Shown here one piece after another: positions 1 through 32,000 of a DNA stretch of 32,000 bases. The notes beneath the pieces are model-generated. The model did no database searches and was not told where the DNA came from. It worked only from the letters and a program-made list of their open reading frames with translations. The position numbers and the translations under genes are program-made. Within the stretch, counting starts at the first letter, position 1. Each line of letters starts with the position of its first letter. Source of the stretch: Opitutales bacterium. GTDB lineage: Bacteria > Verrucomicrobiota > Verrucomicrobiia > Opitutales > PNEW01. The stretch is taken from assembly GCA_965219535.1 (NCBI GenBank), contig CBDCNV010000001.1:540001-572000 (forward strand), in the 5' to 3' direction.

Positions 1-225
1 TATATCGGGATCATTGATTCCACTCAGCTTCAATCTTTCCGTCCCTATAGTATCGTTGTTTTCCTTGTCCTCGCTGCTGTTATTACACCGACGACCGATC
101 CTTTTACCTTCCTCCTTCTGGCCGTTCCCATGGGGTGCTTATATGAAATGTCGTTGTTCATTTCAAAAAAGGTCGAAAGTAAAAAATCCGTTGGGATGGA
201 GGACGCTGAAACGAGCACCGCTTAG
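1..225 (+). CDS. tatC: Tat translocase subunit TatC, C-terminal fragment (5' end lies outside the window)
   Basis: Frame 1 is open from base 1 to TAG at 223-225. The translation ...RPYSIVVFLVLAAVITPTTDPFTFLLLAVPMGCLYEMSLFISKK matches the conserved last-TM region of TatC (E. coli, from memory: [35 protein letters not shown]). It is absent from the ORF track because it has no start codon in the window. Confidence 0.8.
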   Translation, partial: YIGIIDSTQLQSFRPYSIVVFLVLAAVITPTTDPFTFLLLAVPMGCLYEMSLFISKKVESKKSVGMEDAETSTA

Positions 226-305
226 ACCGGCAGGAGAGGGGAAAATCATTCATTCCATGGCTGCCTTAAGTAAGCCGATAGGTTTTATTCCGATTATTAA
301 ATTTT

Positions 306-1652
306 ATGATCCCTCGCCGATGGCTGCAGCCCGATATTCCGATAAAACCTTCTCGTTGTTTTATCTATTACGGATGGCTGGTTCTCGTGGTCGGAACTTT
401 TGGTTCTTTGATGTCTATCCCTGGTCACCCCATGGGGTTCAGCGCTTTTATCGATCCGCTCATTGAATCATTGGGCGTGTCACGCGTTCAAATCAGTAGT
501 GCTTATTTTTTAGGAACAATACCGGTTGCCCTCGCTCTTCCCTGGATGGGCTATTTGTTGGATAAATATGGGGCTCGCCTGATCGGTATCCTATCGTCCC
601 TTATCATTGGGATTCATCTTATTTATCTTTCCGCAAGTGAATGGTTGACGATTTATTTCAATCGCCTCTTTGGCACATCTTCCCCGATTATTGCTTTTTG
701 TATTCTTATCATCGGTTTTATCGGTTTGAGGATTTTCAGTCACGGCGTGATGCAAACTGTTTCACGGGTGATGATTTCCAAGTGGTTTAATAAATCGCGT
801 GGTTTAATTATTGGGATCAGCGGAGCTTTCGGTGCAGCTTTTTTTTCCTGTTCACCTGTGCTCTTTAATTTTGCTATCGAACAAATCGGATGGAAGGCCA
901 CCTGGCTGGGGGTGGGGCTTTTCATTTGTTTCGGTTTTACATCCATTGTGTGGATCTTCTACCGGGACAATCCTGAAGAATGTGGATTACGAATAGATAA
1001 CCAGCCTGTGGTGGCCGACCCCTCTGAGACGACAATCGAGCCCACGTTGATTACCCGCCATGAGTTTACATTGAAGGAGACGATAAAGACGGCAGCTTTT
1101 TGGGTTCACGCCCTCACTTTTATGATGACTTCATTTATCTTTTCCGGGATTACCTTTAATATTATTCCTCTTGGCGATGACATGGGATTGGAAAGAAATC
1201 AGGCACTCGGGCTTTTTATCCCTATTGCTGTCTGTAATGTGATAGGCGGGTTTTTCCTGAGCTGGCTTAGTGATCGGGTAAAATTGAAGTACCTGCAAAT
1301 TGCTTTCACCATGATGCAAATCCTTTCGATGACAGGTTTACTCTTAATGCCTTCATGGTTTGGTATTGCCCTGTTTATATTTTGTCAGGGTATTGCAGGG
1401 GGATTTTTTTTAGCGCTCTTTGGCGTTTTGTGGCCGCGCTATTTCGGTTTGCGGCATTTGGGCGCGATAAGCAGCCTAGCATATTCTATGACCATCGTTT
1501 TAGCCGCGATGGGAACAATTGTTTTCAGCTTCTCTCGTAATTACACGGGAAGCTATGCAGCCGCAGCTGTTTTTTGTATGAGTATTTCTCTAACTCTCTT
1601 TTTCTTCTCTTTAAAAATAGAGAATCCTCAGGATAAATATGCCTCTACCTGA
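306..1652 (+). CDS. MFS transporter
   Basis: 448-aa ORF with about 12 hydrophobic segments split by a central hydrophilic loop. Its N-terminus is MFS-like (GWLVLVVGTFGSLMS...FSAFIDPL). It starts after the tatC stop. Confidence 0.8.
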   Translation: MIPRRWLQPDIPIKPSRCFIYYGWLVLVVGTFGSLMSIPGHPMGFSAFIDPLIESLGVSRVQISSAYFLGTIPVALALPWMGYLLDKYGARLIGILSSLIIGIHLIYLSASEWLTIYFNRLFGTSSPIIAFCILIIGFIGLRIFSHGVMQTVSRVMISKWFNKSRGLIIGISGAFGAAFFSCSPVLFNFAIEQIGWKATWLGVGLFICFGFTSIVWIFYRDNPEECGLRIDNQPVVADPSETTIEPTLITRHEFTLKETIKTAAFWVHALTFMMTSFIFSGITFNIIPLGDDMGLERNQALGLFIPIAVCNVIGGFFLSWLSDRVKLKYLQIAFTMMQILSMTGLLLMPSWFGIALFIFCQGIAGGFFLALFGVLWPRYFGLRHLGAISSLAYSMTIVLAAMGTIVFSFSRNYTGSYAAAAVFCMSISLTLFFFSLKIENPQDKYAST

Positions 1653-1676
1653 CGGCTGGAATCCTGAAATTAATCC

Positions 1677-2612
1677 CTACGATCCTATCCAGTCACTGAA
1701 ATACTTCAGCCCGACATTTCTCAGGTGAATGATATCTTCCTCACTCATGGCATGATGGGGCGGTCGGATATACCGTTTACATTTTAAAAATCCAGCGGCT
1801 TCTCCCTTACCCTTGTCCCAACCAGCATCGGTGTAGCCCCGGTTTTCCAACGGTTTTTGCCCTTCCAGATCAAAGGCTATATATTTTTCCTGCAGGGCAA
1901 TCGCCTCTTCCCATTTTCTCTCCTGGCATAGTGCATACAACTTGAGAGAGGCCCGAGGCCAGTAATTGATAAAATCGCTGTAAATACCCTTGCTCCCCCA
2001 AATCGTCATCTGCACGAGGGAAGATTCTCCACCGACAAAATGATTCATCGGTAGATCCGCGCGGAGCAGACCGACAAACTCCGGGATAGCAGAAACGGCT
2101 GATTTTGAACCAATTAAGCTGGGAACGGAAGGGAGGATTTTTTCATATTCCTTTTCCAAAAGCAGGCGTTTGCTCCTCATGGTATTGTAATGGACTAAAG
2201 GGATTCCCTCGGCGGCATCAGCTACGGCTTTAAAGAAATCAATAACTTCGTCATCGGTTAACGGCTGCCATGGAGGAAGGAGGATCTGTAGTCCATCTGG
2301 TCGGTGTGTTCCTTTAATCGCGATCTTGATTCGATCGAGCGTGGCTTTGGTACTCAGGCCGCCGCAGCCGATCTGGGTCAAGGTTGGATAGACGCTCGTT
2401 TCCTCGAGAAAGACCTCAACCATCCACGCAAACTCCTTATCTTCCACCGCATACCATTCGCCGGTCGTTCCCGTCGTATAGGCCCCATGAGTTCCCGTCT
2501 CGCATACGGTGCGAATGTCAGCGCGATAATCTTCTTCAATAAAACTGCCGTCCGGTTGTGAGGCTAGTGGAATGGCGGCAAATATACCTTTTAAATTATC
2601 GAGGGTTAGCAT
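1677..2612 (-). CDS. Dihydrodipicolinate synthase / N-acetylneuraminate lyase family class I aldolase
   Basis: 311 aa. It has the family-typical GAYTTGTTGEWYAV motif and a candidate Schiff-base lysine in LIGSKSA. It is convergent with the MFS gene. Confidence 0.7.
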   Translation of the reverse strand: MLTLDNLKGIFAAIPLASQPDGSFIEEDYRADIRTVCETGTHGAYTTGTTGEWYAVEDKEFAWMVEVFLEETSVYPTLTQIGCGGLSTKATLDRIKIAIKGTHRPDGLQILLPPWQPLTDDEVIDFFKAVADAAEGIPLVHYNTMRSKRLLLEKEYEKILPSVPSLIGSKSAVSAIPEFVGLLRADLPMNHFVGGESSLVQMTIWGSKGIYSDFINYWPRASLKLYALCQERKWEEAIALQEKYIAFDLEGQKPLENRGYTDAGWDKGKGEAAGFLKCKRYIRPPHHAMSEEDIIHLRNVGLKYFSDWIGS

Positions 2613-2686
2613 TTATCTTGGGTTTGATGAATGGGTTGCGATTCAGTGAGCAAGGGAAAGATGAGAACTGATTTGTATAAACATTG

Positions 2687-2787
2687 TCTACATTTATAAA
2701 AACAATAAAATCAACTTAAATAAATTATCCGTATGCCGTTATCTGAAATATGGGCGAATCGTATTCAAGTTGCGTGCATCCGGAATT
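2687..2787. repeat. Fragment of the GGGGTCAGG-type repeat family (copy H1), in the divergent intergenic region upstream of the cupin/pilus-like operon
   Basis: About 100 nt at high identity to 25741-25840. It contains an 11-bp stem (2712-2722 / 2762-2772). One compensatory change relative to the other copy preserves the stem. Confidence 0.5.
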
Positions 2788-2815
2788 AAATACATACCCA
2801 AAGGGAGGTAAAAGG

Positions 2816-3493
2816 ATGAAAATCACAAGCAATAATTATACGATCATTTCTAAGAATTCGAACGACCTCATCTATTGGGAAACGGGTGAATTCCCCGACT
2901 GGACGGCAATTAATTGTTTCAGAGCTTTCCCCGATATGTTCTCGGGGCTCGGTGTCGAACCGCATTACCACGACTGTGACGAAATTTGGCTCTTCAGCAA
3001 GGGGCATGGCGAGGTCTGGCTGAACGACCAGCGCTATGATATCACGCCGAATACCGCGGTCTATACCCCGATGGGTGTCATTCATCGCTTTCAGATGTTT
3101 TCCCACGGGGAAAACACCGCCATTGTCACCCCCATGGAACGCAAAAAAAGGCCCATCCATATTCTCGTTGAAGAGGACGGTCCGCCGGAGCCTACGGTGG
3201 ACGGATTCGTCGTTTCAGGAAAAAATAATAGCGGGCCCATAGTGGATCCCGGACCGCGCTGTCCGTTAAGTGAATTGCGGGCTGTGAATTTTAACGAGGG
3301 GGTAAAGTTCGATGAAGCACAACTGAGCCAGAACGAACACTGGAATGTGCTGGAGGGGATACTTGACCTTACCGTTGATGGCATCGAATTCCAACTCTCG
3401 GAGCATGATATTGCCTTGCTCCGCGCGGGAGCCGTTCGCGAGCTGCGCGCGAGTGAAAATGCCCGGGCTGTCATGGCTCGTGAGAGAAGTTAA
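2816..3493 (+). CDS. Cupin domain protein
   Basis: Cupin His motifs HYHDCDEIWLF...GVIHRF. A strong GGGAGG Shine-Dalgarno sits 7 nt before ATG 2816, so the ORF-track start at 2750 is probably over-extended. Confidence 0.7.
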   Translation: MKITSNNYTIISKNSNDLIYWETGEFPDWTAINCFRAFPDMFSGLGVEPHYHDCDEIWLFSKGHGEVWLNDQRYDITPNTAVYTPMGVIHRFQMFSHGENTAIVTPMERKKRPIHILVEEDGPPEPTVDGFVVSGKNNSGPIVDPGPRCPLSELRAVNFNEGVKFDEAQLSQNEHWNVLEGILDLTVDGIEFQLSEHDIALLRAGAVRELRASENARAVMARERS

Positions 3494-3505
3494 TGTAAGG
3501 ATTCG

Positions 3506-4120
3506 ATGTTCGCAGGTCAATCTTTGCTCTTCTCATTATTGATCACTATCGGCTTATTTTTTTTACCCGGTTATGGCTACTCTGAGGATGCTCCAGTCAA
3601 AGTGAATCGCGTAAAATTCAGTCGTGAAAATATTCTTGGTTTAAATAATTGGTACGAAATAGCAATCGAACTTGAAGGGGGGAGAGTTCCTGGGGTCGAT
3701 ACAATGAAACCCCGTTTTCTAAATAATGTAAGAGTCAGGCTAAGCTTGTGCTATGAGGTGAATTCCATCACCGGTAATGACTACCAATATTTTCAGTCTA
3801 CGGTTAAAATTATATCCCTTGAGAAGAGAAATAAGAAAGTCAGCTATTTTTATCTTCCACCGGAAATAATTCAACGTGACCGGTTAGACCTCAATCCCTT
3901 TGCCTATCTTGTGGAAATTGATATAGAAGGGACTCCATTAGCATTGGGGGTAAAAAATATTTCGTCCGTGCTAAGCGATTCATCGCGGCTCTTTAATTTT
4001 AAAGCGCGCATTGCATCGGAAGCAGCAAAAAATGCCGGCGTGCTGCAACCGATTTATCATACACCTTTCTACAATCTGCGTAATAAACTGGAGGATTCGC
4101 CATCCTATTATCGCGAGTAA
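3506..4120 (+). CDS. Secreted protein, first gene of the pilus-like operon (positional equivalent of Amuc_1102)
   Basis: 204 aa with an N-terminal signal-like segment (LLFSLLITIGLFFLPGYGYS). It starts 12 nt after the cupin stop. The assignment rests on synteny only. Confidence 0.55.
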   Translation: MFAGQSLLFSLLITIGLFFLPGYGYSEDAPVKVNRVKFSRENILGLNNWYEIAIELEGGRVPGVDTMKPRFLNNVRVRLSLCYEVNSITGNDYQYFQSTVKIISLEKRNKKVSYFYLPPEIIQRDRLDLNPFAYLVEIDIEGTPLALGVKNISSVLSDSSRLFNFKARIASEAAKNAGVLQPIYHTPFYNLRNKLEDSPSYYRE

Positions 4121-4167
4121 CTTAAACGCCTTTTTTTAATTAGTTTTTACGAACCCTATTGATCGAA

Positions 4168-5841
4168 ATGAAAACCGGGAAGCAGCTGATAATTAACTGC
4201 GGGTCGACTCATATTTCAGCTGCCATAATATCCAGTAAATTCTCAGGTAAGTTATACCTGGAGAATTTTTCGTTTGAGAGCCTTGATTATGACTACAGTC
4301 AAAGAGATGAATGGCAACCTGCAATCGAGGCCGCCTTACGCAGGCTTTTAATAAAAAATAAGTTCAGAGGTGATCCGGTCCTTATATTACCTTCATGTTT
4401 TTTTCTGCATAAACTCATCCGCGTACCCGTGGTGGAGAATTCCCGACAAAATATAATTGTTGCCTACGAAGTTGAACAGAGCATTCCCGATCAATACTCA
4501 GAAATAGTATGGGACCAATATGTCATCAGAAAAGACGAAGTAGAAGAGGAAGCAATAATTGTTCTTGTTAAGAAAGAGTGGATAGACAAATTTTGTGAGC
4601 GGGTATGTGCGTTAGGATTAAATCCTCTAGCAATTAGATCTGCTGCACTTTTGGACTATAATGCATTTCGTTTTGCGTACCCTGAATCAAAAGGAAACAC
4701 CCTGTTGCTAAATATTGGAGCGCGATCGATAAATCTAACTTATATTACTCCTGAGAGATTTTATCTTCGCTCCATCGCACTAGGTGGTAACTTTCTTACG
4801 CAATATATTGCTGATGAAATGGACGAGCCGTTTATTATATCTGAATCACGAAAGTGTGAGCAATTTACGGAAGCTGTTGGAAACCCTGGAAATCAATTCC
4901 TCGATTCCATATCACAAAAATCTGTTAGGGCATTTTGTAGTCGATTGTGCAATGAAATTACCCGCTCACTTGCGAGTTACACTCAACGCGCACAAACAGA
5001 ATACCCCCAACGCGCGTTAATAACAGGATTAAGTTCATCCGTGCCGGGACTTGCGGCACATTTGCATCAACAATTCAAAATTCCCGTAGAATTTTTTGCT
5101 CTAATGCAACAACTATTAATCGAGGACGAAGATGTTCGGGATCTGCTTGAAAAGCATCCGATGCAATTAAGTGAACCGTTGGGTGAAGCAAGTACTGATT
5201 TACTTAATAAAGGTTCAAGTATCAATCTGATACCAAAGCGCTTTGAAAATGAGCTTAGCTATCGCAGGCGTAAGCCCTATGCACTGACTGCTAAATGTCT
5301 CTTGGCGGTTATTGGCGCGCTATCACTCTTTCATAATTCTCAGGTTTTAAAATTCCATCGAAGTCAGCTCGAAGAGATCAACACTTATATAAAACCTATG
5401 AGAGATCTGCAGAATGAAATGAATAGTACACGAAGTCGCGTAATTGAAACGAAAGATAAGATCAACAAACTGGAAGGGCTTGTTAATTCAGGGGGTAATT
5501 GGATCAATTTTTTTGTCGATTTGCAGGAGCGTCTATCCGGGGTAGAGGATGTATGGTTGGATGATCTCGAAGTACTTAAACAAGATTCTGCAGAGAACGG
5601 ACCGCAACCCATTGAAGGAAACTGGCCAAGATTGAGACTGAATGGGCGTATGCTTGATCGTGAAAATCCTCTCGACCGGGTGAGTGATAATCTTCAGGAG
5701 CGTGTCAATCGGATGCTCAGTAAATTTGCGGAGTCGGCCTATATTTCAAAGGTTCAGGAAAAGAAATTCGATACGTCTAAGAACGGGATATTGGCCTTTG
5801 AATTTACGCTCATCTTACAACCTGAAAAGGCACTTTGGTAA
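4168..5841 (+). CDS. PilM-like actin-fold pilus-assembly protein fused to a TM segment and a PilN/PilO-like coiled-coil tail (Amuc_1101 position)
   Basis: The N-terminal ~350 aa carry PilM/FtsA-type phosphate motifs (INCGSTHISAAI, LLLNIGARSINLTYI). A hydrophobic segment (ALTAKCLLAVIGALSLF) and a coiled-coil region follow. An alternative TTG start lies at 4159. Confidence 0.75.
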   Translation: MKTGKQLIINCGSTHISAAIISSKFSGKLYLENFSFESLDYDYSQRDEWQPAIEAALRRLLIKNKFRGDPVLILPSCFFLHKLIRVPVVENSRQNIIVAYEVEQSIPDQYSEIVWDQYVIRKDEVEEEAIIVLVKKEWIDKFCERVCALGLNPLAIRSAALLDYNAFRFAYPESKGNTLLLNIGARSINLTYITPERFYLRSIALGGNFLTQYIADEMDEPFIISESRKCEQFTEAVGNPGNQFLDSISQKSVRAFCSRLCNEITRSLASYTQRAQTEYPQRALITGLSSSVPGLAAHLHQQFKIPVEFFALMQQLLIEDEDVRDLLEKHPMQLSEPLGEASTDLLNKGSSINLIPKRFENELSYRRRKPYALTAKCLLAVIGALSLFHNSQVLKFHRSQLEEINTYIKPMRDLQNEMNSTRSRVIETKDKINKLEGLVNSGGNWINFFVDLQERLSGVEDVWLDDLEVLKQDSAENGPQPIEGNWPRLRLNGRMLDRENPLDRVSDNLQERVNRMLSKFAESAYISKVQEKKFDTSKNGILAFEFTLILQPEKALW

Positions 5842-6786
5842 ATGAAGTGGGAGAACAGGAGTCCATATAATCGAGGAATTTCAACCGTATTATATCTTAT
5901 TATAATAAGTGAGATTACGCTTAACATTATTCAGACCCGTCAAATCGATCAGGTTCGAAACGAAATTAAAATCGGTGAGAACGTAATTCAGGATATAAAC
6001 ACGACCGATCCCTCGGTATCACCGGAAAATCTCGATGCAATAAAAAATAATTTGGCACGATTACATAAGCAATTCGATGCCTTTACACATATATTTTCAG
6101 GAGAGACATCGACTTTGCAACTAATGCCTGCTAACTACACTCAATCACAGGATTTGTATTTTGATATCGTCGCATTTATAGAAAACTACACTAAGCGTGC
6201 CCGGGAACTGAAAATCGAAATTAGTGAGGGCGAGAAGTTTGGGTTCTATGAAATTGAACGTTCGGGAAAAGGACCTGCAAAGCACAATCTATTACTTGTA
6301 TACAAACAACGTGTAATTATCGCGCACTTGCTCGCAAAATTGTATTTGGCGAGACCGCAAAAAATTCTGGCCGTATATCGAGAACCGGTTTCTTCACATG
6401 CAAGTAATTATCAAAGGTCGCCGGGTGGTTCTACAAAGGATGATTTTTTCAGAGTTGATCAGTCAATATCAGCTAATATTTCGAATGCGATAGAAACGAT
6501 AGGATTTCAGTTTATCTTCGCTGGTCAAACGCGGACATTGCGCTCTTTTCTTTCACAGCTCGAATCATTCGAGATTCCCATTGTCGTGCGTAGTGTGGAA
6601 GTGAAGTCATTTGAGGAGCGCGCGAAAGTTTCTTCATCAATGATGTTAAAAAATCAGATGAACAATAAACTGGGTGTTGGGCATGACAATAAAAGCCTTC
6701 CCATTATTAAGAGTAACCTGTCGGAATTTACTGTTACCATTGAATATATTGATAGCTTGAGAATGGGAACAAAGGCTAATTCTTAA
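5842..6786 (+). CDS. Amuc_1100-like pilus-associated envelope protein
   Basis: The ATG directly abuts the upstream stop. 314 aa with an N-terminal TM anchor. Segment GFQFIFAGQTRTLRSFLSQLESFEIPIVVRSVEVK resembles LEIAFQGDRESVLKAMNAITGMQDYLFTVNSIRIRN of Amuc_1100 (317 aa) as I recall it. It occupies the same position between the PilM-like gene and the secretin gene. Confidence 0.6.
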   Translation: MKWENRSPYNRGISTVLYLIIISEITLNIIQTRQIDQVRNEIKIGENVIQDINTTDPSVSPENLDAIKNNLARLHKQFDAFTHIFSGETSTLQLMPANYTQSQDLYFDIVAFIENYTKRARELKIEISEGEKFGFYEIERSGKGPAKHNLLLVYKQRVIIAHLLAKLYLARPQKILAVYREPVSSHASNYQRSPGGSTKDDFFRVDQSISANISNAIETIGFQFIFAGQTRTLRSFLSQLESFEIPIVVRSVEVKSFEERAKVSSSMMLKNQMNNKLGVGHDNKSLPIIKSNLSEFTVTIEYIDSLRMGTKANS

Positions 6787-6814
6787 CGCTTTAGAGAAAA
6801 TTTAATACGAGACA

Positions 6815-7108
6815 ATGAAATATTATTTAGTCATCAACTGTTTTTTATTCATTATAATTCTGTTAGGTGGATTCAGATTTATTCTTTTTTCAAACAGAGC
6901 TGAACTATTGCCATTTAATTCAGTGGTTGAGAAGCGACCATATCAACCTGTAAATTTAGCATCTGAAAATCGTGTATTAAAATCGTGGGATGGACCAGAA
7001 AGCCAAAGTCCAGGGAAGGACTGGGTATTTGAAGTTTTTACACCGCCAATAATTTTTTTGATCCACGAACAAGTGCATGGACATTGGAACCACCCGTTGA
7101 AGAAGTAG
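6815..7108 (+). CDS. N-terminal fragment (TM anchor) of a split pilus-operon gene (Amuc_1099 position)
   Basis: 97-aa ORF with a TM segment (YLVINCFLFIIILLGGFRFILF). It overlaps the next ORF by 25 nt. The two frames join at a T7 run at 7053-7059. Confidence 0.55.
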   Translation: MKYYLVINCFLFIIILLGGFRFILFSNRAELLPFNSVVEKRPYQPVNLASENRVLKSWDGPESQSPGKDWVFEVFTPPIIFLIHEQVHGHWNHPLKK

Positions 7109-7743
7109 AAAAGGATAAGCCTATAGGGCTCGAACTACTGGTCTTTAAACGGGAGCTATATCGATTACAGTATAATGGTTATCTTGTCGCTCCTTCCGGG
7201 GGTGTGAAGGCTACGATGGTCTTGATTGATAACCTGGAAACTGAAAAAGGAATCTACGGTCGCGTAGGGCAACGATTTGAAGACGATCATTTTTATATTC
7301 GATCATTTGACGTAATGCGATACCTCGTGCAGTCAGATAATTCCAATCAGACTCCTTATTTCGACGAGAACATAAGGCTTGTTGTATTTGATGAACGGCT
7401 CGGTGAGGAAATCACGCTAACGGGTAATAAGAAACGGTATAAACCACAAGTCAAAGCCGTGATAAGAATGATAGAAGACCCGATACAAACTGTCACGGTG
7501 GGCGAAGATGAATCATTTATCATCGCTGAGGCAGAGTATAAATGTGTTGAGATAGATCTTGCCAATAATTCAGTGAGAGTGAGAAGGAACTTATCGGCTC
7601 CAGCTAATGGAGTTATTGAAACCCTGATCGCGAAACCGGGAATCGACGGCACTACGCTGCTGCAAACAATTTCCGATCCAGCTGGAAGATCGCAAAATAA
7701 ATTAAAGTCATACCCGGAAGTTACCACTTTGGGAGAATCTTGA
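7084..7743 (+). CDS. C-terminal fragment of the same split gene
   Basis: This frame is open from 7033 and has only a TTG start at 7084. A -1 shift in the T7 run gives a continuous ~309-codon reading: ...FEVFTPPIIF(L/F)DPRTSAWTLEPPVEE... Confidence 0.55.
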   Translation: MEPPVEEVEKDKPIGLELLVFKRELYRLQYNGYLVAPSGGVKATMVLIDNLETEKGIYGRVGQRFEDDHFYIRSFDVMRYLVQSDNSNQTPYFDENIRLVVFDERLGEEITLTGNKKRYKPQVKAVIRMIEDPIQTVTVGEDESFIIAEAEYKCVEIDLANNSVRVRRNLSAPANGVIETLIAKPGIDGTTLLQTISDPAGRSQNKLKSYPEVTTLGES

Positions 7744-7753
7744 AGCGTAGCTA

Positions 7754-9715
7754 ATGAATGTTCATCGACAAGAATCTATCGGTTTAATAATCCGAAATAT
7801 TATAATCACTGCTATACTCTCGGTGTTCATGTCATCGAAGTTATTGGATGCTCAGGAATCTGGCGGTATTAATTCCGAAACGTATAATGAAAGTGCAGTT
7901 GATGATATTACAAAAAATGAGAAGATTGGAAGTGCTCCTGATTTGCGTACTCGAGATCAGACAAAATACAGAATGATTGATGAAGTTGGCGAAGCCTGGG
8001 AGCGGCCGCAAATATTTGATCGTACCGCAGTTGCTCGCCCTCAAGAGAAGTCAAACCGTATACTGCTTAAAATGGAGTCTATAGTACTTCCCCGTGTAAA
8101 TTTTAACGGTGTTATTTTAAGCCGTGTAATCGACACTCTTTCTGCTCTCTCAGAGGAATATGACCGGGAAAAAGATGGTATAAATATCGTGCTTATCGAT
8201 CCGGCGAATAAAGACCCCACAGTAAATATTGCGTTGCGCAATTTAGCATTAAATAGAGTTCTAGATTTTACCGTTGAATCCATAGGTTATGAATATGATG
8301 TTCAGGATGATGTCGTCGTTGTCCGCCCGAGCACAGGAGTAATCGGCTCTCGTTTAGAGACTGAATTTTTCCCCATCTCCCGTTCTACTATAATCCGCCT
8401 TACCGGCATAGGCTCGAGAACGGGAAGTGGAGATGCCTCTTATGATCCTTTTGCTCCTACTCATGCTCAGAACTCGGGTGACTACGCACTGGGTGGTGAA
8501 GAACAGGTACTCATGAATTTCCTCCAACGGGCAGGTATTCCCTTCGATTCAGTCCCCGGCTCGAATCTCGCTCTTGCTGACGGCCAGCTTATTGTCACAA
8601 GTACCTCGCGGCACATCGACAAGGTTCGCAATTTGCTGCGTCGTTATAGCGAAGTAAAACAAGTCGAGATAGAAACTAAATTTATTGAAGTTCAGCAAAG
8701 CGACCTCGATGAGTTGGGCTTTGACTGGTCAGTGACAGGTAGTGACTTCAGACTTCAATCCTCAATGCGCAGTCTATCCGATGCGTTTTCAATTGGATCG
8801 AATGGAAAAAACATTGTGATCAGTCGTAATGATCCTTTGGGGGATAGTGGGTTATCCACCGCGGATAATTCCCGTTTAATCGTTCCCAATCTACCACCGA
8901 GTCTTCCCAATACTATTGAACTCGGGGAAGGGGCTGATGATTTTGCATCATTTACAGGGATTATTGGTAATGTGGAAGTAAGCGCAATTATCCGGGCGCT
9001 CTCGCTCAAACAAGGTACCGATTTGATGAGTGCTCCGAGAGTCACTGTCTTATCCGGAAAGACCGCGGAAATCGTGGTCGCGCAGGAAATGCGATATCCG
9101 GAGTCCTACGCAGATATTGAATCCGATGTAGGCAGTTCAAGCAGCACGATAAGCGGCGGGAGCGCGGGGATAACGATAACAGCTGGAGCGCCCCAGAATT
9201 TTGTCGTGAGAAACGTGGGGGTAGAAATGGAAGTGACGCCGACAGTAGAAGACGACAACAGCATAAGTCTCCTACTCGAACCGCTGGTCACTGAGTTTGA
9301 AGGTTTTGTCGAGTATGGCGGGCCCAGTATCGGTATTTCCGGAGGGACAACGGTGACCGTTCCATCCGGGTTTTTTCAACCAATATTCTCCGTACGTCGC
9401 ATTCGCACGGAAGTAACCATTTGGGATGGTGCGACGGTCGTGATGGGCGGATTGACGCGCGAAGAGGTAAAAAGCGTCGAAGATAAAGTACCCATTCTTG
9501 GGGATGTGCCTTTACTTGGTCGACTCTTCAGATCGAAAGGGGAGACGACACAAAAGCGAAATCTCCTTATCTTTGTCACCGCCAATTTAATCAGCCCGGG
9601 TGGGTCCCCCGCGCGCCAGCAGTACTCCGAAGTAGAAGCCGGTTCACTCTTCCAAAATCCAACGATGGTAACCCCCGGTGGTGCAATCAATCGTGAATCA
9701 AATGATGATCCTTAA
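7754..9715 (+). CDS. Secretin (GspD/PilQ family outer-membrane channel; Amuc_1098 position)
   Basis: 653 aa with a signal peptide. The C-terminal secretin-domain motif is VPILGDVPLLGRLFRSKGETTQKRNLLIFVTANLI. Confidence 0.9.
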   Translation: MNVHRQESIGLIIRNIIITAILSVFMSSKLLDAQESGGINSETYNESAVDDITKNEKIGSAPDLRTRDQTKYRMIDEVGEAWERPQIFDRTAVARPQEKSNRILLKMESIVLPRVNFNGVILSRVIDTLSALSEEYDREKDGINIVLIDPANKDPTVNIALRNLALNRVLDFTVESIGYEYDVQDDVVVVRPSTGVIGSRLETEFFPISRSTIIRLTGIGSRTGSGDASYDPFAPTHAQNSGDYALGGEEQVLMNFLQRAGIPFDSVPGSNLALADGQLIVTSTSRHIDKVRNLLRRYSEVKQVEIETKFIEVQQSDLDELGFDWSVTGSDFRLQSSMRSLSDAFSIGSNGKNIVISRNDPLGDSGLSTADNSRLIVPNLPPSLPNTIELGEGADDFASFTGIIGNVEVSAIIRALSLKQGTDLMSAPRVTVLSGKTAEIVVAQEMRYPESYADIESDVGSSSSTISGGSAGITITAGAPQNFVVRNVGVEMEVTPTVEDDNSISLLLEPLVTEFEGFVEYGGPSIGISGGTTVTVPSGFFQPIFSVRRIRTEVTIWDGATVVMGGLTREEVKSVEDKVPILGDVPLLGRLFRSKGETTQKRNLLIFVTANLISPGGSPARQQYSEVEAGSLFQNPTMVTPGGAINRESNDDP

Positions 9716-9814
9716 TATTGATAAGTTAAAAAATATACAGCCCATGACACACAATAGATACGTGATTGCAGAATGACGATGACTGACTCATTTATTGAAC
9801 CTTGTAATCTTTAT

Positions 9815-10036
9815 CTTGTCATTGCGAGGGAGGTTAAAACCCGACCGCGGCAATCCAGTGGGATGTCTACTGTGTACTTAAAACCCTGAATGTTAGAGTT
9901 TGTTTCAGCTAGACGAACTCTCATTGGCAAGATCTGAGGAGTGATAGGTGTTTTGTTGATACAATGACTATTCGCCTGGAATGGAAGATGTTGCTACGCT
10001 CGGTAGCCGTGTCGTGTTACTCCTCGCAATGACAAG
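9815..10036. mobile_element. MITE-like element, family 2 (full copy)
   Basis: Perfect 15-bp terminal inverted repeats: CTTGTCATTGCGAGG at 9815-9829 and CCTCGCAATGACAAG at 10022-10036. The right two-thirds recur at 20259-20387. Confidence 0.6.
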
Positions 10037-10037
10037 C

Positions 10038-10302
10038 GGGAAGAAAAAGGGGTCAAACGTAGAATTTAAATGTAATCGTCTGATGAACTAATTACTGACC
10101 CTTTAGGAGTAACAGATATGCAGGCGTTCTGAGATCTCTGGGTAACTATCTATTGTCCTCCCGCGTAATAGTTGACCAATCTCAACCATCGATTCAACAT
10201 TTCACCTTCAATTCTTTGCTTTCATCATAGCTTATTATACGGATTGCTTCAATTGACACTCATTAGATATTTAAATTCTACGTTTGACCCTTCTGGCTTT
10301 TC
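10038..10302. mobile_element. MITE-like element, family 1, copy A
   Basis: 23-bp perfect inverted ends GGGGTCAAACGTAGAATTTAAAT / ATTTAAATTCTACGTTTGACCC(C). Nearly identical to 14863-15129 and 18837-19102. Confidence 0.7.
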
Positions 10303-10333
10303 ACGGCGATTGGTTAGGGTGATTATTGCATCA

Positions 10334-11092
10334 CTAGCCAGGCTGACGAAGCCGAAACACAATGAAATTACACATCCGTAGCTCATCCTTGAAACCGGGA
10401 TATTGATCAAGCATCTCAGAACTTGGCTGTGGCTCTTGCATAGCCTCCAAATGAAAACCTGATTTAATAAAAGTATCAACATACGAACTCAATGTGCGAT
10501 GATACCAAAACAATTTGTCCGATGAATCTAGTGGATATTCCTGTTCATAACGGCCCTCGCAAAAATATCTGTCCACCCGCCAATGCTGTTTCCAACCTTG
10601 TGAATTTCGTTCCCAACCACTCTGAGGTGATATGAAGCAGGGATGCGAAATCGAAACGATATATAGGCCATCAGGTTTGATCAATCGGAAGGCTTCTTCT
10701 ATGGCAGCTTGATAGTTCGGTAGATCCTGAAGAACCATGTTAGATATGATTAGATCGAAGTGGTCTGCTTCTAAAAATGGCAGTGATTCGCAATTGCCAT
10801 GATGATAGGTGATAGCCAAATCCGGCGATGTGCGCTCATGTGCAATACGTAACATGGCCGTGGAAAAATCTACACCTGTTACGACTGCCCCTTGTTTGGC
10901 CAAGAGCCGACTGAGATAGCCATCACCACATCCGGCATCTAATACCGTTCTATCGGCTACATCGCCGATAAGACCAAACAGCGTCGGATTAAGCAACACG
11001 ATACGGTGTTGATCTCCTTCAGCGCCGAAGTCAGCCATGAGATTTTGAGCATGCTTATCCCATTGACCGATGGCTTTTTCAGCTTCAGACAT
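10334..11092 (-). CDS. Class I SAM-dependent methyltransferase
   Basis: Motif I VLDAGCGDGYLSRLLA, followed by VTGVDFS. 252 aa. Confidence 0.85.
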   Translation of the reverse strand: MSEAEKAIGQWDKHAQNLMADFGAEGDQHRIVLLNPTLFGLIGDVADRTVLDAGCGDGYLSRLLAKQGAVVTGVDFSTAMLRIAHERTSPDLAITYHHGNCESLPFLEADHFDLIISNMVLQDLPNYQAAIEEAFRLIKPDGLYIVSISHPCFISPQSGWERNSQGWKQHWRVDRYFCEGRYEQEYPLDSSDKLFWYHRTLSSYVDTFIKSGFHLEAMQEPQPSSEMLDQYPGFKDELRMCNFIVFRLRQPG

Positions 11093-11119
11093 GTCTTATA
11101 TCCTTTGAACGGAGTTTCG

Positions 11120-11206
11120 CCCTAACGTTCAAGTTGACCGGCGGCGCGAAAAGCGTCGCCTTCAGTATCGACGATGATCGCCGTCCGGTCCAACGCTTTG
11201 TTATAC
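11120..11206 (-). other. Integron attC-like recombination site (attC-1)
   Basis: Read on the minus strand: GTATAAC ... GTTAGGG. The arms GTTCAAGTTGACCGGCGGCG and CGCCG[T]CCGGTC[C]AAC pair, leaving two bulged bases on the plus strand. It begins 13 nt after the upstream stop and ends 27 nt before the next start. Confidence 0.7.
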
Positions 11207-11219
11207 CGCGATTCATGCG

Positions 11220-12101
11220 CTACGAGTCTCGGGATTCCAGCTCTTGACGATACCGTTGTGTTGTCCAAATGTCAGTATCCCAAAAGTCTTTGACCACTGG
11301 ATTGTATTCGGCATCACGATCAATTGCCCAGTGATAATGTTTGATTGGGCGCACACTATCGTCATTTCCGATACGAACACAACGGCCGATTATGGTCCAA
11401 ATGTCACAAGCATTCCAAAATTGATTAGCGTTTTCGAGAACGGGTTCCGGGAGCGATTCAATGAAGAGTTCATTGAATGTTGCTATGAATCGCGCGGATC
11501 GCGTTTGGACGACATCGTCGACGGCCCATATATATTCCGGCTCTTCGGGAATCTCCGCACAGCCAAGGTCATCCATTGCGTAAAGCACGACAGATTCACG
11601 CAGCGCAGATAAGACAACCGAATCGCGCGAAAGTGCAGCCAATGCCACCAGAGAAAAATCGTCGGAATCCAGCGCAAATTGACAGGCCGAGTTTGTGAGA
11701 TTCTCGATGTTCCATTCAGGAAATGTCTTCTGCAGGGCAACGGACAATGAATCTTCGCCGACCGTAAGGAGATAATCATCAACAAACGGCGGGCCAAAGA
11801 TAGGTGATTCAGTAACCTGCTTGAGGCGAGTGAAACCATCGACAGAGCTCAATTCGGATTCGCGATGTTTGGGAACTCGTTGAAGCGCGCGAACTAGACG
11901 GAAGTATTCAGTGAGAAGTTCGTCTTCTGCGTAGTACCCTTCAATTGGTACGTCCGCAGGCGCAACCGACAATGCGCTGGCGGTTTCTTTGGCGCAACGC
12001 AAGAGTTCATCGCGCTCGTGGCACTTCATGGCCTCGCGATAGAGGTCATCAAGACCGATCAGAAACACGCGGTTGTCTACGACTCGGCGTTCTGTATTCA
12101 T
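11220..12101 (-). CDS. Hypothetical protein (cassette-encoded)
   Basis: 293-aa ORF bounded by attC-2 (upstream) and attC-1 (downstream). I recognise no motif. Confidence 0.65.
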   Translation of the reverse strand: MNTERRVVDNRVFLIGLDDLYREAMKCHERDELLRCAKETASALSVAPADVPIEGYYAEDELLTEYFRLVRALQRVPKHRESELSSVDGFTRLKQVTESPIFGPPFVDDYLLTVGEDSLSVALQKTFPEWNIENLTNSACQFALDSDDFSLVALAALSRDSVVLSALRESVVLYAMDDLGCAEIPEEPEYIWAVDDVVQTRSARFIATFNELFIESLPEPVLENANQFWNACDIWTIIGRCVRIGNDDSVRPIKHYHWAIDRDAEYNPVVKDFWDTDIWTTQRYRQELESRDS

Positions 12102-12120
12102 GGCGGCAATTGAGTTAGCG

Positions 12121-12177
12121 GTATAACGTTTGAGCTAAGCGGCGCGTTTACGCGTCCGCTTCAGCGACTTGTTAGAA
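12121..12177 (-). other. Integron attC-like recombination site (attC-2)
   Basis: Plus strand: GTATAAC GTTTGAGCTAAGCGGCGCG TTTA CGCG[T]CCGCTT[C]AGCGACTT GTTAGAA. On the minus strand the TAA stop of ORF 12172-12597 lies inside the TTCTAAC box. Confidence 0.75.
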
Positions 12178-12597
12178 AGTTTCCTTTTTTAGTAAGTCTC
12201 TTCCGCCGTGACTGAGTAGCTTCTTCTTATATTCAATCGATTGCATCTGAGGACATTCCAATACTGCCTTGATAAATATCTCTGGTGGTAGGTAATTATG
12301 TACTGCGACATAATGAACGATTAGCTCCGGGGCGGCATAAACATTGCCGTCATAGGGAATGAATAGATTCGCGGTGCCTTTCGCTCCATCGAATTGACAT
12401 AGTTCACATTCATGCGCTCCACCAGACACGAATGTCTGGAATGGTTTTGAAGCAAGGTTCTTCAACTTAGAATAGAATTCTCCAGAAACCTTGCCTTTGG
12501 GAAATTCGAATTCCCAAGATAACCACCCTACTGCAACGAGCTTCTCGCTTCGCACTGGAAAATAGTCACAGATTTCTAAGTCTTTAATTCGTGTCAT
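12172..12597 (-). CDS. Hypothetical protein with HxCxxC ... YAAPxLIxHYxxxHxYxPP motif (conserved family of unknown function)
   Basis: 141 aa. GAHECELCQ ... VYAAPELIVHYVAVHNYLPPEIFIKAV resembles a widespread uncharacterised family that I recall only in outline. Confidence 0.65.
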   Translation of the reverse strand: MTRIKDLEICDYFPVRSEKLVAVGWLSWEFEFPKGKVSGEFYSKLKNLASKPFQTFVSGGAHECELCQFDGAKGTANLFIPYDGNVYAAPELIVHYVAVHNYLPPEIFIKAVLECPQMQSIEYKKKLLSHGGRDLLKKETF

Positions 12598-12606
12598 TAT
12601 ATTTCT

Positions 12607-12748
12607 AACAAGTGATTCTAAAGTTCTGTAATTTCGTGTGTGAGGATAATGCTGTCAAGGTTGGTAACTGATAAATACACAATTTTCTAACTTGTGTTCC
12701 TTACTCCAAACGTGATATAGGTATTTCTGCTTTTGTGATTCCTTATCA
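12607..12748 (-). repeat. 142-bp upstream 'leader' repeat, copy 1
   Basis: Homologous to 28530-28671, with conserved ends and a divergent central ~40 nt. On the minus strand the sequence just downstream of the conserved part reads CACTTGTTAGAAATATA-ATG, a GTTRRRY-like box just before the start codon. Confidence 0.6.
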
Positions 12749-12782
12749 TCACTTGCCGGCAATCGAAACAGTTAATTAAGAT

Positions 12783-12950
12783 CTAACTATATTTCTGAAT
12801 CCAACTGTAAACGGTATTGTAATTTAATTTTAACTTCCTAGCTATTGCCGCAATATTCAATCCCCATTCATACAGATCTAAAACTTTTTGCGAATACTCT
12901 TGTTTAATCCGTTTTTTGTATCCGGGGCAAAGTTTCCTCGGACGACCACC
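12783..12950 (-). pseudogene. Relic of a transposase-type helix-turn-helix N-terminus
   Basis: The minus-strand frame reads PTGGRPRKLCPGYKKRIKQEYSQKVLDLYEWGLNIAAIARKLKLNYNTVYSWIQKYS*. This is typical of IS630/IS3-type HTH regions. It has no start codon and is cut off by element B. Confidence 0.35.
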
Positions 12951-12953
12951 TGT

Positions 12954-13030
12954 GGGAAGAAAAAGGGGTCAAACGTAGAATTTAAATGTAATCGTCTGAT
13001 GAACTAATTACTGACCCCTTCTGGCTTTTC
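12954..13030. mobile_element. Family-1 element, internally deleted copy B (77 bp)
   Basis: The first ~60 nt of the family-1 left end are joined directly to the last ~20 nt of the right end, at the repeated TGACCC motif. Confidence 0.6.
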
Positions 13031-13127
13031 TTATATACCATAAGCGATAAAACGCTGTGGTTACTCGCTGTCGCTGTTCAGTGGTAAAATTGATTCTGTA
13101 TCCATGACTCCTTCCTCTACGATACTC

Positions 13128-13226
13128 CCAGAACATTAGCCGCTTTTACGATAGTTGCTTGTTGCCTTTCACACTGCAAAAACCGAGTATCGCTAATAAA
13201 CCTGATTGGCTAATCTAATGTTGGAT
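13128..13226 (+). other. Long attC-like junction element (S-type, copy S5), plus-strand orientation
   Basis: CCAGAAC-ATTAGCC ... GGCTAATCTAAT-GTTGGAT. The 3' half is homologous to the minus-strand reading of 23968-24010. GTTGGAT lies 19 nt before ATG 13246. Confidence 0.4.
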
Positions 13227-13245
13227 AAGCCGAGAAAGGCAAGGC

Positions 13246-14844
13246 ATGATGGAGCAACCGTTTCGACTTATATGGGAGGCTGAATGGAACGACATCGCGT
13301 GCGTGGATTACCCGCTGACGCCGGAGCAATGGCTGGGCGAGTGCATACGCCCGCTGGAGGGGACGCAGGTGGACTGCCTGCTCTACAACCTGTGCTCGTC
13401 GGACGCATACTGCTGCGACCTGGAAAGCGGCGAGATCCTGGGCGATGCGTTTGATCAATTCGAGGATGCCTGGGTTTGGCGCTATCGAGAGAACACTAAG
13501 AAGCTGATCGAGGCGAACGCGAACCCGCCGGTGCTTGCGTGTGAGTACGGGCACCGCATGGGATTGAAGCTGATTCCGATCGTTCGCATGAATGATGCAC
13601 ACGACCAAGTTTACAAGTACGAGGTCAGCCGGTTCAAGATGGCCAACCTGCATCTGCTTTTGGGTTACACCGGACCGGATTGGCAGCCACCTTGGGGCAC
13701 ATGGTTCCGAGCGCACCCCCATCCCGAGAGCATGGACTCCACTAATTGGGGGATGTTTGATTTTGCGCACAAAGAGGTCCGCGACCACAAAATGGCCATC
13801 ATCAAGGAGTTCATCACCCGATGGGACAACGACGGCGTCGCGCTTGATTTCGACCGTGATCCTCGCTACTTCAAAGAGTTCGGCAAGGCGGAAAACGCTG
13901 CGCTTATCACGGACATGGTACGGCAGACGCGCGAGATTCTGGACCGCGTGAGCAGCGAACGTGGTCGGCCCATGTACCTGCATGTGCGTGTCGTGGCAGA
14001 TATCGACACGTGCTGGCAACGAGGAATGGACGTGCGAACGTGGGTAACTGAGGGGTTGGTCGACGCCGTTGCGCCTGGCGCCGGATACATGTTATTCGAT
14101 TTGGACCTCGGTCCGTGGTTGGAACTGGTCGAAGGGCATGACTGCTGGATTTTCCCCTGCGCGAACCACTGGAGAAGGACGGAAGTGACCCGCGCCTGGG
14201 CCAAGTTAATGTATCATCGGGGAGCGCATGGTCTGCAACTGTTCAACTACGGGCACTTGCTCTACGGACACGGAAAAGATACGCCACCGCAATCCGAGCG
14301 AACAGGGACGGTCTGGTACGACGATCTGCACCCGGATTATTATCGTGTGCTGCGCGAGATCCACGATCCGGGCGCAATTGCCTTTCTCAACTGCGATTAC
14401 GATCTCGATTCACATCCGCGCGCGCCAAACCAGGGCGCTGAATCGGGACAGAACCACAGGATCTACCGGGGTATCGACGCGATCGTGCTCCCTGTGGAGC
14501 TGTCGGTTGGGTCACACGTCATCCCATTCGGGATTGCCGATGATCTGGAAGCGGCACGGCAACGGGTGCTGTCGCCGAGAGTCACCTTGCGATTACAGGT
14601 ACACAACTTCACGCAGCCGGATGAGTATAAGGTCTCAGTTAATGGAAGGTTATTGCCGGTAGATACGCGGAGCACCCGGGCGCAGTTTATCATGGACAAT
14701 TTTACTCGCATAACTTATCCCATACCGCCCGATGTCTTGAGGTTCGGCCAGAATGAATTGAAGATCGACATAGAACGCCTCAATCCGGTGATTTGCGTGA
14801 CTCCGCGACTGGATCATGTCGAGATTCTCGTGCAATATGCCTGA
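13246..14844 (+). CDS. Putative TIM-barrel glycoside-hydrolase-like protein
   Basis: 532 aa, GC-rich. FDFAHKEVRDHKMAIIKEFITRWDNDGVALDFDRDPRYF resembles the EVR...YD.DG..LD..R.P segment of GH-like (GHL10-type) families. The functional call is tentative. Confidence 0.55.
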   Translation: MMEQPFRLIWEAEWNDIACVDYPLTPEQWLGECIRPLEGTQVDCLLYNLCSSDAYCCDLESGEILGDAFDQFEDAWVWRYRENTKKLIEANANPPVLACEYGHRMGLKLIPIVRMNDAHDQVYKYEVSRFKMANLHLLLGYTGPDWQPPWGTWFRAHPHPESMDSTNWGMFDFAHKEVRDHKMAIIKEFITRWDNDGVALDFDRDPRYFKEFGKAENAALITDMVRQTREILDRVSSERGRPMYLHVRVVADIDTCWQRGMDVRTWVTEGLVDAVAPGAGYMLFDLDLGPWLELVEGHDCWIFPCANHWRRTEVTRAWAKLMYHRGAHGLQLFNYGHLLYGHGKDTPPQSERTGTVWYDDLHPDYYRVLREIHDPGAIAFLNCDYDLDSHPRAPNQGAESGQNHRIYRGIDAIVLPVELSVGSHVIPFGIADDLEAARQRVLSPRVTLRLQVHNFTQPDEYKVSVNGRLLPVDTRSTRAQFIMDNFTRITYPIPPDVLRFGQNELKIDIERLNPVICVTPRLDHVEILVQYA

Positions 14845-14862
14845 GCGCTTAGCATTTGGGAA

Positions 14863-15129
14863 GGGAAGAAAAAGGGGTCAAACGTAGAATTTAAAATGTA
14901 ATCGTCTGATGAACTAATTACTGACCCTTTAGGAGTAACAGATAGGCAGGCGTTCTGAGATCTCTGGTTAACTTTCTATTGTCCTTCCGCGTAATAGTTG
15001 ACCAATCTCAACCATCGATTCAACATTTCACCTTCAATTCTTTGCTTTCATCATAGCTTATTATACGGATTGCTTCAATTGACACTCATTAGATATTTAA
15101 ATTCTACGTTTGACCCCTTCTGGCTTTTC
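14863..15129. mobile_element. MITE-like element, family 1, copy C
   Basis: Same ends and interior as copies A and D, with a few substitutions and a 1-nt indel. It starts 18 nt after the stop of the upstream gene. Confidence 0.7.
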
Positions 15130-15217
15130 AGCGACCTCTGCGTCTCCGCGGTTAAATTTTCTTTTTTAAATACATTATTTTTTTGTGTTTATTCGTGTCT
15201 ATTGGTGATTAAATTCA

Positions 15218-16267
15218 ATGCTGAAGATTAGTGATGTTATGAAAGGAAATTGGCCGGTCGGGAAATCACCTGTGGAGGTGGGGCGTAGGATAGCGAGTTA
15301 CATTGTCAGTCGGGAGTTGAGGTATGTGTATGCGGCGACTTGTGCCTACTATGGAGCGCTTATATTTTCCGATGCCACCCATGACACGGATCTGCGCAAT
15401 CGTGTCATCGCTAATTATGAACCTTTCCTCATGGGTGACAAGAGCCCGCGCACGGGGCACGTGGACAACAACCTGTTTGGCATTGTGCCTTTTGAGATCT
15501 ATCGCCAGACGAAGGAAAAAAAATACCTGGCGATTGCGAAGTTGCTGGCCAACGACGAATGGGAGAACCCGCGACCCGACGGTTTAACCAAGTATACGCG
15601 TTTTACCGCGGATGATCCCTACATGGTCGGTTCATTGCAGGCCCAGGCTTACAAGGCTACGGGTGACATCGATTATGCAGACCGTGGCGCGAAGTTTATA
15701 CTGGCTTATGCGGAGAAGCTTCAGCGACCGGATGGTCTTTTTATCTATGACGAGAACAGACCGATTGCCTGGGGTAGAGGTAACGGCTGGTGCATTGGCG
15801 GCATGACGGAAATGCTGCTCGCTTTTCCCGAGGACCATGCCCAGCGAGAAGCGCTCATGGAAGTCTATCGAAAACAGATTGACGGTCTGATAAAACACCA
15901 GGACGAAACGGGAATGTGGCACCAGGTGATCGACAACCCCCATCTATTTCTCGAGTCATCGGGCACCGGAATAATTACCTATGCCATAGCAACTGGTGTT
16001 GAGCAAGGATGGCTGCCCGAAAAGACTTACCGGGATGTAGCCGAGCGTGCCTGGCTGGCGCTCACCGACTATGTTGACGAACAAGGCCAGGTGCGGAATA
16101 TCAGTTCAGGACATGTAGCCCTGATAAGAGAGTCTATGGAATTTTATGCCGAGCATGGCGAATTCCCGAAAGATGATTATCCCTCTATGAATGAAGTCGG
16201 TGATTTTCATGGTCAGGCAGTCGTGCTCTGGGCCGCAGCGGGGATGGAGAGAATCAGTAAACAGTGA
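15218..16267 (+). CDS. GH105/GH88-family unsaturated glycuronyl (rhamnogalacturonyl/glucuronyl) hydrolase
   Basis: Motifs WGRGNGW, GMWHQVID and ESSGTGIITYA, as in YteR/UGL-type enzymes. 349 aa. Confidence 0.8.
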   Translation: MLKISDVMKGNWPVGKSPVEVGRRIASYIVSRELRYVYAATCAYYGALIFSDATHDTDLRNRVIANYEPFLMGDKSPRTGHVDNNLFGIVPFEIYRQTKEKKYLAIAKLLANDEWENPRPDGLTKYTRFTADDPYMVGSLQAQAYKATGDIDYADRGAKFILAYAEKLQRPDGLFIYDENRPIAWGRGNGWCIGGMTEMLLAFPEDHAQREALMEVYRKQIDGLIKHQDETGMWHQVIDNPHLFLESSGTGIITYAIATGVEQGWLPEKTYRDVAERAWLALTDYVDEQGQVRNISSGHVALIRESMEFYAEHGEFPKDDYPSMNEVGDFHGQAVVLWAAAGMERISKQ

Positions 16268-16294
16268 ACAGTAAGTGGGCACTTGAGCGGGTGG

Positions 16295-16498
16295 AGTCGA
16301 AGGTCGAAGGTCTAAGGTCAAAAGGGGGGAGAAGAAAAGGGTTCAGGTTTCGGGTGTCGGATTTCGGAAAAAAATACTTATTATCGTTAGGAACAATCGT
16401 ACCCAGGGCAATACCCGACATTCTCCAAATCGGAAATCAGCAATTATTCTAACCCTGAACCTTCATAACCTAAAACCTAACACTTAACATCTAAAACT
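16295..16498. repeat. Palindromic element J (GGGTTCAGG variant) flanked by 7-bp tandem arrays
   Basis: 4 x RGTCKAA at 16295-16322. Inverted arms AAAAGGGTTCAGGTTTCGGGTGTCGGATTTCGG / CCGACATTCTCCAAATCGGAAATC...CCCTGAACCTT. About 5 x TAA(A/C)A(C/T)(C/T) heptamers at 16464-16498. Confidence 0.55.
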
Positions 16499-16508
16499 GA
16501 TCGATAGA

Positions 16509-18725
16509 TCACTCTATCGTTATCTCGTCTACTTCGACCGTGATGACATCGCCGTCTTCGTTAGCGAAGGTGGCATTAATACTCTGCGTAGGCTGAGGGG
16601 TGTTGTCAGACTTGAAGTTGTTCTGGGTGATCAAGGTCTCAAACCCCGTTGCGGGCGACCCGCTCTCCGCCACTACGATGGATGCTCCGTTCGTCTGCGC
16701 GAGGTCACCTCCGGTGATGCGCAACCCGGGGTTGCCGGCGGGCACGGAGAAGGACCCTTCACCAAAGAGGAGGTGGGGCACTGCATCGCCGTCGGCATCG
16801 ATATCACCTACGGTTAAGCGCACGGCAATCGGGACCCCGCGCGCATCGACGCCAACCTTGCCGGTGTTGCCACTGAAGACGGTGTTCGATAGTTGCATTC
16901 CTCCCATTCCCGTGGAGTTGATCACTTCCACCAAGGTCACGTCGGCCTGTGCGTCATAGACCTGTCCCTCGGGGAACAACGCCTGGTTCACCGCATTGAT
17001 TGATCCTACCGTAAAGATACTGAAGAAAGTACTGGAGTCGGCTCCATCAATGACCACGCTCGGTTTGCCCGTCACGTACTCGACTGACTGGTTGTAGCGT
17101 GGGGGGACGGCCGGAGGCAGGAAGGTGGCCGGGTCGAGGGTTACGGTAAAGGTGCCCGTGCCGGAGAATTCCACCTGCACGATGTCCTCGGTTTCATCCA
17201 TAAAGGAGACGCGTGTGATCTGATTCGGTCTGGCCTGTAGTTGGATGGACTCTCCGGTTAGGAGTATTTGATCAAAGACGTTACCGTTGGGATGCTGAAT
17301 GTTTTCACCGGCAATATCGCCTGAGCCGTCGAGGACCAAGGGCACGGAGGGGGCTGCGACGGTGATAACCGCAGTATCACTGTTAGTACTACCACCAGCG
17401 TTTGTTATCTGTACCCAGAAGTTGCTACTTGCGGTGAGGGCACTGGTTGTGAAGCTACTGCCAGTGGCCCCGGCGATGGGACTCGCGGTGTCACCGCTAT
17501 TGCCGGTAAACCATTGGAATGTAAGATCGTCACCACTGGCTTCAACGGACAAGCTGGTCGATGCACTGGACTGCACCTCCTGGCTCGCTGGTTGGGTGGT
17601 GATAGAGGGAGCATCCGCGGGTGGGGGACCCTCGGAGCCCGTTCCCGGGGCGCCGATGGGAGTAAAACCGAAATCATCGAAGACGGTTCTGCTTCTCGCA
17701 GTATTTACATTGGGGTTGTCCGAAACAATAATTCTGTCAATGCCGCCTGGAGCTCCCAACTCCACCGCATTGATCGTAGTTTGACGGGGTTTAAGTAAAG
17801 CACCAAGACCCCCAGCACTTTCCAAGTCCGAAAAGGTAGCAAGAAGGTTATCATTAGTATCGTAAACTTCGATTGATCCGTCGGGATCAGTATCGCCAGA
17901 CAAAATAATGGCTGCAGCAAAAACATCGATCTCGAATGCCGGGGTTTCAAAAGTGACCGTGAAGCTTTCTCCGTTAAAAATCCCATAGGATACTTGTCCC
18001 GAACGCGTTGGATTTTCTGAAGCACCAGCTAGTATCGAGCCCCCATCAAAAGTAGCACTATTGGGTGATGCCCCAACAATAAGGGGTTCAATTATTCCTG
18101 CACCCACACTGAATTCCTCAAATGTAGTGAATACGGTGTTATTGGACGGTCTTCTCGTTATCGTGAATCCCAGATCGTCAAGGGAGAATTTTCCTGAAAC
18201 ATTTTTTATTTTTAATTCTTTAATGCCGTCGAGAAAGTCAAAATCGGACGAGTCGAGGAACATATCACTGTCTGAAACGAAGATTTGAAGTGGTGGATTG
18301 GCACCGGGACTGATATTGGTAGGGAGACCATCGACAATACCATTATCCGCTAGAGTTGATGGAAATATTTGGCCTTCAAAAGGGAAATTTCCTCTGGGCT
18401 CGATCCTGCCGGCTCCCGTATTTTCGGCCGCATAAAATTGGATTTCATCAATACCTCTTTCCGATACAATTACCCCCTCCTGACCAGGCCCGAGGGTTAT
18501 CGCTTTTGTTCCGGAGTGTAAAAGTGCTGGATCTTCCAGGGTTTCCACCGTGAATCCGACTATCTTTACCCTGTTGGGTTCTTCCCCAATGAAAAATTCA
18601 CCTTCCCCGCTGATGTCCTCGAAATCGGTGAACACCTCGAGGTCTTGAGGAAGGGCCGACAGATGCACCGGTAAATAGAGTAAAAGAATCAGAAGCGGAA
18701 TTATTTTTATAGGTTTTCTTTTCAT
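16509..18725 (-). CDS. Large secreted surface protein with Ig-like domain (adhesin-like, function unknown)
   Basis: 738 aa with a signal peptide (KIIPLLILLLYLPVHLSA). It has an Ig-like module (ITTQPASQEV...LTFQWFTGNSG...AVITV) and repeated FxDFE-type N-terminal modules. Confidence 0.7.
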   Translation of the reverse strand: MKRKPIKIIPLLILLLYLPVHLSALPQDLEVFTDFEDISGEGEFFIGEEPNRVKIVGFTVETLEDPALLHSGTKAITLGPGQEGVIVSERGIDEIQFYAAENTGAGRIEPRGNFPFEGQIFPSTLADNGIVDGLPTNISPGANPPLQIFVSDSDMFLDSSDFDFLDGIKELKIKNVSGKFSLDDLGFTITRRPSNNTVFTTFEEFSVGAGIIEPLIVGASPNSATFDGGSILAGASENPTRSGQVSYGIFNGESFTVTFETPAFEIDVFAAAIILSGDTDPDGSIEVYDTNDNLLATFSDLESAGGLGALLKPRQTTINAVELGAPGGIDRIIVSDNPNVNTARSRTVFDDFGFTPIGAPGTGSEGPPPADAPSITTQPASQEVQSSASTSLSVEASGDDLTFQWFTGNSGDTASPIAGATGSSFTTSALTASSNFWVQITNAGGSTNSDTAVITVAAPSVPLVLDGSGDIAGENIQHPNGNVFDQILLTGESIQLQARPNQITRVSFMDETEDIVQVEFSGTGTFTVTLDPATFLPPAVPPRYNQSVEYVTGKPSVVIDGADSSTFFSIFTVGSINAVNQALFPEGQVYDAQADVTLVEVINSTGMGGMQLSNTVFSGNTGKVGVDARGVPIAVRLTVGDIDADGDAVPHLLFGEGSFSVPAGNPGLRITGGDLAQTNGASIVVAESGSPATGFETLITQNNFKSDNTPQPTQSINATFANEDGDVITVEVDEITIE

Positions 18726-18836
18726 GCTGTTATAACGATTGTAGCGATGCCAAAGATCGGCGCAAGGACTATACGCTTATTGGGTATTTTTTTACTGGTT
18801 GGTTAGTCATTTAAACTAACCGTATTTAATATAAAG

Positions 18837-19102
18837 GGGAAGAAAAAGGGGTCAAACGTAGAATTTAAATGTAATCGTCTGATGAACTAATTACTGACCC
18901 TTTAGGAGTAACAGATATGCAGGCGTTCTGAGATCTCTGGTTAACTTTCTATTGTCCTCCCGCGTAATAGTTGACCAATCTCAACCATCGATTCAACATT
19001 TCACCTTCAATTCTTTGCTTTCATCATAGCTTATTATACGGATTGCTTCAATTGACACTCATTAGATATTTAAATTCTACGTTTGACCCCTTCTGGCTTT
19101 TC
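18837..19102. mobile_element. MITE-like element, family 1, copy D
   Basis: Nearly identical to copies A and C. Its right end lies 4 nt from the stop codon of ORF 19107-20063. Confidence 0.7.
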
Positions 19103-19106
19103 TCCC

Positions 19107-20063
19107 TTACCAGGCGTGGGCCCACTCCATTTCGATCCATTTAAGCGGTTTCTCCCCCAGCACCTTACAGCCGTGGTCCACATGCTTGGGCGCGAAAATC
19201 AGGTCTCCGGCCTTCACTTCAGTCGTCGTATAACCGATCTCTAAGAGGCCTCGGCCCGAAAGTATATAAAAAGCCTGTTCCCGATCATGGTGGGCATGTG
19301 TGGGCGTCCCGCCATCTGGCCCGTATTGAGACAGGGCAGACCGTACCATCAGACTGTTCGCTTTGAAATTATTCCACCTTTCCAAGTCTTTCGGGTTATA
19401 CAAGAGGGAAGCCGAAAGCCGGGTATGGCCGCCCGCGCCAACAATCGTTAACCCGTTGTCTTTTTGGCGAGGCGCAGGCGCCACGGTAATGTACCCGCCC
19501 TCTCTGAAATAGTCGAACGGACTGCTGGATTCAGAACGGATGACCGGTTTTACATTCGCGTGCGGCACGGCACCCTCCTCCTTCCAGACAGCCTTCACGA
19601 GCCTTAACGGTTCCGCTCCCGTCACCTTCGCCGCAAAAGACAATCCGGATGGAACGAAAATCACGTCCTCTTTCACCACATCGGATATGAAGGATCCGAT
19701 TTTAATATCGGCTGTTCCTCCCGCAACGATGAGCAAAGTTTCTACCTTTCCCTCTCCAGCCCCGAGAAGCGCCTCGCCGTCGGAGGAATATTCCAGGATA
19801 GAAACATGAGCCAGGTTTGAATTTCCCCGATGATTCCAATCCCGATTATCTTTCGGGGATACGAGCACCGCCATCGACTTGCCCCGCTCACCTTCCGAAT
19901 CGGGGACCGCCTTCAACGGGTTCGTCTCCTCATTAAAGATCAAATGCCCCCACCCGGGGCCGTCGTCAGATTGAAGGGCCGCGGTGAAGAAGATTAGCGC
20001 CAGGACTAACGATGCGGTGACCCTGCGCGCGACCGATTTTTCAACAGCTTTCAAGAAAAGCAT
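19107..20063 (-). CDS. Secreted bicupin protein
   Basis: 318 aa with a signal-like N-terminus (LVLALIFFTAALQS). Two cupin-like halves; the C-terminal one carries THAHHDREQAFYILSG...HVDHG. Confidence 0.7.
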   Translation of the reverse strand: MLFLKAVEKSVARRVTASLVLALIFFTAALQSDDGPGWGHLIFNEETNPLKAVPDSEGERGKSMAVLVSPKDNRDWNHRGNSNLAHVSILEYSSDGEALLGAGEGKVETLLIVAGGTADIKIGSFISDVVKEDVIFVPSGLSFAAKVTGAEPLRLVKAVWKEEGAVPHANVKPVIRSESSSPFDYFREGGYITVAPAPRQKDNGLTIVGAGGHTRLSASLLYNPKDLERWNNFKANSLMVRSALSQYGPDGGTPTHAHHDREQAFYILSGRGLLEIGYTTTEVKAGDLIFAPKHVDHGCKVLGEKPLKWIEMEWAHAW

Positions 20064-20097
20064 GATATTATGTCTCAGAAGGAAAGTAAAAAAGAAT

Positions 20098-20252
20098 AAA
20101 AAAGGGGTCAGGCTGTGTATCTATAGATTTCAACTTAGTAAATTATATCACACCGTAGTTGGATACGATTAAAAAAATAAGATTTGTTCATTCAACTGTT
20201 CTCTTTATTTTCGAATCCATATAAACTATATATACACAACCTGACCCCTTTT
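20098..20252. mobile_element. MITE-like element, family 3 (copy F)
   Basis: Inverted ends AAAAGGGGTCAGGCTGTGTAT / ATACACAACCTGACCCCTTTT (1 mismatch) enclose an AT-rich ~110-nt core. Confidence 0.6.
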
Positions 20253-20258
20253 GTTCAT

Positions 20259-20387
20259 CCTGAATGTTAGAGTTTGTTTCAGCTAGACGAACTCTCATTG
20301 GCAAGATCTGAGGAGTGATAGTTGTTTTGTTGACACAATGACTATTCGCCTGGATTGCCGTGTCGTGTTACTCCTCACAATGACAAG
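20259..20387. mobile_element. Family-2 element, truncated copy
   Basis: Matches 9886-10036. It lacks the left ~70 nt and an internal 26-nt segment. It abuts element F. Confidence 0.55.
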
Positions 20388-20455
20388 AAAGGTAGCAAAT
20401 GCTGTCAGCGGTAAAATCTCCGCTTCAAAAATAGAGCGAAATTCAAAAGAAATTC

Positions 20456-20525
20456 AAAAGGGGTCAGGCCTTGCATTCCGGCAAAAAAATAAAAAAAATG
20501 CTAGGATGCAATGCCTGACCCTTTT
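20456..20525. repeat. Family-3 hairpin (copy G), terminator-like, directly downstream of the BNR gene
   Basis: AAAAGGGGTCAGGCCTTGCAT ... ATGCAATGCCTGACCCTTTT: an A-tract, a ~17-bp stem and a T-tract, ending 2 nt from the stop at 20528. Confidence 0.55.
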
Positions 20526-20527
20526 CG

Positions 20528-21619
20528 CTAATCAGCCGCGACCATCAGGCTGTTTCCCCTGGCCTTGTTCACGAGCAGACCCAGCGCGGCAGCGTCTGAG
20601 ATGCACGTGCCCTGAGCCACATCGTCCTGGGTGAACGTTGCCATAAGAATTTCCTTTGCGCCCCTACGGGAGCGGTCGTAAATCACGTAGATGATCCCGT
20701 CCGGCGCCTGCACCCCATCCGGATAGGAGACCTCGTCGCGTTCATCGAGCAGCAATCCACCGATCCAGGAGTTCCCGTCATTCTTCGAGAGGAACGCTGT
20801 GAGATGCGATCGGCCGATTCGCTTGTTGATTGGGCCGTGTTTCACCAGCAGTAAGTTTCCCGATCGAAGTCGTCGCACAAAGAAGCGAGACATCGTGTGC
20901 TGGATTTGTAATGGCCGCACCAGGCTCCATGTTCGGCCACGGTCAGTAGAGATACTCTCGCCAATGCCGTATTGTGTGCGAACAAGCATCCATAATGCCC
21001 CGTTGCCTCGCTCAACAATCATGTGCTCTTCGGCATTGCGATCTTGCGCCGGCACCGTGCTCTGACCAAGAAAGTGCCATGTAGAGCCCTGGTCGGAAGA
21101 GGAATAGACCTGGGCACTCCCCTCGCGATGCCAGCAGGCGACGGGAAAGAGCCACTCCCCCGAGGATAACACCGTGGGCTTGTTCAGCATGACGCCATCG
21201 CACAACCGCACGGGCTCCGACCACTCTGGCTTGGTTGCGTCGGATTGCCGTGTCGTGATTGCCCAGACGCCTGTTCGCTCATCCGTGTGCCGCTCGTATC
21301 CCTGAGCCCAGAACAGCCACAGCCGTCCGTCCGGATCGTGCCACAGGCAGGGATCGAACGCCCTCACCGGCCCATCGCCGTCAGGGTCGATGACAAGCCC
21401 CACGTCGGACCATTTACTCCCGCCGTCTTCGCTGGTGGCAAGCAAGATGTGGTTATATCGATCTTCACGGATGCCGCCACCATACCACGTTGCCCACAAC
21501 CTGCCTGACCGAGCACGCTCAACGCTCGGGATTCCCTGGAACTTGCGCGAGCCATCGGCATACTTCGGCCCGGGCGGAATCACCACTTCAGGTGCGCACA
21601 TATAAGCTTCTTCACTCAT
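20528..21619 (-). CDS. BNR-repeat (sialidase-like, GH33-type fold) glycosidase family protein
   Basis: Four Asp-box motifs: SEDGGSKW, SSDQGSTW, STDRGRTW, SKNDGNSW. ATG 21619 has an AAAGGAA RBS. The ORF-track TTG start at 21643 would run into attC-6. Confidence 0.8.
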   Translation of the reverse strand: MSEEAYMCAPEVVIPPGPKYADGSRKFQGIPSVERARSGRLWATWYGGGIREDRYNHILLATSEDGGSKWSDVGLVIDPDGDGPVRAFDPCLWHDPDGRLWLFWAQGYERHTDERTGVWAITTRQSDATKPEWSEPVRLCDGVMLNKPTVLSSGEWLFPVACWHREGSAQVYSSSDQGSTWHFLGQSTVPAQDRNAEEHMIVERGNGALWMLVRTQYGIGESISTDRGRTWSLVRPLQIQHTMSRFFVRRLRSGNLLLVKHGPINKRIGRSHLTAFLSKNDGNSWIGGLLLDERDEVSYPDGVQAPDGIIYVIYDRSRRGAKEILMATFTQDDVAQGTCISDAAALGLLVNKARGNSLMVAAD

Positions 21620-21634
21620 CTGAACATTCCTTTC

Positions 21635-21691
21635 GTCTAACAACCAAGGACAGGTGCGGCTTCAGCCGTTACCTGCTCCGCCTTGTTCTAA
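21635..21691 (-). other. Integron attC-like recombination site (attC-6)
   Basis: Plus strand: GTCTAAC AACCAAGGACAGGTGCGGC TTCA GCCG[T]TACCTG[C]TCCGCCTT GTTCTAA. It abuts the VOC stop codon and ends 15 nt before the BNR ATG. Confidence 0.7.
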
Positions 21692-22081
21692 TTAGCTTCG
21701 TATACCAGCCTCGATGTTGTTTCCGTCGGGATCTAAAAGATATGCGCCGAAATAGCCGCGGCCACAGTCTTCTGGTTTCCCATTGTCACGACCACCGTGC
21801 TCAAGCCCCAATCTATGAAATTCTCTTACCGCCTGTTTAGATGGCGCCTTAAAGCCGATGTGAATTGGTCGATGTACATTCACGCTCAGCTTCGTTCCGT
21901 AATACTCACCCTGAGCTTGCCCTACCCATAGAAAAGGGAATTTTGTTTCGTCCGCGAAAATTACTGCGTTCCATTCCGGTTGACTCTCCCAGATTTTGAT
22001 CCCCAAGGGAGCAAGACATGCCTCAAGAAACGGTATACTCTTATCGAAATCAGAAACATAGAATCCAAAATGATCAATCAT
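21692..22081 (-). CDS. VOC family (glyoxalase/bleomycin-resistance/dioxygenase fold) protein
   Basis: 129 aa. N-terminus IDHFGFYVSDFDKSIPFLEACLAPLG and C-terminus GAYLLDPDGNNIE are typical of VOC domains. Confidence 0.8.
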   Translation of the reverse strand: MIDHFGFYVSDFDKSIPFLEACLAPLGIKIWESQPEWNAVIFADETKFPFLWVGQAQGEYYGTKLSVNVHRPIHIGFKAPSKQAVREFHRLGLEHGGRDNGKPEDCGRGYFGAYLLDPDGNNIEAGIRS

Positions 22082-22233
22082 CGTTAACCTTTCTATGTAG
22101 CCATGAATCCGTCTACAATATCCTCGATGTCAGTTGTGTATGATATTCCTTCAGCTCTGTGCGAAGTGTCTCTCGATATTGCAGGTATCTTATTTTGTCG
22201 GTCTCCAGCACATTGTTAGATTCCGACCCCTCT

Positions 22234-22653
22234 TCACTCACCAATGGGATACCCCATGATCCAAACAATGAAAATAACAAGAATTTGAACAAAGAGTAGG
22301 GGAATATACCAAGCGAAAACAGAAATTAAATTGACCCACCATTTTTGCTTTGAAGATATTTGAATGAATTTTTCTAAATAAGTTCCAATCCCCAAAACCA
22401 AAAATAGGCCAACCAGAAAAACAATTGCAAATAAAAAAATCCCAGGTTTAGGAAACCAATTTTGTAAGGCTAGGATCAGTGGATATGGCCATAAATAAGC
22501 TGTCATCATCAAAAGATCGGCTGGTTCACCTAAAATGAGCTTGGTCGCTCGACCAATGAAAAAAAGAGAAGAGAAAACCAAATACAGAGCGGCTATTTTC
22601 GTGGCGAGTATATGCCGTTTGTAATAAGAGCGTGTGAAGAATGATATTTTCAT
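22234..22653 (-). CDS. Small integral membrane protein, unknown function
   Basis: About 4 hydrophobic segments. ATG 22653 lies 11 nt after the attC-3 GTTAGAT box. The ORF-track start at 22701 would translate through the attC hairpin. Confidence 0.6.
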   Translation of the reverse strand: MKISFFTRSYYKRHILATKIAALYLVFSSLFFIGRATKLILGEPADLLMMTAYLWPYPLILALQNWFPKPGIFLFAIVFLVGLFLVLGIGTYLEKFIQISSKQKWWVNLISVFAWYIPLLFVQILVIFIVWIMGYPIGE

Positions 22654-22664
22654 ATTGCTAAGGA

Positions 22665-22719
22665 ATCTAACGATTGAAATCAGTGGTGCTTTAGCGTTCA
22701 CTGGATTGATCTGTTAGAA
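22665..22719 (-). other. Integron attC-like recombination site (attC-3)
   Basis: Plus strand: ATCTAAC GATTGAAATCAGTGGTGC TTTA GCG[T]TCACTG[G]ATTGATCT GTTAGAA. Identical over ~55 nt to 23905-23959. Confidence 0.7.
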
Positions 22720-22731
22720 AATATTTATTTT

Positions 22732-22786
22732 CCCTTACATTAGATTAGGCAACAGGTTTTTAGCGTGGCGTGCTGCCGTTGCTTAG
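22732..22786 (-). repeat. S-type junction repeat, copy S1 (degenerate)
   Basis: ACATTAGATTAGGCAACAGGTTTTTAGCG is homologous to 23973-24000 and 24573-24600. It lies between a stop codon and attC-3. Confidence 0.4.
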
Positions 22787-23055
22787 CTATTCAGGATCAC
22801 TGATATGCTCTGTGAGTTTTATCCATTCCTTGTTTACAGCACCAGACACCGAAGAAATTTGCCAAAACCATACTTCTCCTGTTGTTACATTAACTCTATA
22901 TAAAAATTGACCTGCATCTGTAAATTTGGGAATATTTCAAACTGATCTTTATCTGGTATTTCAATCTGATCTTTAGGTAGTATGATCTGATAACAACCAG
23001 CGACACCGAGAACTATTCCGAGCAATAGAATCCAAATATAATTTTGATTTTTCAT
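22787..23055 (-). pseudogene. Small lipoprotein-like ORF, apparently frameshifted
   Basis: ATG 23055 opens MKNQNYIWILLLGIVLGVAGC... (lipobox-like), stopping at 22885. A second frame continues ...FTDAGQFLYRVNVTTGEVWFWQISSVSGAVNKEWIKLTEHISDPE* to 22787. It is below the ORF-track size cut-off. Confidence 0.3.
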
Positions 23056-23279
23056 ATGCACACCTTGTTAGATCAGATGAGTGAAAGCGATCTCATATTG
23101 AAGCGTAATTGCCTCTAGGATTTGTTTTGAATTTTGGAAAAAAGTTACCGTCGTTTAGTAAAAGCGGATTCAGCTAACGATGAAGCTCAGCGGTCGCCGC
23201 GAAGCGGATGGTTCGGCAGTTCATTCATTCCGCCCTAATCATTCCTAAATATGCCATCAAAGATGGTACCCATGAAGGT

Positions 23280-23891
23280 TCAGAGCCCTTTTGTCATTCG
23301 ATAGAACTTCAATCCCGGTATAGCCAATCGCTTCGGCCACTGCGACTCGACGTTCATCCCGCGGCGCTCGTAGAATCGGCGAGCCCCCTCATTCTTAGCT
23401 GAAACGTCGAGGGATAGTCGAGTCGATCCGATCGCGCGAGCCCGCTCTTCAAAGGAGTCCATCAAGACGGAGCCGACGCCATCGCCGCGAAGTTCCTTAT
23501 CAACAGCGATGGCCCCGAGGTAGAAATCGCCATCGGCGATTGAATCGATAATCCGCATGAGTGGAGCAAACAGTATTAGCACGATCCTCATTCGTAGATT
23601 ACGCCTTCCGGCAGCCCGCTTCAGGGGTTGGAGCGAGGAACGGCGATGCTGCTCCGCGGTGTACCCCGAGACCATTTCCACTATGACGTTGTCACGTTCT
23701 GCAAAAGTCACATTTTGGTAGGAGAGGTCGTGATCGGGCTGGGTGAACGCAGTGGCGATTATGTATCCGGCGCGGCGACCGAGCATAAAACGAAAGAACC
23801 CCTCGGCTGCTTCGTCAAGGTAGCGGGCACATGCCAGACCTTCATCGAACGTGGGGTTGGCAGCCCTTAGGACTATCGAATGCCGATCCAT
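23280..23891 (-). CDS. GNAT family N-acetyltransferase
   Basis: Acetyl-CoA motif A IAVDKELRGDGVGSVLM, followed by NEGARRFYERRGM. 203 aa. Confidence 0.85.
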   Translation of the reverse strand: MDRHSIVLRAANPTFDEGLACARYLDEAAEGFFRFMLGRRAGYIIATAFTQPDHDLSYQNVTFAERDNVIVEMVSGYTAEQHRRSSLQPLKRAAGRRNLRMRIVLILFAPLMRIIDSIADGDFYLGAIAVDKELRGDGVGSVLMDSFEERARAIGSTRLSLDVSAKNEGARRFYERRGMNVESQWPKRLAIPGLKFYRMTKGL

Positions 23892-23904
23892 ATGGTCCTT
23901 CTAC

Positions 23905-23959
23905 GCCGAACGATTGAAATCAGTGGTGCTTTAGCGTTCACTGGATTGATCTGTTAGAA
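23905..23959 (-). other. Integron attC-like recombination site (attC-4)
   Basis: Same hairpin as attC-3. On the minus strand it reads TTCTAAC ... GTTCGGC and ends 13 nt before the GNAT ATG. Confidence 0.7.
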
Positions 23960-23967
23960 AATATTTT

Positions 23968-24050
23968 TTCTAACATTAGATTAGCCAACAGGCTTTTAGC
24001 GAGGCGTAATTACTCGAGGATTCGTTTTGATTGCGAGCTGATTTACACCG
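23968..24050 (-). repeat. S-type junction repeat, copy S2 (possible long attC variant)
   Basis: It fills the gap from the cupin stop (24052) to attC-4. The minus-strand reading ends GGCTAATCTAATGTTAGAA. It is homologous to S1, S3 and S5. Confidence 0.45.
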
Positions 24051-24051
24051 C

Positions 24052-24519
24052 CTAAATCTCCAGCGGTGGTCCCACTATCTCCATGTTGTACTTCTCGGCT
24101 AAGGCATTGGCTTTGGCAACGTAAGCCTCTGTGTCCGTAACATCCAGATCGACTGCTTCATCAAAGAACTGCTCAAATCCTGGTGGAGAAAAGATGACGA
24201 GGAACTTGGCAGGCTCCTGCCCGACCCGAGAAAAGGCGTGAACCGTTCCTCTGGGGACAAGGACGAAGGAACCAGCTGTCGCTCTAATAGTGCGTTCACC
24301 CAACAGGATATTAATCTCTCCCTCCAAGACATAGAAGGCTTCATCCTCGGTTTTGTGTATGTGTTGTGGCGGTCCGTCCCCGACAAGCTCAACTTCCAAC
24401 AGTGAATACCCGTCATCAGTGTCCGCACCAACCACCTTATGCGTTACCTTGTGACCTGGCACTGGAACTATCTTGCCTTCTCCTGGGCCAAGTAAAATGT
24501 TTTCATCGTTATTAGACAT
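24052..24519 (-). CDS. Cupin domain protein
   Basis: 155 aa. PPQHIHKTEDEAFYVLEG ... GTVHAF are cupin motifs. Confidence 0.8.
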   Translation of the reverse strand: MSNNDENILLGPGEGKIVPVPGHKVTHKVVGADTDDGYSLLEVELVGDGPPQHIHKTEDEAFYVLEGEINILLGERTIRATAGSFVLVPRGTVHAFSRVGQEPAKFLVIFSPPGFEQFFDEAVDLDVTDTEAYVAKANALAEKYNMEIVGPPLEI

Positions 24520-24570
24520 GACTTGCTATCCTTTCCTCATGGACCTCCGTTCGTTGTTTTCCGTGCTTCA

Positions 24571-24650
24571 TCACATTAGATAGCCAACAGGTTCTTAACA
24601 AGGCGTAATCGCCAATAAGATTCATTTAGATCGCGAGCTGATTGCTGTCA
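24571..24650 (-). repeat. S-type junction repeat, copy S3
   Basis: ACATTAGATAGCCAACAGGTTCTTAACAAGGCGTAAT...GATCGCGAGCTGATTGC is collinear with S2. Confidence 0.45.
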
Positions 24651-24712
24651 TCAACCCTCCATTGACCATACCATCCCCCACATCAATAGCAGTAAAGGAT
24701 ATAACATTATTG

Positions 24713-24922
24713 TCATTTACCACTATCCTTCTTGAAGCCACTAATTACCCATATTGATCCCCATATTATCAGCGGTGGAAGTAATCCAAAGGTCGCGAAC
24801 GCTCCGATATCTTCAGGAACAAACCTTAAGAACCAGAGTATCCAAAGGACCGTTAAGATCAACGCTCTTTTCTGCCACGAAAGCTGCATAACTATTATTA
24901 AAATACAGATGGAATTGCTCAT
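24713..24922 (-). CDS. Small two-TM membrane protein, unknown function
   Basis: ATG at 24922 (MSNSICILIIV...). The ORF-track TTG start at 24940 overlaps a degenerate S-type repeat (GGCAACAGGC...). Confidence 0.45.
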   Translation of the reverse strand: MSNSICILIIVMQLSWQKRALILTVLWILWFLRFVPEDIGAFATFGLLPPLIIWGSIWVISGFKKDSGK

Positions 24923-25134
24923 TGAAAGACTCAATGGCAACAGGCAGTAAGAAGAATAAAAGGGATTTCCTCAGTGAAGCCGTGAGAGTGTTTTGATGGG
25001 CTGGGGTACGTTTGGATACTTCTTGGTTAATTGCCTTGTGTTAAAATAGCCAGCGTTACTATCTTGCAAAAGACCTGCTGCAGTTAATGCATCTAATCAG
25101 TATACAGGGTTCTAAAAAAATGGAGAGGACAGAT

Positions 25135-25641
25135 ATGAATTTAAATTACATGGGTATAATCATCGGCGGGTTTCTACCCGCTATTATATTTGGTATCGGC
25201 GGAATATTCTTAAAAGCCAGCGCTCGGCAAGGGATAAGCCTGAACCATTTAATCTTATTTGCCGGGGCAGGGGCGATTTTCCTGGCGTTCCTGTTATTGG
25301 TTCTAATCAAAGAAAAATCGATAAGCGCTGGGTCCGCGACGTTGGCATTTTGTGTCGGACTGTCATGGGCAAGCGCCACAGCTCTAATGTCAATAGCGAT
25401 GGTTAAGTTTGAAACTCCAATTTCAATAATTGGTCCCTTAACTTCTACAGCCAGTCTGATCACGGCCCTGCTGGCTATGTGGATATTTTCAGAATGGAAA
25501 GAAGTCCTTATCGCACGTCTTCTGATTGGCGCCACCCTCATTGTAATAGGAGTTATGCTGGTGTCTACGTCGTCTGAAGCGAACAGAATTCAACATTCGA
25601 TACCCCCTGGTAATCAACATGGGGATGAACACTTCAACTGA
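25135..25641 (+). CDS. Small DMT/EamA-like membrane transporter (single 5-TM domain)
   Basis: GGAGAGG lies 6 nt before ATG 25135. Five hydrophobic segments. Glycine-rich TM1 (GIIIGGFLPAIIFGIGGIF). Confidence 0.55.
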   Translation: MNLNYMGIIIGGFLPAIIFGIGGIFLKASARQGISLNHLILFAGAGAIFLAFLLLVLIKEKSISAGSATLAFCVGLSWASATALMSIAMVKFETPISIIGPLTSTASLITALLAMWIFSEWKEVLIARLLIGATLIVIGVMLVSTSSEANRIQHSIPPGNQHGDEHFN

Positions 25642-25705
25642 TGCTGTATAACTAAAAGAAAAAAAAGAGTCAAGTGCGGCTCTCAGCCTTTGTCTACGAA
25701 ATATC

Positions 25706-25840
25706 AAAAGGGGTCAGGCCGTGTATTTATAGATTTTCTATCTACCTTTATTAAAACAATAAGATCTACTTAAATAAACAATCCGTATGCCGTTTTCTGA
25801 TATATGGGCCTATCGTATTTAAGTAGTGTGCATCCCGAAT
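25706..25840. mobile_element. Family-3 element, partial copy H2 (left end plus core)
   Basis: CAAAAGGGGTCAGGCCGTGTATTTATAGATTTTC matches the left end of F. The core at 25741-25840 matches 2687-2787. No right inverted end was found. Confidence 0.5.
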
Positions 25841-25940
25841 ATGATATTGATTTGGTCCAGTCAGTAGCGGAACGCGAAATACATGTAAGTGAGAATGATT
25901 TTTGATCCTCACACGAATCGCTCTAACTCATTGTCTTTGC

Positions 25941-26001
25941 ACCTAACGCCTGCCATTCAACTGCAAAGCGTAGCTTTGTCTGCTGCAATGGCTTGTTAGG
26001 C
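25941..26001 (-). other. Integron attC-like recombination site (attC-9)
   Basis: Plus strand: ACCTAAC GCCTGCCATTCAACTGCAAAGC GTA GCTTTG[T]CTGCTG[C]AATGGCTT GTTAGGC. The minus-strand boxes GCCTAAC and GTTAGGT fit RYYYAAC/GTTRRRY exactly. It begins 15 nt after the VOC2 stop. Confidence 0.7.
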
Positions 26002-26016
26002 CGATGAACTTCCTCA

Positions 26017-26811
26017 TCACGGTACCAACGCCAGGCACGCACCCACAGGGTCCTGAACAACGTCAGATGCGTATGTCCCATCTGTTTCTTGTGTCGCTTT
26101 GATGATCTTACCCCCGCCCTCTTGCACACGACGAAGACTTTCAGGGAGATCGCCAACGGGGAGGTACATCAGCCAGACCGGCGGCAGGCCCAGGTTCGCG
26201 CCGCGTGCATGACAGACTCTCGCCGCCGGGTTCCCATCATCACCGAGCATGTTGTAGTCGATGTAGGCCTCATCCTCGTTCTCCATCTCGATGTTCTGCA
26301 CCGACCAGCCCACGACCTGTCGATAGAAGTCACGGGTTGTCAGGGAGTCAGAGACCGTCAGATTGAGCCAAGAAATGCAACCTACACGCTCCGCGGCGTC
26401 GCGGGATGCGCCGCCCTCATCCGGGGAAATGGACTCGGCTGAGACGACTGGCATGACCCCAAATGCCGCCCCATTGGGATCGAGCAGAGCAGCCCACTGA
26501 CTTTTTCCGCCGTCGTCTTTGGAATGCATAAGCTCATCCCCGCCCAGCCCCAGCGCACGAGCGACACTGGTTGCGACATCGGCGACCTGTATATGCGGCA
26601 TCCATTGCAGCGGTAGCTTTTCGTACTCCGCAATGCGCGCGCCCAGGCCGATGATCGGCATTCCTCGGTTGTTCATCAGGTCGTCCCGCCAAAGTGGATT
26701 CTCTCCCGTGGTCAACACACGTGAGTAGAAGCTCAGTTCGCGATCGTGTTCTGGGACGGCAATATCGGCGCTGAGGATCCCGCCGACGCCTGGGACAAAA
26801 GGGTTACTCAT
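26017..26811 (-). CDS. Two-domain VOC/glyoxalase-like family protein
   Basis: 264 aa. Two halves each end in a VOC-like ...LLDPNGAAFG / ...VQDPVGACLAL strand motif. Confidence 0.6.
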   Translation of the reverse strand: MSNPFVPGVGGILSADIAVPEHDRELSFYSRVLTTGENPLWRDDLMNNRGMPIIGLGARIAEYEKLPLQWMPHIQVADVATSVARALGLGGDELMHSKDDGGKSQWAALLDPNGAAFGVMPVVSAESISPDEGGASRDAAERVGCISWLNLTVSDSLTTRDFYRQVVGWSVQNIEMENEDEAYIDYNMLGDDGNPAARVCHARGANLGLPPVWLMYLPVGDLPESLRRVQEGGGKIIKATQETDGTYASDVVQDPVGACLALVP

Positions 26812-26968
26812 GGTTCACGTCCTTGTTGCAGCGCGTTGGTTGGCGCGCGGGTTTCTGCGGGCGTTATAATTAAATCGGCTGCCATTGGCTGCTACCCAGT
26901 CGGCCTATCGTCACCGTTCTCGCGCGGCTGTAAGCCGTCGCGAGCAACGGCTTGTTGGGAGTCTTCAG

Positions 26969-28513
26969 TTAATAGTCATCGAGAATTGAAGGGTCGACAT
27001 CGGGCATCGTGTCGAGTTTCCATATGTCGACCGGCACATCATTCAGTTGTTGCGTCCCGGGTGTGCTGCGGCCTTCGGAGACATAGGCCTCAAGCAAAGA
27101 GAGCAGCTCCTTGATCTTGTCTTGCTGCTCGGCCTCCAGATTGCGCATCTCACCGGGATCAGTCTGCATGTCATAGAGCTGGACAAGAGGCAATCCAGCC
27201 TTGGCGGCATCAGCGTCGTTGAGGGTCCACCCCCCTGATCCCGGACAAAGTACGAGTTTCCAGCGTCCGTCGCGGATCGCGAACTTACCTTCGATCGAAT
27301 GGTGTACCACCGTGGTCCGGCCCGCCGGCCCGCCGCGGAACACCGACATCATGCTGACGCTGTCCTCGCCGGCGTTGTCCGGCAATTCTTCACCAACGAT
27401 GGACGCACACGTCGCCATCAGGTCCGACAGGCATACAAGAGAGCTGCACTCGGATCCGGGCTCAATGATGCCGGGCCAGCGTGCCATGCAGGGGATGCGA
27501 TGCCCGCCGTCCCAAGCGTCGGATTTGTACCCACGATATGGGCCGCTGGGGAAGTGCCCCTGTGCTTCCATTTCCTTTGCACCAATGAAGTGTGCGCAAC
27601 CGTTATCGCTGGCAAAGATCACGAGCGTGTTGTCGGCCACGCCGTGCCTCTCAAGTGAATCGAGCATGCGACCGAATATGTCGTCGGTCTCGACGACCAG
27701 ATCGGCATAGAGATTGTTCAGTCCGCTCTTACCGATGAAGCGTTTGTTGACCGACAGCGGGGTATGCGGGGAGGTCATGGGGAGATAGAGGAAGAACGGT
27801 TCAGCCGCTTCTGCCCGTTTCTTGATATAGCATTCTGCCTCCTTCGCCCAAGTCGGCAGCAATTGCTCGAAATGCCAGTAAGGCATGGCCGGTCCTTGCA
27901 GGCTGGCCAAATTGTCGCCGAGCAGTCGTGCGGGCAAGAATTCAGAAGGAATGCCCACCGTGTAGTCGTTCTCAATGAAGCAATAGGGCGGCCAGTTCGG
28001 GACATCGACACCACAATAGTAGTCGAACCCGCGCGTGGTCGGCCCTCCCGTTGTGGGCCTCCGAAAGGCCTCCCGCCAGCGCAGCCGTTGCTGTTCGCTT
28101 GCTTCAAGATCGTGGGCGGGAGTACTGTCATACCCGTGCTCTGGCCGGAAGTCTTCATCAGCCTCGAGATCCCAGCCCTGTCCGAGATGCCATTTGCCGA
28201 TGCAGGCAGTATGGTAACCGTGCTGCTTAAGGAATCCGGGCACAGTTAAGCGGTCTGCTGCAATGAGCGGGTCGCCGTACACACCGACAATTCCCTGCTG
28301 CAACGGGGAACGCCAGTTATAGCGACCAGTCAGCACGCTGTAGCGCGACGGTGAACAGACGGCCGAGCTGGAGTGGGCATCCGTGAACTTCATGCCTTCG
28401 GAGGCCAGGCGATCGATATTCGGGGTCTTGATCTTTCCTTCCGGGTTCAGGCAAGACGCGTCACCGTAGCCCATGTCATCAACAAAAAAGTAGACGATGT
28501 TTGGTTTTGTCAT
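26969..28513 (-). CDS. Formylglycine-dependent (S1 family) arylsulfatase, no signal peptide
   Basis: CSPSRYSVLTGRY (CxPxR) motif. N-terminus IVYFFVDDMGYGD. GKWHLG. ATG 28513 has a GGAAAGGAA RBS, and the TTG at 28534 is probably an over-extension. Confidence 0.85.
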   Translation of the reverse strand: MTKPNIVYFFVDDMGYGDASCLNPEGKIKTPNIDRLASEGMKFTDAHSSSAVCSPSRYSVLTGRYNWRSPLQQGIVGVYGDPLIAADRLTVPGFLKQHGYHTACIGKWHLGQGWDLEADEDFRPEHGYDSTPAHDLEASEQQRLRWREAFRRPTTGGPTTRGFDYYCGVDVPNWPPYCFIENDYTVGIPSEFLPARLLGDNLASLQGPAMPYWHFEQLLPTWAKEAECYIKKRAEAAEPFFLYLPMTSPHTPLSVNKRFIGKSGLNNLYADLVVETDDIFGRMLDSLERHGVADNTLVIFASDNGCAHFIGAKEMEAQGHFPSGPYRGYKSDAWDGGHRIPCMARWPGIIEPGSECSSLVCLSDLMATCASIVGEELPDNAGEDSVSMMSVFRGGPAGRTTVVHHSIEGKFAIRDGRWKLVLCPGSGGWTLNDADAAKAGLPLVQLYDMQTDPGEMRNLEAEQQDKIKELLSLLEAYVSEGRSTPGTQQLNDVPVDIWKLDTMPDVDPSILDDY

Positions 28514-28529
28514 TTCCTTTCCTACACCC

Positions 28530-28671
28530 AACAAGTGGTTCTAAAGTTCTGTATATTTCCGCATGGGGATAAAATCGTAAAGTTTAATTACTGTTAAATA
28601 CACATTTTCCTAACTAGTGTTCCTTACTCCAAGCGTGATATAGGTATTTCAGCTTTGGTGATTCCTTATCA
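28530..28671 (-). repeat. 142-bp upstream 'leader' repeat, copy 2
   Basis: Homologous to 12607-12748. The minus-strand end reads CACTTGTTGGGTGTAGGAAAGGAA-ATG. GTTGGGT fits GTTRRRY. Confidence 0.6.
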
Positions 28672-28695
28672 AGAAATTCAAAAGGGGTCAGGATA

Positions 28696-28850
28696 GTCAA
28701 AAGGGGTCAAACGTAGAATTTAAATGTCATATTGTGTATAATATATTACAAATCAGAAAGTGCTGATTAATTATATGGCTTACTACGATCCAAGGAATAT
28801 CTGCCACCCTATTAATATTTTAAATTCTACGTTTGACCCCTTTTTTTGAC
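28696..28850. mobile_element. Family-1-type element with a different core (copy E)
   Basis: GTCAAAAGGGGTCAAACGTAGAATTTAAA ... TTTAAATTCTACGTTTGACCCCTTTTTTTGAC inverted ends around an unrelated AT-rich core. A solo GAAATTCAAAAGGGGTCAGG half-site precedes it at 28674-28693. Confidence 0.6.
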
Positions 28851-28869
28851 AGTCTAATAAGTGGCACCT

Positions 28870-29652
28870 ATGAGTTTTTCACAAAAGATGGAACAGGTCC
28901 TGGCTGATCTCGGTGTCACGTCCGACCTGTTAACAGAAGACGAGCGAAAATTCCTCGATGAGCAGGGCTATTTAGTTATACGCGATGTTCTATCACCCGA
29001 TCAGGTAAAAGCATTTTCCTCGCGACTCGATGCATTGGTAAAAGAGGAATGGGAAATCGAAGGGGGTACTGTCCACCAGGAAAAGGGTGGTAGCTACATG
29101 TTGGGTAACCTTATCGATAAAGATCCAAGGTTCGAGTTTTGTATTACTCACCCAAAGGTGCTTGCCTCAATCGCTCACGTCATCAATAAAGATTTTAAAC
29201 ATTCGTCGTTAAATAGTCGTGAAGCACTGCCAGGAGATGGACTTCAGAAATTACATAACGATTATGGTAAACCGGTAAAACCTGGTGAATGGGGAAGAGT
29301 GGCCTGTAATTCTATCTGGTTACTTGACGATTTTAATAAAACAAACGGGGCGACAAGAGTAGTACCCGGCAGTCACTGGGAAGAAAAAATACCTGGAGAC
29401 GTAATGGAAGATACCTATGCGATTCACCCCGAGCAGATACAATTGATCGCGCCCGCGGGAACGGTGGTCGTTTTTAACGCCCATCTTTGGCATGGGGGTT
29501 CGAAGAATAAAAGTAGCAAGTCGAGGCACGCCATGCACTGCTTTTTTTGCCAACGTGAAGATGAGCAACAGACCAATCAACGCGAGCACCTGAGACCGGA
29601 AACCGTTAACCGGCTTTCAAGTACCGTTCGTTGGATACTCGATGTAAATTAA
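28870..29652 (+). CDS. Phytanoyl-CoA dioxygenase (PhyH) family Fe(II)/2-oxoglutarate oxygenase
   Basis: HNDY (HxD) and WHGGSKN motifs. 260 aa from ATG 28870 (GTG 28861 is an alternative start). Confidence 0.75.
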   Translation: MSFSQKMEQVLADLGVTSDLLTEDERKFLDEQGYLVIRDVLSPDQVKAFSSRLDALVKEEWEIEGGTVHQEKGGSYMLGNLIDKDPRFEFCITHPKVLASIAHVINKDFKHSSLNSREALPGDGLQKLHNDYGKPVKPGEWGRVACNSIWLLDDFNKTNGATRVVPGSHWEEKIPGDVMEDTYAIHPEQIQLIAPAGTVVVFNAHLWHGGSKNKSSKSRHAMHCFFCQREDEQQTNQREHLRPETVNRLSSTVRWILDVN

Positions 29653-29820
29653 TGTTTTAAATATAACGACTCTCAAGGCAACTGTGCGCACAGCTTCATT
29701 TTGTCGATTAATTCGCAATTGAAGGCCCAACCATTTTTAGTTCCTCTTCCGGCGCCACGCTAATTAAAGTAATACGCTTTACCAGAAGCGCTAAACCCCT
29801 AAATATAATGTTCGATTATC

Positions 29821-30669
29821 ATGCAATTTACCTACGAACGTGAATTTACCTACAACCGTGCATACCGCGGCCCAATCCGCTGTGTCATCCTCGACTGGGC
29901 CGGTACAACGATGGACTTCGGTTGCATGGCGCCGGCGGTAGTTTTCCGCCAGGTGTTCGAGAAAGCCGGTGTACCCATCACACTCGAGGAAGCACGCATT
30001 CCCATGGGGGCACACAAGAAAGTTCATATCGGGTTGATCTGCGAAATTCCCAGTGTTAGGCAGCGTTGGGTTGAAGCCCACGGCGCTGAACCGACCGAGG
30101 AAGACGTGAACCGTATGTTTGAAAACTTTGTGCCCATGCAGGAAGCTTGCCTGTCGGATTACTCAAAACTCATACCCGGTACACTCGAGGTCATTGCGGA
30201 ATGCCGTGAGCGCAACTATAAGATTGGCTCTACTTCAGGTTATCTTCCTGGCATGCTAGCCATTAACCAGGTGGATGCGGAGAAACAGGGTTATGTCCCC
30301 GACGCCACATTCGGAGCGGGCGATGTGAAGCGCGGGCGTCCCTATGCGCACATGGTGTTACGCAATATCATCGAACTCGACGTCTCGCCGGTGCAATCGG
30401 TAGTCAAAATCGACGACACCTTGACTGGAATCGAGGAAGGTCTCAATGCAGGTTGCTGGGCCGTTGGACTGGCCATTTCCGGCAATGAGGTGGGAGTCCC
30501 GCTCGAAGAATGGAATGCCCTCTCCGACGAGGTAAAACAAAAACACCGGGATCGCATTTACCCGACGATGTACCAGCGTGGAGCCCACTACGTTATCGAC
30601 AGCATTGCGGATCTAATGCCGTGCCTGGATGACATCGAGGCGAGGTTAAGACGTGGTGAAAATCCCTAG
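29821..30669 (+). CDS. phnX: Phosphonoacetaldehyde hydrolase (phosphonatase, HAD superfamily)
   Basis: ILDWAGTTMDFGCMAPAVVFRQVFEKAGVPITLEEARIPMGAHKKVHI is collinear with the PhnX N-terminus, including the DxAGT nucleophile motif and the PMG..K lysine. Confidence 0.85.
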   Translation: MQFTYEREFTYNRAYRGPIRCVILDWAGTTMDFGCMAPAVVFRQVFEKAGVPITLEEARIPMGAHKKVHIGLICEIPSVRQRWVEAHGAEPTEEDVNRMFENFVPMQEACLSDYSKLIPGTLEVIAECRERNYKIGSTSGYLPGMLAINQVDAEKQGYVPDATFGAGDVKRGRPYAHMVLRNIIELDVSPVQSVVKIDDTLTGIEEGLNAGCWAVGLAISGNEVGVPLEEWNALSDEVKQKHRDRIYPTMYQRGAHYVIDSIADLMPCLDDIEARLRRGENP

Positions 30670-30781
30670 GAGGGGTTTGAAAGAAAGTCAAAAGAGGTCA
30701 GGCTGCTGATCTGCCAATCCTGAATATACTGATATCTTTATTTGAAGAAACTTCTCTTTGATAAGGTGCAAAAATTTTAAT

Positions 30782-32000
30782 TTATAAAATCTTGATCGTT
30801 ACCTTATCGAGTGTTGGAAAGCGGTCGCCATTATCGGATATGAATATCGCTTTATACTGAAAGTAACGATCTGTTTCCTTGAGTTTTAATTCTCCCGTTT
30901 CAACTGATTGCCAGGGATTTTCTTTTAAATTATCTTTGTCCGCTCCGGAACGGATAACAAATTTTAATTGGGTCCCTTCCGGTATAGCTGCGGCGAAACT
31001 CAGTGAGCCCTTCGTTGCACTTTCTTCATAACTGAAGATTGAAGATTTATAGATCTGCTGCCAGGAACGGTCGTAAATATGACCCATGTCCGCATTATAC
31101 ATCCAGTGCGGGCCATGTGTTGGAACCGTATCAATATGCGGTTTTGCAAATCGATTACCGTCATTCAGAAATATCTTCGATACCGTATTGTGGTTGCCGT
31201 CTATGGTGTGATTGGCGACCATCAGGTCGAGCAATCCATCTTTATTGAAATCGGCAGCTAAGCCATCAGCGCCTGAATCATTAAAGAGATGGGATCGCCC
31301 TCGCTTACTGAACCCATTCGCACTTCCCCAGAATAAGTAACACGGCTGCTCTTCACGCGATATATCTCCATGATAGAAGGGAAAAAACAGGTCGAGAAAT
31401 CCATCGCTATCCCAGTCGGCGATAACGGGCCCGAGGGGTGTAAACCCGGGAAGCCATTGACTGTTCCATTCCTTGAAGCCCTTCGGACCACCCCAAAAAA
31501 TGAGTGATCCAACGTCATTGTGGATATTTACAAAATCTCGATAACAGCAGGCAACGATATCGAGCCATCCATCAGCATTGAGATCAGCGGTCTCGAGATC
31601 TGAGACTGCGGGGGCATCGAGATTCACGGAGCGTGAAACAGAGAAACCCTTATCGCTCCCATAAAATATCCTTACTCCGACTTTCTTATAAGAATTGGCG
31701 GCGATATCGAGCCATCCATCTTTGTCGTAGTCGGCAAGTTGAATACTGAGTGCACGTCCATAAGCGGGGAAAGTGACACGTCTACTGCGATCAAAGCCGT
31801 CTTTTGCGCCATAATAAATAATGACATAAGATTCATAGTCATCTCTATTTTTTTCATACTGCCCTAAAACCAAATCGAGATATCCGTCTTTATTTATATC
31901 GGCGATCGTGCTCGAAGCTAAATTGACTTCAGACAATACCGTTCTATTTACAATATCAATACCGTCAGAACTGCCCCAGAAGATATTAACACCCCCCCAG
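30782..32000 (-). CDS. FG-GAP/VCBS repeat protein (5' end outside the window)
   Basis: Repeated D.(N/D).DG(W/Y/F/L)LD(L/I) motifs with ..(F/Y)(W/Y)G..(K/D/N)GF spacers. The frame stays open to base 32000 (…WGGVNIFWGSSDGIDIVNRTV…), so the TTG at 31936 is not the true start. Confidence 0.8.
   Translation of the reverse strand, partial: WGGVNIFWGSSDGIDIVNRTVLSEVNLASSTIADINKDGYLDLVLGQYEKNRDDYESYVIIYYGAKDGFDRSRRVTFPAYGRALSIQLADYDKDGWLDIAANSYKKVGVRIFYGSDKGFSVSRSVNLDAPAVSDLETADLNADGWLDIVACCYRDFVNIHNDVGSLIFWGGPKGFKEWNSQWLPGFTPLGPVIADWDSDGFLDLFFPFYHGDISREEQPCYLFWGSANGFSKRGRSHLFNDSGADGLAADFNKDGLLDLMVANHTIDGNHNTVSKIFLNDGNRFAKPHIDTVPTHGPHWMYNADMGHIYDRSWQQIYKSSIFSYEESATKGSLSFAAAIPEGTQLKFVIRSGADKDNLKENPWQSVETGELKLKETDRYFQYKAIFISDNGDRFPTLDKVTIKIL

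Follow-up and report, generated by a model that had tools for sequence, protein, structure and literature searches.

Background

RAYT-like tyrosine transposases are very common, and their activity is poorly understood. Among the systems linked to them, TIRtrons and their transposases, the TIRYTs, were described by Di Nocera et al. in 2013 (BMC Genomics 14:522; PMC3733652) as a RAYT-like Y1 gene with long inverted repeats (TIRs) at fixed short distances. The TIRs carry the motif GGGGWSAS and also form moderately abundant dispersed families in which they are often paired; hosts from the Opitutales or Puniceicoccaceae are absent from the published text. Quentin et al. 2018 (PMC6006769) placed the TIRYTs as TnpA_REP subclass 2.1. 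According to these papers, in vivo transposition has been shown for no TIRYT or RAYT, and formal evidence of mobility is absent for the TIR-associated RAYT group.

Several other systems resemble the elements considered here. REP and REPIN sequences form hairpins, are non-autonomous and are associated with a Y1 HUH enzyme; the repeat unit is an imperfect palindrome of 20-40 nt that is tagged with GTAG on its 5' side. The IS200/IS605 elements have no TIRs, and each of their ends has a subterminal hairpin of its own. Their transposases act on single-strand hairpin substrates, cleave at an offset from the hairpin foot and work in a strand-specific orientation. Tn3-family elements have ends that begin with GGGGTC.

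In this study we analyzed a stretch of 32,000 nucleotides from an Opitutales bacterium, referred to as the window. The repeat studied here, family 1, is in our judgement (probability roughly 0.72) a non-autonomous, MITE-like member of the TIRtrons, on which a TIRYT would act in trans by recognizing a stem of single-stranded DNA. As this element type has been on record since 2013, the Opitutales case adds a further clean example of it. The marine Opitutales elements thus reveal no new kind of element, and the suggestion in the initial annotation that the element might be unusual is not supported.

Family 1 and its surroundings

The window holds three copies of family 1, all of them in one, direct orientation on the plus strand. 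Copy 1 (263 nt) spans 10040..10302 with its left TIR at 10049-10071 and its right TIR at 10269-10290, copy 2 (265 nt) spans 14865..15129 with TIRs at 14874-14895 and 15096-15117, and copy 3 (264 nt) spans 18839..19102 with TIRs at 18848-18870 and 19068-19090. These limits of the invariant unit were taken from an alignment of the three window copies with five copies from the related chromosome OY829953.1. The pairwise identities of the window copies are 97.8%, 98.5% and 98.9%, with indels of 1 nt, bearing out the initial annotation of three near-identical direct copies. Its positions also stood, except that each copy starts 2 nt later, since the two G's at the left, although frequent, do not occur in every copy.

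The TIR of family 1 is GGGGTCAAACGTAGAATTTAAA. Perfect inverted ends of 23 bp, as claimed for all three copies, are found in copy 3 (GGGGTCAAACGTAGAATTTAAAT; 25 nt together with the AA in front of it), whereas copy 2 carries an additional A and has ends of 22 nt, and the right TIR of copy 1 lacks one terminal C. The asymmetric outer flanks that had been proposed, GAAGAAAAA on the left and TTCTGGCTTTTC on the right, are common to all family-1 copies aligned, and the unit ends sharply 9-12 nt beyond the 23-25-nt TIR. In four families, such outer flanks, 9-12 nt long and particular to the family, are conserved on either side.

As in TIRtrons, the TIR is a dispersed repeat: its 20-mer, with at most 3 mismatches, occurs at 9 sites in the window compared to 0.00 expected. 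In addition, family 1 agrees with GGGGWSAS at 7 of 8 positions (GGGGTCAA). The TIR stem dominates the predicted fold of the single strand (z = -4.2), and the shorter relatives of family 1 reach z = -8 to -11. Unlike a REP, the family-1 arm shows no self-complementarity evident by eye, complementarity existing only between the paired arms, and GTAG is not conserved in the TIR, as sister variants have GCAA or GTTT at this place.

Each copy lies between genes and close to a stop codon, at the 4-31 nt reported before. In detail, copy 1 is located 31 nt past the stop of a minus-strand methyltransferase gene (10334-11092), copy 2 begins 18-20 nt past the stop of the gene at 13246-14844 and copy 3 is 4 nt off the stop of a minus-strand cupin gene (19107-20063). 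When all eight copies are compared, their flanks are unrelated and diverge from the same nucleotide on either side. A direct repeat of at least 4 nt was found at the borders of none of the eight, even if boundary shifts of 3 nt were allowed, in agreement with the initial annotation. A transposase gene was found neither in the window, by tblastn with the associated transposase described below, nor in the 60-kb region of the contig that was examined. Sharp ends, unrelated flanks and the negative window search all fit the earlier view that family 1 is MITE-like and non-autonomous.

Copy 3 is orthologous to positions 5244-5507 of locus L040 of OY829953.1, and this single orthologous pair (window copy 3 and L040b) shows 97.3% identity, the orthologous segment including the adjacent gene being about 95% identical overall. 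As the paralogues are 98-99% identical, the recent activity proposed for family 1 is plausible, although a search for an empty site or a presence/absence polymorphism of family 1 found none. That family 1 moves is therefore judged by the number of its copies, by their near-identity and by the lack of relation between their flanks.

The region forms a mosaic, and the synteny breakpoints relative to OY829953.1 coincide with element boundaries. Its genes have GC contents of 36 to 59% and, with respect to the elements, are encoded on either strand. A large serine recombinase adjoins the array in the variant contig L045, and its junction corresponds to position 9242 of the window, which lies within a secretin gene and not at a TIR.

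The direct orientation of the copies, with one copy per gene or gene pair just past the stops, might also be expected of attC-like or dif-like boundary sites in a gene-cassette array that is served by a site-specific recombinase. The range of GC content, the change of gene order at element boundaries and the recombinase beside the array in L045 would be in accordance with this idea. However, Pfam scans of the 36 window ORFs revealed no integron integrase, and on direct reading the arms GTCAAAC / GTTTGAC lack the attC R''/R' core RYYYAAC/GTTRRRY. In the short forms the palindrome is perfect and has no extrahelical bases, the genes are not confined to one strand, the recombinase junction avoids the TIR, and the TIR is tied to a Y1 transposase instead of a recombinase. 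We therefore consider a cassette array to be highly improbable.

Other elements in the window

As the initial annotation had noted, derivatives of the three copies exist. On the plus strand, an internal-deletion derivative of family 1 at 12956..13030 consists of the left 65 nt joined via an internal TGACCC to the right outer flank CCCCTTCTGGCTTTTC, so that it keeps the left outer flank, the left TIR and 42 nt of the interior. The element at 28699..28845 belongs to the same TIR class, with perfect arms of 26 nt (AAAAGGGGTCAAACGTAGAATTTAAA) enclosing an unrelated interior of 94 nt, and is 84% identical to positions 5929-6082 of locus L034 of OY829953.1.

A second TIR class, GGGGTCAG, agrees with GGGGWSAS at 8 of 8 positions (at 20104, 20460 and 25710). 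It bounds an element at 20100..20253 (AAAAGGGGTCAGGCTGTG...CCTGACCCCTTTT), the 30-nt arms of which are 90% complementary, and a short hairpin element at 20455..20526 (GGGGTCAGGCC...GCCTGACCC), which is preceded by an A-run and followed by a T-run. Three further members were found on the plus strand. A solo left TIR is located at 25706..25736 (AAAAGGGGTCAGGCCGTGTATTTATAGATTT), for which a right partner was looked for and not found; a truncated tip at 28680..28692 (AAAAGGGGTCAGG) directly precedes the element at 28699-28845; and a degenerate TIR lies at 30690..30720 (AAAAGAGGTCAGGCTGCTG...). In metagenome loci, the second class borders a more distant transposase clade.

The TIR and its transposase in related genomes

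The exact TIR 20-mer was found at 40 loci from many genomes of the Opitutales/Puniceicoccaceae, 13 of them supplied by OY829953.1. Units bounded by this 20-mer range from 55 to 244 nt, and TIR pairs in these groups enclose anything from an 8-nt loop up to a transposase-gene unit of about 1 kb. The longer element with the same ends that the initial annotation had suggested looking for thus exists in relatives, as a unit with a Y1 HUH (RAYT-like) gene. This Y1_Tnp gene lies directly between TIRs in L014, L022, L028 and L032, and also in Puniceicoccus vermicola, Coraliomargarita parva and the MAG CBDBFA01, giving seven genomes in all, which are relatives of the host of the window. In the last three of these, the unit measures about 1002 bp, the left TIR ending about 42 nt 5' of the ATG and the right TIR lying 5-15 nt past the stop, so that, as in TIRtrons, the same TIR borders a RAYT-like Y1 gene at fixed distances.

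Metagenome loci extend this association, as 60 of 65 transposase loci are bordered by inverted repeats that measure 14 nt or more, with a median of 27 nt, compared to 4 of 325 shuffled controls. Across the 65 loci, the TIR classes AAACG, AGTCC and AGGCT correspond to bands of identity between the proteins at 51-72%, 50-53% and 44-47%, respectively.

The same loci bear on a resemblance to the Tn3 family that had been pointed out for the ends of family 1. Like the Tn3-derived TIMEs, family 1 is a small non-coding element with GGGG-tipped inverted repeats; these begin with GGGGTC, and the element is AT-rich and intergenic, as would be expected of a TIME-like or other MITE with repeats that serve as binding sites for a DDE transposase from another locus. 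The TIR is, however, 23-25 nt long compared to about 38 nt, the conserved inner TAAG is absent, and neither a 5-bp nor any other target duplication was seen at the eight copies. Moreover, the gene between the inverted repeats in 60 of the 65 loci encodes a Y1 HUH tyrosine enzyme, and no DDE gene was found there. The Tn3 resemblance is therefore coincidental, and an origin of family 1 from a DDE transposon can be given hardly any credence.

Remnants of the 3' end of the transposase gene occur inside short elements (L016 and the 126-nt family of L032) and beside solo TIRs (L033 and L038); in the retrieved loci of OY829953.1 the gene is present as C-terminal remnants only (L033, L016). As short families other than family 1 carry such remnants, they originated by internal deletion. 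Between the interior of family 1 and the transposase unit, no similarity was detected.

The associated protein has about 304 aa and matches Pfam Y1_Tnp (PF01797) with 40-51 bits against a cut-off of 23. In 50 sequences the HUH motif N59-H60-x-H62 and the stretch Y119-x-H-L-N-P124 are invariant, and the class-2 Y---NP motif of TnpA_REP subclass 2.1 is present. The best fold match in the PDB is TnpA_REP of E. coli (4ER8; E 1e-6, TMt 0.70), followed by the TnpA structures of ISDra2 and IS608. The NCBIfam model REP_Tyr_transpos gave 64.4 bits, below its equivalog cut-off of 80, and the IS200 model 18 bits, far below its cut-off of 55. Proteins of TnpA_REP subclass 2.1 are long and have a conserved HTH-like domain at the C-terminus (Bac_DnaA_C, HTH_23 or HTH_28). 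Here the C-terminal half is conserved and helical (pLDDT 84-93 at residues 240-300) and gave no match to Pfam HTH models up to an E-value of 10; with it, the protein differs from the 165 aa of E. coli TnpA_REP. In its Y1 core and both motifs, the enzyme agrees with TnpA_REP subclass 2.1, which equals RAYT group 1.

With REP/REPIN-RAYT systems the elements share the nearest fold, the intergenic location 3' of genes and the lack of target duplications. Y1 HUH chemistry, the fold matches to ISDra2 and IS608 TnpA and again the lack of target duplications are shared with IS200/IS605, from which they differ in having mutually complementary ends of 23-34 nt.

Proposed mechanism and implications

The autonomous form of this element type is a unit of about 1 kb with a TIRYT gene (about 304 aa) within TIRs of 24-30 nt, which start with an A-run followed by GGGGTCA. 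In single-stranded DNA, e.g. the lagging-strand template, both TIRs may pair to form a single long stem, and a transposase that acts in trans, its gene being located elsewhere in the genome, may recognize it. Modelled on IS608 TnpA and E. coli TnpA_REP, the enzyme would cut on either side of the stem, about 9-12 nt beyond its foot, via a phosphotyrosine link, and the excised piece would be rejoined elsewhere without duplication of the target; sites just 3' of genes may be those where such hairpins are tolerated. Family 1 is probably mobilized in trans by the transposase via such a single-strand hairpin, which fits the absence of target duplications; the cleavage offset of 9-12 nt and the single-stem substrate are likewise inferred. 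The hairpin-dependent mobilization that the initial annotation had left open is consistent with an HUH family that acts on hairpins in single-stranded DNA without duplications, movement itself being judged as described above.

A terminator or 3'-end role for copies beside genes is possible. As an alternative, the TIR hairpins may be structural or regulatory sites maintained by the host, such as bidirectional terminators, 3'-end stabilizers or sites bound by a domesticated TIRYT, and recombination, gene conversion or segmental shuffling, instead of transposition, may account for the spread of family 1. All copies follow a stop codon at a distance of 4-31 nt, the short forms resemble bidirectional intrinsic terminators in having a perfect stem between an A-run and a T-run, and the region is a mosaic with breakpoints at element boundaries; in addition, the literature argues that RAYTs are domesticated and mostly single-copy genes, and no empty site was found. 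However, recombination alone does not readily suffice for eight copies with unrelated flanks from the same nucleotide. Family 1 ends in CCCCTTCTGGCTTTTC and not in a T-run, a terminator scan flagged none of the window elements, and interiors of up to 200 nt without conserved structure would be needless for a terminator. The internal-deletion derivatives of the transposase unit, moreover, have the look of classic MITE genesis. Host-maintained sites are thus an unlikely explanation, if one to be taken seriously, and we prefer mobilization of family 1 by a TIRYT.

A wider proposal, which we also consider improbable, is that TIRYT elements are active single-strand transposons and not domesticated, and that their paired ends act as one long stem, with an arbitrary cargo from 8 nt to whole genes. 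If so, same-orientation miniature arrays in Opitutales would move or shuffle the genes between them, which would explain why, in a region of mixed GC content, the breakpoints relative to OY829953.1 fall exactly at element boundaries. TIR repeats are likely rearrangement points in the accessory regions of Opitutales.

The Opitutales lineage provides unusually clean natural material, with several young miniature families of 97-99% identity, sharp ends at a distance of 9-12 nt from a stem that is conserved, clear derivatives of the autonomous unit by internal deletion and TIR classes that track transposase clades. These are concrete substrates for biochemistry on a Y1 HUH enzyme acting on paired ends, in comparison to the two separate hairpins of IS200/IS605. 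Compared to published TIRtrons, the Opitutales TIR pairs hold family-specific interiors of up to 200 nt, the families resemble classical MITEs with copies of 97-99% identity, each family has asymmetric outer flanks of 9-12 nt, and TIR class and transposase clade co-vary across the 65 loci.

Family-1 copies and related elements in the window

Family 1 is a real repeat family and a new, well-resolved member in Verrucomicrobiota of the known TIRtron/TIRYT class, in which terminal inverted repeats (TIRs) bracket the gene of a RAYT-like Y1 HUH transposase (TIRYT). The three gene-less copies that had been noticed in the initial annotation are present as described, at 10040-10302, 14865-15129 and 18839-19102 (copies 1, 2 and 3). 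Their alignment with five copies from the related chromosome OY829953.1 delimits an invariant unit of 263-265 nt which runs from GAAGAAAAA to TTCTGGCTTTTC; the window copies are 97.8, 98.5 and 98.9% identical to each other. The ends form an inverted repeat of 23-25 nt, (AA)GGGGTCAAACGTAGAATTTAAAT, with one terminal C missing in copy 1 and an extra A in copy 2, and its 20-mer is found at 9 sites of the window when up to 3 mismatches are allowed, as compared to 0.00 expected.

The flanks of all eight aligned copies are unrelated, and the copies are therefore not segmental duplications. The distances to the nearby stop codons (31, 18-20 and 4 nt for copies 1, 2 and 3) bear out what had been noted of their position, and the reported lack of flanking direct repeats also holds, since no target duplication of at least 4 nt was found at any of the eight copies even if boundary shifts of 3 nt were allowed. 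The initial annotation had further pointed to a loose resemblance of the GGGG ends to Tn3; the defining features of a Tn3/DDE element fail, however, target duplication included, and this reading is extremely improbable. Reading the copies as attC-like sites, the defining features of which fail as well, is hardly more credible. The family-1 units of the window, four in all, point the same way, and a G precedes 7/8 copies; both are compatible with, and weakly suggestive of, a strand- and site-specific insertion.

Several further TIR elements accompany the three copies. A deletion derivative of family 1 at 12956-13030 is joined via an internal TGACCC, and an element at 28699-28845 has the same 26-nt arms with a different interior. 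A second class, which shares only AAAAGGGGTCAGGC with the family-1 class, comprises two elements (20100-20253 and 20455-20526) together with a solo end (25706) and two fragments (28680 and 30690). The sequence AAAGGGGTCA occurs at 11 window sites (0.09 expected), all of them within 9.7-32 kb, where the GC content of the genes spans 36-59%. A tblastn search of the window with the transposase gave no match, so the interior of family 1 is not a recognisable transposase remnant. Rfam and tRNA scans of the window returned nothing, and a terminator and promoter scan of 9.5-29.4 kb placed no site at the elements, with totals not above those of shuffled sequences.

An autonomous transposase unit in relatives

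The longer autonomous element with the same ends, which had been proposed as a check, exists in relatives as an inverted-repeat-enclosed unit of about 1002 bp with a Pfam Y1_Tnp gene. In two retrieved loci (L014 and L022) an open reading frame starting MPRKQR...YH...SRGNYR...SNHYHL begins no more than about 40 nt after a solo end; other solo ends adjoin this gene at its 3' end. An inverted-repeat pair encloses the gene in Puniceicoccus vermicola, Coraliomargarita parva and the MAG CBDBFA01, with about 42 nt between the left repeat and the ATG and 5-15 nt between the stop codon and the right repeat. Among the 65 metagenome loci for which both flanks were available, the gene is bracketed by inverted repeats of 14 nt or more in 60 and of 20 nt or more in 57 (median 27 nt), as compared to 4/325 shuffled controls.

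Miniatures derive from the transposase unit by loss of internal sequence. At locus L032 an intact 312-aa transposase (2043-2981) has a complete 126-nt element on either side, and the interior of each element is a remnant of the 3' end of the transposase gene itself. Gene end and repeat overlap at this locus, as the TIR of the neighbouring 126-nt element (2043-2063) encodes the last seven codons and the stop (KGVKRRK*) of the intact transposase. The repeat class tracks the protein clade, the identity to the L032 protein being 51-72% for class AAACG, 50-53% for AGTCC and 44-47% for AGGCT, so that miniatures of two clades are present in the window.

The transposase has about 3,000 homologues (about 304 aa), some of which carry the source annotation 'REP element-mobilizing transposase RayT' or 'transposase'. 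The motifs N-H-x-H (HUH) and Y-x-H-L-N-P are invariant. The protein scores 64 bits with the NCBIfam model REP_Tyr_transpos, which is under the cut-off of 80, and 18 bits with the IS200 model (cut-off 55). A profile search against PDB sequences gave only a weak TnpA_REP match (E 0.037). The fold search with an AlphaFold model (mean pLDDT 79) was clearer, with E. coli TnpA_REP 4ER8 as best match (E 1e-6, TMt 0.70), followed by the TnpA structures of ISDra2 and IS608. The C-terminal half is helical and conserved and matched none of the Pfam HTH models.

RAYT-like genes with long flanking inverted repeats that share GGGGWSAS have been described before under the names TIRtron for the unit and TIRYT for the enzyme, along with families of TIR repeats of moderate abundance (Di Nocera et al. 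2013, PMC3733652). TIRYTs correspond to TnpA_REP subclass 2.1, i.e. RAYT group 1 of Bertels, which consists of long proteins with a C-terminal HTH-like domain and for which formal evidence for mobility is lacking (Quentin et al. 2018, PMC6006769). Group 1 is among the most IS-like RAYT groups, and its flanking 16-mers are moderately repeated (Bertels et al. 2017). The window elements fit this class.

Proposed mobility

In four families the units have sharp ends 9-12 nt outside the inverted repeat, and the two ends are predicted to pair into a dominant stem in single-stranded DNA. The chemistry of IS608 and TnpA_REP is established. By analogy, a putative cognate transposase would act in trans on single-stranded DNA, recognising the stem of the paired ends and cleaving in the single-stranded flanks, and the piece would be reinserted without duplication.

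Alternatively, the TIR hairpins might be maintained by the host and spread by recombination. This would agree with the mosaic nature of the region, where synteny breakpoints lie at element boundaries, and with the flank-joining BLAST, which found no empty site for family 1 among the 127 sequences compared (710 kb). We consider this unlikely, and favour the assignment of family 1 to the TIRtron class as a non-autonomous element.

Two loci were considered as empty sites. The closest homologue found for the 532-aa neighbour gene at 13246-14844 (L046, 86% identity) has a different genomic neighbourhood, from which GGGGTCA elements are absent, and its locus is therefore unusable as an empty site. 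There, in a 7-Mb genome, the position 3' of the homologue is occupied by a different repeat type, an unrelated long hairpin element (about 7640-7900) with 32-nt GC-rich arms and an interior of about 190 nt right after the stop codon. The other is a repeat of about 150-180 nt, module X (97% identical; window 9885-10036 and 20259-20436, L010 2177-2364 and 6339-6516), which always adjoins the end of a TIR element. The copy at 9885 halts exactly where family-1 copy 1 starts and L010 is unbroken there, but module X is not taken up again past copy 1, so that this is not a clean empty site. A DNA-uptake sequence was also considered, given the pilus genes of the window and the hairpin pairs, and discarded in view of the link between the sequence and a transposase gene.

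Distribution and genomic context

The exact 20-mer was found at 40 loci among one-genome-per-species representatives, nearly all of them from Opitutales, Puniceicoccaceae or Verrucomicrobia MAGs, and was absent from viral contigs. What the inverted-repeat pair encloses varies in length between a loop of 8-11 nt and about 200 nt, and the MAG QNAI01 has the shortest forms, perfect palindromes of 55-61 nt. An A-run borders all of these to the left and a T-run to the right. The genes of the window (sulfatase, GH88, BNR, FG-GAP and pilus genes) are of types common in Verrucomicrobiota; the assignment of the host is based on the distribution of the 20-mer.

OY829953.1, which carries at least 6 family-1 copies, is about 95-97% identical to the window where the two can be aligned. 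The TIR elements lie at the junctions of an accessory region that has been shuffled. Wherever an alignment between window and OY829953.1 ends, a TIR-element boundary is a few nucleotides away at most (window 18837, 20262, 24050 and 28852; L010 6063; L040 6702).

Locus L045 represents the window's own genome from 9242 on, with 99.994% identity and 1 mismatch in 15.6 kb (9242-24844). To the left of this point, where the window has the body of the secretin gene (7754-9715), L045 instead carries (1-5997) the gene of a large serine recombinase of 554 aa together with HTH genes, and window 24848-25650 recurs there as an inverted copy with 95% identity. It seems that the pilus secretin is disrupted here by an integrated element or a polymorphic rearrangement (or that the assemblies differ).

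Other repeats were also observed. One of about 140 nt (82% identical; window 12607-12748 and 28530-28671, L013 2188-2326 and 3223-3353) lies beside TIR elements and directly upstream of a DUF7919 and a sulfatase gene, both on the minus strand and unrelated to each other, and may be a shared promoter/leader module or part of a composite repeat. Three related repeats of 60-100 nt (22669-22771, 23909-24010 and 24581-24643) sit one each at the 5' ends of successive minus-strand genes (unknown, GNAT and cupin). A 100-nt repeat (86% identical) is found at 2687-2786 and 25741-25840, the latter copy directly 3' of the second-class solo TIR at 25706-25736. Finally, two to three short direct repeats that resemble the TIR tip, e.g. 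GGGACCAAAA ... GGGACCAAAA GGGGTCAAAC, lie just outside solo TIRs in four loci (L015 about 3527-3556, L007 about 84-113, L029 about 4421-4450 and L038 about 2458-2487) and could represent additional binding sites or result from slippage.

Follow-up and report, generated by a model that had tools for sequence, protein, structure and literature searches.

The region analysed here (the window) is a 32,000-nucleotide stretch of an Opitutales chromosome that carries two integron-type cassette arrays on the minus strand, separated by a spacer of about 7.8 kb that holds glycan-degradation genes together with MITE-like inverted-repeat elements. The initial annotation had proposed a single array from 10303 to 28531, which does not hold because the stretch 12750-20527 contains no attC site and is occupied by non-cassette genes and MITE-like elements. 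Both arrays open with a conserved element of 142 nt, termed D3. In each cassette an ORF, mostly without a promoter, precedes an attC site, and the cassette boundaries lie at G/TT (the slash marks the crossover).

Gene content of the two arrays and the spacer

Array A (10303-12748, minus strand) comprises three cassettes and is closed by two MITE-like elements. Ratios give the match between a cassette's 5' junction box and its own R'' box.

12607-12748, minus: D3a, head of array A; TTGACA hexamer at 12658-12653; homology ends ...CACTTG/TT, with GTT at 12609-12607
12127-12606, minus: cassette A1, DUF7919 gene (12597-12172) and attC s2 (12177-12121); GTTAGAA vs TTCTAAC, 7/7
11126-12126, minus: cassette A2, gene for a 293-aa hypothetical protein (12101-11220) and attC s1 (11206-11120, 87 nt); GTTATAC vs GTATAAC, 7/7
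10303-11125, minus: cassette A3, SAM methyltransferase gene (11092-10334) and a truncated attC; GTTAGGG vs CCCTAAC, 7/7
9815-10302, no strand assigned: two abutting MITE-like elements, MITE1 (10038-10302) and MITE4 (9815-10036)

The truncated attC of A3 retains R'' (CCCTAAC, 10319-10313), the 5-nt spacer and the sequence GCCGT, and is then interrupted by a MITE-like element. The tips of MITE1 are GGGGTCAAACGTAGAATTTAAAT, and MITE4 has a 14-bp terminal inverted repeat, CTTGTCATTGCGAG.

The spacer between the arrays contains the following features.

12749-20527, no strand assigned: non-cassette spacer; no attC match by the covariance models R1 and R2 (see below)
12785-12952, no strand assigned: HTH remnant
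13246-14844, plus: 532-aa divergent ORF adjoining D3a, GH156-like sialidase (PDB 6rzd, E 8e-16)
15218-16267, plus: GH88 gene
within 12749-20527, no strand assigned: Ig-like 738-aa gene and 318-aa cupin gene
12954-13040, 14864-15130, 18837-19102, 20100-20252 and 20259-20387, no strand assigned: MITE-like elements

The 532-aa ORF beside D3a was considered as a novel recombinase and rejected in view of its similarity to GH156 sialidases. The MITE-like tips are confined to 10046-28843, where 11 copies compare with 0.09 expected. An IS3 transposase gene lies approx. 8 kb to the right.

Array B (approx. 20528-28671, minus strand) consists of about ten units.

28530-28671, minus: D3b, head of array B; ends ...CACTTG/TTGGGT, 12 nt 5' of the sulfatase ATG at 28513
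26909-28529, minus: cassette B1, sulfatase gene (28513-26969; Pfam; 521 aa) and attC s7 (26960-26903); GTTGGGT vs TCCCAAC, 6/7
25947-26908, minus: cassette B2, double VOC/glyoxalase gene (26811-26017) and attC s6 (26001-25941); GATAGGC vs GCCTAAC, 6/7, variable bases 4/4
23975-25946, minus: interval without recognisable attC; inverted EamA-like membrane gene (25087-25641, plus), 75-aa ORF, cupin gene (24519-24052), S-type repeats S1 (24575-24645) and S2 (23968-24045, ending GTTAGAA)
23973-23911, minus: ORF-less mini-cassette with attC s5 (23905-23959); preceding box GTTAGAA vs TTCTAAC, 7/7
23178-23910, minus: GNAT acetyltransferase gene (23891-23280) and a short, decayed attC-like site (23217-23172); GTTCGGC vs GCCGAAC, 7/7
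22665-23177, minus: 58-aa ORF (23061-22885), degenerate S4 repeat (22788-22732; R''-like AGCTAAG against junction GTTAGCT) and attC s4 (22719-22665)
21635-22664, minus: gene for a 139-aa membrane protein (22653-22234) with an R'' remnant (ATCTAAC, 22221-22215; vs junction GTTAGAT, 7/7), then a VOC gene (22081-21692) and attC s3 (21691-21635)
20528-21634, minus: last unit, BNR/sialidase-like gene (21618-20528) without an attC of its own

The BNR/sialidase-like gene begins 16 nt past attC s3, and a MITE-like element (20455-20527) begins 2 nt past its stop codon. The R' box of s7 is degenerate (GATAGGC), and the cassette-owned part of s5 is identical to that of s4. Several junctions of array B are occupied by degenerate sites, namely the S repeats, 22082-22221 and 23172-23217. 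The S-type repeats, which were found in this window only, were considered as a second class of attC and rejected: their fold z-scores range from -1.0 to +0.8 and neither covariance model matches them. Likewise, 22082-22221 does not fold as a 140-nt attC and only its R'' box is left. The site at 23217-23172 reaches 10 bits with model R2 (E 4.3), and a segment offset from it by 4 nt (23168-23213) folds weakly.

Recombination sites and cassette junctions

The six imperfect palindromes with RYYYAAC-like and GTTRRRY-like boxes described in the initial annotation (11120-11206, 12121-12177, 21635-21691, 22665-22719, 23905-23959 and 25941-26001) were all recovered on the minus strand, with identical coordinates and boxes. 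Their reported placement between genes was also reproduced: the TAA stop of ORF 12172-12597 falls within the TTCTAAC box, R'' follows the stops at 11220, 21692 and 26017 at a distance of 0-15 nt, and in five cases the next start codon (11092, 12101, 21618, 22653 and 23891) comes 12-27 nt after the end of the site. The sites fold as imperfect palindromes of the type R''-spacer-L''...L'-spacer-R', in which only one arm carries extrahelical bases. An identical layout is found in five of the six, namely R'' (7), 5 nt, 3 bp, 1 bulged base, 6 bp ... 6 bp, 3 bp, 6 nt, R' (7), and the class 1 aadA1 attC (L004, 5999-6058) has it too. A strict scan of the window for this layout returned five matches, every one on the minus strand and intergenic, compared with a mean of 0.28 and a maximum of 2 in 100 shuffled controls.

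Covariance models R1 and R2 were built exclusively from Opitutales sites, with four window sites as the R1 seed, and were run reciprocally against bona fide class 1 attC sites. R1 detects the aadA1 attC with 49 bits (E 2e-9) and R2 with 53.8 bits (E 2e-12), while a second class 1 attC is matched at E 1.5e-10. R2 scores 49.6-63.7 bits on the window sites and 27.5 bits (E 5e-5) on s1 (11124-11202), which lies outside the seed. R1 added a seventh site absent from the earlier list, s7 at 26903-26960, which is outside the R1 seed and scores 21.5 bits (E 0.015) with a fold z-score of -4.6. Model-supported sites thus number two in array A and five in array B, and all window matches at E<0.01 are on the minus strand. 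A search of Rfam returned no family matching these sites. The hairpins are confirmed as attC-type integron recombination sites, as the models derived from them recognise bona fide attC of class 1.

As intergenic palindromes that follow stop codons in a region rich in other palindromic elements, the hairpins could in principle be REP-like elements, terminators or MITE ends unrelated to integrons. However, they occur on one strand only, carry AAC/GTT boxes and bulges at fixed positions, cross-match class 1 attC and obey the junction complementarity described below; the terminator scan, by which intrinsic terminators were considered, did not report them. The initial annotation had reasoned that the same hairpins downstream of core genes in both orientations would speak against attC. 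In 20 kb of core flanks (L021 and L001) neither model gave a match at E<0.01, and the sites are used on a single strand and in the arrays only. This reading is therefore effectively refuted, and we assign it a negligible probability.

The attC identity of the sites is accompanied by a regularity of the cassette junctions. Across nine cassettes, 33 of 36 variable bases of R'' are complementary to the R' box found at the 5' junction of the same cassette (permutation P approx. 5e-6), and five further matches of 6-7/7 were read directly from the sequence, including the methyltransferase, GNAT, membrane-protein and ORF-less cassettes at 7/7. An IntI-type tyrosine recombinase, which uses attC in its folded single-stranded form, would excise cassettes as circles and re-insert them. 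Complementarity of R'' to the TTRRRY at the cassette's own 5' end is the expected scar of such excision and re-insertion, and it is the footprint of IntI recombination at G/TT. The GC content of the cassettes varies from 0.37 to 0.59, compared with 0.44-0.47 in the core flanks.

Other sequences offer possible signs of cassette movement. In L009, one ORF-less cassette sits behind D3 and also behind an attC, with the same G/TTGTAA junction, and the 293-aa gene of A2 has a homologue behind a different attC in the large cassette array of another genome (L024). The strain comparison proposed in the initial annotation was uninformative, since all available contigs of the locus are at least 99.97% identical and hence display no presence/absence polymorphism of cassettes. 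The arrays show decay, and parts of them are probably frozen as a result: one R' has GAT in place of GTT, one attC has been shortened, others survive as remnants only, the last attC of array A is interrupted by a MITE-like element, and elements of this type have spread through the whole region.

The D3 head element and the possible source of the integrase

The initial annotation had placed the attI side to the right of the array, and this polarity proved correct, as an attI-like head is present at the right end of each array. D3a and D3b are 82-83% identical, with homology stopping at GTT, and D3 carries TTGACA and ends exactly at ...CACTTG/TT. Thirteen copies were found across Opitutales and JGI contigs, every one breaking at CACTTG/TT and preceding differing genes, many of them with a matching attC. 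Exact matches are limited to Opitutales MAGs, which, together with an adjacent Amuc_1100-family gene, confirms the verrucomicrobial host suggested earlier; a D3 search of viral contigs gave no match. Of the GTTRRRY-like boxes previously noted before four start codons, those at 12597 and 28513 are the D3 ends. The other two are not supported: the stretch at 22081 does not fold, and nothing attC-like or D3-like surrounds 18725.

D3 carries conserved direct repeats of the GTTA type, and an xxAGAAC box lies inverted at 13 nt from the GTT. A reading of D3 as a long attC, or as a promoter cassette lacking an ORF, was rejected, since the element does not fold (z approx. +0.5). A sigma-70 consensus scan did not flag the pair TTGACA-17-GAATAT. 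By its sequence, D3 would behave like an attI site with a promoter and without intI: it has the G/TT junction property in 13 copies, contains repeats, forms no hairpin and in no copy adjoins intI. Four copies (L005, two in L008, and L011) have no attC within 2-4 kb downstream, so that D3 may in addition be a mobile promoter element of a general kind.

For the integrase search, approx. 52 kb out of the 379-kb contig was covered, along with segments of 8 kb from the reference MAGs. Pfam identified no tyrosine recombinase (PF00589) among the 29 main window ORFs scanned, and phmmer and tblastn with IntI1 found nothing in the window, in 8-10 kb on each side or in related loci. With IntI1 as query, tblastn returned no match at E<3 across 168 kb comprising the window, its flanks and relatives, and an intI pseudogene was likewise not detected. 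The divergent genes adjoining the heads encode a GH156-like sialidase and a PhyH dioxygenase, instead of the intI that accompanies attI in a complete integron. The sites 11120-11206 and 12121-12177, and the five sites between 21635 and 26960, are co-oriented groups of at least two attC within 4 kb, with no intI within 4 kb. As neither an integrase nor a pseudogene is present in the window or 8-10 kb beyond, both arrays are CALIN elements. Of the two options left by the initial annotation, the CALIN reading therefore holds, and a part of a very large chromosomal integron is argued against by flanks devoid of further attC.

Overall, we hold with high confidence that these are two minus-strand CALIN arrays in an Opitutales chromosome, headed by attI-like D3 elements that were presumably served by an integrase in trans. 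D3 would provide a double-stranded attI-like insertion site and the promoter for the first cassettes, and the presumed integrase may act or have acted from elsewhere in the genome. More tentatively, Opitutales may harbour a "distributed integron", in which D3 modules scattered in several copies over the chromosome, none linked to intI, each head a small array and are all served in trans by a single integrase, either encoded elsewhere or transiently acquired.

A possible though rather doubtful alternative is that both arrays were separated from a single complete chromosomal integron by IS/MITE-like rearrangement, with its intI and true attI elsewhere on the 379-kb contig or the chromosome. Such rearrangement is one CALIN route named by Cury et al., and the clustering of MITE-like tips, the nearby IS3 transposase and short divergent ORF remnants upstream of D3 in L009 and L012 (MMKK..VLQTAF, too short for assignment) are compatible with it. 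Against it stand the attC-free flanks, the lack of an intI pseudogene in the searched sequence, the complete head of each array and the recurrence of D3 heads without intI at at least seven places in two reference MAGs. Alternatively, D3 could be a repeated promoter element whose terminal GTT happens to act as a hotspot where an IntI in trans inserts cassettes off target (attG-type). Cassettes are known to enter the genome at GWT sites and to be expressed if a resident promoter is close by (bioRxiv 10.1101/2022.09.11.507474), and some D3 copies precede genes without attC. Nonetheless, 13 copies break at exactly one nucleotide, and the direct repeats and inverted box resemble attI organisation, which makes this explanation unlikely.

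Relation to known integrons and significance

Integrons and CALINs have already been reported in Verrucomicrobia by surveys (PMC4889954, PMC8618304), and the earlier statement that they are little documented in the phylum is thus weak. The CALIN-type element itself is an already known kind, whereas the conserved multi-copy D3 at the array heads is new here. As in the CALINs described in 2016 (PMC4889954), at least two co-oriented attC lie less than 4 kb apart without a nearby intI, the arrays are small (two and five model-supported sites), the cargo is unrelated to resistance and IS/MITE-like elements are associated. In contrast to these, the present arrays keep a conserved head that ends at the crossover and is multi-copy in the lineage, and their cargo includes large glycan-degradation genes (521-aa sulfatase, BNR protein).

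The sites share with the class 1 aadA1 attC (59-base element) the spacing 7-5-3-bulge-6-A ... 6-3-6-7, the R''/R' consensus and a length of 55-61 nt, and models cross-detect with 47-54 bits. They differ in the first bulged base, mostly G on the top strand (C on the bottom) instead of C/G, in the absence of sequence homology past the consensus and in the phylum of the host. Sedentary chromosomal integrons (e.g. the Vibrio superintegron and the large array in L024) are likewise chromosomal and co-oriented with mostly unknown or accessory cassettes, and the 293-aa protein cassette family is shared with such an array. Unlike these, the Opitutales arrays lack an adjacent intI, contain only three and about ten cassettes and have heterogeneous rather than near-identical attC sites, s4 and s5 excepted. 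D3 resembles attI and attG sites (Loot et al., bioRxiv 10.1101/2022.09.11.507474) in being a non-hairpin and presumably double-stranded site, with cassettes joined at G/TT downstream of a promoter-like element. However, classical attI is single-copy and abuts intI, while D3 is present in several copies per genome, none beside intI, and attG sites are unrelated genomic GWT positions, while D3 is a conserved element of 55-142 nt.

The locus is a clean and well-resolved case of integron cassette arrays from an environmental lineage of Verrucomicrobiota, whose cargo is not antibiotic resistance but includes small enzymes, membrane proteins and, notably, a sulfatase. It also displays a route of decay, through degenerate attC sites and MITE-like invasion. 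If D3 is a multi-copy attI/promoter module served in trans, the view of integrons as single insertion platforms would change, and some of the many unexplained CALINs would obtain a concrete origin. If the distributed integron were true, a multi-platform architecture would replace the canonical single intI-attI-Pc platform, with a cargo that includes polysaccharide-degradation genes such as sulfatases.

attC sites and cassette junctions

Six palindromes that the initial annotation had read as attC sites were found at the coordinates it gave, on the minus strand, with the boxes and the relations to stop and start codons that it described. When folded as single-stranded DNA, all six adopt an attC shape, and five of them are laid out identically: a 7-nt R'', a spacer of 5 nt, a 3-bp stem, a single bulged base, a 6-bp stem, a bulged A and a variable stem-loop, followed by stems of 6 and 3 bp, a spacer of 6 nt and a 7-nt R'. 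In class 1 integrons, the aadA1 attC (plasmid control loci L003 and L004) has this layout too. A strict scan of the window for this layout returned five matches, all intergenic and on the minus strand, versus a mean of 0.28 and a maximum of 2 in 100 shuffles.

An Rfam search matched no family, and the attC test was therefore performed in reverse, by applying covariance models built from Opitutales sites to known class 1 attC sites. The first model (R1), seeded with four window sites only, recognised the aadA1 attC (49 bits, E 2e-9) and a related attC in L003 (E 7e-7), with no other match at E<10 on the two plasmid loci. In the window, R1 added a seventh site directly 3' of the sulfatase stop codon (21.5 bits, E 0.015; fold z-score -4.6). 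The second model (R2) was seeded with six window sites and four from relatives, with pairing restricted to the R and L boxes. It matched class 1 attC sites with 53.8 and 47.2 bits (E 2e-12 and 1.5e-10) and s1, the window site outside its seed, with 27.5 bits (E 5e-5). In the 20 kb of flanking core genes, left and right of the window together, it gave no match at E<0.01. Thus, the window contains seven model-supported attC sites on a single strand.

Model-supported attC sites
s1: 11120-11206, minus
s2: 12121-12177, minus
s3: 21635-21691, minus
s4: 22665-22719, minus
s5: 23905-23959, minus
s6: 25941-26001, minus
s7: 26903-26960, minus

In integrons, the crossover that releases or joins a cassette falls between the G and the TT of R', and for this reason the R'' box of a 59-base element is the complement of the TTRRRY at the 5' end of its own cassette.

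Cassette junctions and agreement with the cassette's own R''
DUF7919 cassette: 5' junction GTTAGAA, own R'' TTCTAAC, 7/7
293-aa gene cassette: 5' junction GTTATAC, own R'' GTATAAC, 7/7
Methyltransferase cassette: 5' junction GTTAGGG, own R'' CCCTAAC, 7/7
Sulfatase cassette: 5' junction GTTGGGT, own R'' TCCCAAC, 6/7
Double VOC cassette: 5' junction GATAGGC, own R'' GCCTAAC, 6/7
GNAT cassette: 5' junction GTTCGGC, own R'' GCCGAAC, 7/7
ORF-less mini-cassette: 5' junction GTTAGAA, own R'' TTCTAAC, 7/7
Membrane-protein cassette: 5' junction GTTAGAT, own R'' ATCTAAC, 7/7

Across nine cassettes from the window and its relatives, all bounded by model-supported sites, 33 of the 36 variable bases are complementary (permutation mean 17, P ~5e-6). 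Neither REP elements nor terminators nor chance can account for this pattern. The attC reading is borne out both by this junction rule and by the recognition of class 1 attC by window-built models (best E 2e-12).

Two arrays without a nearby integrase

The single 18-kb array initially proposed has to be replaced by two, separated by ~7.8 kb without attC.

Cassette arrays
10303-12748, minus: array A, three cassettes (DUF7919, 293-aa hypothetical protein, methyltransferase)
About 20528-28671, minus: array B, about ten units

A 265-nt MITE-like element interrupts the last attC of array A past the start of L''. Array B comprises, in order, a sulfatase, a double VOC, a 2-kb interval, an ORF-less mini-cassette, a GNAT, a 58-aa ORF, a second copy of the mini-cassette's attC, a membrane protein, a VOC and a BNR gene, which starts 16 nt past the last attC and lacks an attC of its own. 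Within the 2-kb interval are a membrane gene in inverted orientation, a cupin gene and S repeats that do not fold. Decay is visible at several array B sites: s7 has GAT in its R', the short site at 23172-23217 reaches only 10 bits, and at 22215-22221 nothing but an R'' box remains. Between the arrays lie genes for a GH156-like sialidase (matching PDB 6rzd, E 8e-16), GH88, an Ig-like protein and a cupin, with MITE-like elements between them. Cassette GC varies from 0.37 to 0.59, as compared to 0.44-0.47 in the core flanks.

S-type repeats of ~55-75 nt with GTTAGAA-like terminal boxes (24575-24645, 23968-24045 and 22732-22788) occupy expected attC positions and neither fold nor match the attC models. 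A module of ~100 nt is duplicated in array B, as S2+s5 and S4+s4.

No tyrosine recombinase was detected by Pfam among the window's 29 scanned main ORFs, and IntI1 searches by phmmer and tblastn over 168 kb (window, flanks and related loci) gave nothing at E<3, in agreement with the reported absence of this enzyme through base 32000. The right flank (+8.7 kb) encodes FG-GAP, MgtC, a nuclease and an IS3 transposase, and the left flank TatC, PPDK, HflX and queuosine genes. The two arrays are two CALINs, i.e. attC clusters without an integrase, under the IntegronFinder definition (PMC4889954). Thus, of the two options offered previously, a CALIN or part of a very large chromosomal integron, the first held, in the form of two arrays with no integrase found and flanks free of attC at E<0.01. 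CALINs can originate from intI loss, rearrangement or off-target insertion at attG sites near promoters (PMC4889954; bioRxiv 10.1101/2022.09.11.507474).

Contigs from three public samples, one of them a 379-kb ENA metagenome contig, match the window at 99.97% identity or more, and no difference in cassette content is visible among them. A 22-nt stretch of the locus is found unchanged only in the Opitutales MAGs OY829953.1 and CBDANS010000007.1 and a few JGI contigs, and the adjacent pilus/secretin operon includes an Amuc_1100-family gene; together these identify the host as an Opitutales bacterium (Verrucomicrobiota), as its verrucomicrobial appearance had implied. This type IV pilus-like operon (PilM, Amuc_1100-family, secretin; 4159-9715) lies directly left of array A and marks the core-genome boundary.

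Cargo and neighbouring mobile DNA

For the 293-aa cassette protein, 887 family matches at 56-76% identity were obtained in Planctomycetes, Cyanobacteria and Bacteroidota. One homologue sits in an 8.26-Mb genome, among a long run of co-oriented small ORFs separated by RYYYAAC...GTTRRRY palindromes of roughly 90-130 nt, an attC type different from that of the window arrays. On this circular contig (sample ERZ25071330), positions 1-12876 hold more than 20 such ORFs without Pfam matches, and the array is probably a large sedentary chromosomal integron of another organism. The contig comes from an ENA assembly whose accession number is a neighbouring one.

Glycan-degradation genes occur within and between the window arrays (13246-21618 and 26969-28513) and encode a GH156-like exosialidase, GH88, a BNR/sialidase-like protein and a sulfatase. 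The sulfatase gene, flanked as a true cassette, is a sizeable piece of cargo (1.6 kb) with an unusual function.

The tip AAAAGGGGTCA is common to several families of MITE-like inverted-repeat elements.

Elements with the AAAAGGGGTCA tip
10038-10302, 14864-15130, 18837-19102: full copies
12954-13040, 28692-28842: partial or variant copies
20100-20252, 20455-20527, 25697-25736: further elements

All 11 tips of the window fall within 10046-28843 (0.09 expected). Several elements begin 2-30 nt past a stop codon, the usual attC position, and one disrupts an attC; similar elements adjoin D3, the array head described below, in Opitutales MAGs. The MITE-like elements may target attC or D3 sequences, with a possible parallel in the IS1111-attC elements, which target attC sequences.

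A second inverted-repeat element, whose terminal repeat is 14 bp long (CTTGTCATTGCGAG), has a full copy at the tail of array A (9815-10036); at the tail of array B (20259-20387) the copy is truncated and shares 89-97% identity. In one contig (L019, sample ERZ25067264; 8883-11014), the secretin gene is interrupted at a breakpoint corresponding to about window position 9242 and is followed by a 554-aa large serine recombinase (Resolvase + Zn_ribbon_recom). This strain-specific insertion is another mobile element adjoining array A.

The D3 head element

The right end of each array, where it begins, is formed by a shared 142-nt sequence, D3.

D3 copies of the window
12607-12748, minus: D3a, head of array A
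28530-28671, minus: D3b, head of array B

The two copies are 82-83% identical and their homology ends exactly at ...CACTTG/TT. The 22-nt end of D3 occurs exactly in seven places across two Opitutales MAGs, plus JGI contigs, and all 13 copies, variants included, terminate at the same GTT. A perfect TTGACA is found in 11 of the 13, with GAATAT 17 nt later. The genes that follow differ by copy and include sulfatases, amidohydrolase, PhyH, GFA, isochorismatase and Hypoth_Ymh. In six distinct copies (both window copies and those of the related loci L007, L009, L010 and L012) the first downstream attC bears the matching R'', and more co-oriented attC sites lie beyond it. In L009, one ORF-less cassette is found twice, behind D3 and behind an attC, with both junctions reading G/TTGTAA. 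D3 folds into no hairpin; it carries direct repeats of the GTTA type, and an inverted AGAAC box lies 13 nt ahead of the GTT. The shared GTT end, the varied downstream genes, the matching R'' boxes, the lack of a fold and the repeats suggest, at the sequence level, that D3 acts like an attI site coupled to a cassette promoter. In contrast to a classical attI, D3 is multi-copy, no integrase lies beside any copy in the loci read, and the 2-4 kb downstream of four copies is free of attC. A promoter scan of D3 called no promoter.

Directly upstream of D3a, a truncated helix-turn-helix ORF (12785-12952, minus strand, ending in IAAIARKLKLNYNTVYSWIQKYS) is conserved with a copy upstream of D3 in L007 (MAG OY829953.1) and by eye resembles a transposase OrfA-type HTH remnant. 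L009 contains tandem D3 copies (3780-5700), two full and one core-only. A short divergent ORF start (MMKK[LI]..VLQTAF) precedes each full D3 in L009 and the D3 of L012 (3290-3340). Either a MITE-like element or a stop codon cuts this ORF short, and it could be what is left of a lost platform gene.

Integrons were initially described as little documented in Verrucomicrobia; genome surveys already list both integrons and CALINs in this phylum (PMC4889954; PMC8618304), and our literature search on integrons and CALINs found nothing specific to Opitutales. The kind of locus is already known, and the D3 head is the sole feature that could set it apart.

Follow-up and report, generated by a model that had tools for sequence, protein, structure and literature searches.

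[quoted passage not shown] A preliminary description had proposed the attC identity, and this was borne out by a covariance model built on foreign attC sites, by fixed boxes, and by the R'/R'' rule that links the two ends of a cassette.

Hairpin architecture

A structural scanner was used in which any base was allowed at either bulge. Its pattern consisted of AAC, 3-8 nt, a 12-nt arm, a loop, and a 3' arm of 3 nt, a bulge, 6 nt, a second bulge, and 3 nt, followed by 5 nt and then GTT. The scan returned exactly the six sites quoted in the preliminary description on the + strand and none on the - strand, compared with a mean of 0.72 in shuffled windows (both strands together). When the AAC requirement was dropped, a seventh full site was added, also of the T-N6-C type (null mean 0.43). 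Bulge spacings of N5, N7, and N8 and spacers of 4-7 nt yielded only the same sites in another register and scattered coding-region noise. A first, crude scan based on 6/7 R-box complementarity had missed most sites and surfaced coding-region hairpins, such as the one at 13512-13588.

Further evidence came from a covariance model (R1) of 46 integrase-linked attC sites, all of them from other genomes. The model matches all seven full sites plus an eighth, short site, with E values from 1e-9 (attC-2, 51.4 bits) to 0.014 (attC-1). All eight matches with E of 0.014 or lower are on the + strand, and nothing credible was found on the - strand. The sites and associated features are collected in Table 1.

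Table 1. attC sites, remnants, and array-head junctions, in window coordinates
Feature	Coordinates	Strand	Basis
attC remnant of methyltransferase cassette, C GGC gattg GTTAGGG	10302..10319	+	read from sequence
attC-1 bottom strand, CCCTAAC ... CCG[T]CCGGTC[C]AAC gcttt GTTATAC	11120..11206	+	scan, fold, covariance model
attC-2 bottom strand, GTATAAC ... GCG[T]CCGCTT[C]AGC gactt GTTAGAA	12121..12177	+	scan, fold, covariance model
Junction TTCTAA|C, then 142-nt element copy 1; head of DUF7919 sub-array	12603..12748	+	repeat comparison
attC-6 bottom strand, GTCTAAC ... CCG[T]TACCTG[C]TCC gcctt GTTCTAA	21635..21691	+	scan, fold, covariance model (E 1.6e-4)
Presumed degenerate long attC of 155-aa ORF cassette	22082..22221	+	R'' box GTTAGAT (22215-22221) alone recognisable
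attC-3 bottom strand, G-type, ATCTAAC ... GCG[T]TCACTG[G]ATT gatct GTTAGAA	22665..22719	+	scan, fold, covariance model (E 2.7e-5)
Short degenerate attC of GNAT cassette, AGCTAAC gatgaa GCTCAGCGG tcg CCGCG[A]AGC ggatg GTTCGGC	23172..23217	+	covariance model
attC-4	23905..23959	+	repeat family D5, scan, covariance model (E 1.1e-4)
attC-9 bottom strand, ACCTAAC ... TTG[T]CTGCTG[C]AAT ggctt GTTAGGC	25941..26001	+	scan, fold, covariance model (E 4.8e-5)
Seventh full attC, GCCTATC ... CCG[T]CGCGAG[C]AAC ggctt GTTGGGA	26903..26960	+	scan without AAC, fold, covariance model (E 9e-5)
Junction ACCCAA|C, then 142-nt element copy 2; head of sulfatase sub-array	28526..28671	+	repeat comparison

The sites share a layout in which an RYYYAAC box is followed by an unpaired 5' spacer, a 3-bp L box, a 6-bp segment, and an apical stem. 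In the higher-coordinate arm, T is followed six positions on by C or G, then by 3 nt, a spacer, and GTTRRRY. Every site has a 5' spacer of 6-7 nt and a 3' spacer of 5 nt (in attC-9 the spacer is partly paired). AAC and GTT stand at fixed offsets in 6/7 full sites, and the seventh, which lies beyond the range first described and downstream of a sulfatase ORF, has a single point change in its R' box (AAC to ATC).

Each of the five strings quoted earlier has exactly one or two occurrences on the + strand (11179, 12151, 21665, 22694/23934, and 25973), and the folding check proposed with them was run: minimum free energy (MFE) folds with DNA parameters reproduce the bulges. The rule "always T, 6 bp, C/G" is exact for attC-1, attC-2, and attC-6, and likewise for the seventh site, each of which has a T bulge, six pairs, and a C bulge; attC-9, attC-3, and attC-4, however, fold imperfectly. 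Both bulges are kept in attC-9, where the 6-position segment consists of four pairs and two mismatches. In attC-3 and attC-4 the G bulge is kept, but two G.T wobbles place the T within a small internal loop. These two sites are identical from AAC onward and unrelated to the left of it; their sole difference is the R' half, which is a property of the neighbouring cassette. Hairpin z-scores range from -2.4 to -4.6 (attC-1, which has a 36-nt variable terminal structure, MFE -18.1 and z -2.7, with both bulges present; seventh site, MFE -18.4 and z -4.6), with the exception of attC-4 (-0.45), whose R boxes are unpaired.

Altogether, five full sites are T-N6-C and two are T-N6-G, always in the 3' arm of the + strand. 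To say that the bulges "fall on the plus strand" was loose wording: the extra bases are always in the higher-coordinate arm, and the fold of the minus strand has the complementary A and G/C bulges on its 5' arm. "All" hairpins was also too strong. The shared geometry holds for the seven full sites, but the short GNAT-cassette site has no T bulge and an A at the second position (22 bits, E 0.0055); folding of 23166-23290 as a classical attC was unconvincing, and the covariance model later showed the short site there. At 22082-22221, where an attC is expected, only the R'' box is retained. No stable fold was found for this stretch, and 22078-22225 was unconvincing as a classical attC on folding.

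The sites resemble those of class 1 integrons (attCaadA7 and attC ant(3'')-Ia, both T-N6-G) in their RYYYAAC/GTTRRRY boxes, 5-6-nt unpaired spacer, 3-bp L box, two extrahelical bases opposite the bottom-strand AAC (6 bp apart, T apical), and length of 55-87 nt. They differ in the second (L'') bulge, which is C in 5/7 full sites here and G in the classical set. With the Vibrio cholerae repeats (VCR) of the superintegron they would share bottom-strand recombination and strand-defining extrahelical bases, although VCR are ~120-130 nt long, highly uniform, and have three such bases (G16, T20, T24), whereas here there are two bulges and diverse sequences.

The array and its missing integrase

Neither Pfam scans (PF00589 and PF13495) of 30 ORFs and gene calls nor tblastn with IntI1 found an integron integrase in the window, and the tblastn search, which was extended by 8.8 kb to the right, found none there either; therefore the array is classed as a CALIN. 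The combination of intI, adjacent attI, and array that makes up a complete integron is absent from the window plus 8.8 kb, and unlike in class 1 integrons there is no nearby integrase or attI1 and there are no resistance genes. As in the CALIN type (Cury et al., 2016; PMC4889954), two or more attC sites share a strand and lie less than 4 kb apart, there is no integrase less than 10 kb from the array head, resistance cassettes are lacking, and mobile elements have inserted nearby. It departs from that type in that ~8 kb of non-cassette genes flanked by MITEs separate a first sub-array (10.3-12.6 kb) from a second (21.6-28.5 kb), and one and the same 142-nt element stands at the head of each.

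The array occupies an island that varies between strains. Here ~20 kb separate the secretin and HAD genes, versus ~1.7 kb, with no attC, in a genome with an 88%-identical secretin, and a strain with a 96%-identical secretin has different content at the same locus. No attC was found at the same chromosomal position in related strains. Two closely related assemblies of the locus (L001 and L002) have the same cassette order, and therefore there is no direct sign of recent shuffling.

The array is also riddled with MITEs and decaying: MITEs replace or truncate attC sites at ~10300 and 20457-20525, an AAC-to-ATC change has altered one R' box, and two sites have degenerated. This decay, together with the lack of an integrase remnant adjoining either array head, argues against a still working array that forms part of a complete integron, its integrase being encoded elsewhere on the chromosome and acting in trans. 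Such an arrangement is possible, if somewhat doubtful. In its favour, the AAC/GTT boxes are undamaged and the R'/R'' pairing is clean at most sites, roughly every second CALIN shares its replicon with an integron integrase gene (Cury et al., 2016; PMC4889954), and the ~41 kb inspected belong to a contig of at least 379 kb.

The second extrahelical base

It had been suggested that C rather than G at the second bulge may mark a distinct attC/integrase lineage. The proposed tabulation of extrahelical bases was carried out as a bulge-blind survey of integrase-linked attC sites in 80 integrase loci from GTDB species representatives, namely those most similar to an IntI1-anchored alignment; it covered the N6 geometry with a 5-nt spacer. 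The 92 sites found, in 30 loci of 30 species, carry C (55), G (32), T (4), or A (1) at the second bulge, counts which ignore phylogeny; shuffles of the surveyed loci gave 0-1 sites. C-type arrays are found in Planctomycetota, Acidobacteriota, Verrucomicrobiota, one cyanobacterium, and several Proteobacteria, and the integrase-linked sites of Verrucomicrobiota have C in 3/3. Moreover, the residues reported to touch this base (in IntI1, K156, R168, K219, Y220, and W229) are essentially the same in integrases beside C-type and G-type arrays. With C commoner than G and the contact residues unchanged, the suggested lineage marker was not supported: C at the L'' bulge is one of two common natural states and not a special feature. 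What stands is weaker: an array usually has a single base at this bulge, and host groups differ in which base it is.

C is the second extrahelical base in the attC of blaVIM-2 and in attCdfrA1, although wild-type attCdfrA1 is A-N7-8-C, and engineered T-N6-C mutants of attCdfrA1 have exactly the geometry seen here (Larouche and Roy, 2011; PMC3053210). In contrast to that clinical or engineered set, the present sites are natural, chromosomal, and from Verrucomicrobiota. The engineered T-N6-C sites were excised by all four integrases tested (IntI1, IntI3, IntI2*179E, and SonIntIA); IntI1 excised them about as well as T-N6-G sites or slightly better, and each of the other three excised them better than T-N6-G sites (PMC3053210). 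Integrase-linked chromosomal arrays of Planctomycetota, Acidobacteriota, and Verrucomicrobiota (L067, L078, L048, L017, L029, L040, and L082) are T-N6-C as well, with a 6-nt 5' spacer and similar 3' spacers such as gcttt, ggctt, and gcctt, and L040 and attC-6 have the 5' spacer "aaccaa" in common. However, an integrase lies next to each of those arrays, and their terminal structures mostly measure 37-50 nt, whereas here the integrase is missing and most loops are 4-9 nt.

A stronger reading would have C mark an attC class of its own, which evolved together with a lineage of integrases whose specificity has changed, so that C and G cassette pools are partly insulated. The bulge base is uniform in 11/16 surveyed loci with at least two sites, it tracks the host (22/22 C in Planctomycetota, 12/12 G in one Aquabacterium array), and IntI3, IntI2*179E, and SonIntIA excised the C-variants better. 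Nevertheless this reading is improbable, as integrases beside both types have K/Q-R-K-Y-W at the contact positions, IntI1 acts about equally on both (PMC3053210), and substitutions of VCR G16 cost at most 2-fold (PMC2727003). In addition, mixed arrays exist (L015, L029, L036, L044, and the window itself), and C-type arrays occur in unrelated phyla and with both integrase orientations.

Cassette ends and the 142-nt element

The + strand is taken as the recombined bottom strand because the T, 6 bp, G/C spacing matches the classical bottom-strand geometry, which has been termed T-N6-G (Larouche and Roy, 2011; PMC3053210) and corresponds to G16/T23 in attCaadA7 (Nivina, 2016; PMC5027507). The minus strand had accordingly been named as the coding (top) strand, in agreement with ORF orientation, and the 8/8 adjacent ORFs are indeed on the - strand, with each site 0-170 nt downstream. 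Their products are typical of cassettes (methyltransferase, DUF7919, glyoxalases, GNAT, cupin, and sulfatase).

Seven of nine cassettes have, at one end, an R' half that is the reverse complement of their own R'', with agreement at 7/7 positions in five and at 6/7 in two; non-cognate pairs average 4.2/7 and none reaches 7. For example, R'' GTTAGGG of the methyltransferase-cassette remnant, the rest of which was replaced by a MITE ending at ~10301, is the exact reverse complement of R' CCCTAAC at 11120. The same exact relationship links GTTAGAT (22215-22221) with ATCTAAC at 22665, and GTTCGGC of the short GNAT-cassette site with GCCGAAC at 23905. At the first array head, R' TTCTAAC is the reverse complement of R'' GTTAGAA of attC-2, and at the second, the junction R' agrees with the sulfatase attC R'' at 6/7 positions. 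The rule fails at the glyoxalase junction (21685 vs 22082, 3/7) and at the small-ORF junction (22713 vs 23172, 5/7), and no R' partner could be identified for the cupin cassette.

Chance attC-like intergenic palindromes (REP-like elements or terminators) would also be short GC-rich hairpins just past ORF ends, and Rfam at gathering thresholds gave no match in the window, though the search brought up no attC family that could have matched; but the foreign-attC model matches (E down to 1e-9), the AAC/GTT boxes at fixed distances from the bulges, the R'/R'' rule, stems with no T-run after them, and the 8/8 strand bias make this identity hardly credible, and it was rejected.

Since no integrase was found, we infer the activity of these attC sites. 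Going by established integron biology, the + (bottom) strand would be extruded as a single-stranded hairpin and bound in this folded form by an integron integrase, with the two flipped-out bases presumably lodged in its pockets, by analogy with known systems. The lodged bases would discriminate bottom from top strand and position the cut in the R' box between A and C, and the resulting orientation of cassette entry would let the - strand ORFs be read.

The 142-nt element that heads both sub-arrays is joined to the first cassette at AA|C on the bottom strand, which corresponds to G|TT on the top strand. This junction, with different first cassettes, is found twice in the window and also in L083 and L087-L091, and the element is always joined to a cassette whose own R'' matches the junction. 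No copy adjoins intI in any distinct context, no similarity to integrase-flanking DNA was found in the 80 loci, and in five metagenome contigs there is no integrase within ~3 kb. The copy at the head of the DUF7919 sub-array is a candidate insertion site, either attI-like or secondary. A sigma-70 promoter scan of both copies was not above chance. By eye, a conserved TTGACA-N17-(G/A)AATAT can be seen in the element, which falls below the 4-of-6 rule of the scan.

A linked and speculative proposal, which we consider rather unlikely, is that the C/G bulge acts as a host-group-structured preference signal and that the 142-nt element is an orphan attI or reusable secondary insertion site with its own outward promoter. 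If the first part were true, the pools of C-type phyla (Planctomycetota, Acidobacteriota, and Verrucomicrobiota) would be partly separate from the G-type pool, the source of cassettes for clinical class 1 integrons; if the second were, cassette arrays could form in genomes without an adjacent integrase.

C at the bulge is no mark of a new system, and no new mechanism is opened by it. The "canonical G" stems from clinical, beta/gamma-proteobacterial, and Vibrio sites, a bias which the small survey corrects; as C is the commoner state among integrase-linked sites of diverse phyla, hand curation and detection rules should therefore not call it anomalous. The region from 10.3 to 28.5 kb can be confidently annotated as an integron cassette array of known polarity and cassette boundaries, in a phylum from which few arrays have been described.

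Geometry and identity of the attC hairpins

From hand folding, the preliminary description had proposed that the plus-strand 3' arm of every attC-like hairpin carries two extrahelical bases, a T and a C or G, separated by six base pairs. Each of the quoted strings was found on the plus strand (at 11179, 12151, 21665, 22694, 23934, and 25973), and both strands were folded with DNA parameters. The computed folds reproduced the pattern in attC-1, attC-2, and attC-6, and did so with two mismatches in attC-9; in attC-3 and attC-4, however, the T was drawn into an internal loop (see table). When the minus strand was folded, the bulges appeared mirrored, as A and G/C in its 5' arm. The wording that they always fall on the plus strand is therefore loose; what holds throughout is that the arm with the higher coordinates carries the extra bases.

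Because hand folding could introduce bias, a structural scanner was written which searches both strands and is blind to the identity of the two bulged bases. When AAC was required, the same six sites were recovered from the whole window, all on the plus strand, and no site was found on the minus strand (dinucleotide shuffles gave a mean of 0.72). Without this requirement a seventh site was found just beyond the range first described, downstream of the sulfatase ORF. Scanning the window with spacings of N5, N7, and N8 returned no new sites. The geometry from bulge to box is constant across the sites (bulge, 3 nt, 5 nt, GTT). This is equal to what is found in classical attC sites, which are described as T-N6-G (PMC3053210) or G16/T23 (PMC5027507).

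Further evidence came from a covariance model trained solely on integrase-adjacent attC sites of other genomes, with the window sequence excluded. All seven sites were matched on the plus strand (E 1e-9 to 0.014), the best minus-strand matches in the window had only E >4, and a short eighth site was detected. Every ORF that directly precedes a site, read in the minus-strand sense, is on the minus strand (8/8), which upholds the earlier reading of this strand as the coding strand. Their products (a methyltransferase, DUF7919, two glyoxalase-family proteins, GNAT, cupin, and sulfatase) are typical of cassettes.

In a circular excised cassette, the R' half-box must pair with the cassette's own R'' (R' and R'' being the heptamer boxes at the attC ends). 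The reverse complement of R'' was found to equal the far-end R' at 7/7 positions in the methyltransferase, ORF293, DUF7919, ORF155, and GNAT cassettes, and at 6/7 in the glyoxalase_6 and sulfatase cassettes; non-cognate pairs averaged 4.2/7 and none reached 7. This rule validated a truncated site (10302-10319), a lone R'' box (22215), and the short eighth site. Moreover, attC-3 and attC-4 are identical rightward from AAC and unrelated leftward, the expected product of a crossover between A and C on the bottom strand. Geometry, covariance model, ORF orientation, R'/R'' pairing, and the attC-3/attC-4 identity all agree with the original assignment of the sites and their strand. On these several independent lines the hairpins are integron attC sites, and the anatomy, polarity, and cassette junctions of the array are demonstrated.

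By analogy with studied systems (PMC2727003; PMC5027507; PMC3053210), the plus strand would be the bottom strand and would fold once single-stranded. An integron integrase would then bind the R and L boxes and accommodate the pair of bases flipped out of the arm facing AAC, which would help to tell bottom from top strand. Cleavage between A and C of R' would fix the orientation of cassette insertion.

Coordinates of attC sites, repeats, and flanking genes in the window
Feature	Coordinates	Strand	Remarks
attC-1	11120-11206	+	Minimum-free-energy fold: 1-base T bulge, six pairs, 1-base C bulge, 3' arm
attC-2	12121-12177	+	As attC-1
attC-6	21635-21691	+	As attC-1
attC-9	25941-26001	+	Both bulges in fold; mismatches at 2/6 intervening positions
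attC-3, attC-4	22665-22719, 23905-23959	+	G bulge in fold; T within small internal loop beside G.T wobbles
Seventh site	26903-26960	+	CCG[T]CGCGAG[C]AAC ggctt GTTGGGA
Eighth site (short)	23172-23217	+	Covariance model, E 0.0055
142-nt element	12607-12748, 28530-28671		82% identical; immediately upstream of each sub-array's first ORF
First MITE (~260 nt)	10038-10301, 12954-13031, 14864-15131, 18837-19101, 28692-28844		Three full copies, one internally deleted (12954-13031), one divergent (28692-28844)
Second MITE family	20100-20252, 20457-20525, 25706-25736		Ends AAAAGGGGTCAGGC
Secretin gene	7754-9715
HAD hydrolase gene	29821-30669

C and G at the L''-box bulge

The second extrahelical base, the L''-box bulge, was described in the older literature as "almost exclusively a G" (PMC2727003), and blaVIM-2 was reported as the sole cassette known with a C (PMC3053210). 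It was therefore reasonable to flag the C, which had been suggested to mark a distinct attC/integrase lineage. To survey this position, diverse integrases were gathered with an IntI1 query (100% identical to protein record P0003) and 40 were aligned; the 80 loci closest to this IntI1-anchored alignment were retrieved with flanks of 10 kb from GTDB species representatives (0.99 Mb). The bulge-blind scanner, which recognises N6 sites with two bulges and a 3' spacer of 5 nt, identified 92 attC sites, 90 of them unique, distributed over 30 loci; shuffled versions of these sequences yielded 0-1. With one exception among the 92, the sites of each locus shared a strand and lay on the side of intI expected where the integrase is divergent or co-oriented.

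The apical (first) bulge was T in 78/92 sites. At the L''-box bulge, counted without phylogenetic correction, C was found in 55 sites, G in 32, T in 4, and A in 1. The base is usually uniform within an array, and by majority base sixteen loci were C and eleven G. C-type arrays were seen, among others, in Planctomycetota (22/22 sites), Acidobacteriota, a cyanobacterium, and several Proteobacteria. Those of G type include most betaproteobacterial arrays and the class 1 integron. Integrase-linked sites of Verrucomicrobiota (loci L040, L057, and L082) have C in 3/3. The reported contact residues for the L''-box base (IntI1 K156, R168, K219, Y220, and W229) do not differ between integrases of C-type and of G-type arrays. 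In published assays, IntI1 excised engineered T-N6-C sites about as well as T-N6-G, and IntI3, IntI2*179E, and SonIntIA excised T-N6-C better (PMC3053210); substitution of G16 in VCR cost at most two-fold (PMC2727003). Taken together, the survey, host phylum, contact residues, and assays indicate that C is a common state of this bulge, and the suggestion of a distinct lineage is not supported.

At the apical position, the proline that contacts the T bulge (IntI1 P242) is replaced by R or E in six loci. The apical base is A, G, or C in three of these (L012, L017, and L029) and T in the others (L034, L042, and L048); residue and bulge possibly co-vary, if inconsistently.

An island without an integrase

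The host, an uncultured representative of Verrucomicrobiota, has a secretin whose best named relatives (~55-57% identity) are from Ruficoccus, Cerasicoccus, Coraliomargarita, and Lentimonas. The gap between the secretin and HAD hydrolase genes is ~20 kb in the window. In a genome with an 88%-identical secretin (L084) it is only ~1.7 kb and without attC, and a strain with a 96%-identical secretin (L083) has other content there. From these differences, the array is located in a strain-variable island. No Pfam match to a tyrosine recombinase was found among the 30 ORFs, and tblastn with IntI1 gave no match in the window and 8.8 kb to its right. Mid cassette region, a 75-aa membrane-protein ORF (24713-24940) and an EamA-like ORF (25087-25641) are both kept at the locus in L083, the former also in L084. 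From this conservation they appear to be genes native to the locus, about which cassettes gathered, and not cassettes in their own right.

The two copies of the 142-nt element are similar from precisely the AAC of an R'-like box onward. The junctions span 12603-12748 (R' half at 12603-12609) and 28526-28671, and their R' halves match the first cassette's R'' at 7/7 positions for the DUF7919 sub-array and 6/7 for the sulfatase one. The same AAC|AAGTG junction with other left flanks is found in L083 (6826-6905) and in five JGI metagenome contigs (L087-L091), where the cassettes differ. L091 has two attC sites on the cassette side, and its junction CGCTAAC pairs perfectly with GTTAGCG, the R'' of the first cassette. 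No integrase adjoins any copy, in the window or on the other contigs. The element behaves like an attI, perhaps an orphan one, or like a secondary insertion site. A TTGACA-N17-(G/A)AATAT promoter directed towards the cassettes is possible; a promoter scan could not demonstrate one.

Mobile repeats and decay of the array

Two MITEs interrupt the island, one represented by at least five copies or fragments and the other by three; they take up the expected attC places of the methyltransferase cassette and the BNR gene. One copy of the first (terminal inverted repeats AAAAGGGGTCAAACGTAGAATTTAAA) truncates the methyltransferase cassette's attC, and others border a non-cassette block at 13-20 kb (GH88, Ig-like, and cupin genes), which suggests that the array was rearranged via MITEs. 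The second-family copy at 20457-20525 adjoins the stop codon of the BNR/sialidase-like ORF. Other signs of decay are one R' box changed from AAC to ATC and two degenerate attC sites.

Further repeats were observed. The motif ACATTAGATTAG(G/C)CAACAGG(T/C)TTTTAGCG..GGCGT (22726-22771, 23962-24060, and 24563-24650; reverse fragment near 13195-13225) separates the ORF stop from the R'' box at attC-3 and attC-4 and recurs upstream of the cupin ORF; a related motif, ACATTAGATTGACC, follows a conserved small ORF in L084. A ~150-nt repeat (9885-10036 and 20259-20387; 82-97% identical) adjoins MITE copies at both ends of the island's first half. It includes a stem (GTTAGAGTTTGTTTCAGCTAGACGAACTCTCA), and may represent a further small element, whether mobile or RNA. 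A putative 532-aa plus-strand ORF (13246-14844; 54% GC) overlaps a 269-aa minus-strand ORF and has no Pfam match; the R-box-closed hairpin inside it (13512-13588) was ruled out as an attC by geometry and the covariance model.

The array is best described as a decaying CALIN, a cluster of attC sites lacking an integrase, as defined by Cury et al. 2016 (PMC4889954). C at the L''-box bulge is not evidence of a novel class of site or lineage of integrase; the array is a verrucomicrobial CALIN with T-N6-C attC sites.
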